In this document: positions 1-64,000 of the stretch, piece after piece
Position numbering within the stretch: the first letter of the stretch is position 1
How the letters are laid out: every line of letters begins with the position of its first letter
Virus record (IMG/VR): IMGVR_UViG_3300025913_000027
Location: 1 to 64,000 of that record
DNA length: 64,000 bases
DNA from: a virus
Strand: one strand, 5' to 3'
Translations under genes and position numbers: made by a program
Notes under the pieces: generated by a model
Seen by the model: the letters and a program-made list of their open reading frames with translations, nothing else
The model's database searches: none
Told to the model about the DNA's origin: nothing

Positions 1-454
1 CTCCATCAGTTTGAGAAGCACTTCCAGCACGGTTGTTTCCAGCACTCTCGCTCCGTCCACTATGATGACTAGCTTTCGGCTCGGCGGGTACTCGTTTAGA
101 ATTTTCCTTAGCTGCTCTGCATTCATCGGCGTAGGCCCTCAGCTTGGCGGCCATCCCCTCGTCGAGGACGCCGGTCTTAATGAAGCCGTCACAGTATGCG
201 GCGCGGATTTTCCGGATATAGAGTGGGGACGTATCACCCGCAACAGCCTGTCCCCGGGAGGGCCGTCCGCGCTTGGCTTGGTGCTCTTGATAGAACACCT
301 TCCGTTCGGCGATAGTTCGCGTCCGGCGCTTCTTTCGGGTCGGCTCATTGCACGCCCGCTCGAAGCTCCAGCCGCGCTCTAGGCGCTGATACGCGGTCAT
401 GTAGGCGACGCCTTCGGCAAGGTGCTCGGCGCGAAGTTGGGGATGTTTAGACAT
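1..454 (-). CDS. hypothetical protein, truncated by the window edge
   Basis: Hand translation from ATG 454 gives MSKHPQLRAEHLAEGVAYMTAYQRLERGWSFERAC and stays open to position 1; the start overlaps the helicase stop. Confidence 0.55.
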   Translation of the reverse strand, partial: MSKHPQLRAEHLAEGVAYMTAYQRLERGWSFERACNEPTRKKRRTRTIAERKVFYQEHQAKRGRPSRGQAVAGDTSPLYIRKIRAAYCDGFIKTGVLDEGMAAKLRAYADECRAAKENSKRVPAEPKASHHSGRSESAGNNRAGSASQTDG

Positions 455-1979
455 TGGTCCTCATCAGCAAGTCGCGCAACCCCCGACCACTAATGTCGTC
501 AGCCACGGTTGTTTTCCCATCGACGATGGCCCAGTTGCGGTCATCGACTGTTCCCGGTGTTCGGATGCGGACGATGGTGACCGGATGTCCCCACTTTTCA
601 GTCCCTCGCTCTTCTCCCTGATTGACATGGATGGCATTAGGAGTTGACGAGAAAAAGATGATAGCATGCGCTCTACTGAAATCGCGGCCTTCGCCTCCAG
701 CTCCGGGCTGACCGACAAGCACGACGGGCTTATCACTGTTCTGAAACTGTAGTCGCACAGCTTCACGCTGTCCAGTTGGGACGCCGCCGTGAAATTCAAG
801 GTAGGAAATTCCGTCTTTGCGGAGCCGCGCACAGACACGTCGAATGTCCTCCCGATACCTACACCAAACGATGGAGTTTTCAGGAAACGTGCCAGTGATC
901 TCTTCGACAAGAGCGTTGTATATCGGAGGCTCAGGATCGATCTCAATGATGTTGTCGCCATCTTTGATATACCCATTCAAAATCTGCTGGAGCTTCTGCA
1001 CACGAGCACCGCCATCCTTGGCCGCGACCATGTCATCGCCGATCTCAACGAGGTGCCGAGAAACCATTTCCAGATAGGCCCGACGCTGAGCCTCACTCAT
1101 AACAACAATTCTCTCGGTCCGCAAGAGCGCAGGCATGCCCTCCACGTCTTCTCGCGTTACCACGCTCGACCACTGCGCGATCTTCGCTTGAAGCTCGTCG
1201 AGGTTCTTGTAGCATTTGAGCTTTTTGTATGCTCGGCGCTTGGCGCGGTATGCGGGCGCGTTCGGGTCGATCTCGTACTCGGCATAGCGACGCGCGAATT
1301 TCTCGTAGCAGTCCCCTGTGAACTCCGGCCCGAGCGCGAGGTCGTCGAGGATTTTATAGATCGCATACGCCTTGAGGGGCGAGTTCAATATCGGCGTGCC
1401 CGTCTCGACCGTGACGTACTTGGCGGCCCGGCTGAGGTTGCGCGCGAGCCGTGTGCGCTTCGCCCCGGCGCGGCCGAAGTGATGGGCCTCGGATATCACG
1501 AGCATGATCTTTCCGTGGCAGGCAGTCCTAAAGGCCTTGATGGCTTTGATACAGTCTTTACCGTGCGCTCCGGTCTCGGTCAGCGCCTCCATATTGACTG
1601 TCAGCCATTTCATCCCGGGAAACTCGTACAGCGCTTTGAGAGCCGCAATGCGGTCCCAGTCCGCGCGCTTCGTCGCCTCCCATGCGAACTTCATCACGTC
1701 GTTACGCGGGAATGTCCATTTCGGGATTTCGTTGATGGCCCAGTTGATGTGGATGCCGTTCGGCGCGAGAACTATGATGCCCTCGATATTGCCCTGATCG
1801 TATTGATAGATCGCTTTGTCGATGACCGCCTTCGATTTGCCAGTTCGCATCGTCCACAATAGAGCCCGGCAGCGGTCGTCCCGGTGCTCATTGAACTCGC
1901 GCTCTTGATGTATCCAAGGGGTCTTGACAGGCTCCGGCCCGAGCAGCTCCAGAAGCTCATCTTCGGAAAGGGTTGTCAC
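447..1979 (-). CDS. SNF2-like superfamily 2 helicase
   Basis: Q-motif-like PWIHQ, Walker A MRTGKS, DEAH-like SEAHH, motif III TGTP, C-terminal GGEGRDF and QGEERG. Confidence 0.9.
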   Translation of the reverse strand: MTTLSEDELLELLGPEPVKTPWIHQEREFNEHRDDRCRALLWTMRTGKSKAVIDKAIYQYDQGNIEGIIVLAPNGIHINWAINEIPKWTFPRNDVMKFAWEATKRADWDRIAALKALYEFPGMKWLTVNMEALTETGAHGKDCIKAIKAFRTACHGKIMLVISEAHHFGRAGAKRTRLARNLSRAAKYVTVETGTPILNSPLKAYAIYKILDDLALGPEFTGDCYEKFARRYAEYEIDPNAPAYRAKRRAYKKLKCYKNLDELQAKIAQWSSVVTREDVEGMPALLRTERIVVMSEAQRRAYLEMVSRHLVEIGDDMVAAKDGGARVQKLQQILNGYIKDGDNIIEIDPEPPIYNALVEEITGTFPENSIVWCRYREDIRRVCARLRKDGISYLEFHGGVPTGQREAVRLQFQNSDKPVVLVGQPGAGGEGRDFSRAHAIIFFSSTPNAIHVNQGEERGTEKWGHPVTIVRIRTPGTVDDRNWAIVDGKTTVADDISGRGLRDLLMRTNV

Positions 1980-2181
1980 GATCAGCCCTCGCGGTCTTCG
2001 AGCAGTCAGGACAGAGATGATCCCGCCCGCTCATCGTCCAGCCCTCTTCGTGCAGCTCGCGCCAGCACTCCTGAAAATTGTTAACGTCGGCCCCATCGGA
2101 TTTCGAAAACTCATGCTGCTCATCGAAGCAGACATCGCATTGAAAAACCAATAGCCCCCGGCTAGGACGTTCGAAGCTCAT
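1957..2181 (-). CDS. small zinc-finger-like protein
   Basis: CDVC...HLCPDC; the ATG overlaps the upstream stop. Confidence 0.6.
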   Translation of the reverse strand: MSFERPSRGLLVFQCDVCFDEQHEFSKSDGADVNNFQECWRELHEEGWTMSGRDHLCPDCSKTARADRDNPFRR

Positions 2182-2870
2182 GATGCTGCCTTTTCTTCTG
2201 CTAGGATTGCCGCCCAGCGTTTCAGGAACTCGCGTTCGGTGCGCTCCGTCCCCCACGGGATAATAGACTTCGCCATGGGCTCGGGCATGAAGTTTCGCTC
2301 AGTGCTGCCGTCAGGCATAAAGTCCCGGTTCTCGGTCGCGAGCGCGATCAGGTCGGCCTCCTTGACTTCGGGGTCCCACGGATATTGGATGTTGAAGTGT
2401 TTGCAGAGCGCCGCGTCCACACGGTTCTCCAGTTTGAAAAGCTCGTCGTTGCCCCTAGCGCGCATCCACCATTTTAGCGGGCTCGGGAAGTCAGGCATAT
2501 ACGCCTCCGCGCCATCATGCAAGAGCCCTTGCTTGCGCTTCGACGGCGTCGCATTCGGCATGCGAGCGATGATGTCGTGAACTACTACGCAATGCTGCCC
2601 GATGGAGATGAACTTCCCGTTGATGCGTCGGACGTGCCCAGTCCACCGAACGCGCGAGGCGAGGGAATGCGCGATGTCGTTGATGTTGTAGTCGTGCTCA
2701 TCAACGTGATCCCAATAGAGCTTCCGGCCGCTGAAAGTTCGGATGTAGTAGCCCGCCTTATCCTTGCCTGTGCGATGGTCAACAACGCCACCAAGCCCGG
2801 CCGAAGTTGGCTGGAGCGCCGCACGACGAGCGCGCGGAGACGGGGGCACTGGATAATTGGGACCGGGCAT
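2178..2870 (-). CDS. HD-domain phosphohydrolase (YfbR/YfdR-like 5'-deoxynucleotidase)
   Basis: IRTFSG, DIAHSL...WTGH, SIGQH, GLLHDGAEAYMPDFPSPLK, KEADLIALATE. Confidence 0.85.
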   Translation of the reverse strand: MPGPNYPVPPSPRARRAALQPTSAGLGGVVDHRTGKDKAGYYIRTFSGRKLYWDHVDEHDYNINDIAHSLASRVRWTGHVRRINGKFISIGQHCVVVHDIIARMPNATPSKRKQGLLHDGAEAYMPDFPSPLKWWMRARGNDELFKLENRVDAALCKHFNIQYPWDPEVKEADLIALATENRDFMPDGSTERNFMPEPMAKSIIPWGTERTEREFLKRWAAILAEEKAAS

Positions 2871-2873
2871 AGA

Positions 2874-3098
2874 TCATAATCCTTCGAGCTTATCATAGGC
2901 GCGCAAAATCCTGTGCGCCAATTCGTAGGCCCCCGCCGCATCGGTAACGAAACTACTCAACACCCCAAACTCGTTGTGAAATTGCAGCCGTATCTCGTTG
3001 TCTGGGATGCTAAACCCGATGCTGTATTCCGTTGCGTCAACTTCTTCTTCCTCAAGCTCTATAACAAGTTCGTCGAGCACATCATCAATTCTGGCCAT
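2874..3098 (-). CDS. hypothetical acidic protein
   Basis: 74-aa ORF tightly packed in the polymerase operon. Confidence 0.6.
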   Translation of the reverse strand: MARIDDVLDELVIELEEEEVDATEYSIGFSIPDNEIRLQFHNEFGVLSSFVTDAAGAYELAHRILRAYDKLEGL

Positions 3099-3113
3099 GA
3101 GGTAATCCCCCTT

Positions 3114-5366
3114 TTATTTTCTTAGCCTCGGGCCGACCCAACCTTCCGCAGTTATTGGCATGCCGGGAGCCCAGTCAGGCACGATGGACATGATTGCCTC
3201 AAATTCTTCACGAGTGCAAGTGCCTTTAGCCGCCTCGGCGATAACTTCGTCGTGGATAGACAAGAGTAGATCGAACTCTGGCAGCTCGTCAACGCGATGC
3301 ATCGCTTCAGCCAGAAGATCGCGTGAGCTGGCTTGGTCGTAATTCTCGACGAGCGAACCGCCGTGCGTGCCGCACCGCTTCCACTGCTTAGTGTATGTAT
3401 CGCGGCCCATGAAAGACAGATGCGGCGATATGAAGCTCTCCGGCGCGTCGGGCAAGAGCCGCTTGTTCTGTTTCTCCGCGAGCTTCTCCGCGTGCCAGCG
3501 CACGCGATTTTGCGGGACGCTCTTCTTCGCCGGGAAGTTCACAGTCGTCGGCCGCCCGCGCGCATTTAGCGCCGCGAACCGATAGGTGACACGCATCCTC
3601 ACGCGTGGATAGAGATAGGCGAGAAGCCGCCCGGACGGCAAGCGGCAGTGCAAGAAGTTGCCGTCGTCGCTCATGAAGTACGAGACTGCCCCGATGCCGA
3701 ACGCGTCACCGCCGCAGAAGTGCTCGCCGCCTTCGAGGACCGCCGCAATAGCCGCCTTCTCGCTGTCCCGCCAGAGCATCGGGACTTCGGGATACTTCTC
3801 CTTGCGATAGATGCGAACGACCATCTGGCAGAACTCGTCATCAAGCCATATGCCCTCGTCGTTCCAGACTGTCGCTTGGAACTTCTCCCAGCCCATCGCG
3901 TAGCCGAGGCCCAAGATGGCTTTCTTCCCGAGATTGCGTTCGTTCTTGTCCGCTTTCGTGATCGTGCGGCCATAGATGCCGCTCGCCATGTCGCAGTAGA
4001 TGTCCTGCCCCGGAGTAAACATCGCGAGCATCGTCGCGCAGCCCGAGAGCCACGCCAGCTTGCGTGCTTCGATGGCATTGAAGTCGGCCGCGTACAGCTC
4101 CTTGCCCTCACTGGCGATGAGCGCGCCACGGCAGGCCTTGGCGAGGCATACCATGGGCTCGCCCCAGATCATCGTGATCAGCTCGCGGTCGAGCGTGAGG
4201 ATGTCATCCCACGCCTTGCTCATGTCTTTGGCGTACCCCCGGACGAAGTTATGCGGCTGGACGCCTTTGCCGGACCATCGGCCGGTCCGGTCGGCCCCGT
4301 TGTAGAGCATGATGTCGTGCAGCTTGCCGTCCGGGCATACGCTCTGCACCATCCGCTTGTACTTGGCGACCGACGAGCGGTTGACCTCCATGCAAATTCG
4401 CAGGGCGCGCTCGACCCGGGCACCTTCCTCGCCGAGCGCCTCCCACTTCTCACGGGACGGCCCAAGCGCGGCTTCCCGGGCCTCGTCGCCAGCCTTCGTC
4501 GGGACGCCGTCGAGCGCAAAGCTGAGCGTATCGGCCTTGGTATTCTCAAGAGGCGGCTGATCGAGTTCTACGAGCCGCCCATTGGCCCAGCCGAGCAGGA
4601 CCGCACGTTGGGACCCCTTCTCGACGACGCCCCCAGTGATGTCCTTTAGCTCGCTATTGAGCCGGTCGGCTTCGAGCTTGGCGAGATCGAGCGCTTCGGT
4701 AGCGGCGTGATGGTCGAGAGTGATCCCCCGGAGGTTCATCCGGAAGTCCATAAGCCAATAATCCCGCTCGCGCTCGGTCATCTCCGGGCAGAAGTCGGAG
4801 AGACCTCGCTCAGAACGGATGTCGCCTTGGCAGTAGACCCAGTTCTTCCGGTGTTCTATTTCCTCTTCGCAGAATACGATGATCCCGTCGCCCTTGCTCT
4901 TGCCACGTCGAGGCAGCGGTTTGGAGAGTTTGTTGATCAGCCGCTTGCCGTCCGCGATCTTCTTGTGCGGCAGGCCCAGTGCGTCAACCGCGTCCCCTAG
5001 CGCGCGAGGCAGGGACATACACGACGCCTTCGCCGCCGAGCAGTGGAGCTGCTCGGGCTGGAGCTTGACATCCCACTCGGGAAACTCCCGCGTGAACGCC
5101 TCATTCCAGACGTTGAACTCGAAGCCCGCGTTGTGCGCCTCAATCGGCTCACCATCGCGGATGCGTCGGATCAACTCGTCGTCGGGCTCATCTTTCTCTA
5201 TCCACGGATGATCGCGGTGCCAGAGAAATACCGTGTCGTCTATCGATTGCTCACTGTACTGCCAGCACAAGCATAGAACTTGCGTACTTGTGTCGAGCGC
5301 ATAGCGCCGCTGGCCCCACTTGAGGAGGTCGGCCGCGCTCCGCGTCTCGAAATCAAGATAAATCAT
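3114..5366 (-). CDS. family A DNA polymerase with 3'-5' exonuclease domain
   Basis: Exonuclease motifs LDFET, HNAGFE, YCQGD; TGRWSG; motif A ADFNAIEAR; motif B RNLGKKAILGLGY; motif C IHDE. Confidence 0.95.
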   Translation of the reverse strand: MIYLDFETRSAADLLKWGQRRYALDTSTQVLCLCWQYSEQSIDDTVFLWHRDHPWIEKDEPDDELIRRIRDGEPIEAHNAGFEFNVWNEAFTREFPEWDVKLQPEQLHCSAAKASCMSLPRALGDAVDALGLPHKKIADGKRLINKLSKPLPRRGKSKGDGIIVFCEEEIEHRKNWVYCQGDIRSERGLSDFCPEMTERERDYWLMDFRMNLRGITLDHHAATEALDLAKLEADRLNSELKDITGGVVEKGSQRAVLLGWANGRLVELDQPPLENTKADTLSFALDGVPTKAGDEAREAALGPSREKWEALGEEGARVERALRICMEVNRSSVAKYKRMVQSVCPDGKLHDIMLYNGADRTGRWSGKGVQPHNFVRGYAKDMSKAWDDILTLDRELITMIWGEPMVCLAKACRGALIASEGKELYAADFNAIEARKLAWLSGCATMLAMFTPGQDIYCDMASGIYGRTITKADKNERNLGKKAILGLGYAMGWEKFQATVWNDEGIWLDDEFCQMVVRIYRKEKYPEVPMLWRDSEKAAIAAVLEGGEHFCGGDAFGIGAVSYFMSDDGNFLHCRLPSGRLLAYLYPRVRMRVTYRFAALNARGRPTTVNFPAKKSVPQNRVRWHAEKLAEKQNKRLLPDAPESFISPHLSFMGRDTYTKQWKRCGTHGGSLVENYDQASSRDLLAEAMHRVDELPEFDLLLSIHDEVIAEAAKGTCTREEFEAIMSIVPDWAPGMPITAEGWVGPRLRK

Positions 5367-5614
5367 GCGGGCTGGAGCGCCTCAGAAGAGGCCATCTTGA
5401 GAGCAGGGGGCTCGGGGCTGATCACGCGCAATGTCGGGGTCAGCAATTCTCGCAGGGCCTTGCGAACAACCTCACGCGCATCGAACACGAGCTGATGATT
5501 GATCGCATTGGCATGGGGAGTAGAGTAGTTCGTTGTCGCGACTACAGTCGCGAGTACGAGAGCTTCAATGGCCTCGGTGACAAGTTCGATCTTGGTCTCT
5601 TGTTGAGTGGACAT
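5363..5614 (-). CDS. hypothetical protein
   Basis: Coupled by an ATGA overlap to the polymerase start; ATG 5614 chosen as start. Confidence 0.55.
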   Translation of the reverse strand: MSTQQETKIELVTEAIEALVLATVVATTNYSTPHANAINHQLVFDAREVVRKALRELLTPTLRVISPEPPALKMASSEALQPA

Positions 5615-5789
5615 GGCGCTTCCTGAAAATTGATGACGATGCCCACTCACAAATCAGACGCACGCGCTGCTGTCAATATGGTTGGGGCCGATTATCATTT
5701 CTGATAACCGGCCCCGGTATTCCTCGCCCCGTGTACTCACGGACGGATGCAGTCGAGACCGCTACGGCACTGTGGCCCGAGAAACCTCC

Positions 5790-6419
5790 TTACGCGGTCG
5801 GATCGTCGTCATCCCCGCCGAAGTCGTCGTCACTCTCGAAGCCTTCGGCCGGATCATCGCCGAAATCGTCCTCGGCCGAGGTGAAGCCCTCGAAGCTCTC
5901 GTCGTCGCCGAGCTTCTGGATATTGCCCAGACCGATGGCGAGACCCTTGCCGATGTTGTTGAAGGCATAGGGGTTGACCGACGCGCGAGCCCAGCAGCCC
6001 GCGTAGAACTCTTCCGCGTTCTCCGGCGTGATCGGGTTGCCCTTCACGTCGAGAATTTGCGGGCGGCGCTTCGAGTTGGCCATGGAGAAGAACACCATGT
6101 CCGGATCACCGTAGCCTTGGTAATCCTTTTCGTTGCCCTTGTGGAACGGGATTTTGAAGGAGCGGTCCTCCTTCATGGTCTTGATGTCCTTCTTGAAGAA
6201 CTCCTGACAGACCTCCGCCAGCTTCTTCTTGATGGCATCCCACTTGGCCTTGTCGGCGTCGGTGAATTGCTTCGGATAGAACAGACCGACGAGCGAATAG
6301 CGGGGCGTCCCGTTATTGTAGCTGGCCTTCTCGAAGACTTGGGGGAAGCTGACGCGGAATTTCGGGGTCAGCAGGCGAGAGCCCTTTTTGCCGGGCGCGG
6401 CTGTAGCGTTGGATGCCAT
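5790..6419 (-). CDS. phage single-stranded DNA-binding protein (DUF2815 type)
   Basis: TPKFRVSFP, FYAGCWARAS, GLAIGLGNIQKLGD, acidic tail; lies between the DUF2800 nuclease and Pol A genes as in this module type. Confidence 0.85.
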   Translation of the reverse strand: MASNATAAPGKKGSRLLTPKFRVSFPQVFEKASYNNGTPRYSLVGLFYPKQFTDADKAKWDAIKKKLAEVCQEFFKKDIKTMKEDRSFKIPFHKGNEKDYQGYGDPDMVFFSMANSKRRPQILDVKGNPITPENAEEFYAGCWARASVNPYAFNNIGKGLAIGLGNIQKLGDDESFEGFTSAEDDFGDDPAEGFESDDDFGGDDDDPTA

Positions 6420-6473
6420 GATGTCCGTCCTTTCGATTTGATGTGATGTGATAATTGGACTTGGCAGTTGTGG

Positions 6474-6502
6474 CTTTTAACGAAGTCTTAACCACCTGTC
6501 AA
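6474..6502 (-). promoter_or_regulatory. sigma70-type promoter for the SSB/polymerase genes, overlapped by a CtrA box
   Basis: Minus strand reads TTGACA-N17-TAAAAG; plus strand 6477-6492 reads TTAA-CGAAGTC-TTAAC, the CtrA consensus. Confidence 0.6.
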
Positions 6503-7158
6503 GGAATAAATTGACGCCACGCGAAAAATACAGCAGCCCCGAGCAGCGCCCCCGGGACCACGTCCACCACATAATGCTGCTTGGTCTTGAGGGCGGATGT
6601 CGCGATCAGCAACGGGAAGAGCCCGCCGACGTATCCAGCGACCGGCCAGTTCTGCCAGATCGTCAGATCAACCATCATGGCAACGCTCACGTGCATGCTC
6701 GGCAGGGAATTGCGGAGCTTGTCGTAGCTCCAGACGAGGTCGAGCATTCGCATGGAGCGCGGCCAGAGCGTGCGCGCTGCGTCGCGCGGCACGGCTCCGT
6801 AGTTCTTCCCTCGCACAAACCCGACAGGCATCAGCTCGCGCCAATGCGAAGGGATGGCAACCGGCCAGAGTATGAAGAACGTCACCTGTATGGCGAGCAG
6901 CGTCAGGAAGCACCCCACGCAATACGCGTAGGCCTGCCACGAGGGCACGCTGAGCGCGGCGAGCAGGATCATGGGGTAGTAGAGCCCAGAGTAAATCCAG
7001 ACCCAGCGCGGATCGAAGTTGATCTTGCGATCCCAGCTTGTCTCGAAGTAGCGTGCGTCGAAGAATGTCTGGCGCTGAGCCCAGAAGTAGAATTGATATC
7101 CGCCGACGATCAGGACGACAGTGATGAACAGCTCAAGTAGGCGGTCGAACAAGATCAT
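6499..7158 (-). CDS. PAP2-superfamily integral membrane phosphoesterase/phosphotransferase
   Basis: Several hydrophobic segments; C2 motif NSLPSMHVS and C3 motif KQHYVVDVVPG; GAGGGG upstream of ATG 7158. Confidence 0.8.
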   Translation of the reverse strand: MILFDRLLELFITVVLIVGGYQFYFWAQRQTFFDARYFETSWDRKINFDPRWVWIYSGLYYPMILLAALSVPSWQAYAYCVGCFLTLLAIQVTFFILWPVAIPSHWRELMPVGFVRGKNYGAVPRDAARTLWPRSMRMLDLVWSYDKLRNSLPSMHVSVAMMVDLTIWQNWPVAGYVGGLFPLLIATSALKTKQHYVVDVVPGALLGAAVFFAWRQFIP

Positions 7159-7318
7159 CAAATTCCCCTCGCATAGTGGCTTCGTTTTTGAGCCGTAGAA
7201 AAACATCGTGGATGTTCGGCCCAATTGGGTTTAGGGTCCACACTTTGGCGGCTTCGAGCATGATCGCCATCTCGCGCCGTCGTCGCTCACATTCGACGCA
7301 ATCAAACTTGAACGCCAT
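7133..7318 (-). CDS. hypothetical protein with CxxC
   Basis: MAFKFDCVECERRRRE; fits operon packing. Confidence 0.45.
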   Translation of the reverse strand: MAFKFDCVECERRRREMAIMLEAAKVWTLNPIGPNIHDVFLRLKNEATMRGEFDDLVRPPT

Positions 7319-7476
7319 GTCAGTGATGCAGGGTCGAGTAGCCGAGGATGAACCCAGCGACCGCAGCGGCAAGAAAGACGGCGGCCCCTTGCAGAATGAA
7401 GTTGGTTACGGGGCGACCCCGGAACGGGAAGTTCTGGAAACCGATGAGCATCAGCTCTGGAAAAGGCGATTGCATT

Positions 7477-8103
7477 TTAGCCTCCGCTCGGATGTCGGAT
7501 CAGGCAATAGATCATGCCGACCTCACCTGAATGCACCGTCATGAAAATCCAACTCACGTCGGTCGGATTGTCGAGATCGTCTTCGGCCCGATTGACAACC
7601 TCTTTCGGGACGATGATTTCAGTCCCGTCAGCGATGGGGTCGCGCCTCGTGCCGTCCGGATACTTCTTAGCCGAACCGTCGCCAATCTTCGCTGTCCACG
7701 TCCCATCGGGGTTGGGCCAGTAGCTCTCGACTGGATAGGCGTCGCCTTTTCCGCAACACGATCCGGGGAAGTTCGGCCGTGGCAGGCTCTCAAACCATTT
7801 CGTTGTCGGGGCGTTCGGATCGAAGCCGTGATCCATAGCCGGAGCCTTGTGAGGCCAAAAGAGCCATAGACCGAACGCAATGAAGATCGCCCAGCCTACG
7901 AGCGTGCGCGCCGCTTCCGGCCTGCGCGGGCGTGCTTGGCTCGGGCGCGCTTCGAGGCGGCACGCTTGATCGCGACCGTCTGGGCACATAGGATGGTCGC
8001 AAACAAGGTATTGATCGCGGTCCGAAATGCAGCAAACGCCGCATCGATATCGCGGGGCTTCCGGGTACGCCGGGCCATGCTCATCGCTCCCCATGACTGT
8101 CAT
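7477..8103 (-). CDS. membrane-anchored Cys-rich protein
   Basis: N-terminal Cys cluster, TM segment LVGWAIFIAFGLWLFW, C-terminal domain with WFESL...SCCGKGDAY...IYCLI. Confidence 0.6.
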   Translation of the reverse strand: MTVMGSDEHGPAYPEAPRYRCGVCCISDRDQYLVCDHPMCPDGRDQACRLEARPSQARPRRPEAARTLVGWAIFIAFGLWLFWPHKAPAMDHGFDPNAPTTKWFESLPRPNFPGSCCGKGDAYPVESYWPNPDGTWTAKIGDGSAKKYPDGTRRDPIADGTEIIVPKEVVNRAEDDLDNPTDVSWIFMTVHSGEVGMIYCLIRHPSGG

Positions 8104-8425
8104 CTCCGTGCGCTATCTCATTGATCGTGAGCCCGCCTTGCGGCACGACGTACTTGATCAGCGCAGGCTCGATAGGTTCGACCACGCTAACCGCCATCGG
8201 CGGTTGGATCGGCGTGAGCAACATCACCTCGACCACGCCGCCCTGCTTGAGAAGCTTGAGTTCGGCGCTGTTCGGCTTCCACGTGCTGACGAGCTGAATG
8301 ATCTTGCTCTCCCCGTAGGTCTCAGCTCGTACTTGAAGATCGCCGCACTCGCCGTCTTTCTCGGCGTTCCAGTTGTCCGGTTTTTGGTAGTTGTGGGTCG
8401 CTCCGCGCGTAACAGTCGGTCTCAT
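8081..8425 (-). CDS. hypothetical phage protein
   Basis: PDNWNAEKDGECGDLQV...STWKPNSAEL; coupled to its neighbours. Confidence 0.65.
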   Translation of the reverse strand: MRPTVTRGATHNYQKPDNWNAEKDGECGDLQVRAETYGESKIIQLVSTWKPNSAELKLLKQGGVVEVMLLTPIQPPMAVSVVEPIEPALIKYVVPQGGLTINEIAHGDDSHGER

Positions 8426-8631
8426 CGGGTCACCTTCACTTCGGAAATGTGGGCGTGCAGATACGGGACATCCGTCAGGGCGAGCATCAGCCGATCAGCG
8501 AGCGCAGTGCGGAGCGTGTCGGCCTCGTCTTTCGTCAGGACGCCGGGCTCGACGCGGATCAGCGCGCTAAGGTTGATACTGATACGCTCTTTGCTCTTCG
8601 CGTAGACGTTGATCCTACGAACTTGTGCCAT
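8422..8631 (-). CDS. hypothetical protein
   Basis: 69 aa, overlapping start/stop with neighbours. Confidence 0.55.
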   Translation of the reverse strand: MAQVRRINVYAKSKERISINLSALIRVEPGVLTKDEADTLRTALADRLMLALTDVPYLHAHISEVKVTR

Positions 8632-8893
8632 GGGGTCTCCGGTTATAGTTCACCGCCTTCAATGCTTCGTAGACAAGATGCCAGACGTGCAGAGCGAGGC
8701 GCGGATAGTTGTTGACACTTCCTGACCTGTTTACGGTCCGTTTGTCAAGAGCCTCTTTATTCCGACCGCGATATGTGCAGACTTGGTAGTCGCCCCGCTC
8801 ATGACTACCACCGACGTTGCAGATTGTCAGCCGGGCAATCTCAGTTATCTTGCGCGTGATCGCGGAATGTAGCTCGACCCGAACGACGATCAT
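8615..8893 (-). CDS. hypothetical phage protein
   Basis: 92 aa, ATGA-coupled to the nuclease gene. Confidence 0.6.
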   Translation of the reverse strand: MIVVRVELHSAITRKITEIARLTICNVGGSHERGDYQVCTYRGRNKEALDKRTVNRSGSVNNYPRLALHVWHLVYEALKAVNYNRRPHGTSS

Positions 8894-10191
8894 GTGAAGT
8901 CATCCTCATCGTCTTCATCGGTCGTCATAAATTCGTTCTGGGCGTCGTCGAGCGCACTTACCGCCTCGCGCGGATCGTACATCGGTGCAATGGTCAGCAC
9001 GCCACTCGGCATGAAGGCGTACTCGCTAACCGCCTGCTTGACGAGCTTGCGCTGTTCCTTACCGACGCCGAGCTTCTCAAGTTGAGCCGGAGACTTCATC
9101 TTCGGCGCGACCCAGATATCCGCGTCATCAATCCCGATCTCATTGACGAGTTTTTCCTGTAGCGCAACAGGATCAATCAGACGGCGTTTTGCCCGACCCC
9201 GCACGAGCTTCCACTCGGGCTCGTCGAACTCGCCGACCACGTTTCCGTTCTCAAGCTCACGCTGGATATCGGCCTTGATGCTATTGCACCATGCCTCGAT
9301 AACCGGAACCCACTTCGCCTTGTGCGCCAGCTCGACCGTACTCGTCGGCGGAGGCAGCAACGCTGGCGGCTCGTCGTCAGAGAAGTCAGCGCTGGCCTCT
9401 TCGAGCAGCATCCGATCATACTCTTCGCAACGGGTTTTGGCCGCGCACCATAGGCACCAATCGCCAGCACGCAACGGGGCGTTTGGCTTCGAGGTCTCGT
9501 CGGCCGCCTCCTTCATCCTGATCTCGTAGAGCCGCAGCTCGTCAATCGTGTAGCTCTCGGAACGGATCAGGCCCTCGGCGTGCGGCGAGTGCGGCTGGGA
9601 GATCGTGACCGTGACGCCTTCGCAATCGGGATGCTCATGCGCGGCGAGCACGGCGTACTGCTTGAGCTGATCGTTGTCCTTCGCCTCGACGAGTATGTAG
9701 CCGTTCTTGTGATCGACGATGTCAAGCCAGCCATACGGCTCAACGATACGAACGTCAATCGAGCCACCGAAACGGCTGTCCAGCCACGAGCCGTCAAGGT
9801 AGACTTCGGAGTAAACCTCCGGGCTGTAGCGTGTCTCTTTGATGCGGTCGATCTCGTCAATAGTCTGTTGAACACCCTCTACCATCTTCTCGTCGGCGAT
9901 GAACATGAACCATCCGGGGCGAGCTACCTCGGGGTCAAGTGCCTGTGCGCCGGGCGGGTAGAACTCGGTCTCTTCGTCGCCGTCCGCTTTCACGAGGAAT
10001 GTCGAGCCGACGTACTCGCGCGCCTCGTGATGGTCATTGATGATCATGATCTCGATCAGCTTATGCGCCGCCGTCCCGAGCATCGCCGCGTGGTTCGTCG
10101 CCGAACTCTCGTCGCCGATCTTAGCGACCGAGCCCGGGCAGTTCATCCAGCGGTGTGAAGCCGAAGGGGATAGTCTCGCATGCGTGCCCAT
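8890..10191 (-). CDS. DUF2800 / Cas4-like PD-(D/E)xK exonuclease
   Basis: HARLSPSASHRWMNCPGS, GTAAH, GGSID...IVDHKNG, NDQLKQYA, GDWCLWCAAKTRC. Confidence 0.9.
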   Translation of the reverse strand: MGTHARLSPSASHRWMNCPGSVAKIGDESSATNHAAMLGTAAHKLIEIMIINDHHEAREYVGSTFLVKADGDEETEFYPPGAQALDPEVARPGWFMFIADEKMVEGVQQTIDEIDRIKETRYSPEVYSEVYLDGSWLDSRFGGSIDVRIVEPYGWLDIVDHKNGYILVEAKDNDQLKQYAVLAAHEHPDCEGVTVTISQPHSPHAEGLIRSESYTIDELRLYEIRMKEAADETSKPNAPLRAGDWCLWCAAKTRCEEYDRMLLEEASADFSDDEPPALLPPPTSTVELAHKAKWVPVIEAWCNSIKADIQRELENGNVVGEFDEPEWKLVRGRAKRRLIDPVALQEKLVNEIGIDDADIWVAPKMKSPAQLEKLGVGKEQRKLVKQAVSEYAFMPSGVLTIAPMYDPREAVSALDDAQNEFMTTDEDDEDDFT

Positions 10192-10264
10192 TCAATTTCC
10201 TGACGTGGTTCGGCGCGGAGCCTTCCAAGGCTTCCGCGCCAGATGTCTCCAATATCGGCAGAGC

Positions 10265-10618
10265 CTACGCCACATAGGGGAACGTGATCGGCGTGCGGCC
10301 TTTGCGGACATCCCATGCCATATCATCGTCCTTGAAGACCTGATGGCAGCGCTTGTTAATCCAAATCTGGCCACTCGTGCCGTTCGGGATTTCCCACTCG
10401 TCATCCTCGCCGGTCAGCGGCGTGAGAGGCATATGACGAGCGACCTTGTCGAAGACTTCGAGTGTGCGCTCCAAGCTCCCGCCGGAGTGACCATAGCCGA
10501 CTAGAGTTTCCACGAGCGCGGTGACGCTCACGCCGATAGCGCCGTCGTAGTCCGCATCGCTGTCGAAGAGACCGGCTGCACGTAGTTCGGCTTTGGTGTG
10601 TTGAAGCAAGCTACTCAT
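10265..10618 (-). CDS. conserved hypothetical phage protein
   Basis: GHSGGS...PLTPLTGEDDEW...NKRC...ITFPY pattern. Confidence 0.7.
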   Translation of the reverse strand: MSSLLQHTKAELRAAGLFDSDADYDGAIGVSVTALVETLVGYGHSGGSLERTLEVFDKVARHMPLTPLTGEDDEWEIPNGTSGQIWINKRCHQVFKDDDMAWDVRKGRTPITFPYVA

Positions 10619-10890
10619 TGTACCTGATCCTGTTCTTTGTACTTGGCAATCCAGTCAAGCTTGGTCGTCTCCAGTCGGCCGACCCAAGTCATGATATTTT
10701 CTGTCATGCTTGAGCGGTCCGACCATTCCTTGGGGTTGGCGTGCTGTATCAAGATGCAAACCTCGGTCACATCTCCAGCCTTCGCTTCCTCCAGCAAATC
10801 TTCGATGAGCTTGATCATGCTGTCCCTGATCTCATTGGAGACCGAGGGCGGCTTCACGGCATGAAGCTGCGTCACCTTGTCAGTAGGCAT
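10615..10890 (-). CDS. hypothetical protein
   Basis: Probable start MPTDKVTQLH; coupled to the downstream gene. Confidence 0.5.
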   Translation of the reverse strand: MPTDKVTQLHAVKPPSVSNEIRDSMIKLIEDLLEEAKAGDVTEVCILIQHANPKEWSDRSSMTENIMTWVGRLETTKLDWIAKYKEQDQVQ

Positions 10891-11119
10891 CGGCAGCCTC
10901 CAGATATCGGATATCGACAACTCGATATCCGACCTTAGCTGACATCGTATATCCCGCCGCAGCCGGTTCGATGCGGAGGCGGATTGTCTCCGAACCGTCA
11001 TCGGCAGCGACAATGGCTTCGAGGTTCCCGCTCTTTCCCATCAAGATCACGCTGTAGCCCTCGGCAGGCGTTATCTGCACGTGGTTCTTCGTCAGATGCT
11101 TCACCGTGGCGATGCTCAT
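10880..11119 (-). CDS. hypothetical protein
   Basis: 79 aa, coupled to neighbours. Confidence 0.55.
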   Translation of the reverse strand: MSIATVKHLTKNHVQITPAEGYSVILMGKSGNLEAIVAADDGSETIRLRIEPAAAGYTMSAKVGYRVVDIRYLEAADAY

Positions 11120-11505
11120 GTCGTCTCCTGCGCTTTAATCATCGCCATCCGCATTTCGTGCTGCGCGAGCTTGATCTTCTCCTTGAGACGAGCCTGCTTG
11201 GTTCCGAGGTCCTGTAGCGCCGGACCGAAGCTCTCAAACGGTTCATCGCCGATATGTGTCGCGACCGCGCGCCAGCTCCAGTTCGTTGGATCGAGCTGTT
11301 CGAGCCGGAATTTGAGATCGGTATCGTCCACGACGACCCGAAGCGCACGGGTCGGCACTGCGACCGCTACGACACGCCAGCCGGTCTCTGTCGTGTTGAT
11401 GATCTTGGCAGTCTCTTCGACGTTCACGTGCGTCTCCGATAGCTGGAGCGCCACGCAAGCAGCTCCCAAGAGCCGATGCGGATGCTTCGAACGCCATCGG
11501 CCCAC
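11116..11505 (-). CDS. hypothetical protein, start uncertain
   Basis: ORF with a coiled-coil-like C-terminus, coupled to the next gene. Confidence 0.45.
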   Translation of the reverse strand: MGRWRSKHPHRLLGAACVALQLSETHVNVEETAKIINTTETGWRVVAVAVPTRALRVVVDDTDLKFRLEQLDPTNWSWRAVATHIGDEPFESFGPALQDLGTKQARLKEKIKLAQHEMRMAMIKAQETT

Positions 11506-11595
11506 CTATACCATGTGTCCCTTGACATCATCGGAGCGGTGGTCGTGAAGCTGATGCCCCAACCGAAAATATGACAAATTGGATTGATGGTCATT

Positions 11596-11985
11596 TTAGT
11601 CGATCTCCGCGAACATCGGTCGGTCGAAGTGATGGACCTCACAGATACGATCCGCGATACGCCGGAAAGCTAGATTGTGCTCGACGCCGGGAGTATCAGT
11701 CCGGGGCTTCGTCGTGCATTGATGAAGATGAGCCATTTCGTGACCCATGATGGCGGCCAGCGTGGGGATGGTCCCAACACAGCGCGCGCTGATCCCGATC
11801 TCGTGTTCGCCCGTGCTCCACTCCTTGTGGTAGCCGGAGATATTGCGGCTCCGCGAAACCTTGAATATCACATCAGAGCTGTCCGGCATATTCCAGCCGT
11901 TGAACGGTTCGGTCTCGGAGAGCAGACGATACATGAGCCTGCACTGCTCGACCGTCAGTGTGAGTTTACGGGAGCGACGGGTCAT
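11596..11985 (-). CDS. SprT-like zinc metallopeptidase
   Basis: IMGHEMAHL (HExxH) followed by EHNLAF. Confidence 0.75.
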   Translation of the reverse strand: MTRRSRKLTLTVEQCRLMYRLLSETEPFNGWNMPDSSDVIFKVSRSRNISGYHKEWSTGEHEIGISARCVGTIPTLAAIMGHEMAHLHQCTTKPRTDTPGVEHNLAFRRIADRICEVHHFDRPMFAEID

Positions 11986-12287
11986 TCGGGGACCTCCCAT
12001 TCTACGACCATCACTCCGGAGCCTGCGAAGCGGGGGTCGCGAGATTTAGTCGCGGTCAGCTTGCGCCCTGCATCCATCAGCGGAGCGACCTCGGCAGCAA
12101 ACCCGCGCGGGAAGTGCCCGAGCTTCTGGGCGAAGATGTAGACCGCGATAGCATTCGGATCATACTGATTGTTCGGCTCACGCTCGACGCGTAGCTGCTG
12201 ACCCGGGGCGAGCTTCGCAATCCAGTTACCCGCCCCGGGGTAGAAGCTGGAGCCGACGATGCTGACCTGTCGTTTCTCCGTTGCCAT
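11982..12287 (-). CDS. HIRAN domain protein
   Basis: IVGSSFY...REPNNQYDPNAIAV...LGHFPR is the HIRAN signature. Confidence 0.9.
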   Translation of the reverse strand: MATEKRQVSIVGSSFYPGAGNWIAKLAPGQQLRVEREPNNQYDPNAIAVYIFAQKLGHFPRGFAAEVAPLMDAGRKLTATKSRDPRFAGSGVMVVEWEVPE

Positions 12288-12880
12288 CAGAACCACTCCT
12301 TGAGTGAATGGGAGACGGCCTCGGCGACTTCGTCGCGCGTAGCGGCGCGGGGAAGGGCATCAACCCAGTTCGAGCCGTAAGGCCAGAATACGCGCGCATG
12401 TTCGCCGTCTCCGTCCGCACGGGGCGTGCGCTCGTTGAGTGTTACCGATCCATCAACGAACAGTGTCTCGTGAATTTCGGAGGCCTCTTGAAAGTACATA
12501 TCGCCGGGCGAGTACAGCTCCGGCCGTTGAGCCTGCAAGGCCACGTTCATGATCGGCGACTTCTCCATGCCGCCGCCCTCGCCAGTCCGGATAGTCGTGA
12601 AGTGGTGCGTGAGCCCATCGCATACGCGATAACGCACGTTGCAGAAGAACCCGGCGACGATCACCGATTTGAAGTGCCACGGATGATCATGGATTGTTGA
12701 GACATTGGGGACGGCGAAACGACTGTTCCAGAGATTGAGCCGGAAACGTTTGGGGGCCTCGGGAGGCCCGAAGTACGTTCGCAGAAACCCGAAGCCCTGC
12801 ACGGTCCACTCATTCTTGGCAAGGGGCGCGCTCATGATGCGGGAGACAAGCGGCTTCAAGTACGTCAGATCGGTCTTCAT
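12287..12880 (-). CDS. cupin/double-stranded beta-helix-like protein
   Basis: RLNLW...IHDHPWHFKSVIVAG and a later EIHET. Confidence 0.55.
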   Translation of the reverse strand: MKTDLTYLKPLVSRIMSAPLAKNEWTVQGFGFLRTYFGPPEAPKRFRLNLWNSRFAVPNVSTIHDHPWHFKSVIVAGFFCNVRYRVCDGLTHHFTTIRTGEGGGMEKSPIMNVALQAQRPELYSPGDMYFQEASEIHETLFVDGSVTLNERTPRADGDGEHARVFWPYGSNWVDALPRAATRDEVAEAVSHSLKEWF

Positions 12881-12944
12881 GGGGATTGATCTCGAAGGTT
12901 GGGACGACGCACCATCGCGCCGTCCCGTATCCTCGCCAACGAAT

Positions 12945-13448
12945 TTACATCAAGTCGTCTTCGGGAGCGGCAGCCGGGGCTCCAGCACCTTCTCCATTCA
13001 AGAGCACCTGACAGGCCTCGGCGACCTTGTCGTAGTTTTCCGGTTTGAGGTCGGTCACCTTGGTCACGCCGCCGCCGTCATCCGAGAGGATGTCGGCCGC
13101 CGATTGCTTGCCGAGGCTCGCATTCGTGGCAACCTGACGGATCAGATCGCGGACCTGATCGATGGTGAACTTGCCGCCCGGGGCCTTGGTGCCAGCGGCG
13201 GGACCTTTCGGAGCGGCAGCAGCGGCGGCTTTCGCCTTGGCAGCCGCGTCAGCTTTGGCTTTCGCCTCCGCGTCGGCTTTTGCCTTTGCAGCGGCTTCGG
13301 CCTTCGCCTTGGCGGCAGCATCCGGGGCAGCGGTCGTGGTCGTGGTCGTGGTCTTCGGAGCGGCAACGGGAGCGGCCCCTCCCTTGATGAGCGCAGCATG
13401 AATATCGCTGAGCTTCTTCGAAATTTCTGTAAGCAGGGCGTCGGACAT
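12945..13448 (-). CDS. Ala/Lys-rich protein of the replication module
   Basis: AKAKA repeats; C-terminal helical domain (TIDQVR...VTDLKPENY); ends EDDLM. Confidence 0.7.
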   Translation of the reverse strand: MSDALLTEISKKLSDIHAALIKGGAAPVAAPKTTTTTTTAAPDAAAKAKAEAAAKAKADAEAKAKADAAAKAKAAAAAAPKGPAAGTKAPGGKFTIDQVRDLIRQVATNASLGKQSAADILSDDGGGVTKVTDLKPENYDKVAEACQVLLNGEGAGAPAAAPEDDLM

Positions 13449-13546
13449 AGGGGGCAACTCCGATGGGGACAGGGGAAAATTCGCAGTGTGGCCGTTCCTA
13501 GCCCGCTCGACGTGCAAATGTCAAGCGGGCTAAGCAGATTTTTATT

Positions 13547-13987
13547 TTAGTGCTGAAAAATCTCGCCACCATCGTACCCGTTGATCGCCTGAGCGGCCTC
13601 TTCTGACGAGACGTAGGGTGTTGCTGCTGTATAGGGCTCGCCACGCTTGGCGCGTGTCGTATCCTCGCCGAGCAGAAGACGGCGCTTAATCTCGCTGCGG
13701 ATAAACGCGGCAGCGACTACGAGATTGGCTACGTTCGAACCGTAGTCCCGAAAGCCATCCCAATCGGCGGGATAGAAGCTTTGGCCGACCTCCAGCGCAA
13801 AGTCGGCGGTCTCTCCGTCGAGCTTCGCCGAGAGGAGCATAAGCTGAGCGATGCCAGCGCCGAGCAACTGATTTTTGGTGCTGTCGGCGCGTTCGTTCGC
13901 GTCACCCCACATCTTGTCTTGTATCGCCACTTCCGTTGCGATGAGCCTGTCGGCCGCTATCCCGGCGGCCTGCTGGATTTCTTTCAT
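13547..13987 (-). CDS. hypothetical protein, possibly an all-alpha NTP pyrophosphatase-like fold
   Basis: GGAGA RBS; TEVAIQDKMWG...NLVVAAAFIRSEI. The fold assignment is weak. Confidence 0.6.
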   Translation of the reverse strand: MKEIQQAAGIAADRLIATEVAIQDKMWGDANERADSTKNQLLGAGIAQLMLLSAKLDGETADFALEVGQSFYPADWDGFRDYGSNVANLVVAAAFIRSEIKRRLLLGEDTTRAKRGEPYTAATPYVSSEEAAQAINGYDGGEIFQH

Positions 13988-14246
13988 AGGTCTCTCCTGT
14001 TAGTGCGAATAGCAGTCGCACGGCGCGATCAAGTTTAACGCTGAGCCGCTTGGCATTGATCAGCTTGATCACATCACGATGCCTAGATTGCGCGAGCGCA
14101 CGCTTCTCGGGATGCGCTGCGTGATAGTTACGCTGCCGAAGTACAGTGCGTTTGACACTACACTCCGGCGAGCATGTTTTGGAGTTACGACGGGGCGTGA
14201 ACTCTATGCCGCACGCGCAGATCATCGGCGGGTCGGCACGACCCAC
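13902..14246 (-). CDS. hypothetical zinc-ribbon protein
   Basis: CACGIEF...TCSPEC; start probably near 14225. Confidence 0.5.
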   Translation of the reverse strand: MGRADPPMICACGIEFTPRRNSKTCSPECSVKRTVLRQRNYHAAHPEKRALAQSRHRDVIKLINAKRLSVKLDRAVRLLFALTGETYERNPAGRRDSGRQAHRNGSGDTRQDVG

Positions 14247-14713
14247 TTGGGTTCATTAGGCACGGGCAGTGGCGTCGCGCAGATCGCCTCAACCCAGACA
14301 TCACCTTTCTCTGTCGTCTTGTACGCCCAGCCCGGGTACTCGGCGCGCTGCTGTTTGGTCGGACGCTCGATCAGTCCGGCCGCGAGCAGGCTTTTGACAA
14401 ACTTCGTATAGGCAGGCGATGTGCGGGACCTCTCCGGCGTGAACGGACCTACGGCGCAATGGAAGTGCATCATCATGTTGATCATCATCGGGGGAGCGCG
14501 GAAAAATGTGTGGGACATAGAAGGGGCTTTCGGTTTGAGATTACGACTGAGAATGCGGTCAACCACGGCAACGAACCGCGCGGCGGTTTTGAGCGAGGCA
14601 ATCCGTCGCGCCTCCATCCGCCGTTTGCGCTCGACCGGCGCTCCGGAATAGCTGACCCAGCAAACCGGATCAACTTCGTAGGCAAGCCGTTTGACGCGGA
14701 GCGAATAGGGCAT
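14222..14713 (-). CDS. hypothetical protein
   Basis: First gene of the leftward arm, divergent from the primase. Confidence 0.55.
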   Translation of the reverse strand: MPYSLRVKRLAYEVDPVCWVSYSGAPVERKRRMEARRIASLKTAARFVAVVDRILSRNLKPKAPSMSHTFFRAPPMMINMMMHFHCAVGPFTPERSRTSPAYTKFVKSLLAAGLIERPTKQQRAEYPGWAYKTTEKGDVWVEAICATPLPVPNEPKWVVPTRR

Positions 14714-14846
14714 CGGGGTAAAAATCCTCGGTTGGTACTATAGGCGGTATATCGAGCCGCGAAAATTGTCAAGAGGGCTCAATCCTCTTGCAATAGTTAA
14801 CATTCGGTGCTAGGAGGACCATCGCCCCCGCCTCCGAAAGGCCCTC

Positions 14847-17165
14847 ATGACCGTCCGCAAACGAACGATAGACCTTGCGCTGGCGTATCTCGACCGGCAC
14901 CTTTTTAGCCGGTATCTCTTCCCGATCAAAGCGGGCAAGAAATTTCCGCCGCTCATTCGGGACAATCTCGCTCAGGCATCGAACGACCCCGCGCAGCTCA
15001 TCGCGTGGGAGAAGCAATGGCCGGGATGCAACTGGGGTCTCGCCCACCGTAAGTCTAACGTCATGGGTGTGGACGTTGATACCAATCCAGCCAAAGGCAA
15101 GCAGGGTCAGCTCACATACGATGCACTCGACCTGATCTACGGCTGGCCCGAGACCGAGATGACCACGACGCCGTCCGGCGGCTTTCACAAAATCTATGAA
15201 GGTCTGCCCGGGCTCGATATCCCGATGGCACTCGGCGAGAACGGCATCGGCAAAGATATCGACGTGCCGAACTACACGCTGATCGCGGGCTGCACATTCG
15301 ACGACGGTACGAGCTACATCGGAAACGACCTCGACCCGGTCCCGTGTCCGCAGTGGATTTACGATACGATCCGTAACGCGAAGAGCAAAGCCCGCATAGC
15401 GGACGCGGACGAGGTCGTGGTCGAGCTTGATCAGCCCGCGAACATCGAACTCGCGATTGACTTCTTGAAGAACGACGCGGTCCCGGCAATCGAGGGACAG
15501 GGCGGCGACTTCAACACGTATAAGACCGCTGCGTACCTCAAAGACCTCGGCATCAGCGCGCAGCTCGCGCCCGAGCTGCTCAATGAATACTACAACCCAC
15601 GTTGCGAGCCGCCGTGGGATATGGATGGTTTGATCGCGAAGGTCACGAGCGCCTACACCTACACCAATCTGTCGAAGGCTGGCGGCAAGACAGCCGAGGC
15701 CGATTTCTCGGACGACCCGCCGGAGCCATTGCCTCCGCCGCCGACGCCCGCCGCACGGAAGGCCCGACAGGAAGCAGAGCGCGCCGCGAGACTGCGCGAG
15801 CGCGCACGAGTTGCAGCCGCGTCACTGCCGCCGGATCAGCGCGAACGCATCTGGACGAAACAGGAAGTTATCGACGAGTGGGTCTACATCAAGGGGCTTG
15901 AGCGGTTCGCGCTCAAGATCGATAGCAACGTCATGTGGAAGCCCGTCACCTTCGACCGGGCTTTCGCCTACATCCCCGGCAAGAAAGAGAAGAGCCTGTC
16001 GGACATCCTGCTCAAGCAGAAGAAGGGCACCGTCGCGCGGTTCGACGATGCGGTCTACCGCCCGGGCGAGCCGATGGCCATCGAGGGGCGCTACTATAAT
16101 ATGTACGTGCAGCCGACTATCACTCCGGCCGAAGGCGACCTGTCATGGTGGGACGACCATCTGGCATACCTTCTGCCGAGCGCCGAGGACCGAGCCCTCT
16201 TGCTTAACTGGATGGCATGGTTCCTCCAGAACATCGGCAAGAAGCCGAAGCACGCATTGCTGTTGCAAGGTACGGTGCAAGGCACGGGCAAGAGCTTCAT
16301 CGTCGAGATGCTCGCGAGGATCATCAATCGCCGCAACACGTCGAACATCAATCAGACCGACTTGCACGGTGACTTCAACGGCTGGGCGGCCCGGTCGAAG
16401 CTCCTGATCATCGAAGAGCTGCGCGCCGTGGACCGCAACGAGGTCGCGAACAAACTCCATCCCCTGATCACTCAGGACATCGTCAGCGTCAACGAGAAGA
16501 ACCTTCCTCGGCGTGACGTTGAAAACTGTTTCGGTATCTTCGCGATGTCGAACCACGATGCGGCGATCACGCTCGACCAAACCGACCGCCGTTACCTCGT
16601 GATCACAACTCCCGTCGAGCCCCGGTTCGGTAAAGGCACTCCGGCCTCGACCGACTACTATGAGCAGCTCTATGCACGGCTCGACAACAATGCCGACGTG
16701 GCGGCGGTCGCCTACATGCTCCAGAACCGAGACTACGGGACATACACTGGGGCAGGCGCAGCTCCCTCGACTGGCGCGAAGGAAACCATGATTGAGGCCG
16801 GGCTCAGTGACCTTGAGCACTTCATGCTCGACCGGCGCGACAGCTTCCCGCTCAACGGGCGGCTCATCTCGGTTGACGACGTAATCGAAATGCTGCCCCG
16901 CCGACTGGAGAGCAAGAGCCCCCGTCTGCATAGCACGATCAAAAGCATCTTGAAGAACCGCTTCCAAGGTGAAGAGATCGGCCAGTTCACACTTAGGGAC
17001 CGCTCTCGGCCTCGGCTGATGGTCATCAACGGGAGCGGGCTTCGCAACTTTGAAGGCTGGCAGGATCGGGTCGGAAAACAGTATGAAGACGACAAGGAGA
17101 AGGCGGGCAAAAATTTACCGCTCGACGACCTTGACGCGAGCAGCGAGTTCGGCGATACTGATTGA
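14847..17165 (+). CDS. bifunctional primase-polymerase with C-terminal SF3-type helicase
   Basis: Prim-pol N-terminus (LFPIKAGKKFP, NWGL, GVDVD, TPSGGFH); PriCT-like middle (NPRCEPPW); Walker A GTVQGTGKS; IIEEL; MSNH; DRRY. Confidence 0.92.
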   Translation: MTVRKRTIDLALAYLDRHLFSRYLFPIKAGKKFPPLIRDNLAQASNDPAQLIAWEKQWPGCNWGLAHRKSNVMGVDVDTNPAKGKQGQLTYDALDLIYGWPETEMTTTPSGGFHKIYEGLPGLDIPMALGENGIGKDIDVPNYTLIAGCTFDDGTSYIGNDLDPVPCPQWIYDTIRNAKSKARIADADEVVVELDQPANIELAIDFLKNDAVPAIEGQGGDFNTYKTAAYLKDLGISAQLAPELLNEYYNPRCEPPWDMDGLIAKVTSAYTYTNLSKAGGKTAEADFSDDPPEPLPPPPTPAARKARQEAERAARLRERARVAAASLPPDQRERIWTKQEVIDEWVYIKGLERFALKIDSNVMWKPVTFDRAFAYIPGKKEKSLSDILLKQKKGTVARFDDAVYRPGEPMAIEGRYYNMYVQPTITPAEGDLSWWDDHLAYLLPSAEDRALLLNWMAWFLQNIGKKPKHALLLQGTVQGTGKSFIVEMLARIINRRNTSNINQTDLHGDFNGWAARSKLLIIEELRAVDRNEVANKLHPLITQDIVSVNEKNLPRRDVENCFGIFAMSNHDAAITLDQTDRRYLVITTPVEPRFGKGTPASTDYYEQLYARLDNNADVAAVAYMLQNRDYGTYTGAGAAPSTGAKETMIEAGLSDLEHFMLDRRDSFPLNGRLISVDDVIEMLPRRLESKSPRLHSTIKSILKNRFQGEEIGQFTLRDRSRPRLMVINGSGLRNFEGWQDRVGKQYEDDKEKAGKNLPLDDLDASSEFGDTD

Positions 17166-17367
17166 GTGCAGTGGCCGGAAGTGGTAACCCCCGAAGTGTT
17201 CTAGGCGCGGACAGGGGAACAGCCGGTGCCCCGCTAACCCCGAGGGCAAGACGTGCCATACCTGAGACGCGAGTGCCGGGCTATCGCGAGCCCGCTGTAA
17301 AACGCGCAGTGACGCATTCATCGGGGGTCGAACCAACGTTGCGGACTTACACAACCGCCTGCATAGC

Positions 17368-17397
17368 AAAAGGCCCCGGATCACTCCGGGGCCTTTT
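17368..17397. terminator. bidirectional intrinsic terminator
   Basis: AAAAGGCCCCGGA-TCAC-TCCGGGGCCTTTT between convergent genes. Confidence 0.85.
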
Positions 17398-17416
17398 CGT
17401 TTGGCTAGAAGTCTGT

Positions 17417-17791
17417 TCAGGCCCGCCGGACCGCGCCCTTCCATGCGTCGAGGGAAACGACTGGCCCTGAGATCGCGCCGATGGCTCGGATAGCATTCTC
17501 GTCGAGCTGCGCTTGCTTGCACCACGCCGCGATCTCTTCCGTGTTTCCGTTCGCGACGCGCGAGAGGATGGCCCGGTGCTTGAGACGTTTGCATGCGGTC
17601 AATCTGTTGATGCCGAAGACTAGATTGATCCCCATGCCCGGAGACGGACGACATAGAACAATGGGCTGGAGCACGCCTACAACTGGGATGCTTATCATCA
17701 ACTGTCGAACGATCTCTTCGTCCGGCTTTCGATCCTTGCTGACCTTGATACGGTCTATGACAATCTGCTCGGACGTGAGAGTGACGGTCAT
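17417..17791 (-). CDS. ParB/Srx-like domain protein
   Basis: SIPVVGVLQPIVL...LVFGINRLTACKRL. Confidence 0.7.
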   Translation of the reverse strand: MTVTLTSEQIVIDRIKVSKDRKPDEEIVRQLMISIPVVGVLQPIVLCRPSPGMGINLVFGINRLTACKRLKHRAILSRVANGNTEEIAAWCKQAQLDENAIRAIGAISGPVVSLDAWKGAVRRA

Positions 17792-17878
17792 GTCCTTGCC
17801 CCTTTCGGTTGTGTACGTTCGGCGACACAATGAGAGGGACCCATCCCCCTGTCAAGAGGGATGGGGGAAACTTTTCCA

Positions 17879-18796
17879 CTACCCGGCGATCTTGGGAAAC
17901 GGCCGGATATTGGTCCACTCGAAGTCCTTGACAGACCCCTTCTTGTTGCGTACCACGAAATTCCACGCGATGACCCAGACCGCCGCGCGCATCGTATCGT
18001 GAATACGAACGAGCGGATTGTCCTTCATGATCTTCGCGAAGGTTCGGTTAGCCTTGGAGATCGGGTTCATCCGACCCGGATGCGTGCCGCTCGACCATGC
18101 ATCGAAGAACTCGTCAGCAAGCTTCCGGTTCTTCTGGGCGAACAGGTAGTAGAGCGCCGAGGCAAGGGACCGAGGCGTGTTAGTCGCCTTCTGCACGAGC
18201 AAGCCCTTCTCCATTGCGAGCGAGAGCAACTCGTGATCGTAACCCTTGTTGAAGTAAGCGTCCCTGATCTCCGCACGCGTGAACGTCGTGCGCTCCTTGA
18301 CTTGGTCGAGGCGGAACAGCTCCAGCCACCGCATCACGTGCGCGAGTAGCTGAGGGTTGTCCATTCCGTCCACGAAGAAGTCGTCACCGATGGAGCGCTG
18401 GCGTCCCTTATCGAGCCATGGGAAGACAGCGTCATCGATCCCGAACACGACATGCGTGAGGAACGACTTGCGCGCCCGGACGCAAGCATAGAGCCGGTTC
18501 TGACCGTCTCCAAGCAGGCCGCCTTTGGTGAACTTGATCGTGTCACCTGTTAGGTGCCACTGTCCGTTGACCATGTCGTCTGCATACTCTTTGATCTTGC
18601 TGGGCTTGCGCCCCCGATTGTGCGAGTTGAGACCGGAGGTATCCGTGCCGACGCCGAGGATCGTAGCGGCAGCCTTCGGAGTGATAGAGATCACGCGCGA
18701 TGTCTCGGGCGGGTTCTTGATCCATTCCGTGATCTGATCCATGAGGTCCGTCGAGGACCGAGTGATCAGGGTAGCGACGTTTGACGAGGTTGACAT
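17879..18796 (-). CDS. ParB-like (DGQxR) domain protein
   Basis: HNRG...YADDMVNGQW...IKF...LGDGQNRLYA...LDKGRQRS; AAGGA RBS before ATG 18796. Confidence 0.75.
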   Translation of the reverse strand: MSTSSNVATLITRSSTDLMDQITEWIKNPPETSRVISITPKAAATILGVGTDTSGLNSHNRGRKPSKIKEYADDMVNGQWHLTGDTIKFTKGGLLGDGQNRLYACVRARKSFLTHVVFGIDDAVFPWLDKGRQRSIGDDFFVDGMDNPQLLAHVMRWLELFRLDQVKERTTFTRAEIRDAYFNKGYDHELLSLAMEKGLLVQKATNTPRSLASALYYLFAQKNRKLADEFFDAWSSGTHPGRMNPISKANRTFAKIMKDNPLVRIHDTMRAAVWVIAWNFVVRNKKGSVKDFEWTNIRPFPKIAG

Positions 18797-18952
18797 TGTA
18801 TCCGTCCTTTCCAACCCCCTTGTAGCATTTGCGGCCTTTTCATTGAGGGGCCGACGATCTCCCATGAGACCGTGCTCTAAACTTAGGCATACCCCGCGCC
18901 GCGTGTCAACATGGCACATCGCGCAATGGTTAACGTCCCAGTCCGGAACCCC

Positions 18953-18981
18953 TTGACAGGGGTCTAATGACACGCTAGGCT
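18953..18981 (+). promoter_or_regulatory. sigma70-type promoter of the tmRNA gene
   Basis: TTGACA-N17-TAGGCT; a CtrA half-site (ATGGTTAA) lies about 20 bp upstream. Confidence 0.7.
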
Positions 18982-18987
18982 TGCAAG

Positions 18988-19325
18988 ATGCTCGCGCATA
19001 GCGAGTGTGATGGTTCTGAATATCGAGGCAGACTGCGGTCAGACGCGGGGGCAGTACCCGCCGCCTCCACCAAGGACAGACAGGTGCGGTATGGATACCG
19101 TGCTCTACAAGCAGCGGAGAACCCTGAGAGGCTCCCCTGTCTGTCTCTGATGGGGGCGAAATAGGATCGATGGACGCTCGGGACGCCTCGGGGTTGAACT
19201 CGGCATGATACCGCCGTTATCGGGTCACCCCTATAAACGCCAACGACAATAACGTTGCCGTGGAAGCTCTCGCCCTCGCGGCGTAAGTGTTCGGGAGTTG
19301 GCCGCTTAGCAACAGAAAGGCCCGT
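18988..19325 (+). ncRNA. ssrA: two-piece (circularly permuted) tmRNA
   Basis: Acceptor piece with T-arm GCGGG-GGCAGTA-CCCGC and CGCCTCC-ACCA ending at 19072; intervening hairpin GACAGACAGG...CCTGTCTGTC; coding piece starts GGGGGCG at 19152 and forms a 7-bp acceptor stem with G3:U70; tag frame 19239-19286 reads ANDNNVAVEALALAA-stop. Outer ends are approximate. Confidence 0.95.
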
Positions 19326-19328
19326 CAG

Positions 19329-19352
19329 AGCCCAGCCGCAAGGCTGGGCTTC
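19329..19352. terminator. GC-rich hairpin ending the tmRNA transcript
   Basis: AGCCCAGCC-GCAA-GGCTGGGCT at a convergence point. Confidence 0.7.
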
Positions 19353-19356
19353 GTCG

Positions 19357-19743
19357 TTAAAAGGGGATGTCCTCGACAGCCGGAGCCGGGCGAGCGCGTC
19401 CCCGAGCCCCGGAGGGGTTTGGGCTGCGAGCCGTCCTGCGGTTCTGGGAGGGCGTTGCCCATTCGAGGTTCCACCGCTGGCAATTAAGGCTGTCCCCGTC
19501 GCCGTGGTCGCCCATGGTGTGTCTCGGGCTCGGCGGCAGCTTCAACGACCGGATCAGAATTTCCTTGTGGAGGTAATACTTGATCCGTCGCCCACCGTGC
19601 GTCTTCGTCGAGCGCGTAGCGTATGCCTTGCGCTTATGCCGGTCCCACGTGATTTGCCAGCGCCACTGGAGCGCCCATGCGTGGTCCTCGTCGGACACGA
19701 CCGCGCAGATCATGCAGTCCTTGTCAAGCCATATCCGGTTCAC
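19357..19743 (-). CDS. HNH endonuclease-like protein
   Basis: YLHKEIL...GDHGDGDSLNCQRWNLEWATPSQN; GTG start coupled to the upstream stop; ends VEDIPF. Confidence 0.8.
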   Translation of the reverse strand: MNRIWLDKDCMICAVVSDEDHAWALQWRWQITWDRHKRKAYATRSTKTHGGRRIKYYLHKEILIRSLKLPPSPRHTMGDHGDGDSLNCQRWNLEWATPSQNRRTARSPNPSGARGRARPAPAVEDIPF

Positions 19744-19943
19744 GCAATCTCTTCCGACGTGAACTCGGTGTGATAGGGAAGTCCGCACCGCTGGCAGCGG
19801 CCGAGGCACATCTGCATTATCCCGGGCAGCTCTTCGCCCTCGTCGAGCACGTGACGCATTGTGCCGTCCTCGAAGTGGACGACGTGATAGCTGATCGCGC
19901 ACTGGCACGTGAGCAGATCAGTTGTCGGTTTCTCGCCACTCAT
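19740..19943 (-). CDS. small Cys-rich protein
   Basis: CQC...CQRC; coupled to neighbours. Confidence 0.55.
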   Translation of the reverse strand: MSGEKPTTDLLTCQCAISYHVVHFEDGTMRHVLDEGEELPGIMQMCLGRCQRCGLPYHTEFTSEEIA

Positions 19944-20145
19944 CGACCTCTTCCTGTGTCATCGGCCGCACGTTTTCGAGCGGGCAGTCCTTGAGCGAGA
20001 TCGCGGTCAGTGTGGCCGCGTCGCTGAGCTTGATGTTGTCGAGGTCTTTCTCGGCAACGATAGCAGACCATCCGGCGACGAGGTCGGCATCGTCGCTCGT
20101 ACACATCCGCTGGAGGCGGAGCAAGAAGAGCTGTTCATCGGCCAT
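19918..20145 (-). CDS. hypothetical protein
   Basis: 75 aa with a GGAGG RBS. Confidence 0.6.
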   Translation of the reverse strand: MADEQLFLLRLQRMCTSDDADLVAGWSAIVAEKDLDNIKLSDAATLTAISLKDCPLENVRPMTQEEVDEWRETDN

Positions 20146-20437
20146 CGGAAGCCTCCCGTCTGCTTATGAGATCAGCCTGTAGCCAATCAGTCATGGCTTG
20201 GATAGCCGCCTTCGCGACGTGTTCGTGGGCCATCTTCTCGCAAAGCTGGCGCGCGGTCTCTCGGTCGTGGAAGCGAGCTACTTCGTCGCTCTCGCCGAGC
20301 TTGGCCAGCTCATAGCGTACAACGTGCGCCGGATCATCGCCGGGATACTTCGAGTAGTCGTAGAGCCCGTAGGCTCTCTGCGCCTGCGCGCGAACGATTG
20401 CGTCAGTGACAGCCTCAATTATCGTTTTCTTCGACAT
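20135..20437 (-). CDS. hypothetical protein
   Basis: 100 aa, packed in the operon. Confidence 0.6.
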   Translation of the reverse strand: MSKKTIIEAVTDAIVRAQAQRAYGLYDYSKYPGDDPAHVVRYELAKLGESDEVARFHDRETARQLCEKMAHEHVAKAAIQAMTDWLQADLISRREASDGR

Positions 20438-20549
20438 CCCCGCTCCATGGCGTTGCTGATACGATGTGAATGCACTCGGCGGTTCCGAGCCGTGCCGATC
20501 CGCCAGACCGAGCGCAATAGCTTGCGCTGTTTCTTGCTGATCTTATGCA

Positions 20550-20747
20550 TTACATTAAGTCCTCTATGTCGTTGCCACCGAGGTCGGCAAAATACTTGCG
20601 TCGATCCGCGACCTCGTTGGGCTGGATCGAATACTCAATACAGTGGATCAGGAAATCTTTGTCAACGCCTTTCGCGAGCGCCTTGCACAGAGCGACGCAA
20701 CGGGCGCGCTCCTGCTCGACATAGCTCATGATGGTGCTCTCGCTCAT
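20550..20747 (-). CDS. hypothetical protein ending DIEDLM
   Basis: 65 aa, ATGA-coupled. Confidence 0.6.
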   Translation of the reverse strand: MSESTIMSYVEQERARCVALCKALAKGVDKDFLIHCIEYSIQPNEVADRRKYFADLGGNDIEDLM

Positions 20748-20983
20748 TTGATCTTCTTGAACGCCAGATCGCAGGCTTCTTTACCGTGCTTCGCCACGAA
20801 CGCGCGCATCCTCAAGCGCGCCATCACGCGCGTAGCGTTGACACGCGAAGATACATCCTCAACGAGGTTCTCGAACTCTTCAAACTGCTTTTTGGTAAGC
20901 TTCTTGGGCGGCAGGAGGCTGTCCGCACCGAGGGCCTCAACCTGAGCTTTAAGATCATGTTTCACTTTAGGCATTTGGGACAA
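20744..20983 (-). CDS. hypothetical protein
   Basis: 79 aa, coupled to neighbours. Confidence 0.55.
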   Translation of the reverse strand: MSQMPKVKHDLKAQVEALGADSLLPPKKLTKKQFEEFENLVEDVSSRVNATRVMARLRMRAFVAKHGKEACDLAFKKIK

Positions 20984-21157
20984 TCCACATAGGCGTTGCG
21001 CTCGGCGTGAGCCTCGAAGCGATCACCGGAGGCAGTCGCGAACTCATTCGATGGACACTTTTCTTGCCAGCCCACTAGCCCGCATACCGTCACCGCTCGC
21101 GCCGGATGATATCCGAAGTCGATTATATGGAGCAAGTGAACGTCGCTGAGCTTGGGC

Positions 21158-21811
21158 CTAGACATGCGACCAATGGCTCCAGACCTGATACGCTTGCATG
21201 ATGCAATCGTAGACTGGATCGTGCGGTACGCCGGGAATGTCGAGCGCGTCACCGATGGGCACGAGCCGGGTCGCAGGCGTCTCGCGGCAGAACGTCCTCA
21301 TGTCGCGCGGGGCCTGATAGTGCCAGAGATCGACAGCGTTTGTCTCCATGACCGTGCCGCTCGCCGCCCACTGCTTATTAAGGCCGACGAGGTTGGACAA
21401 ATCGAATTGCGTGCCGTTCGCCCAGACGCGAGACTTGCCAGCGCAGAACTTCCGAATGAGGTCGAGCGCTGTTGCCACGTGAATTTGTGGGAAGTCAGGA
21501 TAGGACCAGTGGACGCGGGCCTTCGGGTCTTGTTTCAGCCACCAATCTTGCGTGCTCTTGCTGACCTCACGGCCGAGCGCGAGCTGCTGTTCTATGTTCA
21601 TCACGATCAGCGACTTCGAACCGATGCATAGCTGATTTACCGGCTCAGGGTCGAACTCGATCATTCCCACGGACAGGATCAGCGCGTTATGCGGCGATAG
21701 CGACATGGTTTCGATGTCGATCATCACATGATCGTAGCTCGGAATTTCGAACTCTTGCCCGCCCGCGTTCGGGCCTTCGCCTCGGGGCTCGTACTCAGAA
21801 TGGGATGTCAT
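21158..21811 (-). CDS. DEDDh 3'-5' exonuclease (Rv2179c-like)
   Basis: HVMIDIETMS...ILSVG, VWANGTQFDL, RDMRT, HDPVYD. Confidence 0.85.
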   Translation of the reverse strand: MTSHSEYEPRGEGPNAGGQEFEIPSYDHVMIDIETMSLSPHNALILSVGMIEFDPEPVNQLCIGSKSLIVMNIEQQLALGREVSKSTQDWWLKQDPKARVHWSYPDFPQIHVATALDLIRKFCAGKSRVWANGTQFDLSNLVGLNKQWAASGTVMETNAVDLWHYQAPRDMRTFCRETPATRLVPIGDALDIPGVPHDPVYDCIMQAYQVWSHWSHV

Positions 21812-22172
21812 CACTATCGTCCTTCGGCTGCTGATGGCTGATGGCTCTCCGCCGAGCAATGGCGATGCTATGCCAGTGTCCGACAACCGCGCGTTGCGCG
21901 TTAGTCTGGGCTACCGTATAGCCGTGTAAAAATGCGTCTGTCAACCATTTTCTGATCATCGATTTGCTGCGCCACTCGACGCCGCACAAATCCCTACGCG
22001 TCCACTCGTAGCATACCGCGCATGCGAGGTTCTTCGGCGGCCGGATATCGTGCTTGACCACGAACCGATAAGGCGCATCAGTGAGTTCGATGCACTTGTC
22101 GGCGAGCAGCGTCGCGACCTGTAGGTCGGAGGCCGTCTCGGGCAACTCCAGAAGTTTTTGTGCCGCGCTCAC
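21795..22172 (-). CDS. hypothetical protein ending DDSDDIPF
   Basis: GTG start at 22172 overlaps the upstream TGA. Confidence 0.6.
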   Translation of the reverse strand: MSAAQKLLELPETASDLQVATLLADKCIELTDAPYRFVVKHDIRPPKNLACAVCYEWTRRDLCGVEWRSKSMIRKWLTDAFLHGYTVAQTNAQRAVVGHWHSIAIARRRAISHQQPKDDSDDIPF

Positions 22173-22585
22173 GGCTCGTAACCGGCGCGGATGCATTTGG
22201 CCACTGCACGAAGCGAGTTCGCGCATGCCTCGACATCCTTGGCCGCTCGCTCCCACTTCGGGTAGACGCTCGTGACTTTCTTGAACAGCGGCCAGAGCGC
22301 ATGAGTGGTGTAGGTGCCGTCGAGCCGAATGCGCGCAGCGCTCGCCTCGAACCGCGCGGCCAGAGCTTCATTCAGCCGGGCGCACCGGTCGCGCTCATGC
22401 TGGACGGCATGGCTGACCATGTTGGAGAGTTCGTCCTCAGTCAGATTTGCCAAGACTTTGCCCTTTCGTGTTGGTGCAGGTATTGTCTTTCCGCAGACAC
22501 GAGTTGATCGGCAAGAAATAGAAGTCATTGCCGAGCCGCTCGTGACACTCGCAGTGATAGAAGCCGCTCTCGACAGACCGTTCAC
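22169..22585 (-). CDS. hypothetical protein, true start probably further downstream
   Basis: Coding-like C-terminal half (ERDRCARL...); coupled to the next gene. Confidence 0.45.
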   Translation of the reverse strand: MNGLSRAASITASVTSGSAMTSISCRSTRVCGKTIPAPTRKGKVLANLTEDELSNMVSHAVQHERDRCARLNEALAARFEASAARIRLDGTYTTHALWPLFKKVTSVYPKWERAAKDVEACANSLRAVAKCIRAGYEP

Positions 22586-22928
22586 GCTGTTGCGCGTCGG
22601 GCATGTGAAGGATGTTAGCGCCGAACTTGACTTCTCTCATCGTGCTAACCCCCACCAAATAAAAGTCCCCCAAATGAATGGAGATAGGATGATTAAAGCT
22701 GCCATGGCGAGGTCGGCTACTTCGTCGGTCATGCCCGTGGTTTCCTGCTTCTATTCAGCTCAGCGCACATGCGCCGCGCCTCTGCCCGCGTCGGCAATTG
22801 CACAATGCCAACAAGTGAAACTGGATGTTTCTCGCGTCCAACGCCCCAAGGATAATCCTTGTCGCTAAACTCTGCCGAGATTGCGTGCTTCGTGGTATTC
22901 AGGTTGATAACATACCACATGGGCCGCT

Positions 22929-24246
22929 TCATTCCCGTGGCCTCCCCAGCGTGATCGTGTAGAGCCCCGAAGCAGTCGTACCGTTTTGCGCGGAGACACT
23001 GACCACCGTCCAGCCCTCGGCGGCTTTGCGGTTCATCAGGTCTTGAGCCTCTTGCGGATAGCCGTAGATGACAATGACAGCGTACTCCATCACTTGAGCC
23101 CTCCGTTGATCCGATCTCGTCGATCTTCGGCGAGCACGTGCTCGAAGCGGACAAGCCAATCTTCAAGAAAGAGCCGTTGCCGGTCGAGCGCGCTATCAAT
23201 GGTTGATGCAGCGTCGCGCATTGTACTGGCGGCCGACCGCATGTTGTGGCCAGCCGTGCTGACATCCTCGGCACCGTGCAAGTGGACGCTATCCATTTTT
23301 GTGCCCTCTCCATACATCGAAGAGCGCGACCATGAGCCCGACCACGAGCATGAGCCCGAACGCCACGAGCACGCTTATACTTATGATGACCAGAAGCAAT
23401 GGAAACGATATCGGAAGCGTCAGCAGATACGTGCGCCGAGCCCAGCGCGGCCATGTGGACGGCCGGGAGAGCGTATCGCACCAATCAAACAGCTTAGTCA
23501 TCTATGTGCTCCATCCACCACGCGGCGAGCAACCGCGCCTGTTCCTCGGTATTGCAGACGATCTCGTCGTGGAGCACCATGCAGCCGATGCCGAGCGCGT
23601 ACTGACGGAGCGAGTGATACAGCCGCTCGGCTCTCCACGCCTGTTGCTTCAACGCTGAGATGTTGACGCGCATCACACGTACCGCTTGCGTTGGGCGTGA
23701 CGCTGGAGCGTCGTGACTGGCACTACCTTCGAGCCTTCGAGCTTCGCGATGAACGGGGTATAATTTGCCCCCTCCACCGCAGGCCGCTTGAACTCGTGCT
23801 TCGGACAATACTGTCCGGCGCGGTCGCGCTCGACCACTTGGAAAGCGTCTTCGTCCGACACGCGGACCGGCCCGGGCTGACCGACAACTCGAATGCACTT
23901 CGCCATCTCAATCTCCCAATAGTCCGGCGTCGCGCGCCAGACGGTAGCCGCGAACTAACTCTGTGATGTTCTCGACCGAGCAGTGTTGTATCAGCCGCGC
24001 AGCATCGGCGCGCACATGATCACCGTTGTTTTCAAATAGCAAGTCCCACTTGCCGTTCGTGTCACAGATCACGCCGTTGCTATGGTCGCACCCGAACTCG
24101 CGCAGCATCGGGCCGTCGATAGGATGCCGCCGCAACCGAGACAGATCGCTTTCGATCCGGTGAAGCTTCGCATTCGCAATCGTTTTACGCTTGGTCGTAT
24201 CGATGGACATCATATACACCGCTCGCTTTGCGTGATCGCGCACCAC
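22929..24246 (-). other. run of about six small hypothetical ORFs (22929-23159, 23090-23317, 23289-23501, 23673-23906, 23908-24246 and others)
   Basis: Tightly packed minus-strand ORFs; 23289-23501 is a TM peptide; no function recognised. Confidence 0.5.
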
Positions 24247-24325
24247 AAGTGCGCGCTGATCAACGGATCAAGTCCCACCGCTATAGCGATGGCAAGAATA
24301 GCTGTCAACATCCCCAGCACGAATT

Positions 24326-24745
24326 TCATCCCTCATTCTCCGAGACAGGGTTAATGTCCAAACCTGAAAATCTGTTGCCGGGCGTTGCGGGCTCTGCCTC
24401 GCGGATGGTGGTCACCAGCTCGCGAATGTTGACCGGCGCTCGACCTGACGACGCTGGCGCACCGTACTCCGGAGGCATGTAGCGCTCACGCTTCGCCTCC
24501 AGCTCATCCACACGACGATCCCAGTCTCGGCGGCGGTCGGGTATAAGCTGCTGATCGACGAACGCTCGCAGCCGTGCTACCTCGCCGTCAGTCAGGTTGA
24601 TGATGCCGACCGCCATCTCGCATTCCGTCCCCATGTTGTCCGCCGTGCGAGCGCGCTGGGCGACGAACTTGAGCGCTGGGAGTTTTGAAGCCATTGATCT
24701 CAATCCCACGGGTTGGGCTCGGCGGGGGCCGGACCGATGTGCCAC
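24326..24745 (-). CDS. hypothetical protein containing RFSGLDI
   Basis: Probable start MASKLP. Confidence 0.55.
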   Translation of the reverse strand: MAHRSGPRRAQPVGLRSMASKLPALKFVAQRARTADNMGTECEMAVGIINLTDGEVARLRAFVDQQLIPDRRRDWDRRVDELEAKRERYMPPEYGAPASSGRAPVNIRELVTTIREAEPATPGNRFSGLDINPVSENEG

Positions 24746-25122
24746 TGTCGCGTCTCATGGAAAGGACCCATACGCGCGATCTCATCCTCGGTCAAGCGGA
24801 GCCGCCGCATGATCTCGGCCGGGCTCTCGCCGGTTAGCTCGGTCAGCTTCAAAAGACTGCCGCGCGCCTTGGCCTCCCGCCAGTCCATAGCGTTCATGCT
24901 CATGGGGTTTGGATTAGCCCGCGCCGGGTCGAGCAGAGTTTTGATCAATCGCTCGTGCTTCCTGATCAAGCTCTCCCGTGTGAACTCGCGCCGGGGAGCG
25001 CGTTCGGGTTTATCGTACCCATATCGCCGGGCCATCCGCTGCACAGCACTGAGCCGTGCAGGGGGGTGTGCAGCGGGCACCAAAATGCGCTTTTTCGGCC
25101 TTTTTAGCATTTTCGACCTCAT
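24700..25122 (-). CDS. basic hypothetical protein, first gene left of the non-coding region
   Basis: 140-aa ORF. Confidence 0.55.
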   Translation of the reverse strand: MRSKMLKRPKKRILVPAAHPPARLSAVQRMARRYGYDKPERAPRREFTRESLIRKHERLIKTLLDPARANPNPMSMNAMDWREAKARGSLLKLTELTGESPAEIMRRLRLTEDEIARMGPFHETRQWHIGPAPAEPNPWD

Positions 25123-25486
25123 TTTTCAATTTCGCCGACCCGCATAAACATTGGCTTTCTTGCACGTCGGACTGCCGTTTTTAGGGGGTCTACCACCGCT
25201 CGGGGCCGAAGTCAAGCATTGCTAAGTCATTGACGTTGTTCGGATTGAGGTTTATCTGCACCGTGCAGACACAACTAAACACGGGTAAGCCTCGTGCGGG
25301 CTTTCTACAATCAAATCAATCAACTACGCAACTCCCATACACTTACAGCTCTTTTTCTGGGTTGATGGGGGATAATTACAGTGAGTAGCAGGTGGGAAAA
25401 CAGGCTTTACCTGTGTTGCATCGTTTTTCGCAGGCATTGGCTGGCCCTGCCACGCACCCTACAGGGGCAGTGATTTAGAGTTATGA

Positions 25487-25771
25487 TTAACGCCTTGAAG
25501 TGGCGCGTTAACCTTAACTATTAACCTTAATCCCGCACGAGCACCCATTAACCTTAATTCTTAACCACTTCGCACGCTATAAAGGCCCCTAAATGGCTGT
25601 TTTTATTAACCTTTATTGTTTACGTTAACGCCTGAGCCATGCAGTTTAGACATATCGCCCCCTTCCCTCACACGCTAACATATTGATATCACTACACTAT
25701 CTCAAAAATGTTCCATAAATGATCTTATGCGCGCTTCAACTATTTTTGTTAACCCTAATAATTAAGGTTAA
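25487..25771. repeat. AT-rich cluster of TTAACCTTAA-type repeats in the strand-switch region
   Basis: TTAACCTTAA at 25508, 25521, 25548; TTAACC 25561; TTAACCTTTA 25606; TTAACCCTAA 25749; inverted TTAAGGTTAA 25762. Confidence 0.8.
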
Positions 25772-25785
25772 TGCCAGCTCGTCAC

Positions 25786-25814
25786 TTGACCCCTCCCAAA
25801 GAGGGTGCTACCCT
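25786..25814 (+). promoter_or_regulatory. putative rightward sigma70-type promoter
   Basis: TTGACC-N17-TACCCT; a second TTGACA lies at 25953. Confidence 0.45.
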
Positions 25815-26020
25815 GTGCCCCGGCGAGTTACGGGGTAGGACCCCAAAATCGCGACGACCGGCCAGATGCTATGTGCCCTAGCTCATTCACACTTTCTCGC
25901 TTTTCCATCAAAATTCAGAAAAATAAAAATACGAATTTGGGAAAAATCCTCCCTTGACAGGAATTTAGAGTTTGTGCTAGGCAGGCGGTCCATTTCACAG
26001 ACTGCCGGAGGCCCGAGCCC

Positions 26021-26809
26021 ATGCCATCTATCCCCCGCCTTCGTCGGCAGATTGAGCAGTACGATCAGCTCGCTCAGCGCGACGGACCCGACAGCATCTA
26101 TCATGCGCTACGCGACGCGGCGCGCGACAAGCTCGTGCAGGCGATCAACGATGCACGCGGCCGAGCGCCATCCATCGTCGATCACACGACGCACGTTATC
26201 GTCGGCGATCACGCTCCCGAACCAAGGGTGTTCTGATGGCCTCGCGCTTCGACAACAGTCAGGCCTACGCAATCGAAGGTGATCTTCTGCGAAAGCTCGA
26301 ACGCGTCGCGGTGCGCCTTGGTGCAGAGAAGCCCATCACGTGGCAGGAAGGCCGCCGCCTGAGCGGCATCGTTATCCGCGTCTTGGATACCGCAACACAG
26401 ATGGAGCGATACGATGCCGAAGATCAGTGACCCGCTGCCCGAGGGCTATCCGAAACTGTTCGTGCATCAATCGGAGTGGACCGCCTTCGAGGCGGCCGGA
26501 TACGACATGCGCTTCTTCGAGCTGATCAAGCCGATCACCATCGATCATCAGATGCCGTCGAGCGCCGAGATGCGCGCGGAGACACGACGGCGGATCGATA
26601 CAGGCGAGCCGCTCGGCGCGTTCCACAATGCCGCGCCATTGCCGCCGGGCACGGTCGTCGCCGGTAGCCTCATGAAGCCAGACGGGTACGCGAACAACAA
26701 GTGGCCGCCTCAGCGGAAGCATATCAACTCCAAGCAGTGTGGGGGCAAAGAGGCAGCATGCCTCGCTGGCAAGAGCGGCCATTGCGTTGCCTGCGCGGAT
26801 GACGATTGA
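26021..26809 (+). other. three coupled small hypothetical ORFs (26021-26236, 26236-26430, 26414-26809)
   Basis: GGAGG RBS before 26021; overlapping starts and stops. Confidence 0.6.
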
Positions 26810-27117
26810 AGGAGAGCATCATGAGCGGCAGACCCGTTAACGAAGATCGACAAGCCGCAATCGCGTTCGGCCTGCGGACATATACCGGCACCGTGCATTC
26901 GAAGTGCGGCACCAATCAGCGCTATGTCTCCGGAGGCGCGTGCGTTCACTGCGCCCGGGTCATCGCGACCGAGCAGCGCGAAGCGAGAAAATTCCTGAAA
27001 GCACAGGCGAAGCTCGATATTGAATTGCAAGCCTCGCTTGACATCGAAGATCAAATGGTTTTAGAACAGGACGACGCCGAGGCCCGCGCGAGGCAGGCCA
27101 TTGAAGATTTGATGTAG
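26806..27117 (+). CDS. zinc-ribbon-like hypothetical protein ending IEDLM
   Basis: RQAAIAFGLRTYTG...KCG...RYVSGGACVHC; likely start ATG 26821. Confidence 0.6.
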   Translation: MKESIMSGRPVNEDRQAAIAFGLRTYTGTVHSKCGTNQRYVSGGACVHCARVIATEQREARKFLKAQAKLDIELQASLDIEDQMVLEQDDAEARARQAIEDLM

Positions 27118-27477
27118 ATGACCGGCATGGGCCGGTCGAGCCATGGAGCGAACATCATGACGGATAAATCCCCGAACTACATTGCGACCCGCGCCGATCA
27201 GGAGTTTCTTGAGACCGCTCGACCGCGCTCGCCGAAGTTTCCCAGCATCGGCGAGGCGCTGGAGCGCCGTCGTCAGCTCCGCGAGACCATCGCGGCGCGT
27301 GCGATGCTGATCTTCGCAGGCCTTGGGCTGCTCTACGCTCTCTTCTGGAGTAGTTTCGGTTGGGTCATCTTCGGCTTCAATCTTGTCGGCTTCATCATCA
27401 CGTGCTTCATCACTGGCAACCGTCAGTGGCGGAATGCGGGATCGCCGGGAGGCATCAATGGCCGACGACCGTTCTAG
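27118..27477 (+). CDS. membrane protein with two TM segments
   Basis: Two hydrophobic stretches. Confidence 0.55.
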   Translation: MTGMGRSSHGANIMTDKSPNYIATRADQEFLETARPRSPKFPSIGEALERRRQLRETIAARAMLIFAGLGLLYALFWSSFGWVIFGFNLVGFIITCFITGNRQWRNAGSPGGINGRRPF

Positions 27478-27651
27478 TGTTGACAAGGCTATCGATAACG
27501 ATAATCACATCTGGGCGCAAGAGCGCCATCGTCGCCGCGTGATGTTGATGCGCGAACTCGGAAAGACCAACCGCATGGAAGCTCGGATGCGCGTGTTGTG
27601 GATCGTAGCTGCCGTGCTCGGTATAATCGCTTTCGTAATGATGGGGCTGTC

Positions 27652-28227
27652 GTGACGACCACCTGTGATGTATGCCAAGGCAGCAAACGTATCCGAGTGC
27701 CGTCATATCGCGCGCTCAGCGACGACGGGGATGTGGGCGTGGGCTTCAAGGAGTTCGACTGTCCGCAGTGCGTGCCGACCGTACCGTATAGGCGCGTGCG
27801 AGCGGTGAAGATCGCGACCTCATACGAAGCCGAGACATTCGGAAAATTCCAGATGCCTATCGAGCGCGCCCTCGCGGCGCGGTTCGGCGAGTACCTGTTG
27901 CGCGAGGGGCTGATCCGGTTCTCGACGACAGGGTCGCGGGATATGGGACAGATGGATAGCAGGATCGGTATCGTCGCGCATCTCGGCGTCGTGTCGCGTG
28001 AAGACGTGACGCTCGCGGGCGCTGATGCCGAGGTCGCGCTTATCAGTCCTCCGCCTGTCCCGCGCAAACTGACAGACAGAGAGCGGGCGCGGCTGCGCGT
28101 TCCCGGGAACGCCGTTAGGTGGGAGCCGAAGCCTGCGCCGTGGGCAAAGGACGAGCCCACCACGGATGAGTTTGACGAACCGAAGGACGCCATCGCGGGT
28201 CGCTTCTCTGGATTGGAAATCTTATGA
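27652..28227 (+). CDS. hypothetical protein with N-terminal CxxC...CxxC, ending RFSGLEIL
   Basis: GTG start coupled to the upstream TGA. Confidence 0.65.
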   Translation: MTTTCDVCQGSKRIRVPSYRALSDDGDVGVGFKEFDCPQCVPTVPYRRVRAVKIATSYEAETFGKFQMPIERALAARFGEYLLREGLIRFSTTGSRDMGQMDSRIGIVAHLGVVSREDVTLAGADAEVALISPPPVPRKLTDRERARLRVPGNAVRWEPKPAPWAKDEPTTDEFDEPKDAIAGRFSGLEIL

Positions 28228-30042
28228 CCTATCCGTATGAAAAAGCCGCGCTCCGCATCGTGAGTTGGCTGCACGTCGCCGAGGACGACCTCGTCGGCGA
28301 GGTCGTGCAAACGTTCAACGGCGAGGTAGGGATGTGCAAGGAAGTGAAGCTTGACGATCACCACGGTCTGTGCTTTACGCTTGACGATCCGCCCCGGCCG
28401 GGGCGAGACGGCGCTCGACGCTGGTATCCAGTCTCAACGATCAGGATGAAGTCATGAGCAGCGCCATCAGCAAATTCAGTTCGCCGGTCAAGGCGCTCGA
28501 CCTCGACGACGATGACTTCCTCGACCGATGCGTCGCCGCGTACCGCGCGGAGTATGATCGATGGTGCTGGCGTCGAGCCCGGCCCCGCGTGGTCAAGGCT
28601 GAAATTCCGAAGAAGACACGCTACGAGCTTGTCCGCAACACGTCGCCGAACACTCAAGAGATTTTTAACCTCTCAAAATCCGAGTGCAAAGATCACCATG
28701 ATGCCGAGGCGTGGCTCAACACCATGCGCGGCAGAGCGGCGATGCGCGCAGCACTGGAGGCAATATGATAATTCAGCGACCCCGGCCCAAGCAGGGCAGT
28801 CGCTTCGCGTGGCTCCCGGTCTGGACCCCCGATGGTAAGGTTTGGCTTGAGTGGGTCCACTTCTCGTGGAATGATACCGAGTTCGGTAGCTACAGCTATG
28901 CGCGCTGGGTCCCCGAGGATCGGTACGAAAACGGCGAGCGCCGCAGCTTCGAGGCGCGGAGCTAGGGAATGCGGCAGATCGTCCATATGGTTAAAGCTGC
29001 GTTTGCAATCCCCGGGCCGGACGTTCGCACGCTATGCGGCGAAGTCGCCAACCCCTTTGAAAAAATCGCTGGCCCTGACCGATACAAGCTGCTATGCGTA
29101 TCAGGGTCCGTACTCGACGCTACGACAAAATCAAAGCTCGTCTCGTGCAAGAAATGTCTCAACCTCCTGACCATAGGAACGATCCATGTGCCCCGACCGA
29201 GTAGGTCCTCCAGCTCCCAGAAACGAGCCGTGGTGCCCGCCGCCGGAACAAGCCGCCGACGTGGCGGCCCAACCCCAGCGCGATCCCCTGCCCGACACGC
29301 CTGAGCAAGGCGCGGTCCGCACGCGGGAGTGTCAAGAGTGGATCGCCCGGTGCTTCGGAGGCGATCAACTCAGCGCCCGGGAGCGGCTAGTCGCCGAGCT
29401 TGCTTTTTGCGCCGGATGGTCAGCGCGGAAGCATGCTCAGTATCGTGCGATCTTAAACCATCTTGGTGGATAATGAGCATGCTGGTGCTCCTAGTCTTCC
29501 TCGTGCTCGCGGCTATCATCGGCACGCTGGCCGGAAACGAACGGAGAGAAAAATGAATGCGACTGAAACCTACTACCGCACGGTCGCGCTGTTCGCGTTC
29601 GTGCTGCTCGACCTCGGCGTCTGGAGCCTGATCCGATGACGCCGCTGATGCTCAGTCTGATTGCATGGCGCGCGGCGCATACAGCGGCGTATCCAGTCAG
29701 CTCGGCATCAGTAGTTGGTGCGCTTGTCAAACTGAGCAACCGAGGGCTCATGCTCGTGGACCCAGAAACGTGGGAGTATGTTCTGACCCCGCGCGGTAAG
29801 CATCTCGCAGACCGCGTCTTGCAGCGTTGGGATTTTCTCTGATGGACCTCAATAGCGCGATGCATGCAGCTCAGTACGGAGGCAAGGTCCGAGATGATGC
29901 GACTATGGCCCCGGACTGGACAGTGCGCTTCGTTTCAAGCGAGAGGCTGTTCTACTATTTCGATCCGGAAGGCAAGAGGGCTCACAAGATAAAATTCAGC
30001 GACGCTCAGCGCGCTTCATTCCAGTGGAGAATTGTGCCGTGA
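28224..30042 (+). other. run of small hypothetical ORFs (28224-28457, 28454-28768, about 28765-28965, 28969-, 29186-29473, 29636-29842, 29842-30042)
   Basis: Consecutive, mostly coupled plus-strand ORFs; no function recognised. Confidence 0.55.
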
Positions 30043-30497
30043 GCCAATTTCGAGGATCATCCGCGTGGAAGGCCGAGGCGTTCAAGGCCGAGCGCGACAT
30101 CAACCGGCAGTGGGAGGAATGGTCTCGCGCCAACGCCGTGGGTCCGCCCGGTGTTATCTACAGGCCGTATGTCAAGCGTAACGACGGCTGGATATTCTTC
30201 GGCCCCACGGACATCCGTGGTCGGCACCGCCGCTTCCACTTCGCCCTGCAATGGTTGAATTGCGACAGGCAGCTCCGGGTCCGCGTCGGCTGTCGTTACT
30301 ACACGTTGCCGCAAGCGTGGAAGCACTGGAGCGAGAAGCGAAGGCGCTCATACGCGGCGTCGAATAAGAACGAAGCCGAGCAGGCGCTTGCGATCATCTC
30401 GCTGATGCTCCTACAGGCGAAGGCCTACGGGCTATTGCCGATGTATCGGACTATTCGGTTCGACAGTTCAATTTGCAAGCCGAAAAGGAAAAAGTGA
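30039..30497 (+). CDS. hypothetical protein
   Basis: VRVGCRYYTLPQAWKHW; GTG start coupled to the upstream stop. Confidence 0.6.
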   Translation: MSQFRGSSAWKAEAFKAERDINRQWEEWSRANAVGPPGVIYRPYVKRNDGWIFFGPTDIRGRHRRFHFALQWLNCDRQLRVRVGCRYYTLPQAWKHWSEKRRRSYAASNKNEAEQALAIISLMLLQAKAYGLLPMYRTIRFDSSICKPKRKK

Positions 30498-30832
30498 TGT
30501 CCCCCTTCGCTGTCTTCGCGTGGTGCATATTCGCCGTCGCCATCGCTGCTGCACTCCCGTTTGCCTTCTCACGTCGGAAGATCGAAATCGGCCGTAACGC
30601 GGCTGGCGAAGTCGTGCCGATCTCGACAAGCCCTCCAATGCGCTTCGAGAATATCAAGCGCGAGCCGCTGGCGAGGCGCAAACACTTCGGCACTCGCACG
30701 TGAGATGCCTCAATACGAGCGACCGAGAAAAACTGCTTGACCTCATCGTCGAGGCCGAGCTAGTAGAGATCGTCTACGCTCGCGTCGAGCACGGATCAAT
30801 CTACTGCACCATTCAACGGAGAAAGAACGACA

Positions 30833-31057
30833 ATGGCAACATCAGCCGAACAACTGATCCTTCGGGGTCTCAACCTGATCATCCGAGCGAGCTTTTCGCC
30901 GAATGATCCTGTCGCTCAGGCGAAGCACTTCGCCGGGATCACTGCCGACATCGGCCCATGGTTGAACGACTACGCGGCAGAGATCGAAAAGCCCGCTGTC
31001 GATTTCACGCTTACGCGGGCTGACGAGCCGGATCAGGGCGGCGGGTTTCAGCAGTAA
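30833..31057 (+). CDS. hypothetical protein
   Basis: 74 aa with a GGAGA RBS. Confidence 0.55.
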   Translation: MATSAEQLILRGLNLIIRASFSPNDPVAQAKHFAGITADIGPWLNDYAAEIEKPAVDFTLTRADEPDQGGGFQQ

Positions 31058-31069
31058 AGGGGACAACCA

Positions 31070-31438
31070 ATGGCCAAGACACGACGCACCAAAACTAATC
31101 GCTCCCCCGGGAGACCGTATCGCAACTCGCGAGCTTATGTCATCGAAAAGGGCGACATGATCACGACGAAGGGCGTGCGCGGGCGCACCAAGGTCATCCG
31201 TGTCGTCAACGATGAAGGCAAGCGAGTGACCTCGGTCCGTAGCGTAGCCGTCGTTCCGCAGATCGCGGCGAAGGGGAAGGCCAAGACGATCTTCGTCGGC
31301 CGGAAGTACACGGGCGTCGCGCGGAGCAAGGTCTATCCGACCCACGGTAAGAAGCGAGGCGGCGTCGAGGTGAAACCGGCCGGGCTTTTGGCGCGAGCCG
31401 CTAAGGCGGTCAAGAGCGTCATCGTCCATGAGGCTTGA
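31070..31438 (+). CDS. very basic small protein, possibly nucleic-acid binding
   Basis: K/R-rich 122 aa with RBS. Confidence 0.6.
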   Translation: MAKTRRTKTNRSPGRPYRNSRAYVIEKGDMITTKGVRGRTKVIRVVNDEGKRVTSVRSVAVVPQIAAKGKAKTIFVGRKYTGVARSKVYPTHGKKRGGVEVKPAGLLARAAKAVKSVIVHEA

Positions 31439-31829
31439 CGACGCGATCAAGGTCGTCCGGGACCTCCGGCGATATCGTCATCGAAACTGTCGCGTCCCGC
31501 ACTCGCGGGGCGCGCTTCTCCGTAACACGCTGATACCGAACTCGACCTCGGCCGAATTTAGGCTGGCCGTTGATGCCCAGAAGAACCCTTTTGGTAAGGT
31601 GGTTTGGGTCGAGATCACCGCGCTCCGTTCCGAACAGCGCTGCCTCTCTTTTCGGCGGCTGCTGATCCAGTTGCGACGATATCCGCTCAAGAAGTTGCCC
31701 ATAGTTGTGGGCCTCCCCGGCGGCGTCTATTATCTCTGGGATGGCAATCATCGCGCGACAGCGGCGGCGCTGCTCGGCAAGCGTCGCGTGAAGTGTCTGT
31801 GTGTTGGCGGGATCAAGGCGCAATTATGA
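31428..31829 (+). CDS. ParB/Srx-like domain protein
   Basis: LPIVV...YYLWDGNHRATAA. Confidence 0.7.
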   Translation: MRLDDAIKVVRDLRRYRHRNCRVPHSRGALLRNTLIPNSTSAEFRLAVDAQKNPFGKVVWVEITALRSEQRCLSFRRLLIQLRRYPLKKLPIVVGLPGGVYYLWDGNHRATAAALLGKRRVKCLCVGGIKAQL

Positions 31830-32068
31830 AAAATAGACCCGCGAAAAGATCAGCAGATAGGCGTCAGCGATATCTCGCTAGGGCGTATCTAGACCTCGGG
31901 ATCGAAGAGATCGATCCGAAGCTCGCCGAGCTATTACGAAGTAAGGCGTCAGCTCAACGGATCAGGGCGTACTTGATCAGCACGGCCAGTAGATAAATCC
32001 ACGCGGCGGTCAAGGCTAGTGGGAGGATGCAACCGACGAGGTCGTCGATCCATGTCGGCGGATCGCGA

Positions 32069-33151
32069 TCAGGCGGCGTCATCTTTCAACTCTTCGTCGA
32101 GGTCGATCCACGCCTCGCCGAGCTGCTGCTCAGTCATCCGCTTGCGAACGGCTTCGAGTGCTCGGCGCTCTAGCCGGGCAAGCTCCAGAGTGATCTCGTC
32201 GTGGATATCGAGCAACATCTCAAAATCCTGCGCTATCGTCGAATGAGAATGTTCGAACAGGTTGCGTTTCGTCACCATCCGCGAAGACCACCATGTCTCC
32301 GTCCGCCACTTCGTCTACCGCGCGGCGGTCCCAGAACCGGTGAATGAAGTCGGGCCGCCCGAATGCCCTGACGGCAGCCCAGTAGCGATCATCCTTGAAC
32401 CCTACAAAATGCATCATTGATCTTCTCGCACTGCTCTTTGCATCGGGTCAGGGTCCGCGCCCAGACGATGCCATGCTCTCGGGTCAGATAGCTCCGCGTC
32501 GTGCGCGCCGTGTAGCCGAAGGTCCCGCCACGATCATAGGCCCAGACTATATGGAAGGTCCGGTCCTCGGCCGTAGCGTGATACTCGTAGCTCGGCTTGC
32601 CATTGTGCTCGCCGTCTCGGGTTCGGGTCCATTGCAGGGTCATGTTTGGCTCTCCGTGAAGACGTACTCAATCAGGTAGGCGATGTAGCCCGGAACGTTC
32701 TCTTGCTTGAGTTTCCGGTTGATCTCCGGCATCGCCGGAGTTACGATCTCGGCGAGGACCCGGCGATGAAAGTTAGAGCGGTCGGTGTTCCAAATCTTGA
32801 TCGCCCGCTTGATCTCGGCCGGGGTCAGGAAGTCGCGTAGCGTGATCATCAGACCGAGTTCCTTGCGTAGGCCTCCACGGGCGGCTCCCAGAAGTACGTC
32901 GCGACCGGACCCGGAGCGACAGCGCCGTCGATCAGACGCACGCGCCACGCGGAGCAGCCCCGAGCATTGAGCTTGTCAACCCAGTTGCGGCAGAGATCGC
33001 GAGCGTGCTGCTCGCTGTCGGCATCAAGCTCGCACCATGAGCCATCGTCGCACTCGACGAACACAACGTACTCGGCCTTGCGAGCAACGCGACCCGCGTT
33101 GCGCTCGGCAGTGAGAAGGTCGTTGACGGTAGAGGCAGAGAACTTCGGCAT
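32069..33151 (-). other. island of five small minus-strand ORFs (32069-32278, 32220-32417, 32389-32643, 32640-about 32850, 32849-33151)
   Basis: Coupled ORFs transcribed away from the 33150-33340 intergenic region. Confidence 0.6.
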
Positions 33152-33267
33152 CGCTGTAGCTCCAGCCCGTGATTGGGCATGGATCGAACATACACGGCCG
33201 GACCGGGACCGCAAGCAGAAGCCTGCCATATGGTTTCCAAACTGTAAAGCCCCTTGTGCCGCAGCCG

Positions 33268-33286
33268 TTAGGATGGTATTAACCAT
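33268..33286. promoter_or_regulatory. CtrA-like box in a divergent intergenic region
   Basis: TTAG-GATGGTA-TTAACCAT, one mismatch to TTAA-N7-TTAAC. Confidence 0.5.
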
Positions 33287-33337
33287 TGGTTCCGGTTTGC
33301 CTTGCGTTCGGCTCCGAGGGGGCGTACATCGGAGCCT

Positions 33338-33571
33338 ATGAGCAAGCGACTGACACAGAAGGCGACGCGCGTGAAGCAAGTGCTTGACGCTGTCGGCAAC
33401 AGTCATCTCGATCTAGTCCGTGGTGACGGCTACTGGTATTTCGTCTACGACGATGTAGCGAAAGGTCGCTATGAGACGCTCAGCGTCTACACGATGCGGC
33501 TCGGCGACTTCTCTGTCGAGCAGTGGGCTGCGGACGGACGTGAGTTCTGTACGAAAATGGAGAGCAAATGA
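33338..33571 (+). CDS. hypothetical phage protein
   Basis: LVRGDGYWYF; GGAG RBS. Confidence 0.65.
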   Translation: MSKRLTQKATRVKQVLDAVGNSHLDLVRGDGYWYFVYDDVAKGRYETLSVYTMRLGDFSVEQWAADGREFCTKMESK

Positions 33572-33906
33572 CCCGCCCAGCGACGCAAGACGAGATATTC
33601 GATCATAACCGCGATCTCCGTAAGCATGAAGAGGTGCGCTATCCGATACAGGTGCATCTTAACGACCTTCGGCTCGCCGACGTGGTCGAGCTTTTCGAGG
33701 GGCCGTTCGGCACCGCCGTCGTGACCCAAATCGACGGGGATGAAGTGACCCTGCATCGCCCTTATGGCGTGACTGGGGACTTCTCCTACACGGGCGGCGT
33801 CCCGTACTCGGTCGGTAACGAGGTTTGCAAGTACCTCAAGTGCGACACACGCTACACGGCGAAGTCGCACACGTTCAAGGTCTGGCAGCGAAAGGACCTC
33901 CGATGA
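33568..33906 (+). CDS. hypothetical protein
   Basis: ATGA-coupled on both sides. Confidence 0.65.
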   Translation: MTRPATQDEIFDHNRDLRKHEEVRYPIQVHLNDLRLADVVELFEGPFGTAVVTQIDGDEVTLHRPYGVTGDFSYTGGVPYSVGNEVCKYLKCDTRYTAKSHTFKVWQRKDLR

Positions 33907-34214
33907 AGGGACGGCTCACAATCATCCGCTCGGACGGGACGAGGGCGGTCACCGATCTTTCGGCACCGCCAACTCTTGAGCAGCTACGCGAGGGCGTAGG
34001 TGGGCCTATAGAAGTCGTCCCGTTCTTCACGACATTCGCTGATGCCGCGTGCGTTGCATTCTGCCACGAAGAGGGAAAGCTAGACGGCCTGCCCGTGAAC
34101 CTCACTGCTCAGGCGCTTTGGGAGACAGCCGTTGGTGGACCCATACAGACTGACATTCTTGTCGGTCCGATTGTTATCGTCTCGGGCGATACTGAGCTTC
34201 TGGAGGCGCTCTGA
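33903..34214 (+). CDS. DUF3846-like protein
   Basis: LEQLREGVGGPIEVV...CHEEGKLDGLPVNLTA...DILVGPIVI. Confidence 0.75.
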   Translation: MKGRLTIIRSDGTRAVTDLSAPPTLEQLREGVGGPIEVVPFFTTFADAACVAFCHEEGKLDGLPVNLTAQALWETAVGGPIQTDILVGPIVIVSGDTELLEAL

Positions 34215-34341
34215 TGAAGAAAGCTGTAATCATCGTCTTTAATCTGGCGTTCGCAGGCTTCATGATCATGAGCGCGGCTGCGGAGTTTCGGAAGCCATCG
34301 CCTGCCTATGGCGTGAAGGCTGTCTTCGAGGTGTATCGCTG

Positions 34342-34566
34342 ATGGCAAACGTAGTTAAGCAGGGCGTCCACAAGCGGCTGCCGCGCATTACGAATGGGCT
34401 GCTTTCGACGGGCGAGTGTCATGTGGAGGGTACGCTTCTCTACACGGTCGGCGTATGGGGTCTCGATCCGGATCAGAAGCACATTGAGTATCAGGTGCAG
34501 TTCACGGAAGCAGAGATGGTTCGTATCTGCGGCCAGTGGCTCACGATGAAGGCGCGACGCCTATGA
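34342..34566 (+). CDS. hypothetical protein
   Basis: GAGG RBS, 74 aa. Confidence 0.55.
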   Translation: MANVVKQGVHKRLPRITNGLLSTGECHVEGTLLYTVGVWGLDPDQKHIEYQVQFTEAEMVRICGQWLTMKARRL

Positions 34567-34724
34567 CGAGCGATCTACCTGACATTCCTGAATACCTGAA
34601 AATCTCGCAGGAGGAACGAAAGGCCGCGTGGGAAAAATTCCGCGCGGCAAAACCGCTGCCGCCAGAGAAGAAACTCTATCGGCCGCTAACTGGAGCGATA
34701 CCTGATGACCCAGCAGACAGTTGA
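34563..34724 (+). CDS. small protein with an LPDIPEYLK motif
   Basis: ATG 34563 overlaps the upstream stop. Confidence 0.55.
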   Translation: MTSDLPDIPEYLKISQEERKAAWEKFRAAKPLPPEKKLYRPLTGAIPDDPADS

Positions 34725-35031
34725 CGCCGTGCTCCGCGATCTTGCGGCGCGTGGAGAACTCAATCATGTGAGCCTCATGCCATCGCAGGATGGCAAGATG
34801 TGGCGAGCATCATTCGCAATGTGTTCGAAGTTCGGTATCTCATTCGCCGAGGACGCTGACCCGGCGCAGGCTATCATCCTCGCTTGCACGACGGCGAAGC
34901 TGAAACCCCGTCCGGCGGAGAGGCGTCCGACCTCAATCGATCTCGAAGCCGAGCGCTTGCCGACCCGCGAGGGCCTGCGTGCTGCTGCGGATGCGGTCGA
35001 GGCGGCGAGTGATGTAGAAGACCTCATGTAG
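34705..35031 (+). CDS. hypothetical protein ending DVEDLM
   Basis: 108-aa ORF. Confidence 0.65.
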   Translation: MTQQTVDAVLRDLAARGELNHVSLMPSQDGKMWRASFAMCSKFGISFAEDADPAQAIILACTTAKLKPRPAERRPTSIDLEAERLPTREGLRAAADAVEAASDVEDLM

Positions 35032-35034
35032 TGC

Positions 35035-35067
35035 CTAGTTGATCCAGCTCTCGGGATGCGCTAAGTT
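35035..35067 (+). promoter_or_regulatory. putative late-class promoter
   Basis: CTAG-TTGATC-N17-TAAGTT, same architecture as the element before the capsid gene. Confidence 0.55.
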
Positions 35068-35103
35068 TAACGCCCAATCCCGAGAGACCCGGAGGCCCCT
35101 GTC

Positions 35104-35346
35104 ATGGCCAAGCTCACTGCGAAAGCGCGCAAGAAAATCCCGTCGTCGAAGTTTGCCCTCCCGGGCAAAAAGGGTAAACCGGGTAAGTATCCCGTGCCCG
35201 ACAAGGCGCATGCTGCGAACGCCAAGGCCCGCGCCAGCGAGATGGTAGCGAAGGGCAAGCTCTCTCCCGAGCAGGCTGCCAAGATCAGGCACAAGGCCGA
35301 CGCCGTTCTCGGCAAGCACGACACCAATTATCACAACAAGGGCTGA
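35104..35346 (+). CDS. small basic phage protein (DUF6582-like)
   Basis: LTAKARKKIPSSKFALP...YPVPDKAHAANAKAR; GGAGG RBS. Confidence 0.75.
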   Translation: MAKLTAKARKKIPSSKFALPGKKGKPGKYPVPDKAHAANAKARASEMVAKGKLSPEQAAKIRHKADAVLGKHDTNYHNKG

Positions 35347-35352
35347 CATCTC

Positions 35353-35607
35353 ATGAAGGACGCCCTCGGTCATGGATCAAACGCTTTGGGGACAGCGCTG
35401 AAAGAGCGGCTCGCCGAGCAGGCTCGGATGTTCGGCGCGCAGACCCCTGTCGTATCGACAGCGCCGAAGTCCAATCCGGTCCCGGTCCATCCCGCGATGG
35501 CCCCGGTCATTCGCGCGCCCGAAGTTCGGGCAAACGATTATCGTTCGAATGGGCAAGAGGCGAACCGCAGTCTTGTGGCGAGCATTCGCAATAGGGGGCT
35601 CCGATGA
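35353..35607 (+). CDS. KDxxGHGSN-leader protein 1
   Basis: Starts MKDALGHGSNA; also contains KSNPVPVHPAM. Confidence 0.85.
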   Translation: MKDALGHGSNALGTALKERLAEQARMFGAQTPVVSTAPKSNPVPVHPAMAPVIRAPEVRANDYRSNGQEANRSLVASIRNRGLR

Positions 35608-35948
35608 AAGACGCAAAAGGTCACGGCAGCAATGCAGGCGCGCACTCGGGCGGCGTCCAGAAGACCCCACAACTCCAGCGCCGCCACTTTGAGGCGATAG
35701 CCGCCGACCTGAAAGCCAAGAACGCGAGCCCAGACGAGGTTCATGCAATGGCTGACAAACTCGCGACCACCAACCCCGGCTTCCGGCGCGACTTCTTTGT
35801 CGCGGCAGCGACCGGCGGCAACTATCGGTTCAAGGGTCCGGGGGCTAAGGCCGAAGCTGTAGCGAAGAAAGCCGGGAGCTTCCAAGCCGCTGCTCGCGCG
35901 TTCTCGGACAAGACTGCAACGATGCGCGCCGAGCGCGGAAAGAAGTAG
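35604..35948 (+). CDS. KDxxGHGSN-leader protein 2
   Basis: Starts MKDAKGHGSNAGAHSGGVQKTP; cargo RRHFEAIA...NPGFRRDFF. Confidence 0.85.
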   Translation: MKDAKGHGSNAGAHSGGVQKTPQLQRRHFEAIAADLKAKNASPDEVHAMADKLATTNPGFRRDFFVAAATGGNYRFKGPGAKAEAVAKKAGSFQAAARAFSDKTATMRAERGKK

Positions 35949-36040
35949 TAATGGTATGCGCCGCTTGGTCGATGCCCTGTTTAGGCTCGGCCTGCTGCTG
36001 GTAGCAGGGAGTATTCTGCTCGCGTTGATAGGAAGACGGT

Positions 36041-36280
36041 ATGAAGGATGCATTCGGCCACGGGAGCAATGCCAAGCTGACCCAGACGCACGGCCCCGCG
36101 TCACCGATGCCGCGCGGCCCGACCGGTAAGGGTAGCGGCGAGCACAGTTCGGGCGGCATCGCTGTCACGTCGAACGCGCAGGCGGCTCAGGCGTTGATGT
36201 CTGTGTTGAAATCTACGCAAGCCCCTATTCATCCTGCGATGGCTTTGCGGTCGTCGCCAGACGGCGGATCAGCATCATGA
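36041..36280 (+). CDS. KDxxGHGSN-leader protein 3
   Basis: Starts MKDAFGHGSNA; contains AQALMSVLKSTQAPIHPAM. Confidence 0.85.
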   Translation: MKDAFGHGSNAKLTQTHGPASPMPRGPTGKGSGEHSSGGIAVTSNAQAAQALMSVLKSTQAPIHPAMALRSSPDGGSAS

Positions 36281-36441
36281 GCACAAAGAGGGAAGTCAAT
36301 GATCAAGTCGCGCAAGCTGCACTTTGCTATGGCGGCAAGTCTTGCAAGATGCCTACGCACTCTTCAATGGCAAGCACCGAAGAGAACCCCGACGCCAGTG
36401 CGACCGACGCCGAGCCCGATAGCGAAGACTACGAAGATTAA
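36277..36441 (+). CDS. 54-aa protein with the KSxxxPxHxxM motif (absent from the ORF track)
   Basis: Hand translation MSTKREVNDQVAQAALCYGGKSCKMPTHSSM...EDYED-stop; ATGA-coupled. Confidence 0.7.
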   Translation: MSTKREVNDQVAQAALCYGGKSCKMPTHSSMASTEENPDASATDAEPDSEDYED

Positions 36442-36453
36442 GGGAGTTTGATC

Positions 36454-36900
36454 ATGGCGAAAGATGCACTAGGCCACGGCAGCAATGCGCGCGGCGGTAA
36501 GAGGGCTCTCGCGAAACCTATTCCGGGTCACCCGTTCCATACGAAGTCCGACGCCGAACTTCGCTTCATCGCCAAGGATGCAGCCGAGGCCGGGCGCAAC
36601 GCGCAGGAGATGGGCGATCAGCGCGGCGTCAGTAAGTACGCCGATCAAGTCGCGGACGCGGCGACTGTCATGGGTTATCGCAATCGCGGCGGCGCGCAGG
36701 ACCTCGGGTCGCGGGCAGCGAGCGAGCTGGCCAGCGGCGCGAAGTCGGCGACTGTTCCGGTTCACGACAGCATGAGCACGGATGCGTTCGGCCGTCCGCG
36801 CTCCGCCGAAAACCGCGCCGAGTACGACGAATATAATCGTGATCTCGCTCTACGCGCTCGCAACGGACAGGTCGGAAGCGGCATGAAGTTCCGGGGCTGA
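36454..36900 (+). CDS. KDxxGHGSN-leader protein 4
   Basis: Starts MAKDALGHGSNA; cargo SDAELRFIAKDAAEA; contains GAKSATVPVHDSM. Confidence 0.85.
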   Translation: MAKDALGHGSNARGGKRALAKPIPGHPFHTKSDAELRFIAKDAAEAGRNAQEMGDQRGVSKYADQVADAATVMGYRNRGGAQDLGSRAASELASGAKSATVPVHDSMSTDAFGRPRSAENRAEYDEYNRDLALRARNGQVGSGMKFRG

Positions 36901-36901
36901 C

Positions 36902-37057
36902 ATGGTCGGCCAGAGAATTTCGAAGCCCGTGCAACCAATTGTTAAGATTGTTCTGCCAAACCGAGTGCGCCGAACGCCGGTCCCTGCTATCAGCCCCGAG
37001 CTGGACAAGGCGCTCGACGAATTTGTTGCGGACAAGCCGAAGGACATCGCGAAATGA
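36902..37057 (+). CDS. 51-aa hypothetical protein (absent from the ORF track)
   Basis: MVGQRISKPVQP...KDIAK-stop fills the gap exactly; its stop overlaps the next ATG. Confidence 0.5.
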   Translation: MVGQRISKPVQPIVKIVLPNRVRRTPVPAISPELDKALDEFVADKPKDIAK

Positions 37058-37290
37058 AAGACCCACTGGGACATGGCAGCAACGGGCGCGGGGCTTTCAA
37101 GGCCCCGAAGCACCAGTACAAGGTCGAGCGCCACATCGCATTCCACGGCCAGACAGCGGCCGGGCAGAAGGTGACTACGTCCGGCAACGTCTGGGGCAAG
37201 GTCGGCGCGAGCACGCGTCGCGCGGTCGCAGAGAAGATCGCCCAGTTCACGCGGGTCGATGATAAAAATGCCCGAGTGAGGATCAGGTGA
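37054..37290 (+). CDS. KDxxGHGSN-leader protein 5
   Basis: Starts MKDPLGHGSNG. Confidence 0.85.
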   Translation: MKDPLGHGSNGRGAFKAPKHQYKVERHIAFHGQTAAGQKVTTSGNVWGKVGASTRRAVAEKIAQFTRVDDKNARVRIR

Positions 37291-37616
37291 AAGACGCGAA
37301 GGGACACGGCAGCAACGCGCACAGTGACGGGGTCGAGAAAATCCCGGGTACAGCTTACGCGGTGCATCGTGACCACAACATTCAGCTAACTGCGATCAAC
37401 GAAGCGCATGCGAGAGTGCTCGCCCAATTCCCTAAAGGCCCGATGGGGCTGACCCCGGACCACGTCAGGGCGACGCCGGAGTACAAGACTGCCAAAGCAA
37501 ATTTCGATAGGTCCTTCGCTGCACTTCGGGACCACAACGCATTCATGACCAAGAACTTCAAGAAAGAAATGAAGGCGGATCGCGACGCGAGACGACAGGC
37601 GAGGTTAAAGAAATGA
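37287..37616 (+). CDS. KDxxGHGSN-leader protein 6
   Basis: GTG start, MKDAKGHGSNAHSDGVEKIPG; cargo FPKGPMGLTPDHVRATPEY. Confidence 0.85.
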   Translation: MKDAKGHGSNAHSDGVEKIPGTAYAVHRDHNIQLTAINEAHARVLAQFPKGPMGLTPDHVRATPEYKTAKANFDRSFAALRDHNAFMTKNFKKEMKADRDARRQARLKK

Positions 37617-38065
37617 AGGACGCGAAGGGACACGGCAGCAACGCGCACAACGCGGGCGTCGCGGCCCTCCCGAAGAGCTGGTCGGGTATCGGCTATCACG
37701 GGACTGCCTCGAAGTTCGAAGAGTTCAAGGCGGCCGAGCCTGTCACGCCAGTTGGCAAAGACCTCAAGGGTATCTACTTTTCTGGAGATGCAAGATCGGC
37801 ATCGGGATACGCGGCCCGGGCGAGCAGACGCGAAGGGGCGGATCGACAGAGCGTAATCGAGGCTCAGCTCCACATGAATAATCCGCTCGACATCACGGCG
37901 GCGATCAAAAACGGACAACGTAGAGGGCTATCATTCGGAGATGCGAAGCGGGAGGCGCTCAAAGGCGTGCAGCCGCACCACGACGGCGTCATCTTCAAGG
38001 GCAACTCGGCGAACCCGCCGGAGTACATCGTGTTTCATCCATCGCAGATAAAGAGGACGAAATGA
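37613..38065 (+). CDS. KDxxGHGSN-leader protein 7 with ADP-ribosyltransferase-like cargo
   Basis: MKDAKGHGSNAHNAG, then YHGT...GIYFS...ASGYA...NPL...HDGVI...EYIVFHPSQIK. The ART-like call is an inference. Confidence 0.8.
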   Translation: MKDAKGHGSNAHNAGVAALPKSWSGIGYHGTASKFEEFKAAEPVTPVGKDLKGIYFSGDARSASGYAARASRREGADRQSVIEAQLHMNNPLDITAAIKNGQRRGLSFGDAKREALKGVQPHHDGVIFKGNSANPPEYIVFHPSQIKRTK

Positions 38066-38511
38066 AGGACGCGAAGGGACATGGCAGCAACGCGCACAAT
38101 TCCGGTATAGCGAATATCGGGAAACTTCGACTGCATCCGAACGTCATCAAAACTGTCGTCAGGAACCCCGGCGGATTTTCTGTCAAGCCGGTAAACGGTC
38201 AACAGCCCGAGAGCGGCTATATGGTTTCGATACCCGGGCACACTCAGATCGTATCCGAGGCGGCGCTGCGCGGGCCGCAGGGTCGAGATATAATTTCGCA
38301 ATACGCCAACGAGCATGCAGGCGTGCTCCGCGATCCCAAGGCGCATATCGGCGGATGGACGGACAAGGAAAGCGGTAAGACCTACCTCGACGTGTCCCAT
38401 CGGTATGATAACAAAGGCGATGCAGTGAAAGCCGGAAAGGCTCACAATCAAATCGCCATATGGGATGTGAAACATGGCGCAGAAATCCGGACGGGCGGGA
38501 CAGGAGAGTAG
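38062..38511 (+). CDS. KDxxGHGSN-leader protein 8
   Basis: MKDAKGHGSNAHNSG; globular cargo GGFS...GYMVS...IGGW...YLDVS...QIAIWD. Confidence 0.85.
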   Translation: MKDAKGHGSNAHNSGIANIGKLRLHPNVIKTVVRNPGGFSVKPVNGQQPESGYMVSIPGHTQIVSEAALRGPQGRDIISQYANEHAGVLRDPKAHIGGWTDKESGKTYLDVSHRYDNKGDAVKAGKAHNQIAIWDVKHGAEIRTGGTGE

Positions 38512-38514
38512 ATC

Positions 38515-38712
38515 ATGGCGGACCCGATCACAGTTTCGGACGACGAGGCTGCGAGCGTGCTGGCCAATGGCCATCCTAAAAGCAAGCCTCCGTCCCTTCA
38601 CGACGGCAATCCGTTCCCTGCGACTAGCACGGGCGTTGGCTCGGCTCCGGGCGCGAACGGCCCAGCTACGACAGGGGCGATAGGTCCCGGAGGCCCTCTA
38701 GCAAGTTGCTAG
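38515..38712 (+). CDS. small protein with a variant of the KS..H motif
   Basis: VSDDEAASVLANGHPKSKPPSLHDG; GGAG RBS. Confidence 0.65.
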   Translation: MADPITVSDDEAASVLANGHPKSKPPSLHDGNPFPATSTGVGSAPGANGPATTGAIGPGGPLASC

Positions 38713-38741
38713 TTGTTTGCGCGCCGTCGAGCCTGTAAGCT
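38706..38741 (+). promoter_or_regulatory. putative late-class promoter
   Basis: TTGCTAG-TTGTTT-N17-TAAGCT. Confidence 0.6.
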
Positions 38742-38778
38742 TGGCAGAGAAATTCCATTTTTGCGCGAGGGCCACATC

Positions 38779-39090
38779 ATGGTTGCAACTCATCCCGGCA
38801 TGTCCGATCAGACCGACAGCAACATCGCTCGCGATGGTGCGGCTAAGCGGACCCAGACCAAATTTCCGGTCAAGGAGGGCATGAAGGACATGACCACCTA
38901 TTCGGCCGGTCCGGCTAACCCCGGCGTAGGCCCGGACGCGTCTTCGGCCAACCCGCTTGATCCCGAGCCCAAGTCAAAGAAGTCGGGCGAGGTCAAGGCC
39001 TCGTGGGGCATGCGAGATGCAAACGGCCAATCGGTGAACGGCGAACTCGGCAAGGCAGTTCTCGCGGAGGCTGCAAATCTCGGAAGGTAA
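38779..39090 (+). CDS. low-complexity hypothetical protein
   Basis: GAGG RBS, start MVATHPGMSD; repeated GM[SKR]D. Confidence 0.7.
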   Translation: MVATHPGMSDQTDSNIARDGAAKRTQTKFPVKEGMKDMTTYSAGPANPGVGPDASSANPLDPEPKSKKSGEVKASWGMRDANGQSVNGELGKAVLAEAANLGR

Positions 39091-39232
39091 AAAGATCATG
39101 GTGTGGCTGCAAGCGATCTCATGCGTCTTCTTTGCTTTCCTTGTTGCCATGCCGATCATTGATCCCGAGATGGAGTTCAAGAAGCCCGACACGCCAGATG
39201 CGTGGACCGAGCCTCTTTAAGGGAGAAATACC

Positions 39233-39553
39233 ATGGTGAATGCAGTTGACGCTCAGAGCGCAGACGGTGAAGTTTTCATCGGTTCGCGTGAGAAGGCCAA
39301 AAACGGGTATGGGCAGAACGGCTATCATGGGCCGTCGAGCGATCTTCCCGGGCAGGCCACGCGTGCGAACCGTGACTTCGGTCTCGCCGCTGATCCGTCA
39401 GCGAGTGCAGGCGACTGGCAGACCCGCAAGGTCTCGAAGGACGCCTACCCGACCACGTTCGGGATGAAGGCTCCCGGCGAACCCGCCAAAGTCCCTGACG
39501 CCAACATCCGGCGCGCGTCCAAGCAGGCCGCGCCCGGGTCATTCCAGCGCTAA
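39233..39553 (+). CDS. low-complexity hypothetical protein
   Basis: GGGAGA RBS, 106 aa. Confidence 0.7.
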   Translation: MVNAVDAQSADGEVFIGSREKAKNGYGQNGYHGPSSDLPGQATRANRDFGLAADPSASAGDWQTRKVSKDAYPTTFGMKAPGEPAKVPDANIRRASKQAAPGSFQR

Positions 39554-39565
39554 AAGGAGACCGCA

Positions 39566-39913
39566 GTGTTGAAACTCGCATCGGCCGCTCTGGCGGCATT
39601 GCTCGTTCTGTCCCCCGCACTCGCCTCGACCAAAAAGCACTCGGCTGCCCCCGCGAAGACATGCACCACTCTTGATGCCCTCTCCGTCAAGCTCGAAGGC
39701 GTCCCGCTCTCTGTCAAGCTCGAAGGCGAGAAGCTCGGCGCGTTCCGGGAGAAGGTTCAAGGCCTCCCGGAGACAGTCGATCTTATCGCGGTCTTTGGTA
39801 AGAAGGGGAGCGGAAATTTCTTTGCCGTGTTCTTCGCCAAGGGGTGTGCGGTAGGCTGGGGCGCGGTCCCGGCCGCACTCATTGAGAAGCCCGCTGACGA
39901 TGGGTCCATCTGA
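39566..39913 (+). CDS. secreted/periplasmic protein
   Basis: Signal peptide MLKLASAALAALLVLSPALA; two Cys; AGGAG RBS. Confidence 0.7.
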   Translation: MLKLASAALAALLVLSPALASTKKHSAAPAKTCTTLDALSVKLEGVPLSVKLEGEKLGAFREKVQGLPETVDLIAVFGKKGSGNFFAVFFAKGCAVGWGAVPAALIEKPADDGSI

Positions 39914-40170
39914 ATGGCTGAGACTGTGAACACGTGTAAACCGTCGAGTTTACACAAGCGGCTCCAGCGTCAACTCGAAGGTATCGAGAAGCATCTGGAA
40001 CAGTTCCCCAACGACAAGCTCAGTCAGGTCCGAGCATCCACGATCCGGGCCGAACTCAGCAAATAGGCGCGACCGCGTATATCCCTGAGATATTCGCTGT
40101 CGCGTATTTTTGTGGCGCGCATGGGCGCGCTCCTTCGACATGATGTCGATGCGCGATGGAGGATACCCGC

Positions 40171-40980
40171 ATGAGCGGCAAAGTCGATGATCTAGCAGAT
40201 TTGCTCGGCCCCGAACCGGAGGTCGAAAACCTTGTTGACGAGGCTCCAGCCACAGCTCCCGCATCTCGCCCGATGGGCGCGGAAAGCCGAGCCCTCCTAG
40301 AACGGTCGCGCACTTATCCAGTCAATCGCGCGGCCAAGAAGAACACCCCTGAAATGCTCCGCCGACTTTTGAGCTACGCCGCAGAGATGCCCGTGGGCAC
40401 CACCGCCGCGCGTCGCGCTGGTATCTCCTACACGACCCTCCGGTATTGGCTCCAGAAATCTCTCGAAGGAAAACCGGGGGATGGTTTCGATGTCGTCATG
40501 GGCGACGCTGACGAGAATGGCACTGAGGATAACACAGAGCGGTTTCATATCGCATGGGACCGAGCGATGGAAATGGGCGTCGGTCTCGTGCAGGAAGCGA
40601 CGATCAAGCGCGCCATGGGCTACGAAGAGGTCCTGACTTATCGAGGGCGCGTACAGTATCAGTACGACCCTGAGAAGTGCGCGCTATCGCGTGAACTCGG
40701 TCTTCCGGAATTTGTCCCTGAGAATTATCTGCTCGACGAGTTCGGTGCGCCCCGCCCGGAGACGGTCTGGAAGATCGACCCCGATCTTGCGATGTTCATC
40801 CTCAAGACGCACATGCCGGAGAAGTATGGCAACAAGGCCAGCGTTGATGTCAACGTGCGCGGCGGAGTGCTCGTCGTCGGCGTGCGAGCGGCTACCTCGG
40901 AGGCTCTCAATCAGATCGAAGAAGAAAATCTTCGGGCCAAGCGACCGGCGGTCACGTTCGTTGAGGAGGACGACGAGTAA
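40171..40980 (+). CDS. terS: putative terminase small subunit
   Basis: Directly before terL; HTH-like AARRAGISYTTLRYW; LAMFILKTHMPEKYG; GGAGG RBS. Confidence 0.75.
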   Translation: MSGKVDDLADLLGPEPEVENLVDEAPATAPASRPMGAESRALLERSRTYPVNRAAKKNTPEMLRRLLSYAAEMPVGTTAARRAGISYTTLRYWLQKSLEGKPGDGFDVVMGDADENGTEDNTERFHIAWDRAMEMGVGLVQEATIKRAMGYEEVLTYRGRVQYQYDPEKCALSRELGLPEFVPENYLLDEFGAPRPETVWKIDPDLAMFILKTHMPEKYGNKASVDVNVRGGVLVVGVRAATSEALNQIEEENLRAKRPAVTFVEEDDE

Positions 40981-42563
40981 TGGGATTTCCGTGCGTAGCA
41001 GAGTTTCGACGAGAAGGCGCGGAGTACGTCCCGTATGTGCTGGACGACAACAATGTCCTGCGCGCGGTCGCGTGGGCTCCGCAGCCGGGATCACAAGAGC
41101 TATTCTTGATGGACCCCACGGTCGAGGTTCTCTACGAAGGAACGCGCGGCCCCGGCAAAACCGACGCGCTCATCATGGATTTCTGTCAGGAAGTCGGCAA
41201 GGGATGGGGCGCGGAGTGGAAGGGCATTCTCTTCCGACAGACCCATCCGCAGTTGCGCGACATCATTGAAAAATCCAAGAAGTGGATCAAGCGTATCTGG
41301 CCGGACGCGGTCTACAACGAAGTGAAGACGATGTGGGAGTGGCCCACGGGCGAGCGCCTTTACTTCGCGCACTTCAACACGCCGAGCCAATACAGCGACT
41401 ATCACGGCCACGCCTATCCATGGATCGGCTGGGAAGAATTGACGACGTGGGCGAACCCGGACTGCTACAAGGTCATGTTCTCGTGCTCGCGCTCGACCAT
41501 CAAGGGCATGCCTCGTAAGGTACGCTCGACAACGAACCCTTACGGCGTCGGCCACAACTGGGTCAAGTCCCGCTGGCGGCTGCCGATCAGCGGGATGATC
41601 AATGGCAAGCGCATCACGGTCGGGCCGCTCATCACGGACAGCGTTGACCAAGATGGCAATCCCGAACCGCCGCGTCGCGCCATCCACGGCTACCTCGACG
41701 AGAACGTTCTGCTGCTGCACGCTGACCCCGGATACAAGGGGCGCATCAAGGCCGCCGCACGAAACGCATCCGAACTCGCGGCGTGGATGGAGGGCTCGTG
41801 GGACATCGTCGCGGGCGGCATGTTCGACGACATTTGGTATGAGTACCGCGATACGATTGTGATGGAGCCATTCGACATCCCACCGGGCTGGAAAATCTAT
41901 CGGGCCTACGACCACGGATCGTCGAAGCCATTCTCGGTCGGCTGGTACGCGGTTAGCGATGGGACAGACTTCAAGCTGCGCGACGGGCGCACGCGCTCGA
42001 CCGTGCGAGGCGACAAGTTCCGCTTCAAGGAGTGGTATGGTTGGCGCGGTCAGCCGAACGAAGGTTCGCGCATGCTCGTCGCCGACATCGCGAAGGGCAT
42101 CATTGAGCGCGAGATCAAATGGGGTCTCCGCGCTGCCGACGCGTCGTGGACCCGCGTCAGCCGAGGACCGGCCGACAGTTCGATCTTCGACGACAACACG
42201 AACGGCTCCGATGTTTCGATTGCGACCGACTTCGAGAAGCCAGTCACGATCAACGGCGTCAAGCACCGGGGCATCTTCTGGGAGAAAGCCGACAAGGGGC
42301 CGGGCTCTCGCGAGCAAGGCTGGGAGCAAATCCGAAAGCACCTCAAGGCAACCAAGCGCCCGCCGGGCGGCTTCCGGGAAATCCCCGGGCTCTTCATCAC
42401 GACCGAATGCCAACATTGGCTTCGGTGCGTTCCCGTGCTCCCGCGCGACGAGACTAAGATCGACGACGTTGACGACGACAGCGAAGACCATAACGGTGAC
42501 GAGACGAGATATTTCCTGCGCTTCGAAGCGCCGACCATGCGGTCCGGGCGTGTAGGGGCTTGA
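40980..42563 (+). CDS. terL: terminase large subunit
   Basis: WAPQPGSQ, Walker A YEGTRGPGKT, Walker B IGWEEL, STTNP, nuclease RAYDHG...EDHNGDETRY. Confidence 0.95.
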   Translation: MGFPCVAEFRREGAEYVPYVLDDNNVLRAVAWAPQPGSQELFLMDPTVEVLYEGTRGPGKTDALIMDFCQEVGKGWGAEWKGILFRQTHPQLRDIIEKSKKWIKRIWPDAVYNEVKTMWEWPTGERLYFAHFNTPSQYSDYHGHAYPWIGWEELTTWANPDCYKVMFSCSRSTIKGMPRKVRSTTNPYGVGHNWVKSRWRLPISGMINGKRITVGPLITDSVDQDGNPEPPRRAIHGYLDENVLLLHADPGYKGRIKAAARNASELAAWMEGSWDIVAGGMFDDIWYEYRDTIVMEPFDIPPGWKIYRAYDHGSSKPFSVGWYAVSDGTDFKLRDGRTRSTVRGDKFRFKEWYGWRGQPNEGSRMLVADIAKGIIEREIKWGLRAADASWTRVSRGPADSSIFDDNTNGSDVSIATDFEKPVTINGVKHRGIFWEKADKGPGSREQGWEQIRKHLKATKRPPGGFREIPGLFITTECQHWLRCVPVLPRDETKIDDVDDDSEDHNGDETRYFLRFEAPTMRSGRVGA

Positions 42564-42594
42564 CGCCGTTAACCATAACTGATAGAGGGACCCG

Positions 42595-42987
42595 ATGCAG
42601 CCATTGACTGAAAATTTTGAGAGACACGGCCCGAGCCCGGAGACTGTCCGGGTTCGGACATGGCGTCAATCTAATCCAGTCAAGAAGATGCTACAGAACG
42701 CGCGGTATCGTTGCGGCAAAACCGGCATGGCCTTCGATCTTGTCGAGGCTGACTTGCTCCCGCTGCCAACGCATTGCCCCGTGCTCGGCACTCGTCTCCG
42801 ATATCTTGTCCCCGGTAGAAATCTTCTGAGCGCGGATCGATACGATTGCGCGTCACTTGATCGGAAGGATAACACGAAGGGCTATGTTCGCGGGAATGTC
42901 GCGATCATCAGCTTGAGAGCTAATTTGCTCAAGGGCAACGGCACCGCAGCCGAACATCGCGCGATAGCGCAATGGATGGAGACGTAG
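42595..42987 (+). CDS. HNH-family endonuclease
   Basis: HCPVLG...ASLDRKDNTKGYVRGNVAIISLRANLLK. Confidence 0.8.
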   Translation: MQPLTENFERHGPSPETVRVRTWRQSNPVKKMLQNARYRCGKTGMAFDLVEADLLPLPTHCPVLGTRLRYLVPGRNLLSADRYDCASLDRKDNTKGYVRGNVAIISLRANLLKGNGTAAEHRAIAQWMET

Positions 42988-42988
42988 C

Positions 42989-44695
42989 ATGGCACTCCCA
43001 GATAAACACCCCGAGTATGTTGAGCGCTTGGGAGAGTGGATACAGATGGCCGATACCTATGCGGGCGAGCGCGCTGTTAAGTCGAAGCGGCTCGACTACC
43101 TCCCCGCGACCGAGGGCATGGTGCAGGACGGGATGACCACGCCGAACTCGCCGGGCTGGAAGGACTATGAGGCGTATCTGCTGCGCGCGTATTTCCATGA
43201 CGTTGTCAAAGATGCCGTCAAGGCCATGGTCGGGATCATGCACAACAAGCCCGCCGTCATCAAGCTGCCCAAGCGGCTTGAGGGCATGATGGAGAAGGCG
43301 ACGATCCAAGGCGAGGGGCTCCAGATGTTGCTCCGCCGGATCAATGTAGCGCAGCTCGTTTACGGCCGATGCGGACTGCTCGCCGATGCACCGCAAGGCG
43401 TGGATGTGGATAAGGCAACTCCCTACCTCTCGTTCTACGACCCTTTGCGGATCATCAACTGGGACGCGGGCAAGCTCAACGAGGGCCGGAACGAACTCGA
43501 CCTCGTCGTGCTCGACGAAAGCGGGTATCGGCGCGAAGGCTTCACATGGAAGACCGAACGCAAATACCGTGTCCTGACACGTGGCGGAGAGCCGGAGCTG
43601 GAAAGCGGCTGGGAGCGTCCGCCTGCTGGAGCGCCCTACGGCGTCGCCATCAAAGTCAACGACACGAGTATGCCGATCCTTGAGGACTTCATCTATCCGA
43701 GTATCGGCGGTAAAATGCTTGACAACATCCCGTTCGTCTTCATCGGGGCGAACGATCTAGTACCCGAACCGGAAGTGTCCCCGCTTCTCGGCCTGTCCAA
43801 TTTGGCGCTCGCGATCTATCGCGCCGAGGCGGACTACCGACAGACCCTCTACTTGCAGGGCCAGAATACGCTCGTCGTGATCGGCGGCGCGATTGACGAA
43901 GCCGCCCCGACGCAACTGCGCGTCGGCAACAAAGGCGTCATTGACTTGAAGATCGGCGGCGACGCAAAATACATCGGCGTCTCGGCGGCCGGGCTCGGCG
44001 AAATGCGCCAGAGCTTGAAGAATGATCAGGAGGCGGCAGCCGCGCTGGGGGTTTCATTCTTGGATGTCGGCAATGCTCGCGGCGAAAGCGGCGAGGCGCT
44101 TCGCATTCGTGTGGCCGCGCGCACGACCACGATCTCTTCGGTTGCCCAGTGCGCCGGAGCTGGACTTGAGCAAGTCCTCAAATACTGCGCGGAGTGGGTC
44201 GGTGAAGACCCCGAGGAAGTTTCGGTCGAGCCCACCACGGACTTTGCCGATCAGACTGTCGCTGGCGCTGCGCTGCTTGCGTTCATGCAGGCGAAGCAAC
44301 TGGGTCTGCCACTGTCGTTGCGCTCTATGCACCGCATGATGAAGCTTAACGACATGACGGAGATGGATTTTGAAGAAGAGAATGAGCAGATCGAAGAGGA
44401 AGCCGCGTCGATGCTCGGAACGATGGTTGGCCCGTTTCAGCAGTCGGTCACAGACGATACATTCTTGGATGAGGATGTCAGCCCTATCGCTGATCCTGCT
44501 GCGGGCACGCCCGGCGGAGCTATGCCTCCCGCATCTCCGGAGGCCCCCGCCTCAACAGCGCCGCCCAATTCGAATGTTCCGATTAAGCCGAACAGTCAAA
44601 GTCCAAAGGGCCATACGCGTGGGTCACCTGTTCCGTTGAAGCGCAAGGTCGGCAAGAAAGGCGCGTCGGCCGGAAAGACGAAGGGCGGCGCGTGA
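42989..44695 (+). CDS. portal protein (DUF4055 type)
   Basis: Follows terL; HPEY...YLLRAYF, YGRCGLLAD, IINW, IPFVF, PLLGL, ESGEAL. Confidence 0.88.
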   Translation: MALPDKHPEYVERLGEWIQMADTYAGERAVKSKRLDYLPATEGMVQDGMTTPNSPGWKDYEAYLLRAYFHDVVKDAVKAMVGIMHNKPAVIKLPKRLEGMMEKATIQGEGLQMLLRRINVAQLVYGRCGLLADAPQGVDVDKATPYLSFYDPLRIINWDAGKLNEGRNELDLVVLDESGYRREGFTWKTERKYRVLTRGGEPELESGWERPPAGAPYGVAIKVNDTSMPILEDFIYPSIGGKMLDNIPFVFIGANDLVPEPEVSPLLGLSNLALAIYRAEADYRQTLYLQGQNTLVVIGGAIDEAAPTQLRVGNKGVIDLKIGGDAKYIGVSAAGLGEMRQSLKNDQEAAAALGVSFLDVGNARGESGEALRIRVAARTTTISSVAQCAGAGLEQVLKYCAEWVGEDPEEVSVEPTTDFADQTVAGAALLAFMQAKQLGLPLSLRSMHRMMKLNDMTEMDFEEENEQIEEEAASMLGTMVGPFQQSVTDDTFLDEDVSPIADPAAGTPGGAMPPASPEAPASTAPPNSNVPIKPNSQSPKGHTRGSPVPLKRKVGKKGASAGKTKGGA

Positions 44696-44852
44696 TGGCT
44701 GACGAGCAAGAGAGCGAAAATGGAGACCCGTGGCTCGACCAATTCTTGGCCGGGCAGGCGCGTAAGGAAGCGCGTGCTAACGCCACGGGCTGGTCAATTG
44801 TGATCGCGCTCGGGATCGCGGTGCTTCTCGTCATTTTGTTAGCGAGCAAGCC

Positions 44853-45104
44853 GTGAGTGATCCGGCTGGGCCGCACATCGTAAAAACCTTTCACGAGGCC
44901 ATCGATATCCTCGACGCCTGTGAACCGGCGATACGGGACATGATCGAGACGCACTTGATGGATGTTGCCGGGATTAACAAGACACGGGTCAGCGATGCCA
45001 TGCTGTCCCGTGACGAGCTGACGAAGCGCATCGTTGCGCTTCGTCATCACCACATCAAGGCGGCATTCCGCCATCTGAGAGAGCATCTACCCAGTGACAT
45101 ATAA
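44853..45104 (+). CDS. hypothetical protein
   Basis: 83 aa between the portal and the 45094 gene. Confidence 0.5.
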   Translation: MSDPAGPHIVKTFHEAIDILDACEPAIRDMIETHLMDVAGINKTRVSDAMLSRDELTKRIVALRHHHIKAAFRHLREHLPSDI

Positions 45105-46083
45105 CCCCGCCCAACCCCGCAACAATCATGGCGAGTTCGGCACGACCGACGTAGCCTTGAAGGGGCCGCAACAAACTGGAGGCGCGAGTGCAGTCGTTAC
45201 CGAACGGCCGATCAATGTTGCTGCTCACAAGGGGGCGACCACTCCCGAAGAGGCGCAGGCGCAAGCGGTCCTTGTCGCGGCTGGAGCAAAACCTCTTGAT
45301 GGGTTACCTCAGAAGCCTATCGCGCTTGAAGGACAGTGGTATGTTCCGGGACCAATCGGGCGGCTCCGCGACGCGGCCAGTGAGTATATGAGATCGGCCG
45401 GGCTGCCCTACAGCCCGCCAACCGAATACGCGAAGCTCGATAAGGAGCGGGCTGCACGGATCGCGACTGAGTACGACAACGAGAAAAACGACCCGACCGA
45501 TCCGAAGGTGAAGGCGAGCTACGAGGCGATGGCCAAGGAAACTCTCGCGCAGTGGGAAGTGATCAAGAAGACGGGTCTTCAAGTCGAGTGGGTCAAGCCC
45601 GGGCAGAAGGACCCCTACGCCCTGTCGCCGCGTCTCGCGGCGATGGACGTGAGCGAGAACAACCATTGGTGGGGATTTCCCACGGACCTCGGGTACGGCT
45701 CCGGCGTCGGCGCGAGCGACATGAGCAAAGACAATCCGCTGCTGCGACCGACCGGCGAAGTGATCGACGGGCGCAAGGTTGTCGTCAACGATGTCTTTCG
45801 CATCGTGCATGACATGATGGGCCATTTGAAGGAAGGCAATGGTTTCAGAGCCGAGGGCGAGGAAAACGCTTGGCGCTCCCATGCCGCGATGTATTCGGAC
45901 CTCGCGCGTCCGGCGATGACGAACGAAACGCGCGGACAAAATTCGTGGGTCAACTATGGCCCGCATGGTGTGACCAACCGAACGGCTGACGCGGAGCATA
46001 CGATCTTCGCTCCGCAGAAGATTGGGCTCATGCCAGACTGGACAGAGAACGAGGGTCGGATCGATGACAAACGCCCTCATTGA
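45094..46083 (+). CDS. head-module protein with N-terminal YNPAQPRNNHGEF motif and an enzyme-like C-terminal domain
   Basis: 329 aa; NDVFRIVHDMMGH...GEENAWRSH...ETRGQNSW. Confidence 0.75.
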   Translation: MTYNPAQPRNNHGEFGTTDVALKGPQQTGGASAVVTERPINVAAHKGATTPEEAQAQAVLVAAGAKPLDGLPQKPIALEGQWYVPGPIGRLRDAASEYMRSAGLPYSPPTEYAKLDKERAARIATEYDNEKNDPTDPKVKASYEAMAKETLAQWEVIKKTGLQVEWVKPGQKDPYALSPRLAAMDVSENNHWWGFPTDLGYGSGVGASDMSKDNPLLRPTGEVIDGRKVVVNDVFRIVHDMMGHLKEGNGFRAEGEENAWRSHAAMYSDLARPAMTNETRGQNSWVNYGPHGVTNRTADAEHTIFAPQKIGLMPDWTENEGRIDDKRPH

Positions 46084-46399
46084 GGAAGAACACGAGCACG
46101 ACGGCGAGGCGTGGGCCAAGCACCGTATTCGGACTGGACAGAAGAAGGTCCTGAAAATTCACGGGCACGAACTCGCGCGCTGGGCGAGGCACATCGCTGC
46201 TCAGGATGCCCAGCGCATCCACACTGCAATCAGCGTCGGCCTCACGGCTGGCGAGGATAACACGGATATCGCCCATCGCGTCATAGGCAGCCGCCGTAAC
46301 AACGGCTCCAACGGCGTGACGGAGATCACGAGACAGCACATCCTCCGCCTTGGTCGAGGACTGCTGCATAAGCGTAAATCCCGCATGAGCGGTGCCTGA
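46064..46399 (+). CDS. short MuF/SPP1 gp7-like fragment
   Basis: W...DAQRIHTAISVGLTAGEDNTDIAHRV resembles the middle of minor head proteins; canonical position; no C-terminal MuF domain. Confidence 0.5.
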   Translation: MTNALIEEEHEHDGEAWAKHRIRTGQKKVLKIHGHELARWARHIAAQDAQRIHTAISVGLTAGEDNTDIAHRVIGSRRNNGSNGVTEITRQHILRLGRGLLHKRKSRMSGA

Positions 46400-46437
46400 G
46401 TGGATGTCCACTTAGGTAATTTCGGAGGACTATCCCT

Positions 46438-47298
46438 ATGTTGAAAACAGTCTATGATACCGCCGAGGAAATCCCGGAGGGCTATGCGGACCTCTACAAG
46501 GAACGCAACGGCAAGTGGGAGCTGACTGGCATCCAAGGCGTGAAAACGCAAGCGGATGTTGATCGCGTGCAAGCTGCGCTCGTGAAGGAGCGCAACGACC
46601 ACAAAGCGACCAAGGCGCTGCTCGCGCCGTTCGAGGGCCTCGACCCCGATCAGATCACGGCCAACGCAACCGCGCTTGAAGAGGCCCGTGCTCAGTTGGA
46701 CGCCATCAACAAGGATGGTCGGCTCGATGAGGCCAAGCTGGAGCCGATTATTGCGGCTCGCGTCAAGCAGGCTACGGCCCCGCTGGAGCGCGACAAGCAA
46801 AATCTGGAGCGCCAGCTCGAAGCGCAAAAGAAGGCCGTTGCCGAGAAGGACGGCGAGGTCACCTCCTTGAAGACTTCGATCACCACGGGCGAGATCACCC
46901 GGCAGATCAGTGACGCGGCGATCAAGGCCAAGACACTGCCCTCCGCCGTGCAGGATGCTGTCCGTTATGGTAAGGACATCTTCGAGCGCACCGAAGATGG
47001 CCGCACCATCACCAAGGATGTCCCCGGCGTTGTCCCCGGACTGTCCCCGGATGAATGGTTGAAGGACATGATGGAAAAGGCTCCGCATTGGTGGCCTGCG
47101 TCTGTCGGCGGCGGCTCGCAGGGCGGCGGCCCCAACGGTCGGGGCGGTTACGGCGGAGCCAACAATCCTTGGTCGAAGGAAGGTTGGAACATGACCAAGC
47201 AGGGCGCTCTCGTGCGTCAGCTCGGCGAGGCGAAGGCGGCGGAGATCGCAGCCCAAGTCGGTGCCAAGATCGGCGATACGAAACCCGCCGCTGCCTGA
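46438..47298 (+). CDS. capsid scaffolding protein
   Basis: GGAGG RBS; coiled-coil core; KAPHWWP-Gly-rich-NNPW C-terminus; lies between portal and capsid genes. Confidence 0.8.
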   Translation: MLKTVYDTAEEIPEGYADLYKERNGKWELTGIQGVKTQADVDRVQAALVKERNDHKATKALLAPFEGLDPDQITANATALEEARAQLDAINKDGRLDEAKLEPIIAARVKQATAPLERDKQNLERQLEAQKKAVAEKDGEVTSLKTSITTGEITRQISDAAIKAKTLPSAVQDAVRYGKDIFERTEDGRTITKDVPGVVPGLSPDEWLKDMMEKAPHWWPASVGGGSQGGGPNGRGGYGGANNPWSKEGWNMTKQGALVRQLGEAKAAEIAAQVGAKIGDTKPAAA

Positions 47299-47304
47299 TC
47301 GAGG

Positions 47305-47353
47305 TTGCTAGTAGTATCAAAGGCGCGTCCCGACTAATATCGGGGCGCGCTTT
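47305..47353 (+). promoter_or_regulatory. late-class promoter overlapping a hairpin
   Basis: TTGCTAG-TAGTAT-N17-TAATAT, with stem GCGCGTCCCGA...TCGGGGCGCGC followed by TTT. Confidence 0.5.
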
Positions 47354-47370
47354 AATATGGGAGATAATCC

Positions 47371-47712
47371 ATGGCCAATCCGTCGATCAAACGTACTTTC
47401 GGTCCTGTCGCGTTGTCGGCGACCTTGACCACGAATGTCTACAATCAGAGTTCTGCTCTGATCTACGATATCATCAAGCACATCCACGTGGTCAACAAGA
47501 CCGGCGGAGCCGTGACTTTCAGCTTGTGGCTCGGCGCGACCGGCGCGAATGCAGCAGGCACAGAGCTTTTCAGTGCTCACTCGGTTGCCGCGAACAGCGA
47601 GTTCGATTGGTATGGCAATCTGAAAATGCTCAGCACTGACTTCCTTGTCGGCGGCGCGAGCGCAGGCTCTTCGCTGACCATAACAGGCGAGGGAGAGCAA
47701 TACGTCGTCTAA
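47371..47712 (+). CDS. small beta-rich putative virion protein
   Basis: GGGAGA RBS; 113 aa in the head module. Confidence 0.7.
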   Translation: MANPSIKRTFGPVALSATLTTNVYNQSSALIYDIIKHIHVVNKTGGAVTFSLWLGATGANAAGTELFSAHSVAANSEFDWYGNLKMLSTDFLVGGASAGSSLTITGEGEQYVV

Positions 47713-47733
47713 CACAGAAGAGGCGTACTTGCT

Positions 47734-50240
<2,507 letters not shown>

Positions 50241-50297
50241 CGGATCAACATCCGTGTGCTACCGGAGCTATGGTTTAGTTAAGGAGTGTCCCCCGCA

Positions 50298-51422
50298 ATG
50301 CGTTTCCATGTTCTCGGCATTCCGCACACGATCTCGACCCCGGAGTATTCGAGTTGTGCCTTTACCCAGAAGGTCGTCAAGCTCTGCAAGATGCTGATGA
50401 TGGAGGGTCACGAAGTCTTTCACTATGGACACTCCCAGTCGAAGGTCAGTTGCACAGAGAATGTTGTCTGCACGACGCCGCAGGACTTGAAAATTTCCTA
50501 CCCGGGCCACGACTGGCGCAAGAGCGGTTTCCCCGACTACAAATTATCCGATCACTGCTATCAGGTGTTTTACTGTAGCGCGAAGGAAGAGATCGGTCGC
50601 CGCAAGCAACCCGGAGACTTCCTTCTCTGTCCGTTCGGAATGGGACACAAAGCGGTTGCTGACGCGCATCGGGATATGCTCGTGGTGGAGAGCGGCATTG
50701 GCTATCCGCACGGCACCTTTGCTCCGTACCGAGTTTTCGAAAGCTACGCGATCATGCACGCGTATCAGGGCACGGCGGCGGCAATCGACGCGCGCAATGA
50801 TTTTTGGTATGACGCCGTGATCCCAAACTCTTTCGATCTCGACGAGTTTGATTTTTCGGATAGCTTCGATCTCCCCGACGATGAAGGCTATTTCCTCTTC
50901 CTCGGTCGGCAGAACTCAGGCAAAGGCCTGCACATCGCTAAGCAGATTGCGGAAACGACAAAGACCAAGCTCGTCGTCGCTGGCCCCGGCCCGCTGGAGA
51001 TGCCATCCGAATTTATCCAACCATTGGGCGTCGTCGGCCCGGCGAGGCGGCGAAAACTTCTGAGCCAAGCCAAGGCGACAATATGCGCCTCGACCTTTCT
51101 CGAACCATTTTGCGGAGTGCAGATCGAAAGCATGCTCTCGGGCACGCCGGTCATCTCGTCGGACTGGGGCGCGTTTGCGGAGTATAACGTCCACGGCCAG
51201 ACGGGTTACCGATGCAAGACTTTCGAGCAGTTCGTTTGGGCTGCAAACAATATCGGAGGGATTAAACGGCGGCAGTGTCGTAACTGGGCCATGAACTTTT
51301 CGCTGGAGAAAATCGCTCCGATGTACTCGGACTACTTCCGCTCGGTGCAGGATATTTACGGCGGAAAAGGCTGGTATGAGACCCGCACGGATCGGCAAAA
51401 TCTAAGCACGTCGAGCTTCTGA
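50298..51422 (+). CDS. GT-B fold (GT4-like) glycosyltransferase
   Basis: VIPN, FLFLGRQNSGKG, EPFCGVQIESMLSGTPVISSDWGAFAE, GQTGY. Confidence 0.9.
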   Translation: MRFHVLGIPHTISTPEYSSCAFTQKVVKLCKMLMMEGHEVFHYGHSQSKVSCTENVVCTTPQDLKISYPGHDWRKSGFPDYKLSDHCYQVFYCSAKEEIGRRKQPGDFLLCPFGMGHKAVADAHRDMLVVESGIGYPHGTFAPYRVFESYAIMHAYQGTAAAIDARNDFWYDAVIPNSFDLDEFDFSDSFDLPDDEGYFLFLGRQNSGKGLHIAKQIAETTKTKLVVAGPGPLEMPSEFIQPLGVVGPARRRKLLSQAKATICASTFLEPFCGVQIESMLSGTPVISSDWGAFAEYNVHGQTGYRCKTFEQFVWAANNIGGIKRRQCRNWAMNFSLEKIAPMYSDYFRSVQDIYGGKGWYETRTDRQNLSTSSF

Positions 51423-51447
51423 ATGGTTTCAAAATTCTAAACCGAAC

Positions 51448-51483
51448 TTGCTAGTTGTTTTCCTCAATTGTGTGCGGTAATCT
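51448..51483 (+). promoter_or_regulatory. putative late-class promoter for the major capsid gene
   Basis: TTGCTAG-TTGTTT-N17-TAATCT. Confidence 0.65.
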
Positions 51484-51606
51484 CTCGCCAACAATGCAGA
51501 CGTTCTGACCCCGCATGTGCGAGCGCGTCGAACCTCCTGCATCAGATTTTGCCAGAGACCTCCATGGGGAGGTGTGCTGAAAAGCCCTCATCCCTAGGAG
51601 AGTACC

Positions 51607-52704
51607 ATGGTCAATGTGTCCACTCAAATTTCGGACGTTATCGTTCCCGCTGTCTTCACTCCGTACACTCAGCAGCTCACGATGGAGAAGACCGCGATCA
51701 TTCAGAGCGGCGTCGCTGCTCGCGATGACTTCCTCGACAATTTGCTCGCTGGCGGCGGTCTGACCTTCACCGTGCCGTCTTGGCAGGACATCGGCGATCC
51801 GGCGGAGAACGTTTCCTCGGATGACCCGAACACCTCTTCGACCCCGAACATCACTCAGACCTCCGCCGAAGTCGCGGTGCGCCTCTCGCGTAATGCGAGC
51901 TGGAGCACGATGCGTCTGGCGACCGCTCTGGCCGGTTCCGATCCGATGCAGTCCATCGCATCGCGCGTTTCCGACTACTGGGTCCGCCGGTTGCAGCGCG
52001 CGTTCGTCGCAGTTGCCAACGGCATCTTTGCCAACAACGCTCTGGCCGACCCCACGCTGGGCCGTTCCGGGCAAGTCGGCATCAATGCGGCCTACGGCAC
52101 TCAGAATGACTTGACCCACGACGTTTCGGGCGTGTCGTTCTCGGCAGGCGTGACCAACTTCTCAGGCTCGGCGTTTATCGATGCCTGCACGCTGCTCGGC
52201 GACGCCGCCGAGGACGTGACCGCCGTGTTCATGCACTCCATCGTCTATTCGACGGCGCAGAAGAACAACCTGATCGACTTCGTCCCGGACAGCGAAGGCA
52301 AGGTCAACATTCCGACCTTTATGGGCCGTCGCGTGATCGTTGACGACGGTATGCCCAACCCCGCTGGCGACGCCAGCAACGGCGCGCAGACCGCCGCAGG
52401 CATCTATCATACGTGGCTTGTGGGTCCTGCCGCGTTCCGGCTCGGCGTGGGTACGCCCATCGTGCCGACCGAAGTCTTCCGCAATCCGGACCGTGGTAAC
52501 GGCGCGGGTAGCGATACTCTCTACAACCGCGTCGAGTGGTGCATCCATCCGGTCGGCCATGCCTACGTCGGCTCGCCCGCTACCGATGGTGGCCCGACCA
52601 ACGCCGCGACCGCGAACAACCTCGCGTATTCCCACTCGTGGGTCCGCGTGTTCCCGGAACGCAAGCAGATCAAGCTTGCCCGCCTGATCACCCGCGAGAG
52701 CTAA
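51607..52704 (+). CDS. major capsid protein
   Basis: AGGAG RBS; TQISDVIVPAVFTPY, GSDPM, MHSIVY, GRRVIVDDGMP, WCIHPVG; followed by a strong terminator. Confidence 0.92.
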   Translation: MVNVSTQISDVIVPAVFTPYTQQLTMEKTAIIQSGVAARDDFLDNLLAGGGLTFTVPSWQDIGDPAENVSSDDPNTSSTPNITQTSAEVAVRLSRNASWSTMRLATALAGSDPMQSIASRVSDYWVRRLQRAFVAVANGIFANNALADPTLGRSGQVGINAAYGTQNDLTHDVSGVSFSAGVTNFSGSAFIDACTLLGDAAEDVTAVFMHSIVYSTAQKNNLIDFVPDSEGKVNIPTFMGRRVIVDDGMPNPAGDASNGAQTAAGIYHTWLVGPAAFRLGVGTPIVPTEVFRNPDRGNGAGSDTLYNRVEWCIHPVGHAYVGSPATDGGPTNAATANNLAYSHSWVRVFPERKQIKLARLITRES

Positions 52705-52730
52705 AGGCTCTCGTCGAGCGCCTGCATTAT

Positions 52731-52768
52731 AAGAGCCCGCTCGGCAATCGGGCGGGCTCTTTCTCTTT
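52731..52768 (+). terminator. intrinsic terminator after the capsid gene
   Basis: AAGAGCCCGCTCG-GCAAT-CGGGCGGGCTCTT followed by TCTCTTT. Confidence 0.8.
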
Positions 52769-52780
52769 CGGAGGATCACC

Positions 52781-53005
52781 ATGGCCAATCAGCTTTCCGG
52801 TCAGACCACGCCCTCGCCGCGTGAATACAACAAACATCAGCGTCATGCTCCGTATGCCCGTCTGCGGCATTCGCAGCAGGCCATTGCTTTCCTCGCCGCG
52901 CAGGCTGCGCGCTTGTCGAGCACCGCTGCAACGATTTACGCCAAGCTGACCAAGTACGGTGCGGACCGGGTCAAGGCCGCTACCAATATCAGTCAGCTCC
53001 CCTGA
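52781..53005 (+). CDS. small hypothetical protein
   Basis: GGAGG RBS, 74 aa. Confidence 0.65.
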   Translation: MANQLSGQTTPSPREYNKHQRHAPYARLRHSQQAIAFLAAQAARLSSTAATIYAKLTKYGADRVKAATNISQLP

Positions 53006-53141
53006 TCTAATTGCTCGACGTAGCGGGCTAAGAGGGGGACACTTTCGGTTCGCACGTTTGAGCATAGGGGTCGGGAGAGCAGACTTCGCATCTGACTTCC
53101 GACCCCGACCTATTCTGTCCCCCGCACCATGAGGTGAAATA

Positions 53142-53831
53142 ATGCCTACGTTCCCCAAAGAAGCTATCAAGCAAATTCTCGAAGGTCTCGACCACACGAA
53201 CGATGCGCTCTGGACCGACGATGGTGCGCCGCTCGTGACCGAGGTGCAGCGCCTCGCGAACGACAAGACCATCACCCGGGCGCAGATTAACGATGCCTTC
53301 CCCGGCTTCGCGCGTAAAACGACTGACAGCGTCTCCGAGGATGTGCAGCCCGACGATGAAGCTGCCGAGACGAAAGCCTCGACCGACACGATCATCGATC
53401 CGGTTGCGGCTGGGCCGAAGATGGATGACGAAGACAGCGACGAGCCACTCTCGCCCGAGCAAGAGCACGAGCGTCTCCGCAAACTGGCTCTTGCCCGCGT
53501 GCATGCGGCAGAAGAGGCAGTCGCAGCGGCCAAGAGTGCCGTCTCGGAAGCTCAGCGCGGCGTGCAACAGGCCGAAGGCCGTCTTACTCGTGCGCTCCAA
53601 GTCTACAGCTCGAAGTATCCGCCAATCTCTCCGGCCGAAGCGATCAAAATCCACCTTGCTCGGCAGCAGGAGCTTCTTCGGGAGCGCGTGACCGGTTCGC
53701 GGTTTGAGCCCAATGTCGCGGCGAACCCGGTCGATCAGACCCTCATGGACCGCAAACGCAACAATGGTCGCAATGGGCGAGGCCCGACGCCGGGGCCATT
53801 CCTTCCCCGCAAAGCAGCGGTGAACTACTAA
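53142..53831 (+). CDS. hypothetical protein of the head-neck region
   Basis: GAGGTG RBS; N-terminal LDHTNDALWTDDGAP...ITRAQI domain, acidic linker, coiled coil. Confidence 0.7.
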   Translation: MPTFPKEAIKQILEGLDHTNDALWTDDGAPLVTEVQRLANDKTITRAQINDAFPGFARKTTDSVSEDVQPDDEAAETKASTDTIIDPVAAGPKMDDEDSDEPLSPEQEHERLRKLALARVHAAEEAVAAAKSAVSEAQRGVQQAEGRLTRALQVYSSKYPPISPAEAIKIHLARQQELLRERVTGSRFEPNVAANPVDQTLMDRKRNNGRNGRGPTPGPFLPRKAAVNY

Positions 53832-53930
53832 AGAGGTCTCTGCCCAATGGTTTCGCTCATCTCGGGCAAGGCTACCCCCAAAGCGCCGCCGTGCAGCGAT
53901 GCAGGCGGCGCTTTAGCATAGAAAGCACGA

Positions 53931-54845
53931 GTGATGACCGCGATCTTTTCGGTACAGGATGAGACAGGCACCGTCGCGCAAGTGACGATAATGCCCTCGC
54001 CATCGCCCGCCCAGCATATTACGGTCGGCGACACTGGCGTCTATGCGGGCTTCCCGGATGACGGGACCGCCAGTTTTGCAACCCCGACGTTTCAGTCCCT
54101 CCCCTTCACTGTCAGTCAGGTTCTCGATGACGAGCATTTCTCGGTCTCGACGATCAATGCGAACATGGCCGACTGGCCCGCGTTCGGGCAGATCACGTGG
54201 ACGACTGGCGCGAACACCGACGAGACCTCGACCGTGTCAGAGATTGACGGGGCGAACGCGTACATTTCGGTCGAAGAGTTTACCAAATATCACGCGGCGC
54301 GCGGCAACGCGGTCCCGGCGGACGCTACTGTGCAGCAAATAAGGGCTGCCATCGTGCAAGGCACGGACTATCTTGATCAGCGCTATCGCTACAGCGGCGT
54401 AAAGCGCTTGCAGACTATCGGCTCCGCCGTGATGGATGCGAACGCCACTTTCCTCGAAACGTGGCTCACGCCTTATGCGCTGAATGGCGTCTCCTACCTC
54501 ACGCCGACGACCTCGAAGCAAAGCACTGAATGGCCGCGACAGGGCGTCATCGACTTCAACGGCGACACGGTCAACGGCATCCCCAAGCAGATCAGGGCGG
54601 CGTGCGCCGAGCTGGCGATCAGGGTCCTCAACGGGACCGTGCTCCAGCCGGACTACGATCCCAACCTCGTCGGCGCGGGCGGCGTCGTCTCGTCGATCAC
54701 CAAGAAAGTCGGCCCGCTGGAGACTGTGACCGCTTATGACACCAAGCTAGGAATTGGCTTCTTTGCGTCTTTCCCTATGGTGGATCGAATGCTCTCGAAA
54801 GCGGGGCTGCTCAACTCGGGCGGCGGCCGGACAGTCATCCGGTAA
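53931..54845 (+). CDS. head-tail adaptor (DnaT-like family) with an N-terminal extension
   Basis: ANAYISVEEF...YHAARG, TDYLD, EWPR, IPKQIRAACAELA, KKVGPLE. Confidence 0.8.
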   Translation: MMTAIFSVQDETGTVAQVTIMPSPSPAQHITVGDTGVYAGFPDDGTASFATPTFQSLPFTVSQVLDDEHFSVSTINANMADWPAFGQITWTTGANTDETSTVSEIDGANAYISVEEFTKYHAARGNAVPADATVQQIRAAIVQGTDYLDQRYRYSGVKRLQTIGSAVMDANATFLETWLTPYALNGVSYLTPTTSKQSTEWPRQGVIDFNGDTVNGIPKQIRAACAELAIRVLNGTVLQPDYDPNLVGAGGVVSSITKKVGPLETVTAYDTKLGIGFFASFPMVDRMLSKAGLLNSGGGRTVIR

Positions 54846-54888
54846 GCCGCGAACATGCTAGTTGTTCGCCCCCATAGGATAACATAGA

Positions 54889-55266
54889 ATGGCCACGAAA
54901 TTCGACTACCAAGGCGCTATCACGGATGCCGACAACCTCATCCAATACTTCGGGATGGACGCGGTTCTCCGGCGCGCAGGGAGTAGCCCAGAAGATCGGC
55001 CCTGTCGGGTCGTGATCATCAGCTACGATCCGCGCGAGAAGCCCGCCGACCTTGCTAATCCGACCGACCGAAAGGTCATCATGTCGGCGGCAAATTCGGA
55101 GGTGCAACTGATGCCGCCGGACAATGAACAGGATCAATTGGTGACGTTCGTGCAGCCCCCAACGAGCCCGCCCGTGATCCACGAAATTCTGCCGTTGACT
55201 TGTAAGCCCAAGCCAACTGCGCCTGCCGGGGTAACTGTTCTCTGGGAATTTACGGTACGGCGATGA
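54889..55266 (+). CDS. putative head closure protein
   Basis: Position; LIQYFG...DRKV...W..VRR pattern. Confidence 0.7.
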   Translation: MATKFDYQGAITDADNLIQYFGMDAVLRRAGSSPEDRPCRVVIISYDPREKPADLANPTDRKVIMSAANSEVQLMPPDNEQDQLVTFVQPPTSPPVIHEILPLTCKPKPTAPAGVTVLWEFTVRR

Positions 55267-55766
55267 GCGCAAAGGTAGATCGGCGGCAACTGATTTTGGA
55301 TAGGCTTGTGACCCTCTTGTCCGGCCTGACCATTCAACTTTCTACGGGAACGATCCCGGCGGGAAACATCGTGCATAATCGCGATGAACTCCCGAAGGAG
55401 CTTGTCCCGGGCATCATCCTCTTGGATGCTGACGAGGTTCGTGATTTTAACTTCCCCTCTATGCAAGGGCGGAGTGAGCGTCCCGGACCCGGTATCCTGA
55501 AAATGACGCCGGAGATTTATGTTGTGCTCGACGTTCGCAAACCGAAGAACGTGCTAGTCGGGCAGGACTTGGGTTTAGCGCGTGTGGCGATCATCAATCT
55601 GATCCTACACGATAGGGACCTACAGGCCATTACAGGGTCGAGTGGGTCAATACTATACGACGGATGCGTCACTGACCTCGCGCGCAACCGGCAGATGAAG
55701 GGGCAGATGGGCTTGAGCTTCACGTTCTCATACCCGTTCATCCCTGACGAGTTCGCGGCAGCCTAA
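55263..55766 (+). CDS. putative tail terminator protein
   Basis: Directly before the tail tube gene; RQLILDRL N-terminus. Confidence 0.6.
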   Translation: MSAKVDRRQLILDRLVTLLSGLTIQLSTGTIPAGNIVHNRDELPKELVPGIILLDADEVRDFNFPSMQGRSERPGPGILKMTPEIYVVLDVRKPKNVLVGQDLGLARVAIINLILHDRDLQAITGSSGSILYDGCVTDLARNRQMKGQMGLSFTFSYPFIPDEFAAA

Positions 55767-55778
55767 CGGAGAGAACCT

Positions 55779-56348
55779 ATGCCCATTGGAAACGAACATA
55801 TCGAGGGCTCCCTCGTTAGCCCGAACATCGGCAACTACTACATCGGCAAGGGCATCGTCAGCATCAAGCTGCTTGGCGAGACCGAGTTTGTTGATTGCGG
55901 CAACGTTCCGCAGTTCGAGTTTCTGGCGAAGGTCACTCAGCTTGACCACTTCTCCAGCCGGACCGGCGTTCGTGTCAAGGACTTCACCGCCGTCATTGAG
56001 ATCGCGGGCTCGCTTACGATGCAGCTCGAAGAGCTGACCGCGCGCAACATGGGCTTCGCTCTGCTCGGTCTGCCGACCGGCGGCCCGTCGCCGGTCCCGG
56101 ATACAATCGACATCTTCTCCAGCCCGGTCATCTACGGCTCGGTGCGGTTCGTCGGCACCAACGACATCGGCCCCATCTGGACGGTGAACTTCCCTCTCGT
56201 GAAACTGTCGCCCTCGAAGGCTCTCGGCCTGATCGCGAATACGTGGGGCGTCATCGATCTCGAAGGCGACGTGCTGTTCGATCAGTTGCAACAGACCTTC
56301 GGCACCGCGACCGTCTCGCTGCCGAACTCGCCTACCAGCAACCTCTAA
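55779..56348 (+). CDS. major tail tube protein
   Basis: NYYIGKGIV, DCGNVPQFE, LEELTARN; followed by a hairpin. Confidence 0.8.
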   Translation: MPIGNEHIEGSLVSPNIGNYYIGKGIVSIKLLGETEFVDCGNVPQFEFLAKVTQLDHFSSRTGVRVKDFTAVIEIAGSLTMQLEELTARNMGFALLGLPTGGPSPVPDTIDIFSSPVIYGSVRFVGTNDIGPIWTVNFPLVKLSPSKALGLIANTWGVIDLEGDVLFDQLQQTFGTATVSLPNSPTSNL

Positions 56349-56356
56349 GCTATCAG

Positions 56357-56397
56357 CCCGTGGCCTGTTTTCAGCATCCGTTGAAACAGGCCACGGG
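56357..56397 (+). terminator. long hairpin after the tail tube gene
   Basis: CCCGTGGCCTGTTT...AAACAGGCCACGGG, a 14-bp stem. Confidence 0.6.
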
Positions 56398-56475
56398 GCT
56401 TATGGTTTCATAGGCCAAAACGGACAGAAAATGTCCGTTTCGGCGTATGAAGTATCCCACCGGAGAACTCCCCCC

Positions 56476-56859
56476 ATGACCGACGAAACTCAAGACCCCG
56501 CTGCCGCCCCTGTAGTGGCTCAGGATGCGCCCGCTGCCGACCCGGCCCCGGAAGTCGCCGCCGACCCGGCAGCCGCTCCAGACCCCGTTTCTGAGGCTCC
56601 GGCCGCCGACCCGGCCCCGGAAGTCGCTGCCGACCCGGCCCCGGAAGTCGCTGCCGACCCGGCCCCGGAAGTCGCTGCCGACCCGGCCCCGGAAGTCGCC
56701 GCCGACCCCGCTCCGGCGGCTGATCCCGCTCCGGCTGCCGACCCCGTAGCGGACGACGAGGACCTCGAAATCGAGATCACCGAAACGATCCGGGTCCACA
56801 ATCCGAACGCCCTCCGTGGCGTCCCCGCCGGTCCGCCTCCGCATCCGCGTACCGTATAA
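56476..56859 (+). CDS. acidic Pro/Ala-rich repeat protein
   Basis: GGAGA RBS; DPAPEVAA repeats. Confidence 0.7.
   Translation: MTDETQDPAAAPVVAQDAPAADPAPEVAADPAAAPDPVSEAPAADPAPEVAADPAPEVAADPAPEVAADPAPEVAADPAPAADPAPAADPVADDEDLEIEITETIRVHNPNALRGVPAGPPPHPRTV
56608..56703 (+). repeat. 24-bp coding tandem repeat, four copies plus one at 56539
   Basis: GACCCGGCCCCGGAAGTCGC(T/C)GCC. Confidence 0.9.
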
Positions 56860-56904
56860 GGTTTCTACCCTATCGAATGTCCCCCTTCGAATAAGGAATA
56901 GATT

Positions 56905-57366
56905 ATGAGCACCAAGCCGGGCCTCAATCTGGCCGATCTCGCCCCAATGTATGAAGACGTGCCAATTGGAGACAGCTACCTCCGCGTCCACGGTATCAGC
57001 GCGAAGACCGGCCTCGAAATCTTCAAGCGCTTTCCCAAGGTTCTGGGAATGGTTGGTGAAGGGTTCAATCTCGGAAACTTTCTGGCAGTAGCTCCCGATG
57101 CCGTGGCCGCGATCATCGCAGCCGCGACCGACAACCTCGGCGATGAGAAGGCAGAAGCGGTAGCAGCCGGGCTCGGGGTCGAGACCCAGTTTGATATTTT
57201 GGAAGCGGTAGGGAGGCTTACCTTTACAAGAGGGTTCGCCCCTTTCGCGGAGAGGATCATGGCCCTCGCAGGCGCAGCCAACTCCGGCCTCTCTTCAAAG
57301 GTGCCGGATTTGAAATCGCCGCCAGCATCGAAGCCCTCATCGCCGCCGGACACCCCCCAAGCGTAG
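56905..57366 (+). CDS. tail assembly chaperone
   Basis: Between tail tube and tape measure genes; slippery CCCTTTC at 57240. Confidence 0.8.
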   Translation: MSTKPGLNLADLAPMYEDVPIGDSYLRVHGISAKTGLEIFKRFPKVLGMVGEGFNLGNFLAVAPDAVAAIIAAATDNLGDEKAEAVAAGLGVETQFDILEAVGRLTFTRGFAPFAERIMALAGAANSGLSSKVPDLKSPPASKPSSPPDTPQA

Positions 57367-57527
57367 TCTGGGACTACACCCCCAGACAGATGGCAGCTTT
57401 CACGTTTCTCGCGGTCAAACGGAAGAACCGTGAGGACCATGCCTCGCTCTCGTTGATGCTACTCGCGCAGAGTGGTGACGAGAAGGCGGTCAAGAAGCAA
57501 TTGGAGACTTGGGAGAGGGATGCCTGA
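57240..57527 (+). CDS. -1 frameshift extension of the tail assembly chaperone
   Basis: The -1 frame is open from C CCT TTC to TGA 57525-57527 and reads ...IEALIAAGHPPSVVWDYTPRQMAAF... Confidence 0.75.
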   Translation, partial: PFRGEDHGPRRRSQLRPLFKGAGFEIAASIEALIAAGHPPSVVWDYTPRQMAAFTFLAVKRKNREDHASLSLMLLAQSGDEKAVKKQLETWERDA

Positions 57528-58075
57528 TGCCCCTTCGCATCACAACCGATAAGATCGCGGCCCCGAAGTTCAAACAGAATTTGGCTGGGCTCCGAGACCG
57601 GTTCGAGAAGGCCCTGACTGCCTCAGTCAACATGGCTGCGTCCATGATCAAAGAACAGGCCGATGCGGATATCGCTGGAGCTGGAAATTTCGGACAACGC
57701 TGGACGGAGGGCCTGCATGTAGACGTGAGCGACACGCTCGGCAACATGCGGATCAGCGTCACGCATGATATCCCTTATGCCGGGATTTTCGAGACCGGCG
57801 GTGTGATCAAGGGAAATCCATTCCTCTGGATACCGATCAGCGGGACGGATGCCGAGCGCACTCCCGCAAGCGCGTATAGTGGAGGGCTCTTCTCCGTCAA
57901 CCGCAAGAGCGGCGGCCCACCGCTGCTCTTCTCCATTTCGGATAAACAACCGAAGTATTTCGGGGTCGAGAGCGTCACGATCCCGAAGAAATTCCATACC
58001 GGCGAAATCGTGAAGAGTGTGATGGGGAATTTCCGTCAGATATTCGATAGCGCGTTTAGGAGTAGGACCGTCTGA
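57527..58075 (+). CDS. tail completion-like protein
   Basis: TGATG coupling; PYAGIFETGGVIKG.PFLWIP. Confidence 0.65.
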   Translation: MPLRITTDKIAAPKFKQNLAGLRDRFEKALTASVNMAASMIKEQADADIAGAGNFGQRWTEGLHVDVSDTLGNMRISVTHDIPYAGIFETGGVIKGNPFLWIPISGTDAERTPASAYSGGLFSVNRKSGGPPLLFSISDKQPKYFGVESVTIPKKFHTGEIVKSVMGNFRQIFDSAFRSRTV

Positions 58076-60375
58076 TGCCCAATCTTGACGACATCACGCA
58101 AAAGATTTTGATCGACGGCGACGCCGAGGTCATCAATAAGCTCAGTGAGATCGGAGAGAAAGGCTTCGAGGCGATCAAGGAGCTTAGCGAAGCGGCGGAG
58201 AGCGGAGCGAGCGGACTTGAAATCTTCGGGACAGCAATCGGCGAAGTAGGCGCGACGATCATCGGGGTCGTCGGCGCGATCTCAGCGTTCGTCGATGCCA
58301 ATGACGAAGCCATCCAGCGTACCAACTTCCTCGCGCAGGCGTTCGGGGCCACGACTGAGCAAGTCGTCGGGCTCGAAGCCGCGTTTGCCGCCGCTGGCGT
58401 CAGCACGCGTACCTTCGAGCAGTTCGCCCAGCGGCTCACGACGACTATCGCGCGTGAGTGGCCTGCGATTACCGAGAGTATCCGGACTTCGTCCAACGAA
58501 CAGGACGCGGCTCAGGAGCGTGTTGTCTCTTCGACCATCAAAGTGCAGGAGGCCCAGCGGGCACTTGGTTTCGTAAATGACGAGACCGCCAGCAAGATCG
58601 CTAACTCGTCCCTTCGGGCACAAGCGGCATACACCGCGCTCCAGTTCGCGGCCTCCCATGCGCTCCAGCAAATCCAGCACGACACGGATAGCGTGCGCGG
58701 TGCCGATCTTAGTTTGGAGAGCGCGCAACAGCGGCTCGCCGAGCTAGAGGGCCGCCCAGTATCGGAAGCGGACAAGCAGGCCCTTCAAATTCGCGAAGCT
58801 CAGCTTGCCGTGGACAAAGCCCGGCAGGCGGCAGCGGATGCTCGCATCGCGCAGCAGGAGCATGCGGCGCAAGCGGCGGCTAAGCAAGCTCAGCTCGAAC
58901 AGGCGGCGGAGGATGCCGCCCTAAAACACGAGACTGCCATTTCCGAGGCTGCGACCTCGCGACAGAAGGCGGAAGAGGCCGTGCGCTCTGCGATCACCGC
59001 TCGCGCCGAGGCCGAGGATCGCGCTCAGCAGATCGCGCTCAAGAGCATCCCGGCGATCAAGTCGGCAATCGAAGGGCTGACCGACGGTAGCAAGGCGGCC
59101 ACGACGGCTATCGATCTGACGCAAGTTTCGGTCACCAATCTGACTAAGGGCATCATTGCTGCCGCTCAGGTCGGCGATAAGCCGCCGACCGGTTTTCAGG
59201 TTATGGTCGAGCTGTCCCGTGTTCTTTCCAGCGAACAGGGCAAGCTCATCGACAGCTCGCAAAAACTCGCTATCGTCCAGCAGCTCAGTCAGCGCGGTTT
59301 CAGCACAACGAGTGGAGCGGCCTTTGAGCTGCTCAACGCGCTGGAGCGCGGGCCGGAGTATTTCAAGAGGTTCGAGAACGCGGCCAAATCCCATTTCTCG
59401 GTCAACGAGCAAGGGCGGCAGAACGTCGAACACTTTAGAGATGCTATCGCTGCGCTAGGTCAGAGCATCGAACTTGTCAATCGCGACTTCGCGGCTGCCG
59501 CGAGCCCAATCTTCACGAGCTTCCTTGAAGCGCTCAATGAGAGCCTGACCACGAGCGACGGGCTGCTGCATGCGGTCGTAGCGGGCGTTCAAGCTATCGG
59601 TGCGGGTCTTGGGGTCGTTATCGAGGGCTATCAGAAGCTCGCGACTGCGATTGATCATGCGTTCAATCTTGAGCCCGGGAGGGCGATGCAGGCTCTTATT
59701 GGGGCGGCTATCACGGCGGTTGCGCTCTTCGCATCCGCGTGGCTGGCGGTCCCGGCTGCGATTGCGGTCGTGGTGACAGCTATCGGCTACATCGCGGAAA
59801 ACTGGGATAAAGTACGAGAAGGGGCAGCTCGCGCATGGGAGGCGGTCACCAATAGCTCGGTAGTCAAATTCTTGGAGAGCGTCCTCGAAGAGGTGAAGGC
59901 TATCTGGAGTTTCCTCTCGAAGATCGTCGCGGCAGCGAACACCCTATCTCCGATAAGCGGCAAGAGCGGCGGCGCGAGTGCTGGCGCGGGAGGCAGCGAA
60001 AGTGGCGCGCAGGGGTTCGCGGAAGGCGGCCCCATCAACGGCCCGGGAACGACTACGAGCGACAGCATCCTCGCGCGCCTGTCGCGCGGCGAGTTCGTCA
60101 TCAAGGCAGCGGCGGTGCAGACATATGGCGCTGGGCTCTTCCATGCGCTGAACAACATGATGCTGCCCGGCTTCGCGTCCGGTGGCCTCGTGCCATCTCC
60201 GGTCCGTCTGCCCGGCGGCGGCAGCGTGCCCGCGACGAGCACATTGAACTTGTCAATCGACGGACGATCCTTTAATGGTTTGCGGGGGCCGAAGAGCACG
60301 ATTGACGACCTCTCCAGCTTCGCGATTGCCCGCCAGACTTCGGCGGCGGGTAGCAACCCTTCATGGATGAAGTAA
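58075..60375 (+). CDS. tail tape measure protein
   Basis: 766 aa, Ala/Gln-rich helical sequence; late hydrophobic segment; GFAEGG...GPGTTTSDSILARLSRGEFV motif. Confidence 0.9.
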   Translation: MPNLDDITQKILIDGDAEVINKLSEIGEKGFEAIKELSEAAESGASGLEIFGTAIGEVGATIIGVVGAISAFVDANDEAIQRTNFLAQAFGATTEQVVGLEAAFAAAGVSTRTFEQFAQRLTTTIAREWPAITESIRTSSNEQDAAQERVVSSTIKVQEAQRALGFVNDETASKIANSSLRAQAAYTALQFAASHALQQIQHDTDSVRGADLSLESAQQRLAELEGRPVSEADKQALQIREAQLAVDKARQAAADARIAQQEHAAQAAAKQAQLEQAAEDAALKHETAISEAATSRQKAEEAVRSAITARAEAEDRAQQIALKSIPAIKSAIEGLTDGSKAATTAIDLTQVSVTNLTKGIIAAAQVGDKPPTGFQVMVELSRVLSSEQGKLIDSSQKLAIVQQLSQRGFSTTSGAAFELLNALERGPEYFKRFENAAKSHFSVNEQGRQNVEHFRDAIAALGQSIELVNRDFAAAASPIFTSFLEALNESLTTSDGLLHAVVAGVQAIGAGLGVVIEGYQKLATAIDHAFNLEPGRAMQALIGAAITAVALFASAWLAVPAAIAVVVTAIGYIAENWDKVREGAARAWEAVTNSSVVKFLESVLEEVKAIWSFLSKIVAAANTLSPISGKSGGASAGAGGSESGAQGFAEGGPINGPGTTTSDSILARLSRGEFVIKAAAVQTYGAGLFHALNNMMLPGFASGGLVPSPVRLPGGGSVPATSTLNLSIDGRSFNGLRGPKSTIDDLSSFAIARQTSAAGSNPSWMK

Positions 60376-60993
60376 ATGCCCAAAGACGCACTGGGACACG
60401 GAAGTAATCCTAGAGGCCTCGCGGGCGAACACTTGCCCGTGTGGTATCACGGCTCGCCGACCGGCTTTCCCGGTCTGACTGGCCCTATCCATGTCGGCAC
60501 TTATCGCGCCGCCCGCATGGCGCTTGAAGCGCGCATCGGCGTGCCTGCGGATGGGAAAGGCTGGGACGGGACGCGAGAGTATGGAAAGACGCTGCTCGCC
60601 GGAAAGGAAACGCTCGCTAAAATGGAGAGTGGCGAGAAGCCCTACTACAATAAGTATCCGGCGTCCGGATACAATGCAGGTAGTTGCGACGAAGAGGTCC
60701 CGCAAAAAGACTACTATCCAGATCAGCGAAAGAGCTTGCCGACGATGGGGAGGGACCGAACGCCAATGTCATTGACCATGCGCCCGGCTGTCCGGGCCTA
60801 TCAGATAAATGGCCCGATGAAGAACTCTCCGGGAACGCCGTACACCGACACGCGAGCCAATGCTCTTGCCCGAGCGCAGCAGACCAAGGGCAACGGCAAG
60901 CACGGCTTCTATTACACAAATGATGCCGAAGACAGCGGCAGTATCTCGGCTGTCGTGCCGAACCACGAGCACTTAACAGGATTGGTAGAATAG
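60376..60993 (+). CDS. KDxxGHGSN-leader protein 9 with possible ART-like cargo
   Basis: MPKDALGHGSNP, then WYHGS...IHVGT...GFYYTNDAEDSGSIS. Confidence 0.8.
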   Translation: MPKDALGHGSNPRGLAGEHLPVWYHGSPTGFPGLTGPIHVGTYRAARMALEARIGVPADGKGWDGTREYGKTLLAGKETLAKMESGEKPYYNKYPASGYNAGSCDEEVPQKDYYPDQRKSLPTMGRDRTPMSLTMRPAVRAYQINGPMKNSPGTPYTDTRANALARAQQTKGNGKHGFYYTNDAEDSGSISAVVPNHEHLTGLVE

Positions 60994-60994
60994 C

Positions 60995-61465
60995 ATGCCC
61001 GGCGGATTTGAAAACATTCTCCCCGCGAATGCGGATACGATCCTAACGATCTCATCGTTCGGGAACATGCTGTATCAGGCGCGTGGCCTGACGCAAACCC
61101 TGTCCGTGATCGGCGAGGCAACTCAGCAGGACCGCACGATCAACGGCACTCTCGTCGATCTCTCAGTCGCGCAGTTCCGCAAGTATTCCTCGAAGATCAC
61201 CTCTCCGAGCGATACGAACGCTCCGCCGCTCGACGGCGTCTTCCCCGGTATGATCGTCACCGTACAGTGCGCGGTCGGGCTCTCGTATCTCACGAGCGGC
61301 GGGAACGGCCCCAACCATCGCACGCCAGTCTCCGGCTCTGTCTATACCGAAGGAGCATACACCTTCTATCGACCCGAACTCACGATGATGGTCAAGACCG
61401 TCGAAACTCAGTTTGATGAATGGAAGAACGTGGTAGGCTGGACCTTAGAGCTTGAGGAAGTCTGA
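60995..61465 (+). CDS. putative distal tail protein
   Basis: ARGLTQTL...RTINGTLVDLS...FRKY...WTLELEEV; follows the tape measure gene. Confidence 0.7.
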   Translation: MPGGFENILPANADTILTISSFGNMLYQARGLTQTLSVIGEATQQDRTINGTLVDLSVAQFRKYSSKITSPSDTNAPPLDGVFPGMIVTVQCAVGLSYLTSGGNGPNHRTPVSGSVYTEGAYTFYRPELTMMVKTVETQFDEWKNVVGWTLELEEV

Positions 61466-61845
61466 TGAAAGATGCCAAGGGTCACGGCAGTAACGCGCAT
61501 AATTCCGGCATCGATAAAATTCCGGGCTGGAGCCCGGTCAAACTTGTGCCGACGAATAGCCTCCGTCCGCGCCCAGAGAATACCGCGATGATTGAGAAAT
61601 TCAAAGCGCGAGATGCGGCCAGCGAGAGGGCTTTTCGCGAAGCATATCCCGGAGAGAAATACGTGCCGTATCCGGGCGACATGCGCTACAAAGTAGACGA
61701 GATCAGAAAGACGATCCGGACAGGGGGCTCTCTTCCGCCGCTCGCGGTCAACAAAGACAACACGATAGAAGACGGCGAAAACCGCTGGAATGCCTATAAG
61801 GCCGAAGGCGTAAAGATGATCCCGGTTAGGATTAAAACTAGATGA
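61465..61845 (+). CDS. KDxxGHGSN-leader protein 10 with ParB/Srx-like cargo
   Basis: MKDAKGHGSNAHNSGIDKIPG, then LPPLAV...IEDGENRWNAY...IPV. Confidence 0.85.
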   Translation: MKDAKGHGSNAHNSGIDKIPGWSPVKLVPTNSLRPRPENTAMIEKFKARDAASERAFREAYPGEKYVPYPGDMRYKVDEIRKTIRTGGSLPPLAVNKDNTIEDGENRWNAYKAEGVKMIPVRIKTR

Positions 61846-64000
61846 CCCTCCCCTTCACCTTCGCGTGGGTCGATGAGACCCAGACGACCTTCGATCCGAA
61901 CACGATGAACGTGTTCGACGAGGACATCTTCTCGTTCGTCATCCAGCACGACGAGGGACAAATCCCGACGCTTGACATCATCGTAAAGAACCCCCGCATC
62001 GGGCTGCTCTCGCCCGGGCGCAAAGTCTGGGCATGGCTTGGATGGCAGAGCCCGGCGTCCGATCCGAACTATCACGGAGCGCTCGTACCGCTGTTCTTCG
62101 GCGTGCTTGTCGGCGTCCCTACGAGCCTCTTCAAGGAGAAGGTGACGCTCCAGTTCATCGCGCGCTCGCCGCAGTTCATTGCGAACAAACAGGCGCTCGC
62201 CGAAACCATGAAGACCTCGCCCTACTACGATCCGATCTTTATTGAGACGACCAAGCGGGATGACCCGGACACGATCCTCGAAGGATGGTCGGCGCTCTGG
62301 CATATCGACCGCACGTCGCTCGCGATCACCGCGTCCGACATCCTCGTTGGCGAAGACGGCAACGCCGAGTTCGACGAGGATCACGCGTTCTACGATAGCG
62401 TCTCGCTGCAATTAGGGCAGCCCCCGCTCGTGAACATCCGCGTTGAGGCCACTGTCAATTGGACCCAGCGCACGTCGGGCTTCTTCAAGGTGCCAGCAGT
62501 CAACATCTCCAGCTATACGGGCGAGACGCTGCTCAGCGATTGGCCGAAGCCCGGGGCAAGCCTCGGCGGCGGGTACAAGTGCGAGACAAGCTTTGTGACG
62601 GATGTCTACTTCATCTCCGAGACGCCAAACACGTCTTACAACTATTCGTGGACGAACTCTGACCCCAATCCGGGTCAGTGCTCGACCGCGTCGTCGTCGT
62701 ATTCGTCGAGCGGCCCTGCCCTGCTTGCGCCCGATCCGTTGCAAAATGTGTTGACGAGTTACTATCGAGGCGGCGTCTGCTTTCCAGACAGTGATCCGCC
62801 GACCAATACCTCCCTCGAAGCGTCTTCTAGCGGCGTGATCATTCCGCTCTGGAATGTTTCGATGGACATGACAATTCGCTATGACGCGAACCGGCAGTTC
62901 TCGGAAGTGCTGTCATTCGACATGCTTGCAAACGTGCAGGGCATTCTCGCTTCGCCAACTGTCGATCAAAACACTGAATTGCTCACAGTCTCGTCGGTCG
63001 ATATCGGGCAACCGCTGATCGAAGTGGACGCGTGGACTGATTTTGCGGGCAGGCACGTCAGTCTCGCACAGATGATCTTCCCGAACAACCCAACTACGCC
63101 GGGAGGTCTATCGTATCAGGTTTGCGTGCAGGCTGGCACCGCTGGCGTGGTCGAGCCGGTATTCAGCGACATCCCCGGCTTCATCACGAATGATAATGGC
63201 GTCGTCTGGGCCAGCCTCGGTACGCAAGGCGTGTCGCAGGCCTCGGCTTGGGCTCCGGGCGCGTATGTCCCGCTCGGGCAGATCATGCTTCTGCAAAATC
63301 AGGTATTCAACACGAGCACCGGCACCTTCGAGGATGTCCCCGGAGCAACGAGCTATTATCTCTGCACCACGGCGGGCCAGACGAACGGCAAGTACATCGT
63401 CAAGACGTACACGCCCCCAGTTACGTCCAATGTCGAGCCCACTCCAGCAGTCCGCCACATCAACTATATCAAGCAGCCGAACTTCTCGACGGTGGTAGGC
63501 GCGTCAATTGCGGACGGCACCGTGATCTGGACCGTACTCGGCACGTCTCCCGCGCTTCTGGGTATCCCGATTGGCGGCACCGCGAACGACGTGCGAGCGC
63601 GCAGCTACTTCCCGACATCTCGGGGCATTGCCAGTGTCGAGTATCTTATCAGTCGCGCTCGTGCTCGTCTGCGGTTCCGGGCGCGAGCGGTGAAGATCGG
63701 CTGGGAGTGTCGGTTCGCCGACGCGGTCCCGCTCTCGTGCCGTAAGAACGGCACGCTGTTCGATCCCCGGCTCCCCGGCGGCGCGGCCACTGGCAAGATC
63801 ACTGCGTACTCGCTCTCATGCAGCGGCGACGGCAAGCTTCGGGGCAAAGTCGAAATCGGATGTGCCATTGGTTTCGGCGACAGCATTGACGAGATCACGG
63901 GAACGCCGGAGTACGCGGCTCCCGGCTACATGCAAGTCGGATATCAACGCTATGACGGAGCGATGGTGCCACACGGTAGCAATGACACTACGTTTTCATT
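61842..64000 (+). CDS. large tail tip/baseplate hub protein, truncated by the window edge
   Basis: ATGA-coupled start MTLPFTFAWVDETQTTFDP; the frame appears open to the end and is missing from the ORF track, consistent with no stop in the window. Confidence 0.75.
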   Translation, partial: MTLPFTFAWVDETQTTFDPNTMNVFDEDIFSFVIQHDEGQIPTLDIIVKNPRIGLLSPGRKVWAWLGWQSPASDPNYHGALVPLFFGVLVGVPTSLFKEKVTLQFIARSPQFIANKQALAETMKTSPYYDPIFIETTKRDDPDTILEGWSALWHIDRTSLAITASDILVGEDGNAEFDEDHAFYDSVSLQLGQPPLVNIRVEATVNWTQRTSGFFKVPAVNISSYTGETLLSDWPKPGASLGGGYKCETSFVTDVYFISETPNTSYNYSWTNSDPNPGQCSTASSSYSSSGPALLAPDPLQNVLTSYYRGGVCFPDSDPPTNTSLEASSSGVIIPLWNVSMDMTIRYDANRQFSEVLSFDMLANVQGILASPTVDQNTELLTVSSVDIGQPLIEVDAWTDFAGRHVSLAQMIFPNNPTTPGGLSYQVCVQAGTAGVVEPVFSDIPGFITNDNGVVWASLGTQGVSQASAWAPGAYVPLGQIMLLQNQVFNTSTGTFEDVPGATSYYLCTTAGQTNGKYIVKTYTPPVTSNVEPTPAVRHINYIKQPNFSTVVGASIADGTVIWTVLGTSPALLGIPIGGTANDVRARSYFPTSRGIASVEYLISRARARLRFRARAVKIGWECRFADAVPLSCRKNGTLFDPRLPGGAATGKITAYSLSCSGDGKLRGKVEIGCAIGFGDSIDEITGTPEYAAPGYMQVGYQRYDGAMVPHGSNDTTFS

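Follow-up and report, generated by a model that had tools for sequence, protein, structure and literature searches.

Phage P1 packages anti-defense proteins, the Dar proteins, into its capsid, and their loading depends on an N-terminal signal. We know of no motif that the Dar cargos have in common. In encapsulins, unrelated cargo is addressed to the inside of an HK97-fold shell by cargo-loading peptides that are short, Gly-rich, disordered and usually C-terminal. The MuF-type polymorphic toxins, head-morphogenesis proteins with variable C-terminal toxin domains, were reportedly described by Jamet and co-workers in 2017, and Iyer, Aravind and co-workers are said to have described, also in 2017, the large polyvalent proteins of phages and conjugative elements. 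According to PMC3012670, the T4 internal proteins IPI-III are unrelated, basic and non-essential proteins that share a short N-terminal peptide, which lets interchangeable cargo enter the head and be injected. The T4 sequence is MKTYQEFIAE, and the internal proteins are cleaved once beside it (bioRxiv 10.1101/2021.01.19.427310). Beyond T4 and P1, the choice of head cargo in tailed phages is largely obscure, especially in siphophages in which no prohead protease is detected. We have analyzed a stretch of 64,000 nucleotides of an IMG/VR virus record (IMGVR_UViG_3300025913_000027, positions 1 to 64,000), here called the window, from an uncultured phage of soil, in which ten proteins share an N-terminal leader. 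A sequence-only reading had proposed that this leader is a capsid-addressing tag that loads a variable set of effectors into the phage head.

Ten genes with one leader

The motif M(x)KD[AP]xGHGSN is the N-terminus of ten ORFs of the window, at all the starts that had been listed for it (Table 1). Residues 1-10/13 read (M/MA/MP)-K-D-[AP]-x-G-H-G-S-N, and x-[RHK]-G-G or AHxxG[VI] often comes next. Scanned in all six frames, the window and the complete 83,932-bp genome hold exactly ten leader copies, all on the plus strand and each immediately after a start codon; three further GHGS strings in the genome scan are unrelated. The degenerate DNA pattern matched ten times in the window, with 0.00 matches expected from 100 shuffles. 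The longer form of the motif that had been claimed for five copies is indeed present in five of the ten, as AH[NS]xG[VI]xx[ILA][PG]. Past the leader, BLASTP among the ten carriers finds short motif matches only, the top one being the 'second motif' (12 residues, E 0.002, 35353 versus 36041) and another a 9-11-residue extension immediately after the leader. The carriers are unrelated past the leader, as had been stated. Leader gene 5 is among the most broadly conserved members of the array. Upstream of leader gene 4 there is also an in-frame TTG, at 36448.

Table 1. Genes of the window that begin with the leader
Gene	Coordinates	Strand	Length (aa)	pI	Start or leader form	Content
Leader gene 1	35353..35607	+	84	11.2		Leader and second motif (..KSNPVPVHPAM)
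Leader gene 2	35604..35948	+	114			Cargo module TPQLQRRHFE...TTNPGFRRDFF, found again in 17 loci
Leader gene 3	36041..36280	+	79			Leader and second motif; apparently mostly disordered
Leader gene 4	36454..36900	+	148		MAKDA	Mosaic: KPIPGHPFH module, second motif, C-terminal ..GSGMKFRG module
Leader gene 5	37054..37290	+	78	11.3	KDP	Homologues in 21 loci
Leader gene 6	37287..37616	+	109		GTG start	Cargo residues 33-104 match phrog_7560
Leader gene 7	37613..38065	+	150			ART-PolyVal ADP-ribosyltransferase domain, residues 28-148, E 8.7e-14
Leader gene 8	38062..38511	+	149			Folded cargo domain, residues 21-149; residues 1-18 predicted disordered
Leader gene 9	60376..60993	+	205		MPKDA	
Leader gene 10	61465..61845	+	126			ParB_N-like cargo, E 2.7e-4, 21.4 bits (below the Pfam cut-off of 26.3)

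Selection on the leader peptide

Over the nine-codon core, the window copies differ in 202 synonymous and 38 non-synonymous codon pairs among 405 comparisons, and the non-synonymous differences are located at motif positions 3-4. The Ser codon is AGC in seven copies, AGT in two and TCA in one, and both Ser codon families are used within other genomes too. The cores of the window are on average 75% identical, and those of other genomes 74-82%; in the flanks, taken as the 27 nt before the leader and codons 16-35 behind it, identity is about 28%, and some leader pairs reach 96% identity over 27 nt. Because the codon differences in the core are mostly synonymous, selection acts at the level of the peptide, which bears out the earlier argument from the mixed Ser codons. 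The leader is a real portable tag, selected as a peptide and placed on unrelated cargo. Tag positions 4, 9 and 10 are genome-specific, with mutual information above that of all 2000 shuffles, and the codons at these positions still differ synonymously. This pattern suggests a partner that the tags of one genome share. Alternatively, common ancestry of an array and recombination between its leaders could give the same pattern.

Three explanations of a conserved N-terminus were set aside. A translation-initiation effect of the first codons does not account for a peptide that is conserved internally and behind other peptides too. The leader is polar and Gly-rich and has no hydrophobic stretch, unlike a Sec or Tat signal. 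A RiPP precursor leader was rejected since the cargos include folded domains of 120-130 residues and the neighbors of the tagged genes have no match to any Pfam family, those of maturases included.

Distribution among phages

The tag is widespread in uncultured phages. The pattern is present in 89 IMG/VR stretches. Of the 276 strict-motif copies, 248 immediately follow a start codon and the other 28 do not, and the set gives 184 distinct complete proteins, 33-205 aa long. That K, D, G, H, G and S do not vary among these 184 is in part a circular finding, as the search pattern demanded those residues. Five related genomes hold 10, 8, 11, 8 and 11 copies, every one of them on the strand of TerL, and the reversed-pattern control gave 0 in them. 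An exhaustive profile search of 1.84 billion representative proteins returned 296 at E<=0.001. Among the best 150 matches, 127 align from residue 1. The supposed restriction of the tag to N-termini does not hold, as about one in seven of the best profile matches has it internally.

Searches of deposited phages were negative. A pattern scan found no copy in any of five deposited phage records, among them RDJL3, the closest cultured relative; tblastn with the 24-aa leader against 50,697 phage records, a search that is insensitive at such a length, found no match, nor did tblastn with the 78-aa, 148-aa and 114-aa carriers. Megablast with 10 kb of the window matched solely a 57-nt terminase stretch. 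Bacterial and archaeal genomes (596 Gb) gave 56 single matches, with about 70 estimated by chance, and the true N-terminal leaders among them are those of L102 (two copies), L118 and L152/L154, all alphaproteobacterial MAGs. A likeness to the subtilase His-loop among the genome matches is an artefact of the degenerate pattern, because the degenerate Ser codon reads Thr as well. A text search of the published literature did not find the tag in any paper.

Cargo of the tagged proteins

A Pfam domain was found in 7 of 150 scanned carriers (four ART-PolyVal and one each of Arr-ms, ParB_N and GNAT) and none in the other 143, and the earlier phrase of a variable set of effectors was therefore overstated. 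Most of the carriers are small and basic, rich in Gly and Ala, and pieced together as mosaics from short modules that recur, and orthologous cargo families bear differing post-leader segments. Homologues of the cargo that lack the leader occur elsewhere, as had been anticipated, for the ART-PolyVal and ParB_N domains and for the domain of leader gene 8, which is found without leader in mycobacteriophages and in phrog_3170. The cargo of leader gene 10 also matches ParB-like PHROGs, and Foldseek with the cargo fold of leader gene 8 returned nothing at E<=0.001. In the AF2 model of the latter protein, pLDDT is below 50 for residues 1-18 and 87-96 in 10-residue blocks over 21-149; the tag is thus predicted to be disordered.

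The 184 carriers have a median pI of 9.9, with 87.5% above 9, they are rich in His, and cysteine rounds to 0.000 of their residues. A basic pI and the near absence of cysteine are properties expected of internal proteins. The ten carriers of the window range from pI 8.8 to 11.3, compared to 5.1 as the median of 21 structural or late proteins. Basicity is, however, not specific to the tagged proteins, because small upstream ORFs are often basic too (8 of 19 above pI 9).

Genomic setting of the tagged genes

The first eight leader genes form an array 1.6 kb upstream of TerS and on the same strand, and about 9 kb of small ORFs without known function precede the array, again on the same strand. 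A gap of 243 bp separates TerS from the preceding ORF (39566-39913). Scans for consensus promoters and terminators between 30 and 48 kb gave no more sites than shuffles. The array could be part of a middle or early transcription unit. The remaining two genes sit within the tail operon and are translationally coupled: leader gene 9 starts one base past the stop of a 766-aa tape-measure-like gene, a position that is kept in three other loci, and leader gene 10 is overlap-coupled with both neighbors. Of the view that all ten genes lie in a late or structural context, the part that concerns these two stands, and it is shown for them only. In another locus (L003) a tagged gene begins at the stop of the portal gene.

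The cargo of leader gene 8 and an ORF of the head module, at 45094, match adjoining parts of one PHROG, and in mycobacteriophage Alice the counterparts of both lie under a single annotated gene. The domain of ORF 45094 occurs within proteins annotated 'large polyvalent protein' or giant virion-type proteins; the deposited phages that have it gave no tag in a pattern scan. The ideas that ORF 45094 is a hidden protease or the tag's receptor led no further: it has no Pfam family, the best PDB sequence match has E 0.055, Foldseek gave nothing at E<=0.001, VIA-align stayed at Z<=2.4, and the Atlas returned only unnamed viral clusters at 0.82-0.83.

The earlier reading had recognized no prohead protease. 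This holds in the window's genome (G000) for the five families searched: S77, S78, XkdF and S49 have no match above cut-off there or in the four related genomes (G007-G010), and ClpP has none in G000. For Peptidase_S77 (PF03420) in particular, G000 has no match and the best in four related records is 11.8 bits, below cut-off. The clade could still encode a prohead protease of another family.

The tag behind targeting peptides and in polyproteins

There are three contexts of the tag: the native N-terminus, the position behind a T4-type targeting peptide, and the module junctions of polyproteins. The second is seen in a T4-like record of 166.5 kb (G001) that has a Peptidase_S77 (gp21-type) gene (E 1e-38) and two tagged proteins that begin MKSFLTYLKEE and MITFKELFEA, with the tag immediately after; in L021 it follows MITYSQFIKES. 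The tag is conserved as a peptide in AT-rich T4-like genomes as well. Since in a T4-like phage it comes after a T4-type targeting peptide, the tag is not simply an analogue of that peptide, and it may have another job at the mature N-terminus.

Polyproteins provide the third context. In L081 the portal gene is followed, in this order, by the gene of a 695-aa protein that matches RNA ligase and ART, that of a head maturation protease of the XkdF type (PF14550, 5.6e-18) with the tag at residue 412, a 325-aa gene and the gene of the major head protein. The proteins P0089 and P0250 have the protease domain followed by three tagged modules, and P0001, P0003, P0008 and P0241 have 3-4 internal tags apiece. 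Among 53 internal copies, position -4 is V, I or L in 37, position -2 is K in 34 and position -1 is A in 35; otherwise residue -1 varies, and A, E, T, M, N and S all occur.

Discussion

The independent contexts of the tag, namely behind the capsid targeting sequence (CTS) of T4-like phages, in head-protease polyproteins, and in genes within head and tail operons, all belong to the head interior. They point to a likely head-interior role for the tagged proteins, and we judge the chances to be about even that the tag is what marks them as proteins of that compartment. Of the proposal of a capsid-addressing tag, the portable tag and the head-interior contexts stand; the likening to the T4 signal does not, as the tag is neither that signal nor a simple analogue of it.

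If the tag marks head-interior proteins, the peptide would most likely act as a short linear motif, placed at the free N-terminal end of the mature protein or close to it. In the chi/RDJL-like siphophage clade, 8-11 proteins per genome have it as their native N-terminus; a cut by the gp21-type protease would make it the new N-terminus in the T4-like phage; and in other phages it opens each module of head-maturation-protease or scaffold-like polyproteins, after a [VIL]-x-K-A junction. From the residues before the tag we infer cleavage at both kinds of junction, the T4-type one and [VIL]-x-K-A. The peptide would then dock its carrier to a partner inside the procapsid or the filled head, and the carriers would stay with the DNA and be delivered at infection, with the cargo swappable behind the tag. 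We likewise infer the presence of the carriers in the virion, the docking and the identity of the partner, and the delivery into the host. The tag is conserved across phages with unrelated capsid, portal and scaffold proteins, and for this a universal ligand, be it DNA, a metal or a host factor, is a better fit than a partner among the structural proteins.

A more far-reaching version, which we regard as rather doubtful, is that head-interior proteins of phages carry in the tag a second address, of another kind than the one for capsid targeting. As a signal of the mature N-terminus that crosses lineages, either native or exposed by a prohead protease, the tag would place internal proteins at a partner specific to the phage, such as the portal or the leading DNA end, and lead them out through portal and tail at infection. 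If this were true, any cargo behind the tag, from 30-residue peptides to 900-residue enzymes, would be co-injected, and cassettes would be shuffled among split arrays, T4-type internal proteins and giant polyproteins.

Instead of a head-interior role, the tag could serve on the host side, as a docking motif of non-virion takeover or anti-defense proteins with which the peptide binds a conserved host component, DNA or a metal in the infected cell. We consider this unlikely. A universal partner would account for the conservation over lineages with unrelated structural proteins, the array does come after about 9 kb of small ORFs on its strand, the enzyme cargos (ART, ParB_N-like, GNAT, Arr-ms) would act on host targets, and the carriers are basic and His-rich. 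However, a host-side motif leaves unexplained why the tag is found behind T4-type targeting peptides, in head-maturation-protease polyproteins encoded between portal and capsid genes, and in genes within tail and head operons, and the genome-specific variants speak against a single invariant partner.

It is quite unlikely that the motif is the primed-side recognition site of prohead proteases and that the native N-terminal copies are relics of moved cassettes. The regular [VIL]-x-K-A, or [LI]-x-E, before internal copies would agree with this, as would the first copy in P0089 and P0250, which directly follows the XkdF protease domain. Yet the five genomes of the window's clade are without a match above cut-off to S77, S78, XkdF or S49, and they keep 8-11 strongly selected copies each, one motif would have to serve two unrelated families, S77 and XkdF, and a variable residue at -1 is unusual for P1.

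Intrinsic chemistry of the peptide has a similarly low probability in our estimate: a G-H-G-S-[NDE] loop would bind a metal or DNA phosphate, or would be covalently modified. The invariant His between Gly residues, followed by Ser and an acidic or amide residue, the predicted disorder, the frequent x-[RK]-G-G that comes next and the conservation across lineages are all consistent with such a loop, whereas variation by genome at positions 4, 9 and 10 is unexpected for a purely chemical motif. Such chemistry could also underlie the head-interior explanation rather than rival it. Very improbable, finally, is a mere recombination handle, in which the leader DNA only offers homology by which cassettes are shuffled and the peptide itself is without function: near-identical leader pairs, differing segments behind the leader in orthologous cargos and the mosaic protein bodies would suit it, but as a sole explanation it is disfavored by the codon data, since core identity reaches only 75% in the window and 74-82% elsewhere with mostly synonymous differences and both Ser codon families in use, and the peptide is kept in AT-rich T4-like genomes and at internal positions.

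A head-interior tag of nine residues would serve as a sequence handle for injected proteins in metagenomes, given that it is invariant over siphophages, T4-like and other large phages, is present in 8-11 genes per genome and coexists with the T4 peptide. It would also give a testable rule for the splitting and fusion of polyvalent effector proteins, and provide a candidate module to load foreign proteins into phage particles. If the tag acts in the host or on DNA, it would still be an undescribed and widespread short linear motif of phage proteins.

Comparison with known systems

The encapsulin peptides resemble the tag in being short, Gly-rich, disordered and terminal, but their consensus differs, they sit as a rule at the C-terminus, and binding of the tag to the capsid protein is a conjecture. 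The P1 Dar system belongs to a different type of phage. With the MuF toxins the tag would share the principle that variable effectors are carried into the capsid on a constant N-terminal part, loading being conjectural for the tag. The two also share ART-type cargo, and L081 has such a protein adjoining the portal. However, the constant part is a peptide of 9-13 residues here and a folded domain there. A MuF domain gave no match in the ten carriers (Pfam, PHROGs), and the window has its MuF-like piece in an ORF of its own, at 46064-46399 and about 111 aa long (phrog_241, 3.9e-9). The large polyvalent proteins resemble the carriers in their domains, ART-PolyVal (8.7e-14) and ParB_N (2.7e-4, below the curated cut-off). 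They are giant fusions, whereas the window carriers have 78-205 aa and one cargo with its own tag each; in the polyprotein phages the tag sits at the joints.

A further comparison is to the T4 CTS. In both cases a short N-terminal peptide is common to unrelated basic proteins with interchangeable cargo. The sequences themselves are unrelated, and the window leaders do not resemble the T4 peptide. CTS-like peptides were found only in T4-like records, the window tag has no [LI]-x-E cut site of the T4 system, and, unlike the CTS, the tag is also found internally in polyproteins. A T4-like phage has both a CTS-like peptide and the tag, which makes them two different signals.

The tag and its carriers in the window

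All ten tagged ORFs that had been proposed from the sequence were found, each on the plus strand and opening with M, MA or MP followed by K-D-[AP]-x-G-H-G-S-N (table below). Scanning all six frames of the window and of the full record (83,932 bp, 59.5% G+C, completeness estimated at 80% by CheckV), of which the window is the first 64 kb, gave no further copy. The back-translated pattern matched ten times in the window, against 0.00 matches expected from 100 shuffles. Most starts are preceded by a purine-rich Shine-Dalgarno-like stretch at 5-10 nt or are overlap-coupled to the preceding gene.

Coordinates of tagged ORFs, their small neighbours and the head module in the window
Feature	Position	Strand	Remarks
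Small untagged ORF	35104-35346	+	phrog_16160, 1.7e-22
Tagged ORF	35353	+	array
Tagged ORF	35604	+	array
Tagged ORF	36041	+	array
Small leaderless ORF	36277-36441		second motif, looser form
Tagged ORF	36454	+	array
Tagged ORF	37054	+	array
Tagged ORF	37287	+	array; GTG start; PHROG match, residues 33-104
Tagged ORF	37613	+	array; ART-PolyVal (Pfam, 8.7e-14); PHROG match, residues 28-148
Tagged ORF	38062	+	array; PHROG match, residues 27-131
Small leaderless ORF	38515-38712		second motif, looser form
Small untagged ORF	38713-39090	+
Small untagged ORF	39233-39553	+
TerS	40156
TerL	40980
Endonuclease	42595
Portal	42989		DUF4055
Small ORF	44692
Small ORF	44853
ORF of 329 aa	45094-46083	+	head module
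MuF-like piece	46064-46399	+	~111 aa; phrog_241, 3.9e-9
Scaffold	46438		phrog_206
Collagen-like gene	47967	+	757-aa collagen-repeat protein
Glycosyltransferase	50286	+	group 1
Major head protein	51607		Gp13-like
Tagged ORF	60376	+
Tagged ORF	61465	+	ParB_N, sub-threshold (Pfam, 2.7e-4; 21.4 bits vs cut-off 26.3); PHROG match, residues 67-125

Selection acts on the tag peptide, as the sequence-only reading had claimed. Differences between codon pairs at the nine core codons are mostly synonymous (202 versus 38 non-synonymous, n=405 comparisons), and the serine is encoded from both codon families (TCA once, AGC seven times, AGT twice). Nucleotide identity of the core averages 75% among the ten copies (range 59-96%), with flanks that are about 28% identical. 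That the proteins are otherwise unrelated, apart from a second short motif, also held: sharing behind the leader is limited to an AH..G[VI].. extension of 9-11 residues and this 12-residue motif, which occurs in three tagged proteins of the array region (35353-38712), with looser versions in two small array ORFs that lack the leader.

Two of the ten proteins have Pfam matches, one of them below threshold, and the remaining eight gave no credible Pfam match. The leader never lies inside a PHROG match. The ART-like label that had been given to 60376, which has a W-Y-H-G-S motif, was not confirmed, since its cargo matches nothing in Pfam or PHROGs at the thresholds used. Leaderless cargo homologues, which the sequence-only reading had named as a supporting sign, exist for 38062: its relatives, present in 207 records of deposited phages and for the most part in mycobacteriophages of the cluster-C type, align from residue 27 onward. 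In an AlphaFold2 model of the 38062 family, built on 17 sequences, pLDDT is below 50 at residues 1-18 and 87-96 in the 10-residue blocks covering 21-149. From this profile the tag is predicted to extend from its cargo as a disordered segment, without packing against it. All ten proteins are basic (pI 8.8-11.3) and nine lack cysteine. For comparison, the median pI is 5.1 over 21 structural or late proteins from this genome, and small upstream ORFs are mixed (pI >9 in 8 of 19).

Gene setting

The eight-gene array ends 1.6 kb upstream of TerS, from which two small ORFs (38713 and 39233) separate it. The ninth tagged gene starts one base past the stop of a 766-aa tape-measure-like gene, and the tenth sits between two tail genes, to both of which it is coupled by overlap. 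Roseobacter phage RDJL3 and NP1/PaMx-type Pseudomonas phages have capsid and terminase proteins that share about 55-58% identity with the ones encoded here. The MuF/gp7-type gene is reduced, aligning with residues 127-189 of the morphogenesis protein of RDJL3 (337 aa; E 1e-6), and overlaps the 3' end of ORF 45094 in a different frame. A collagen-repeat protein and a glycosyltransferase gene occupy 47967-51422, between the scaffold and major head genes. The most constant neighbours of the array across the 89 loci described below are the small untagged ORFs at 38713, 39233 and 35104, present in 34, 27 and 27 loci, respectively.

The earlier statement that no prohead protease is recognisable stands: searches for S77 (gp21-type), S78, XkdF-type (S78_2) and S49 proteases gave no match above cut-off in the window's record and four related records, three of them complete, and ClpP had no match in the window's record.

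Distribution among phages

A degenerate DNA scan of IMG/VR recovered 89 stretches; in many of them 3-10 copies share the same strand. Copies of the strict motif (K-D-x-x-G-H-G) lie one or two codons past a start codon in 248 cases and elsewhere in 28; the N-terminal copies yield 184 distinct complete proteins, which are 33-205 aa long with a median of 126.5. Copies number 10, 8, 11, 8 and 11 in five related records; all are on the same strand as TerL, most within a few kb upstream of it, and the reversed-pattern control gave 0 matches there. Homologues flanking the array include TerS in 29, TerL in 28 and portal in 23 of the 89 loci. One related contig (L003, 3997-4410, plus strand) has a tagged gene within its head module, beginning precisely where the portal gene stops.

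Searched exhaustively with an HMM, 1.84 billion representative proteins gave 296 at E<=0.001, and a word-seeded search among 5.8 billion proteins of more than 70 aa returned 407 at E<=1 among 8000 scored. The expectation of several copies per genome was borne out (8-11), and that of N-terminal restriction only in part: the match begins at residue 1 in 127 of the best 150 of the 296 HMM hits, yet internal copies exist. Applied to bacterial and archaeal genomes (596 Gb), the same DNA pattern gave 56 single matches, about the number calculated for chance, with only five true N-terminal leaders, on four alphaproteobacterial MAG contigs, those of Hyphomicrobiales among them. The tag system is therefore a property of uncultured, apparently non-integrated phages. 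The window's phage itself is present in rhizosphere metagenomes, with at least 0.77 of sampled words in five runs.

The 184 bodies fall into 40 clusters, the largest of which (95 members) is linked by short common modules, not by homology along the whole protein. The second motif (A..L.SG.KS...P[VI]H..M) is found in 47 of the 184 by its PVH-type pattern, AH..G[VI] in 60, mostly directly behind the tag, and several C-terminal blocks also recur. Because the second motif and these blocks recur, the bodies are mosaics. Among 150 proteins scanned of the 165 left after removal of near-duplicates at 80% identity, only seven carry a Pfam domain (ART-PolyVal 4, Arr-ms 1, ParB_N 1, GNAT 1). The proposal that the cargo consists of effectors therefore fits only the smaller part of the carriers; typically a carrier is small and basic, rich in Gly/Ala (25%) and His (4.4%) and nearly free of cysteine.

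Tags behind targeting peptides and inside polyproteins

The 28 non-start copies were sorted by reading their sequences. Seven are chance or repeat matches and one is cut off at the end of its locus; nine stand 7-42 residues into proteins of AT-rich contigs, and 11 are internal to long ORFs of G+C-rich contigs.

On the AT-rich contigs the peptides ahead of the tag include MKSFLTYLKEE, MITFKELFEA, MITYSQFIKES and MLSFISYIKEE. Internal proteins of T4 are cut after the rule [LI]-x-E; if it is valid here, cleavage would put the tag 0-1 residue from the new N-terminus. Two such tagged proteins are encoded by a T4-like record of 166.5 kb (G001, loci L092-L100), which has a gp21-type Peptidase_S77 protease (E 1e-38). 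At 93.7-98.8 kb three adjacent genes start with peptides resembling the T4 capsid targeting sequence (CTS), two with the tag behind it and the third (MKDYKQLIKE) without. For T4 itself, a preprint gives the CTS as MKTYQEFIAE and one cut per internal protein, next to the CTS (bioRxiv 10.1101/2021.01.19.427310); the targeting concept is outlined in PMC3012670. Cargos on the AT-rich contigs are a DUF6267 protein with a ligase-like K-x-D-G motif and cytidylyltransferase-like proteins of 400-900 aa; in G001 nucleotidyltransferase-like proteins stand beside the K-x-D-G DUF6267 protein. Homologues of these cargos in cyanomyophage Syn33 lack the tag. The neighbouring cytidyltransferase of Syn33 also opens with a CTS-like peptide.

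In the second group the tag lies within long proteins. In locus L081 the portal gene is followed by one for a protein of 695 aa that matches RNA ligase and ART, then by an XkdF-type head maturation protease (PF14550, 5.6e-18) whose residue 412 marks the position of the tag, a 325-aa gene and the major head protein. In two further proteins (P0089, P0250) the protease domain is followed by three tagged modules, and four others (P0001, P0003, P0008, P0241) hold three or four tags each. The junction ahead of internal copies is regular (n=53: V/I/L at -4 in 37, K at -2 in 34, A at -1 in 35), and probably represents a processing site that would expose the tag anew.

Genome-specific residues and the search for a partner

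The invariant residues of the tag are identical at native N-termini, behind targeting peptides and in polyproteins. Positions 4, 9 and 10 are genome-specific, being uniform inside a genome and differing between genomes (L019, L049, L004, L005, L009, L025 and others): one genome has K4/D9 throughout, others L4/N9. At these three positions the mutual information of locus and residue is higher than in any of 2000 shuffles; at position 11 it is not. Codons for the genome-specific residues and for the serine still vary synonymously inside such genomes, which speaks for selection at the level of the residue and makes simple gene conversion a less likely cause. The pattern fits co-adaptation to a phage- or host-specific partner, with the caveat that the arrays may share ancestry.

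ORF 45094 was considered as receptor of the tag. Of the proteins in the window's genome, it alone has a BLAST match better than about E 1e-4 in a polyprotein phage of 197 kb (38% identity over 232 aa), and it adjoins a tagged ORF there. We do not propose it as receptor, because its domain is widespread (601 relatives at E<=0.001 among searched proteins of 180-576 aa), deposited phages have it within giant virion-type or 'large polyvalent' proteins, and the three of these phages that were scanned for the tag have none. Its core is enzyme-like and strongly conserved: 66 columns are invariant across 28 homologues, with V-H-D-x-x-G-H and E-T-R-G-Q among the conserved stretches, and its N-terminus carries an N-P-x-Q-x-R-N-x-H-G-E-F motif. 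It matches no Pfam family, and its AF2 model (pLDDT 83) found no PDB fold by Foldseek at E<=0.001, with VIA-align Z<=2.4.

Interpretation

Every independent context of the tag points to the head interior: it stands behind T4-type loading peptides and in protease/scaffold polyproteins between portal and capsid genes, tagged genes are wedged into head and tail operons, the cargo types are otherwise fused to head-associated carriers, and the carriers are basic and disordered. The best explanation, to which we give about even credence, is that the tag is a portable N-terminal short linear motif. It would mark the mature proteins of the head interior and dock each carrier to a putative partner, and the docked carrier would stay with the DNA and be delivered together with it. 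Since it coexists with a T4-type targeting peptide, the tag may not itself be the loading signal; its role may equally be retention, positioning or ejection.

A host-side docking motif on proteins that never enter the virion is rather unlikely. We give little weight to the tag as the primed side of a protease site. Similarly improbable is an intrinsic metal, DNA or modification function, which could also be the mechanism by which a head-interior tag works. A pure recombination handle is very improbable, given selection on the residues.

The tag is covered by no Pfam or PHROG model, its 7-letter forms had no match in the papers searched, and none of the deposited phages that could be tested carries it. 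T4 offers a precedent in principle for loading tags shared between proteins; there is a real chance that the tag described here is a different kind of signal from these T4-type loading tags.
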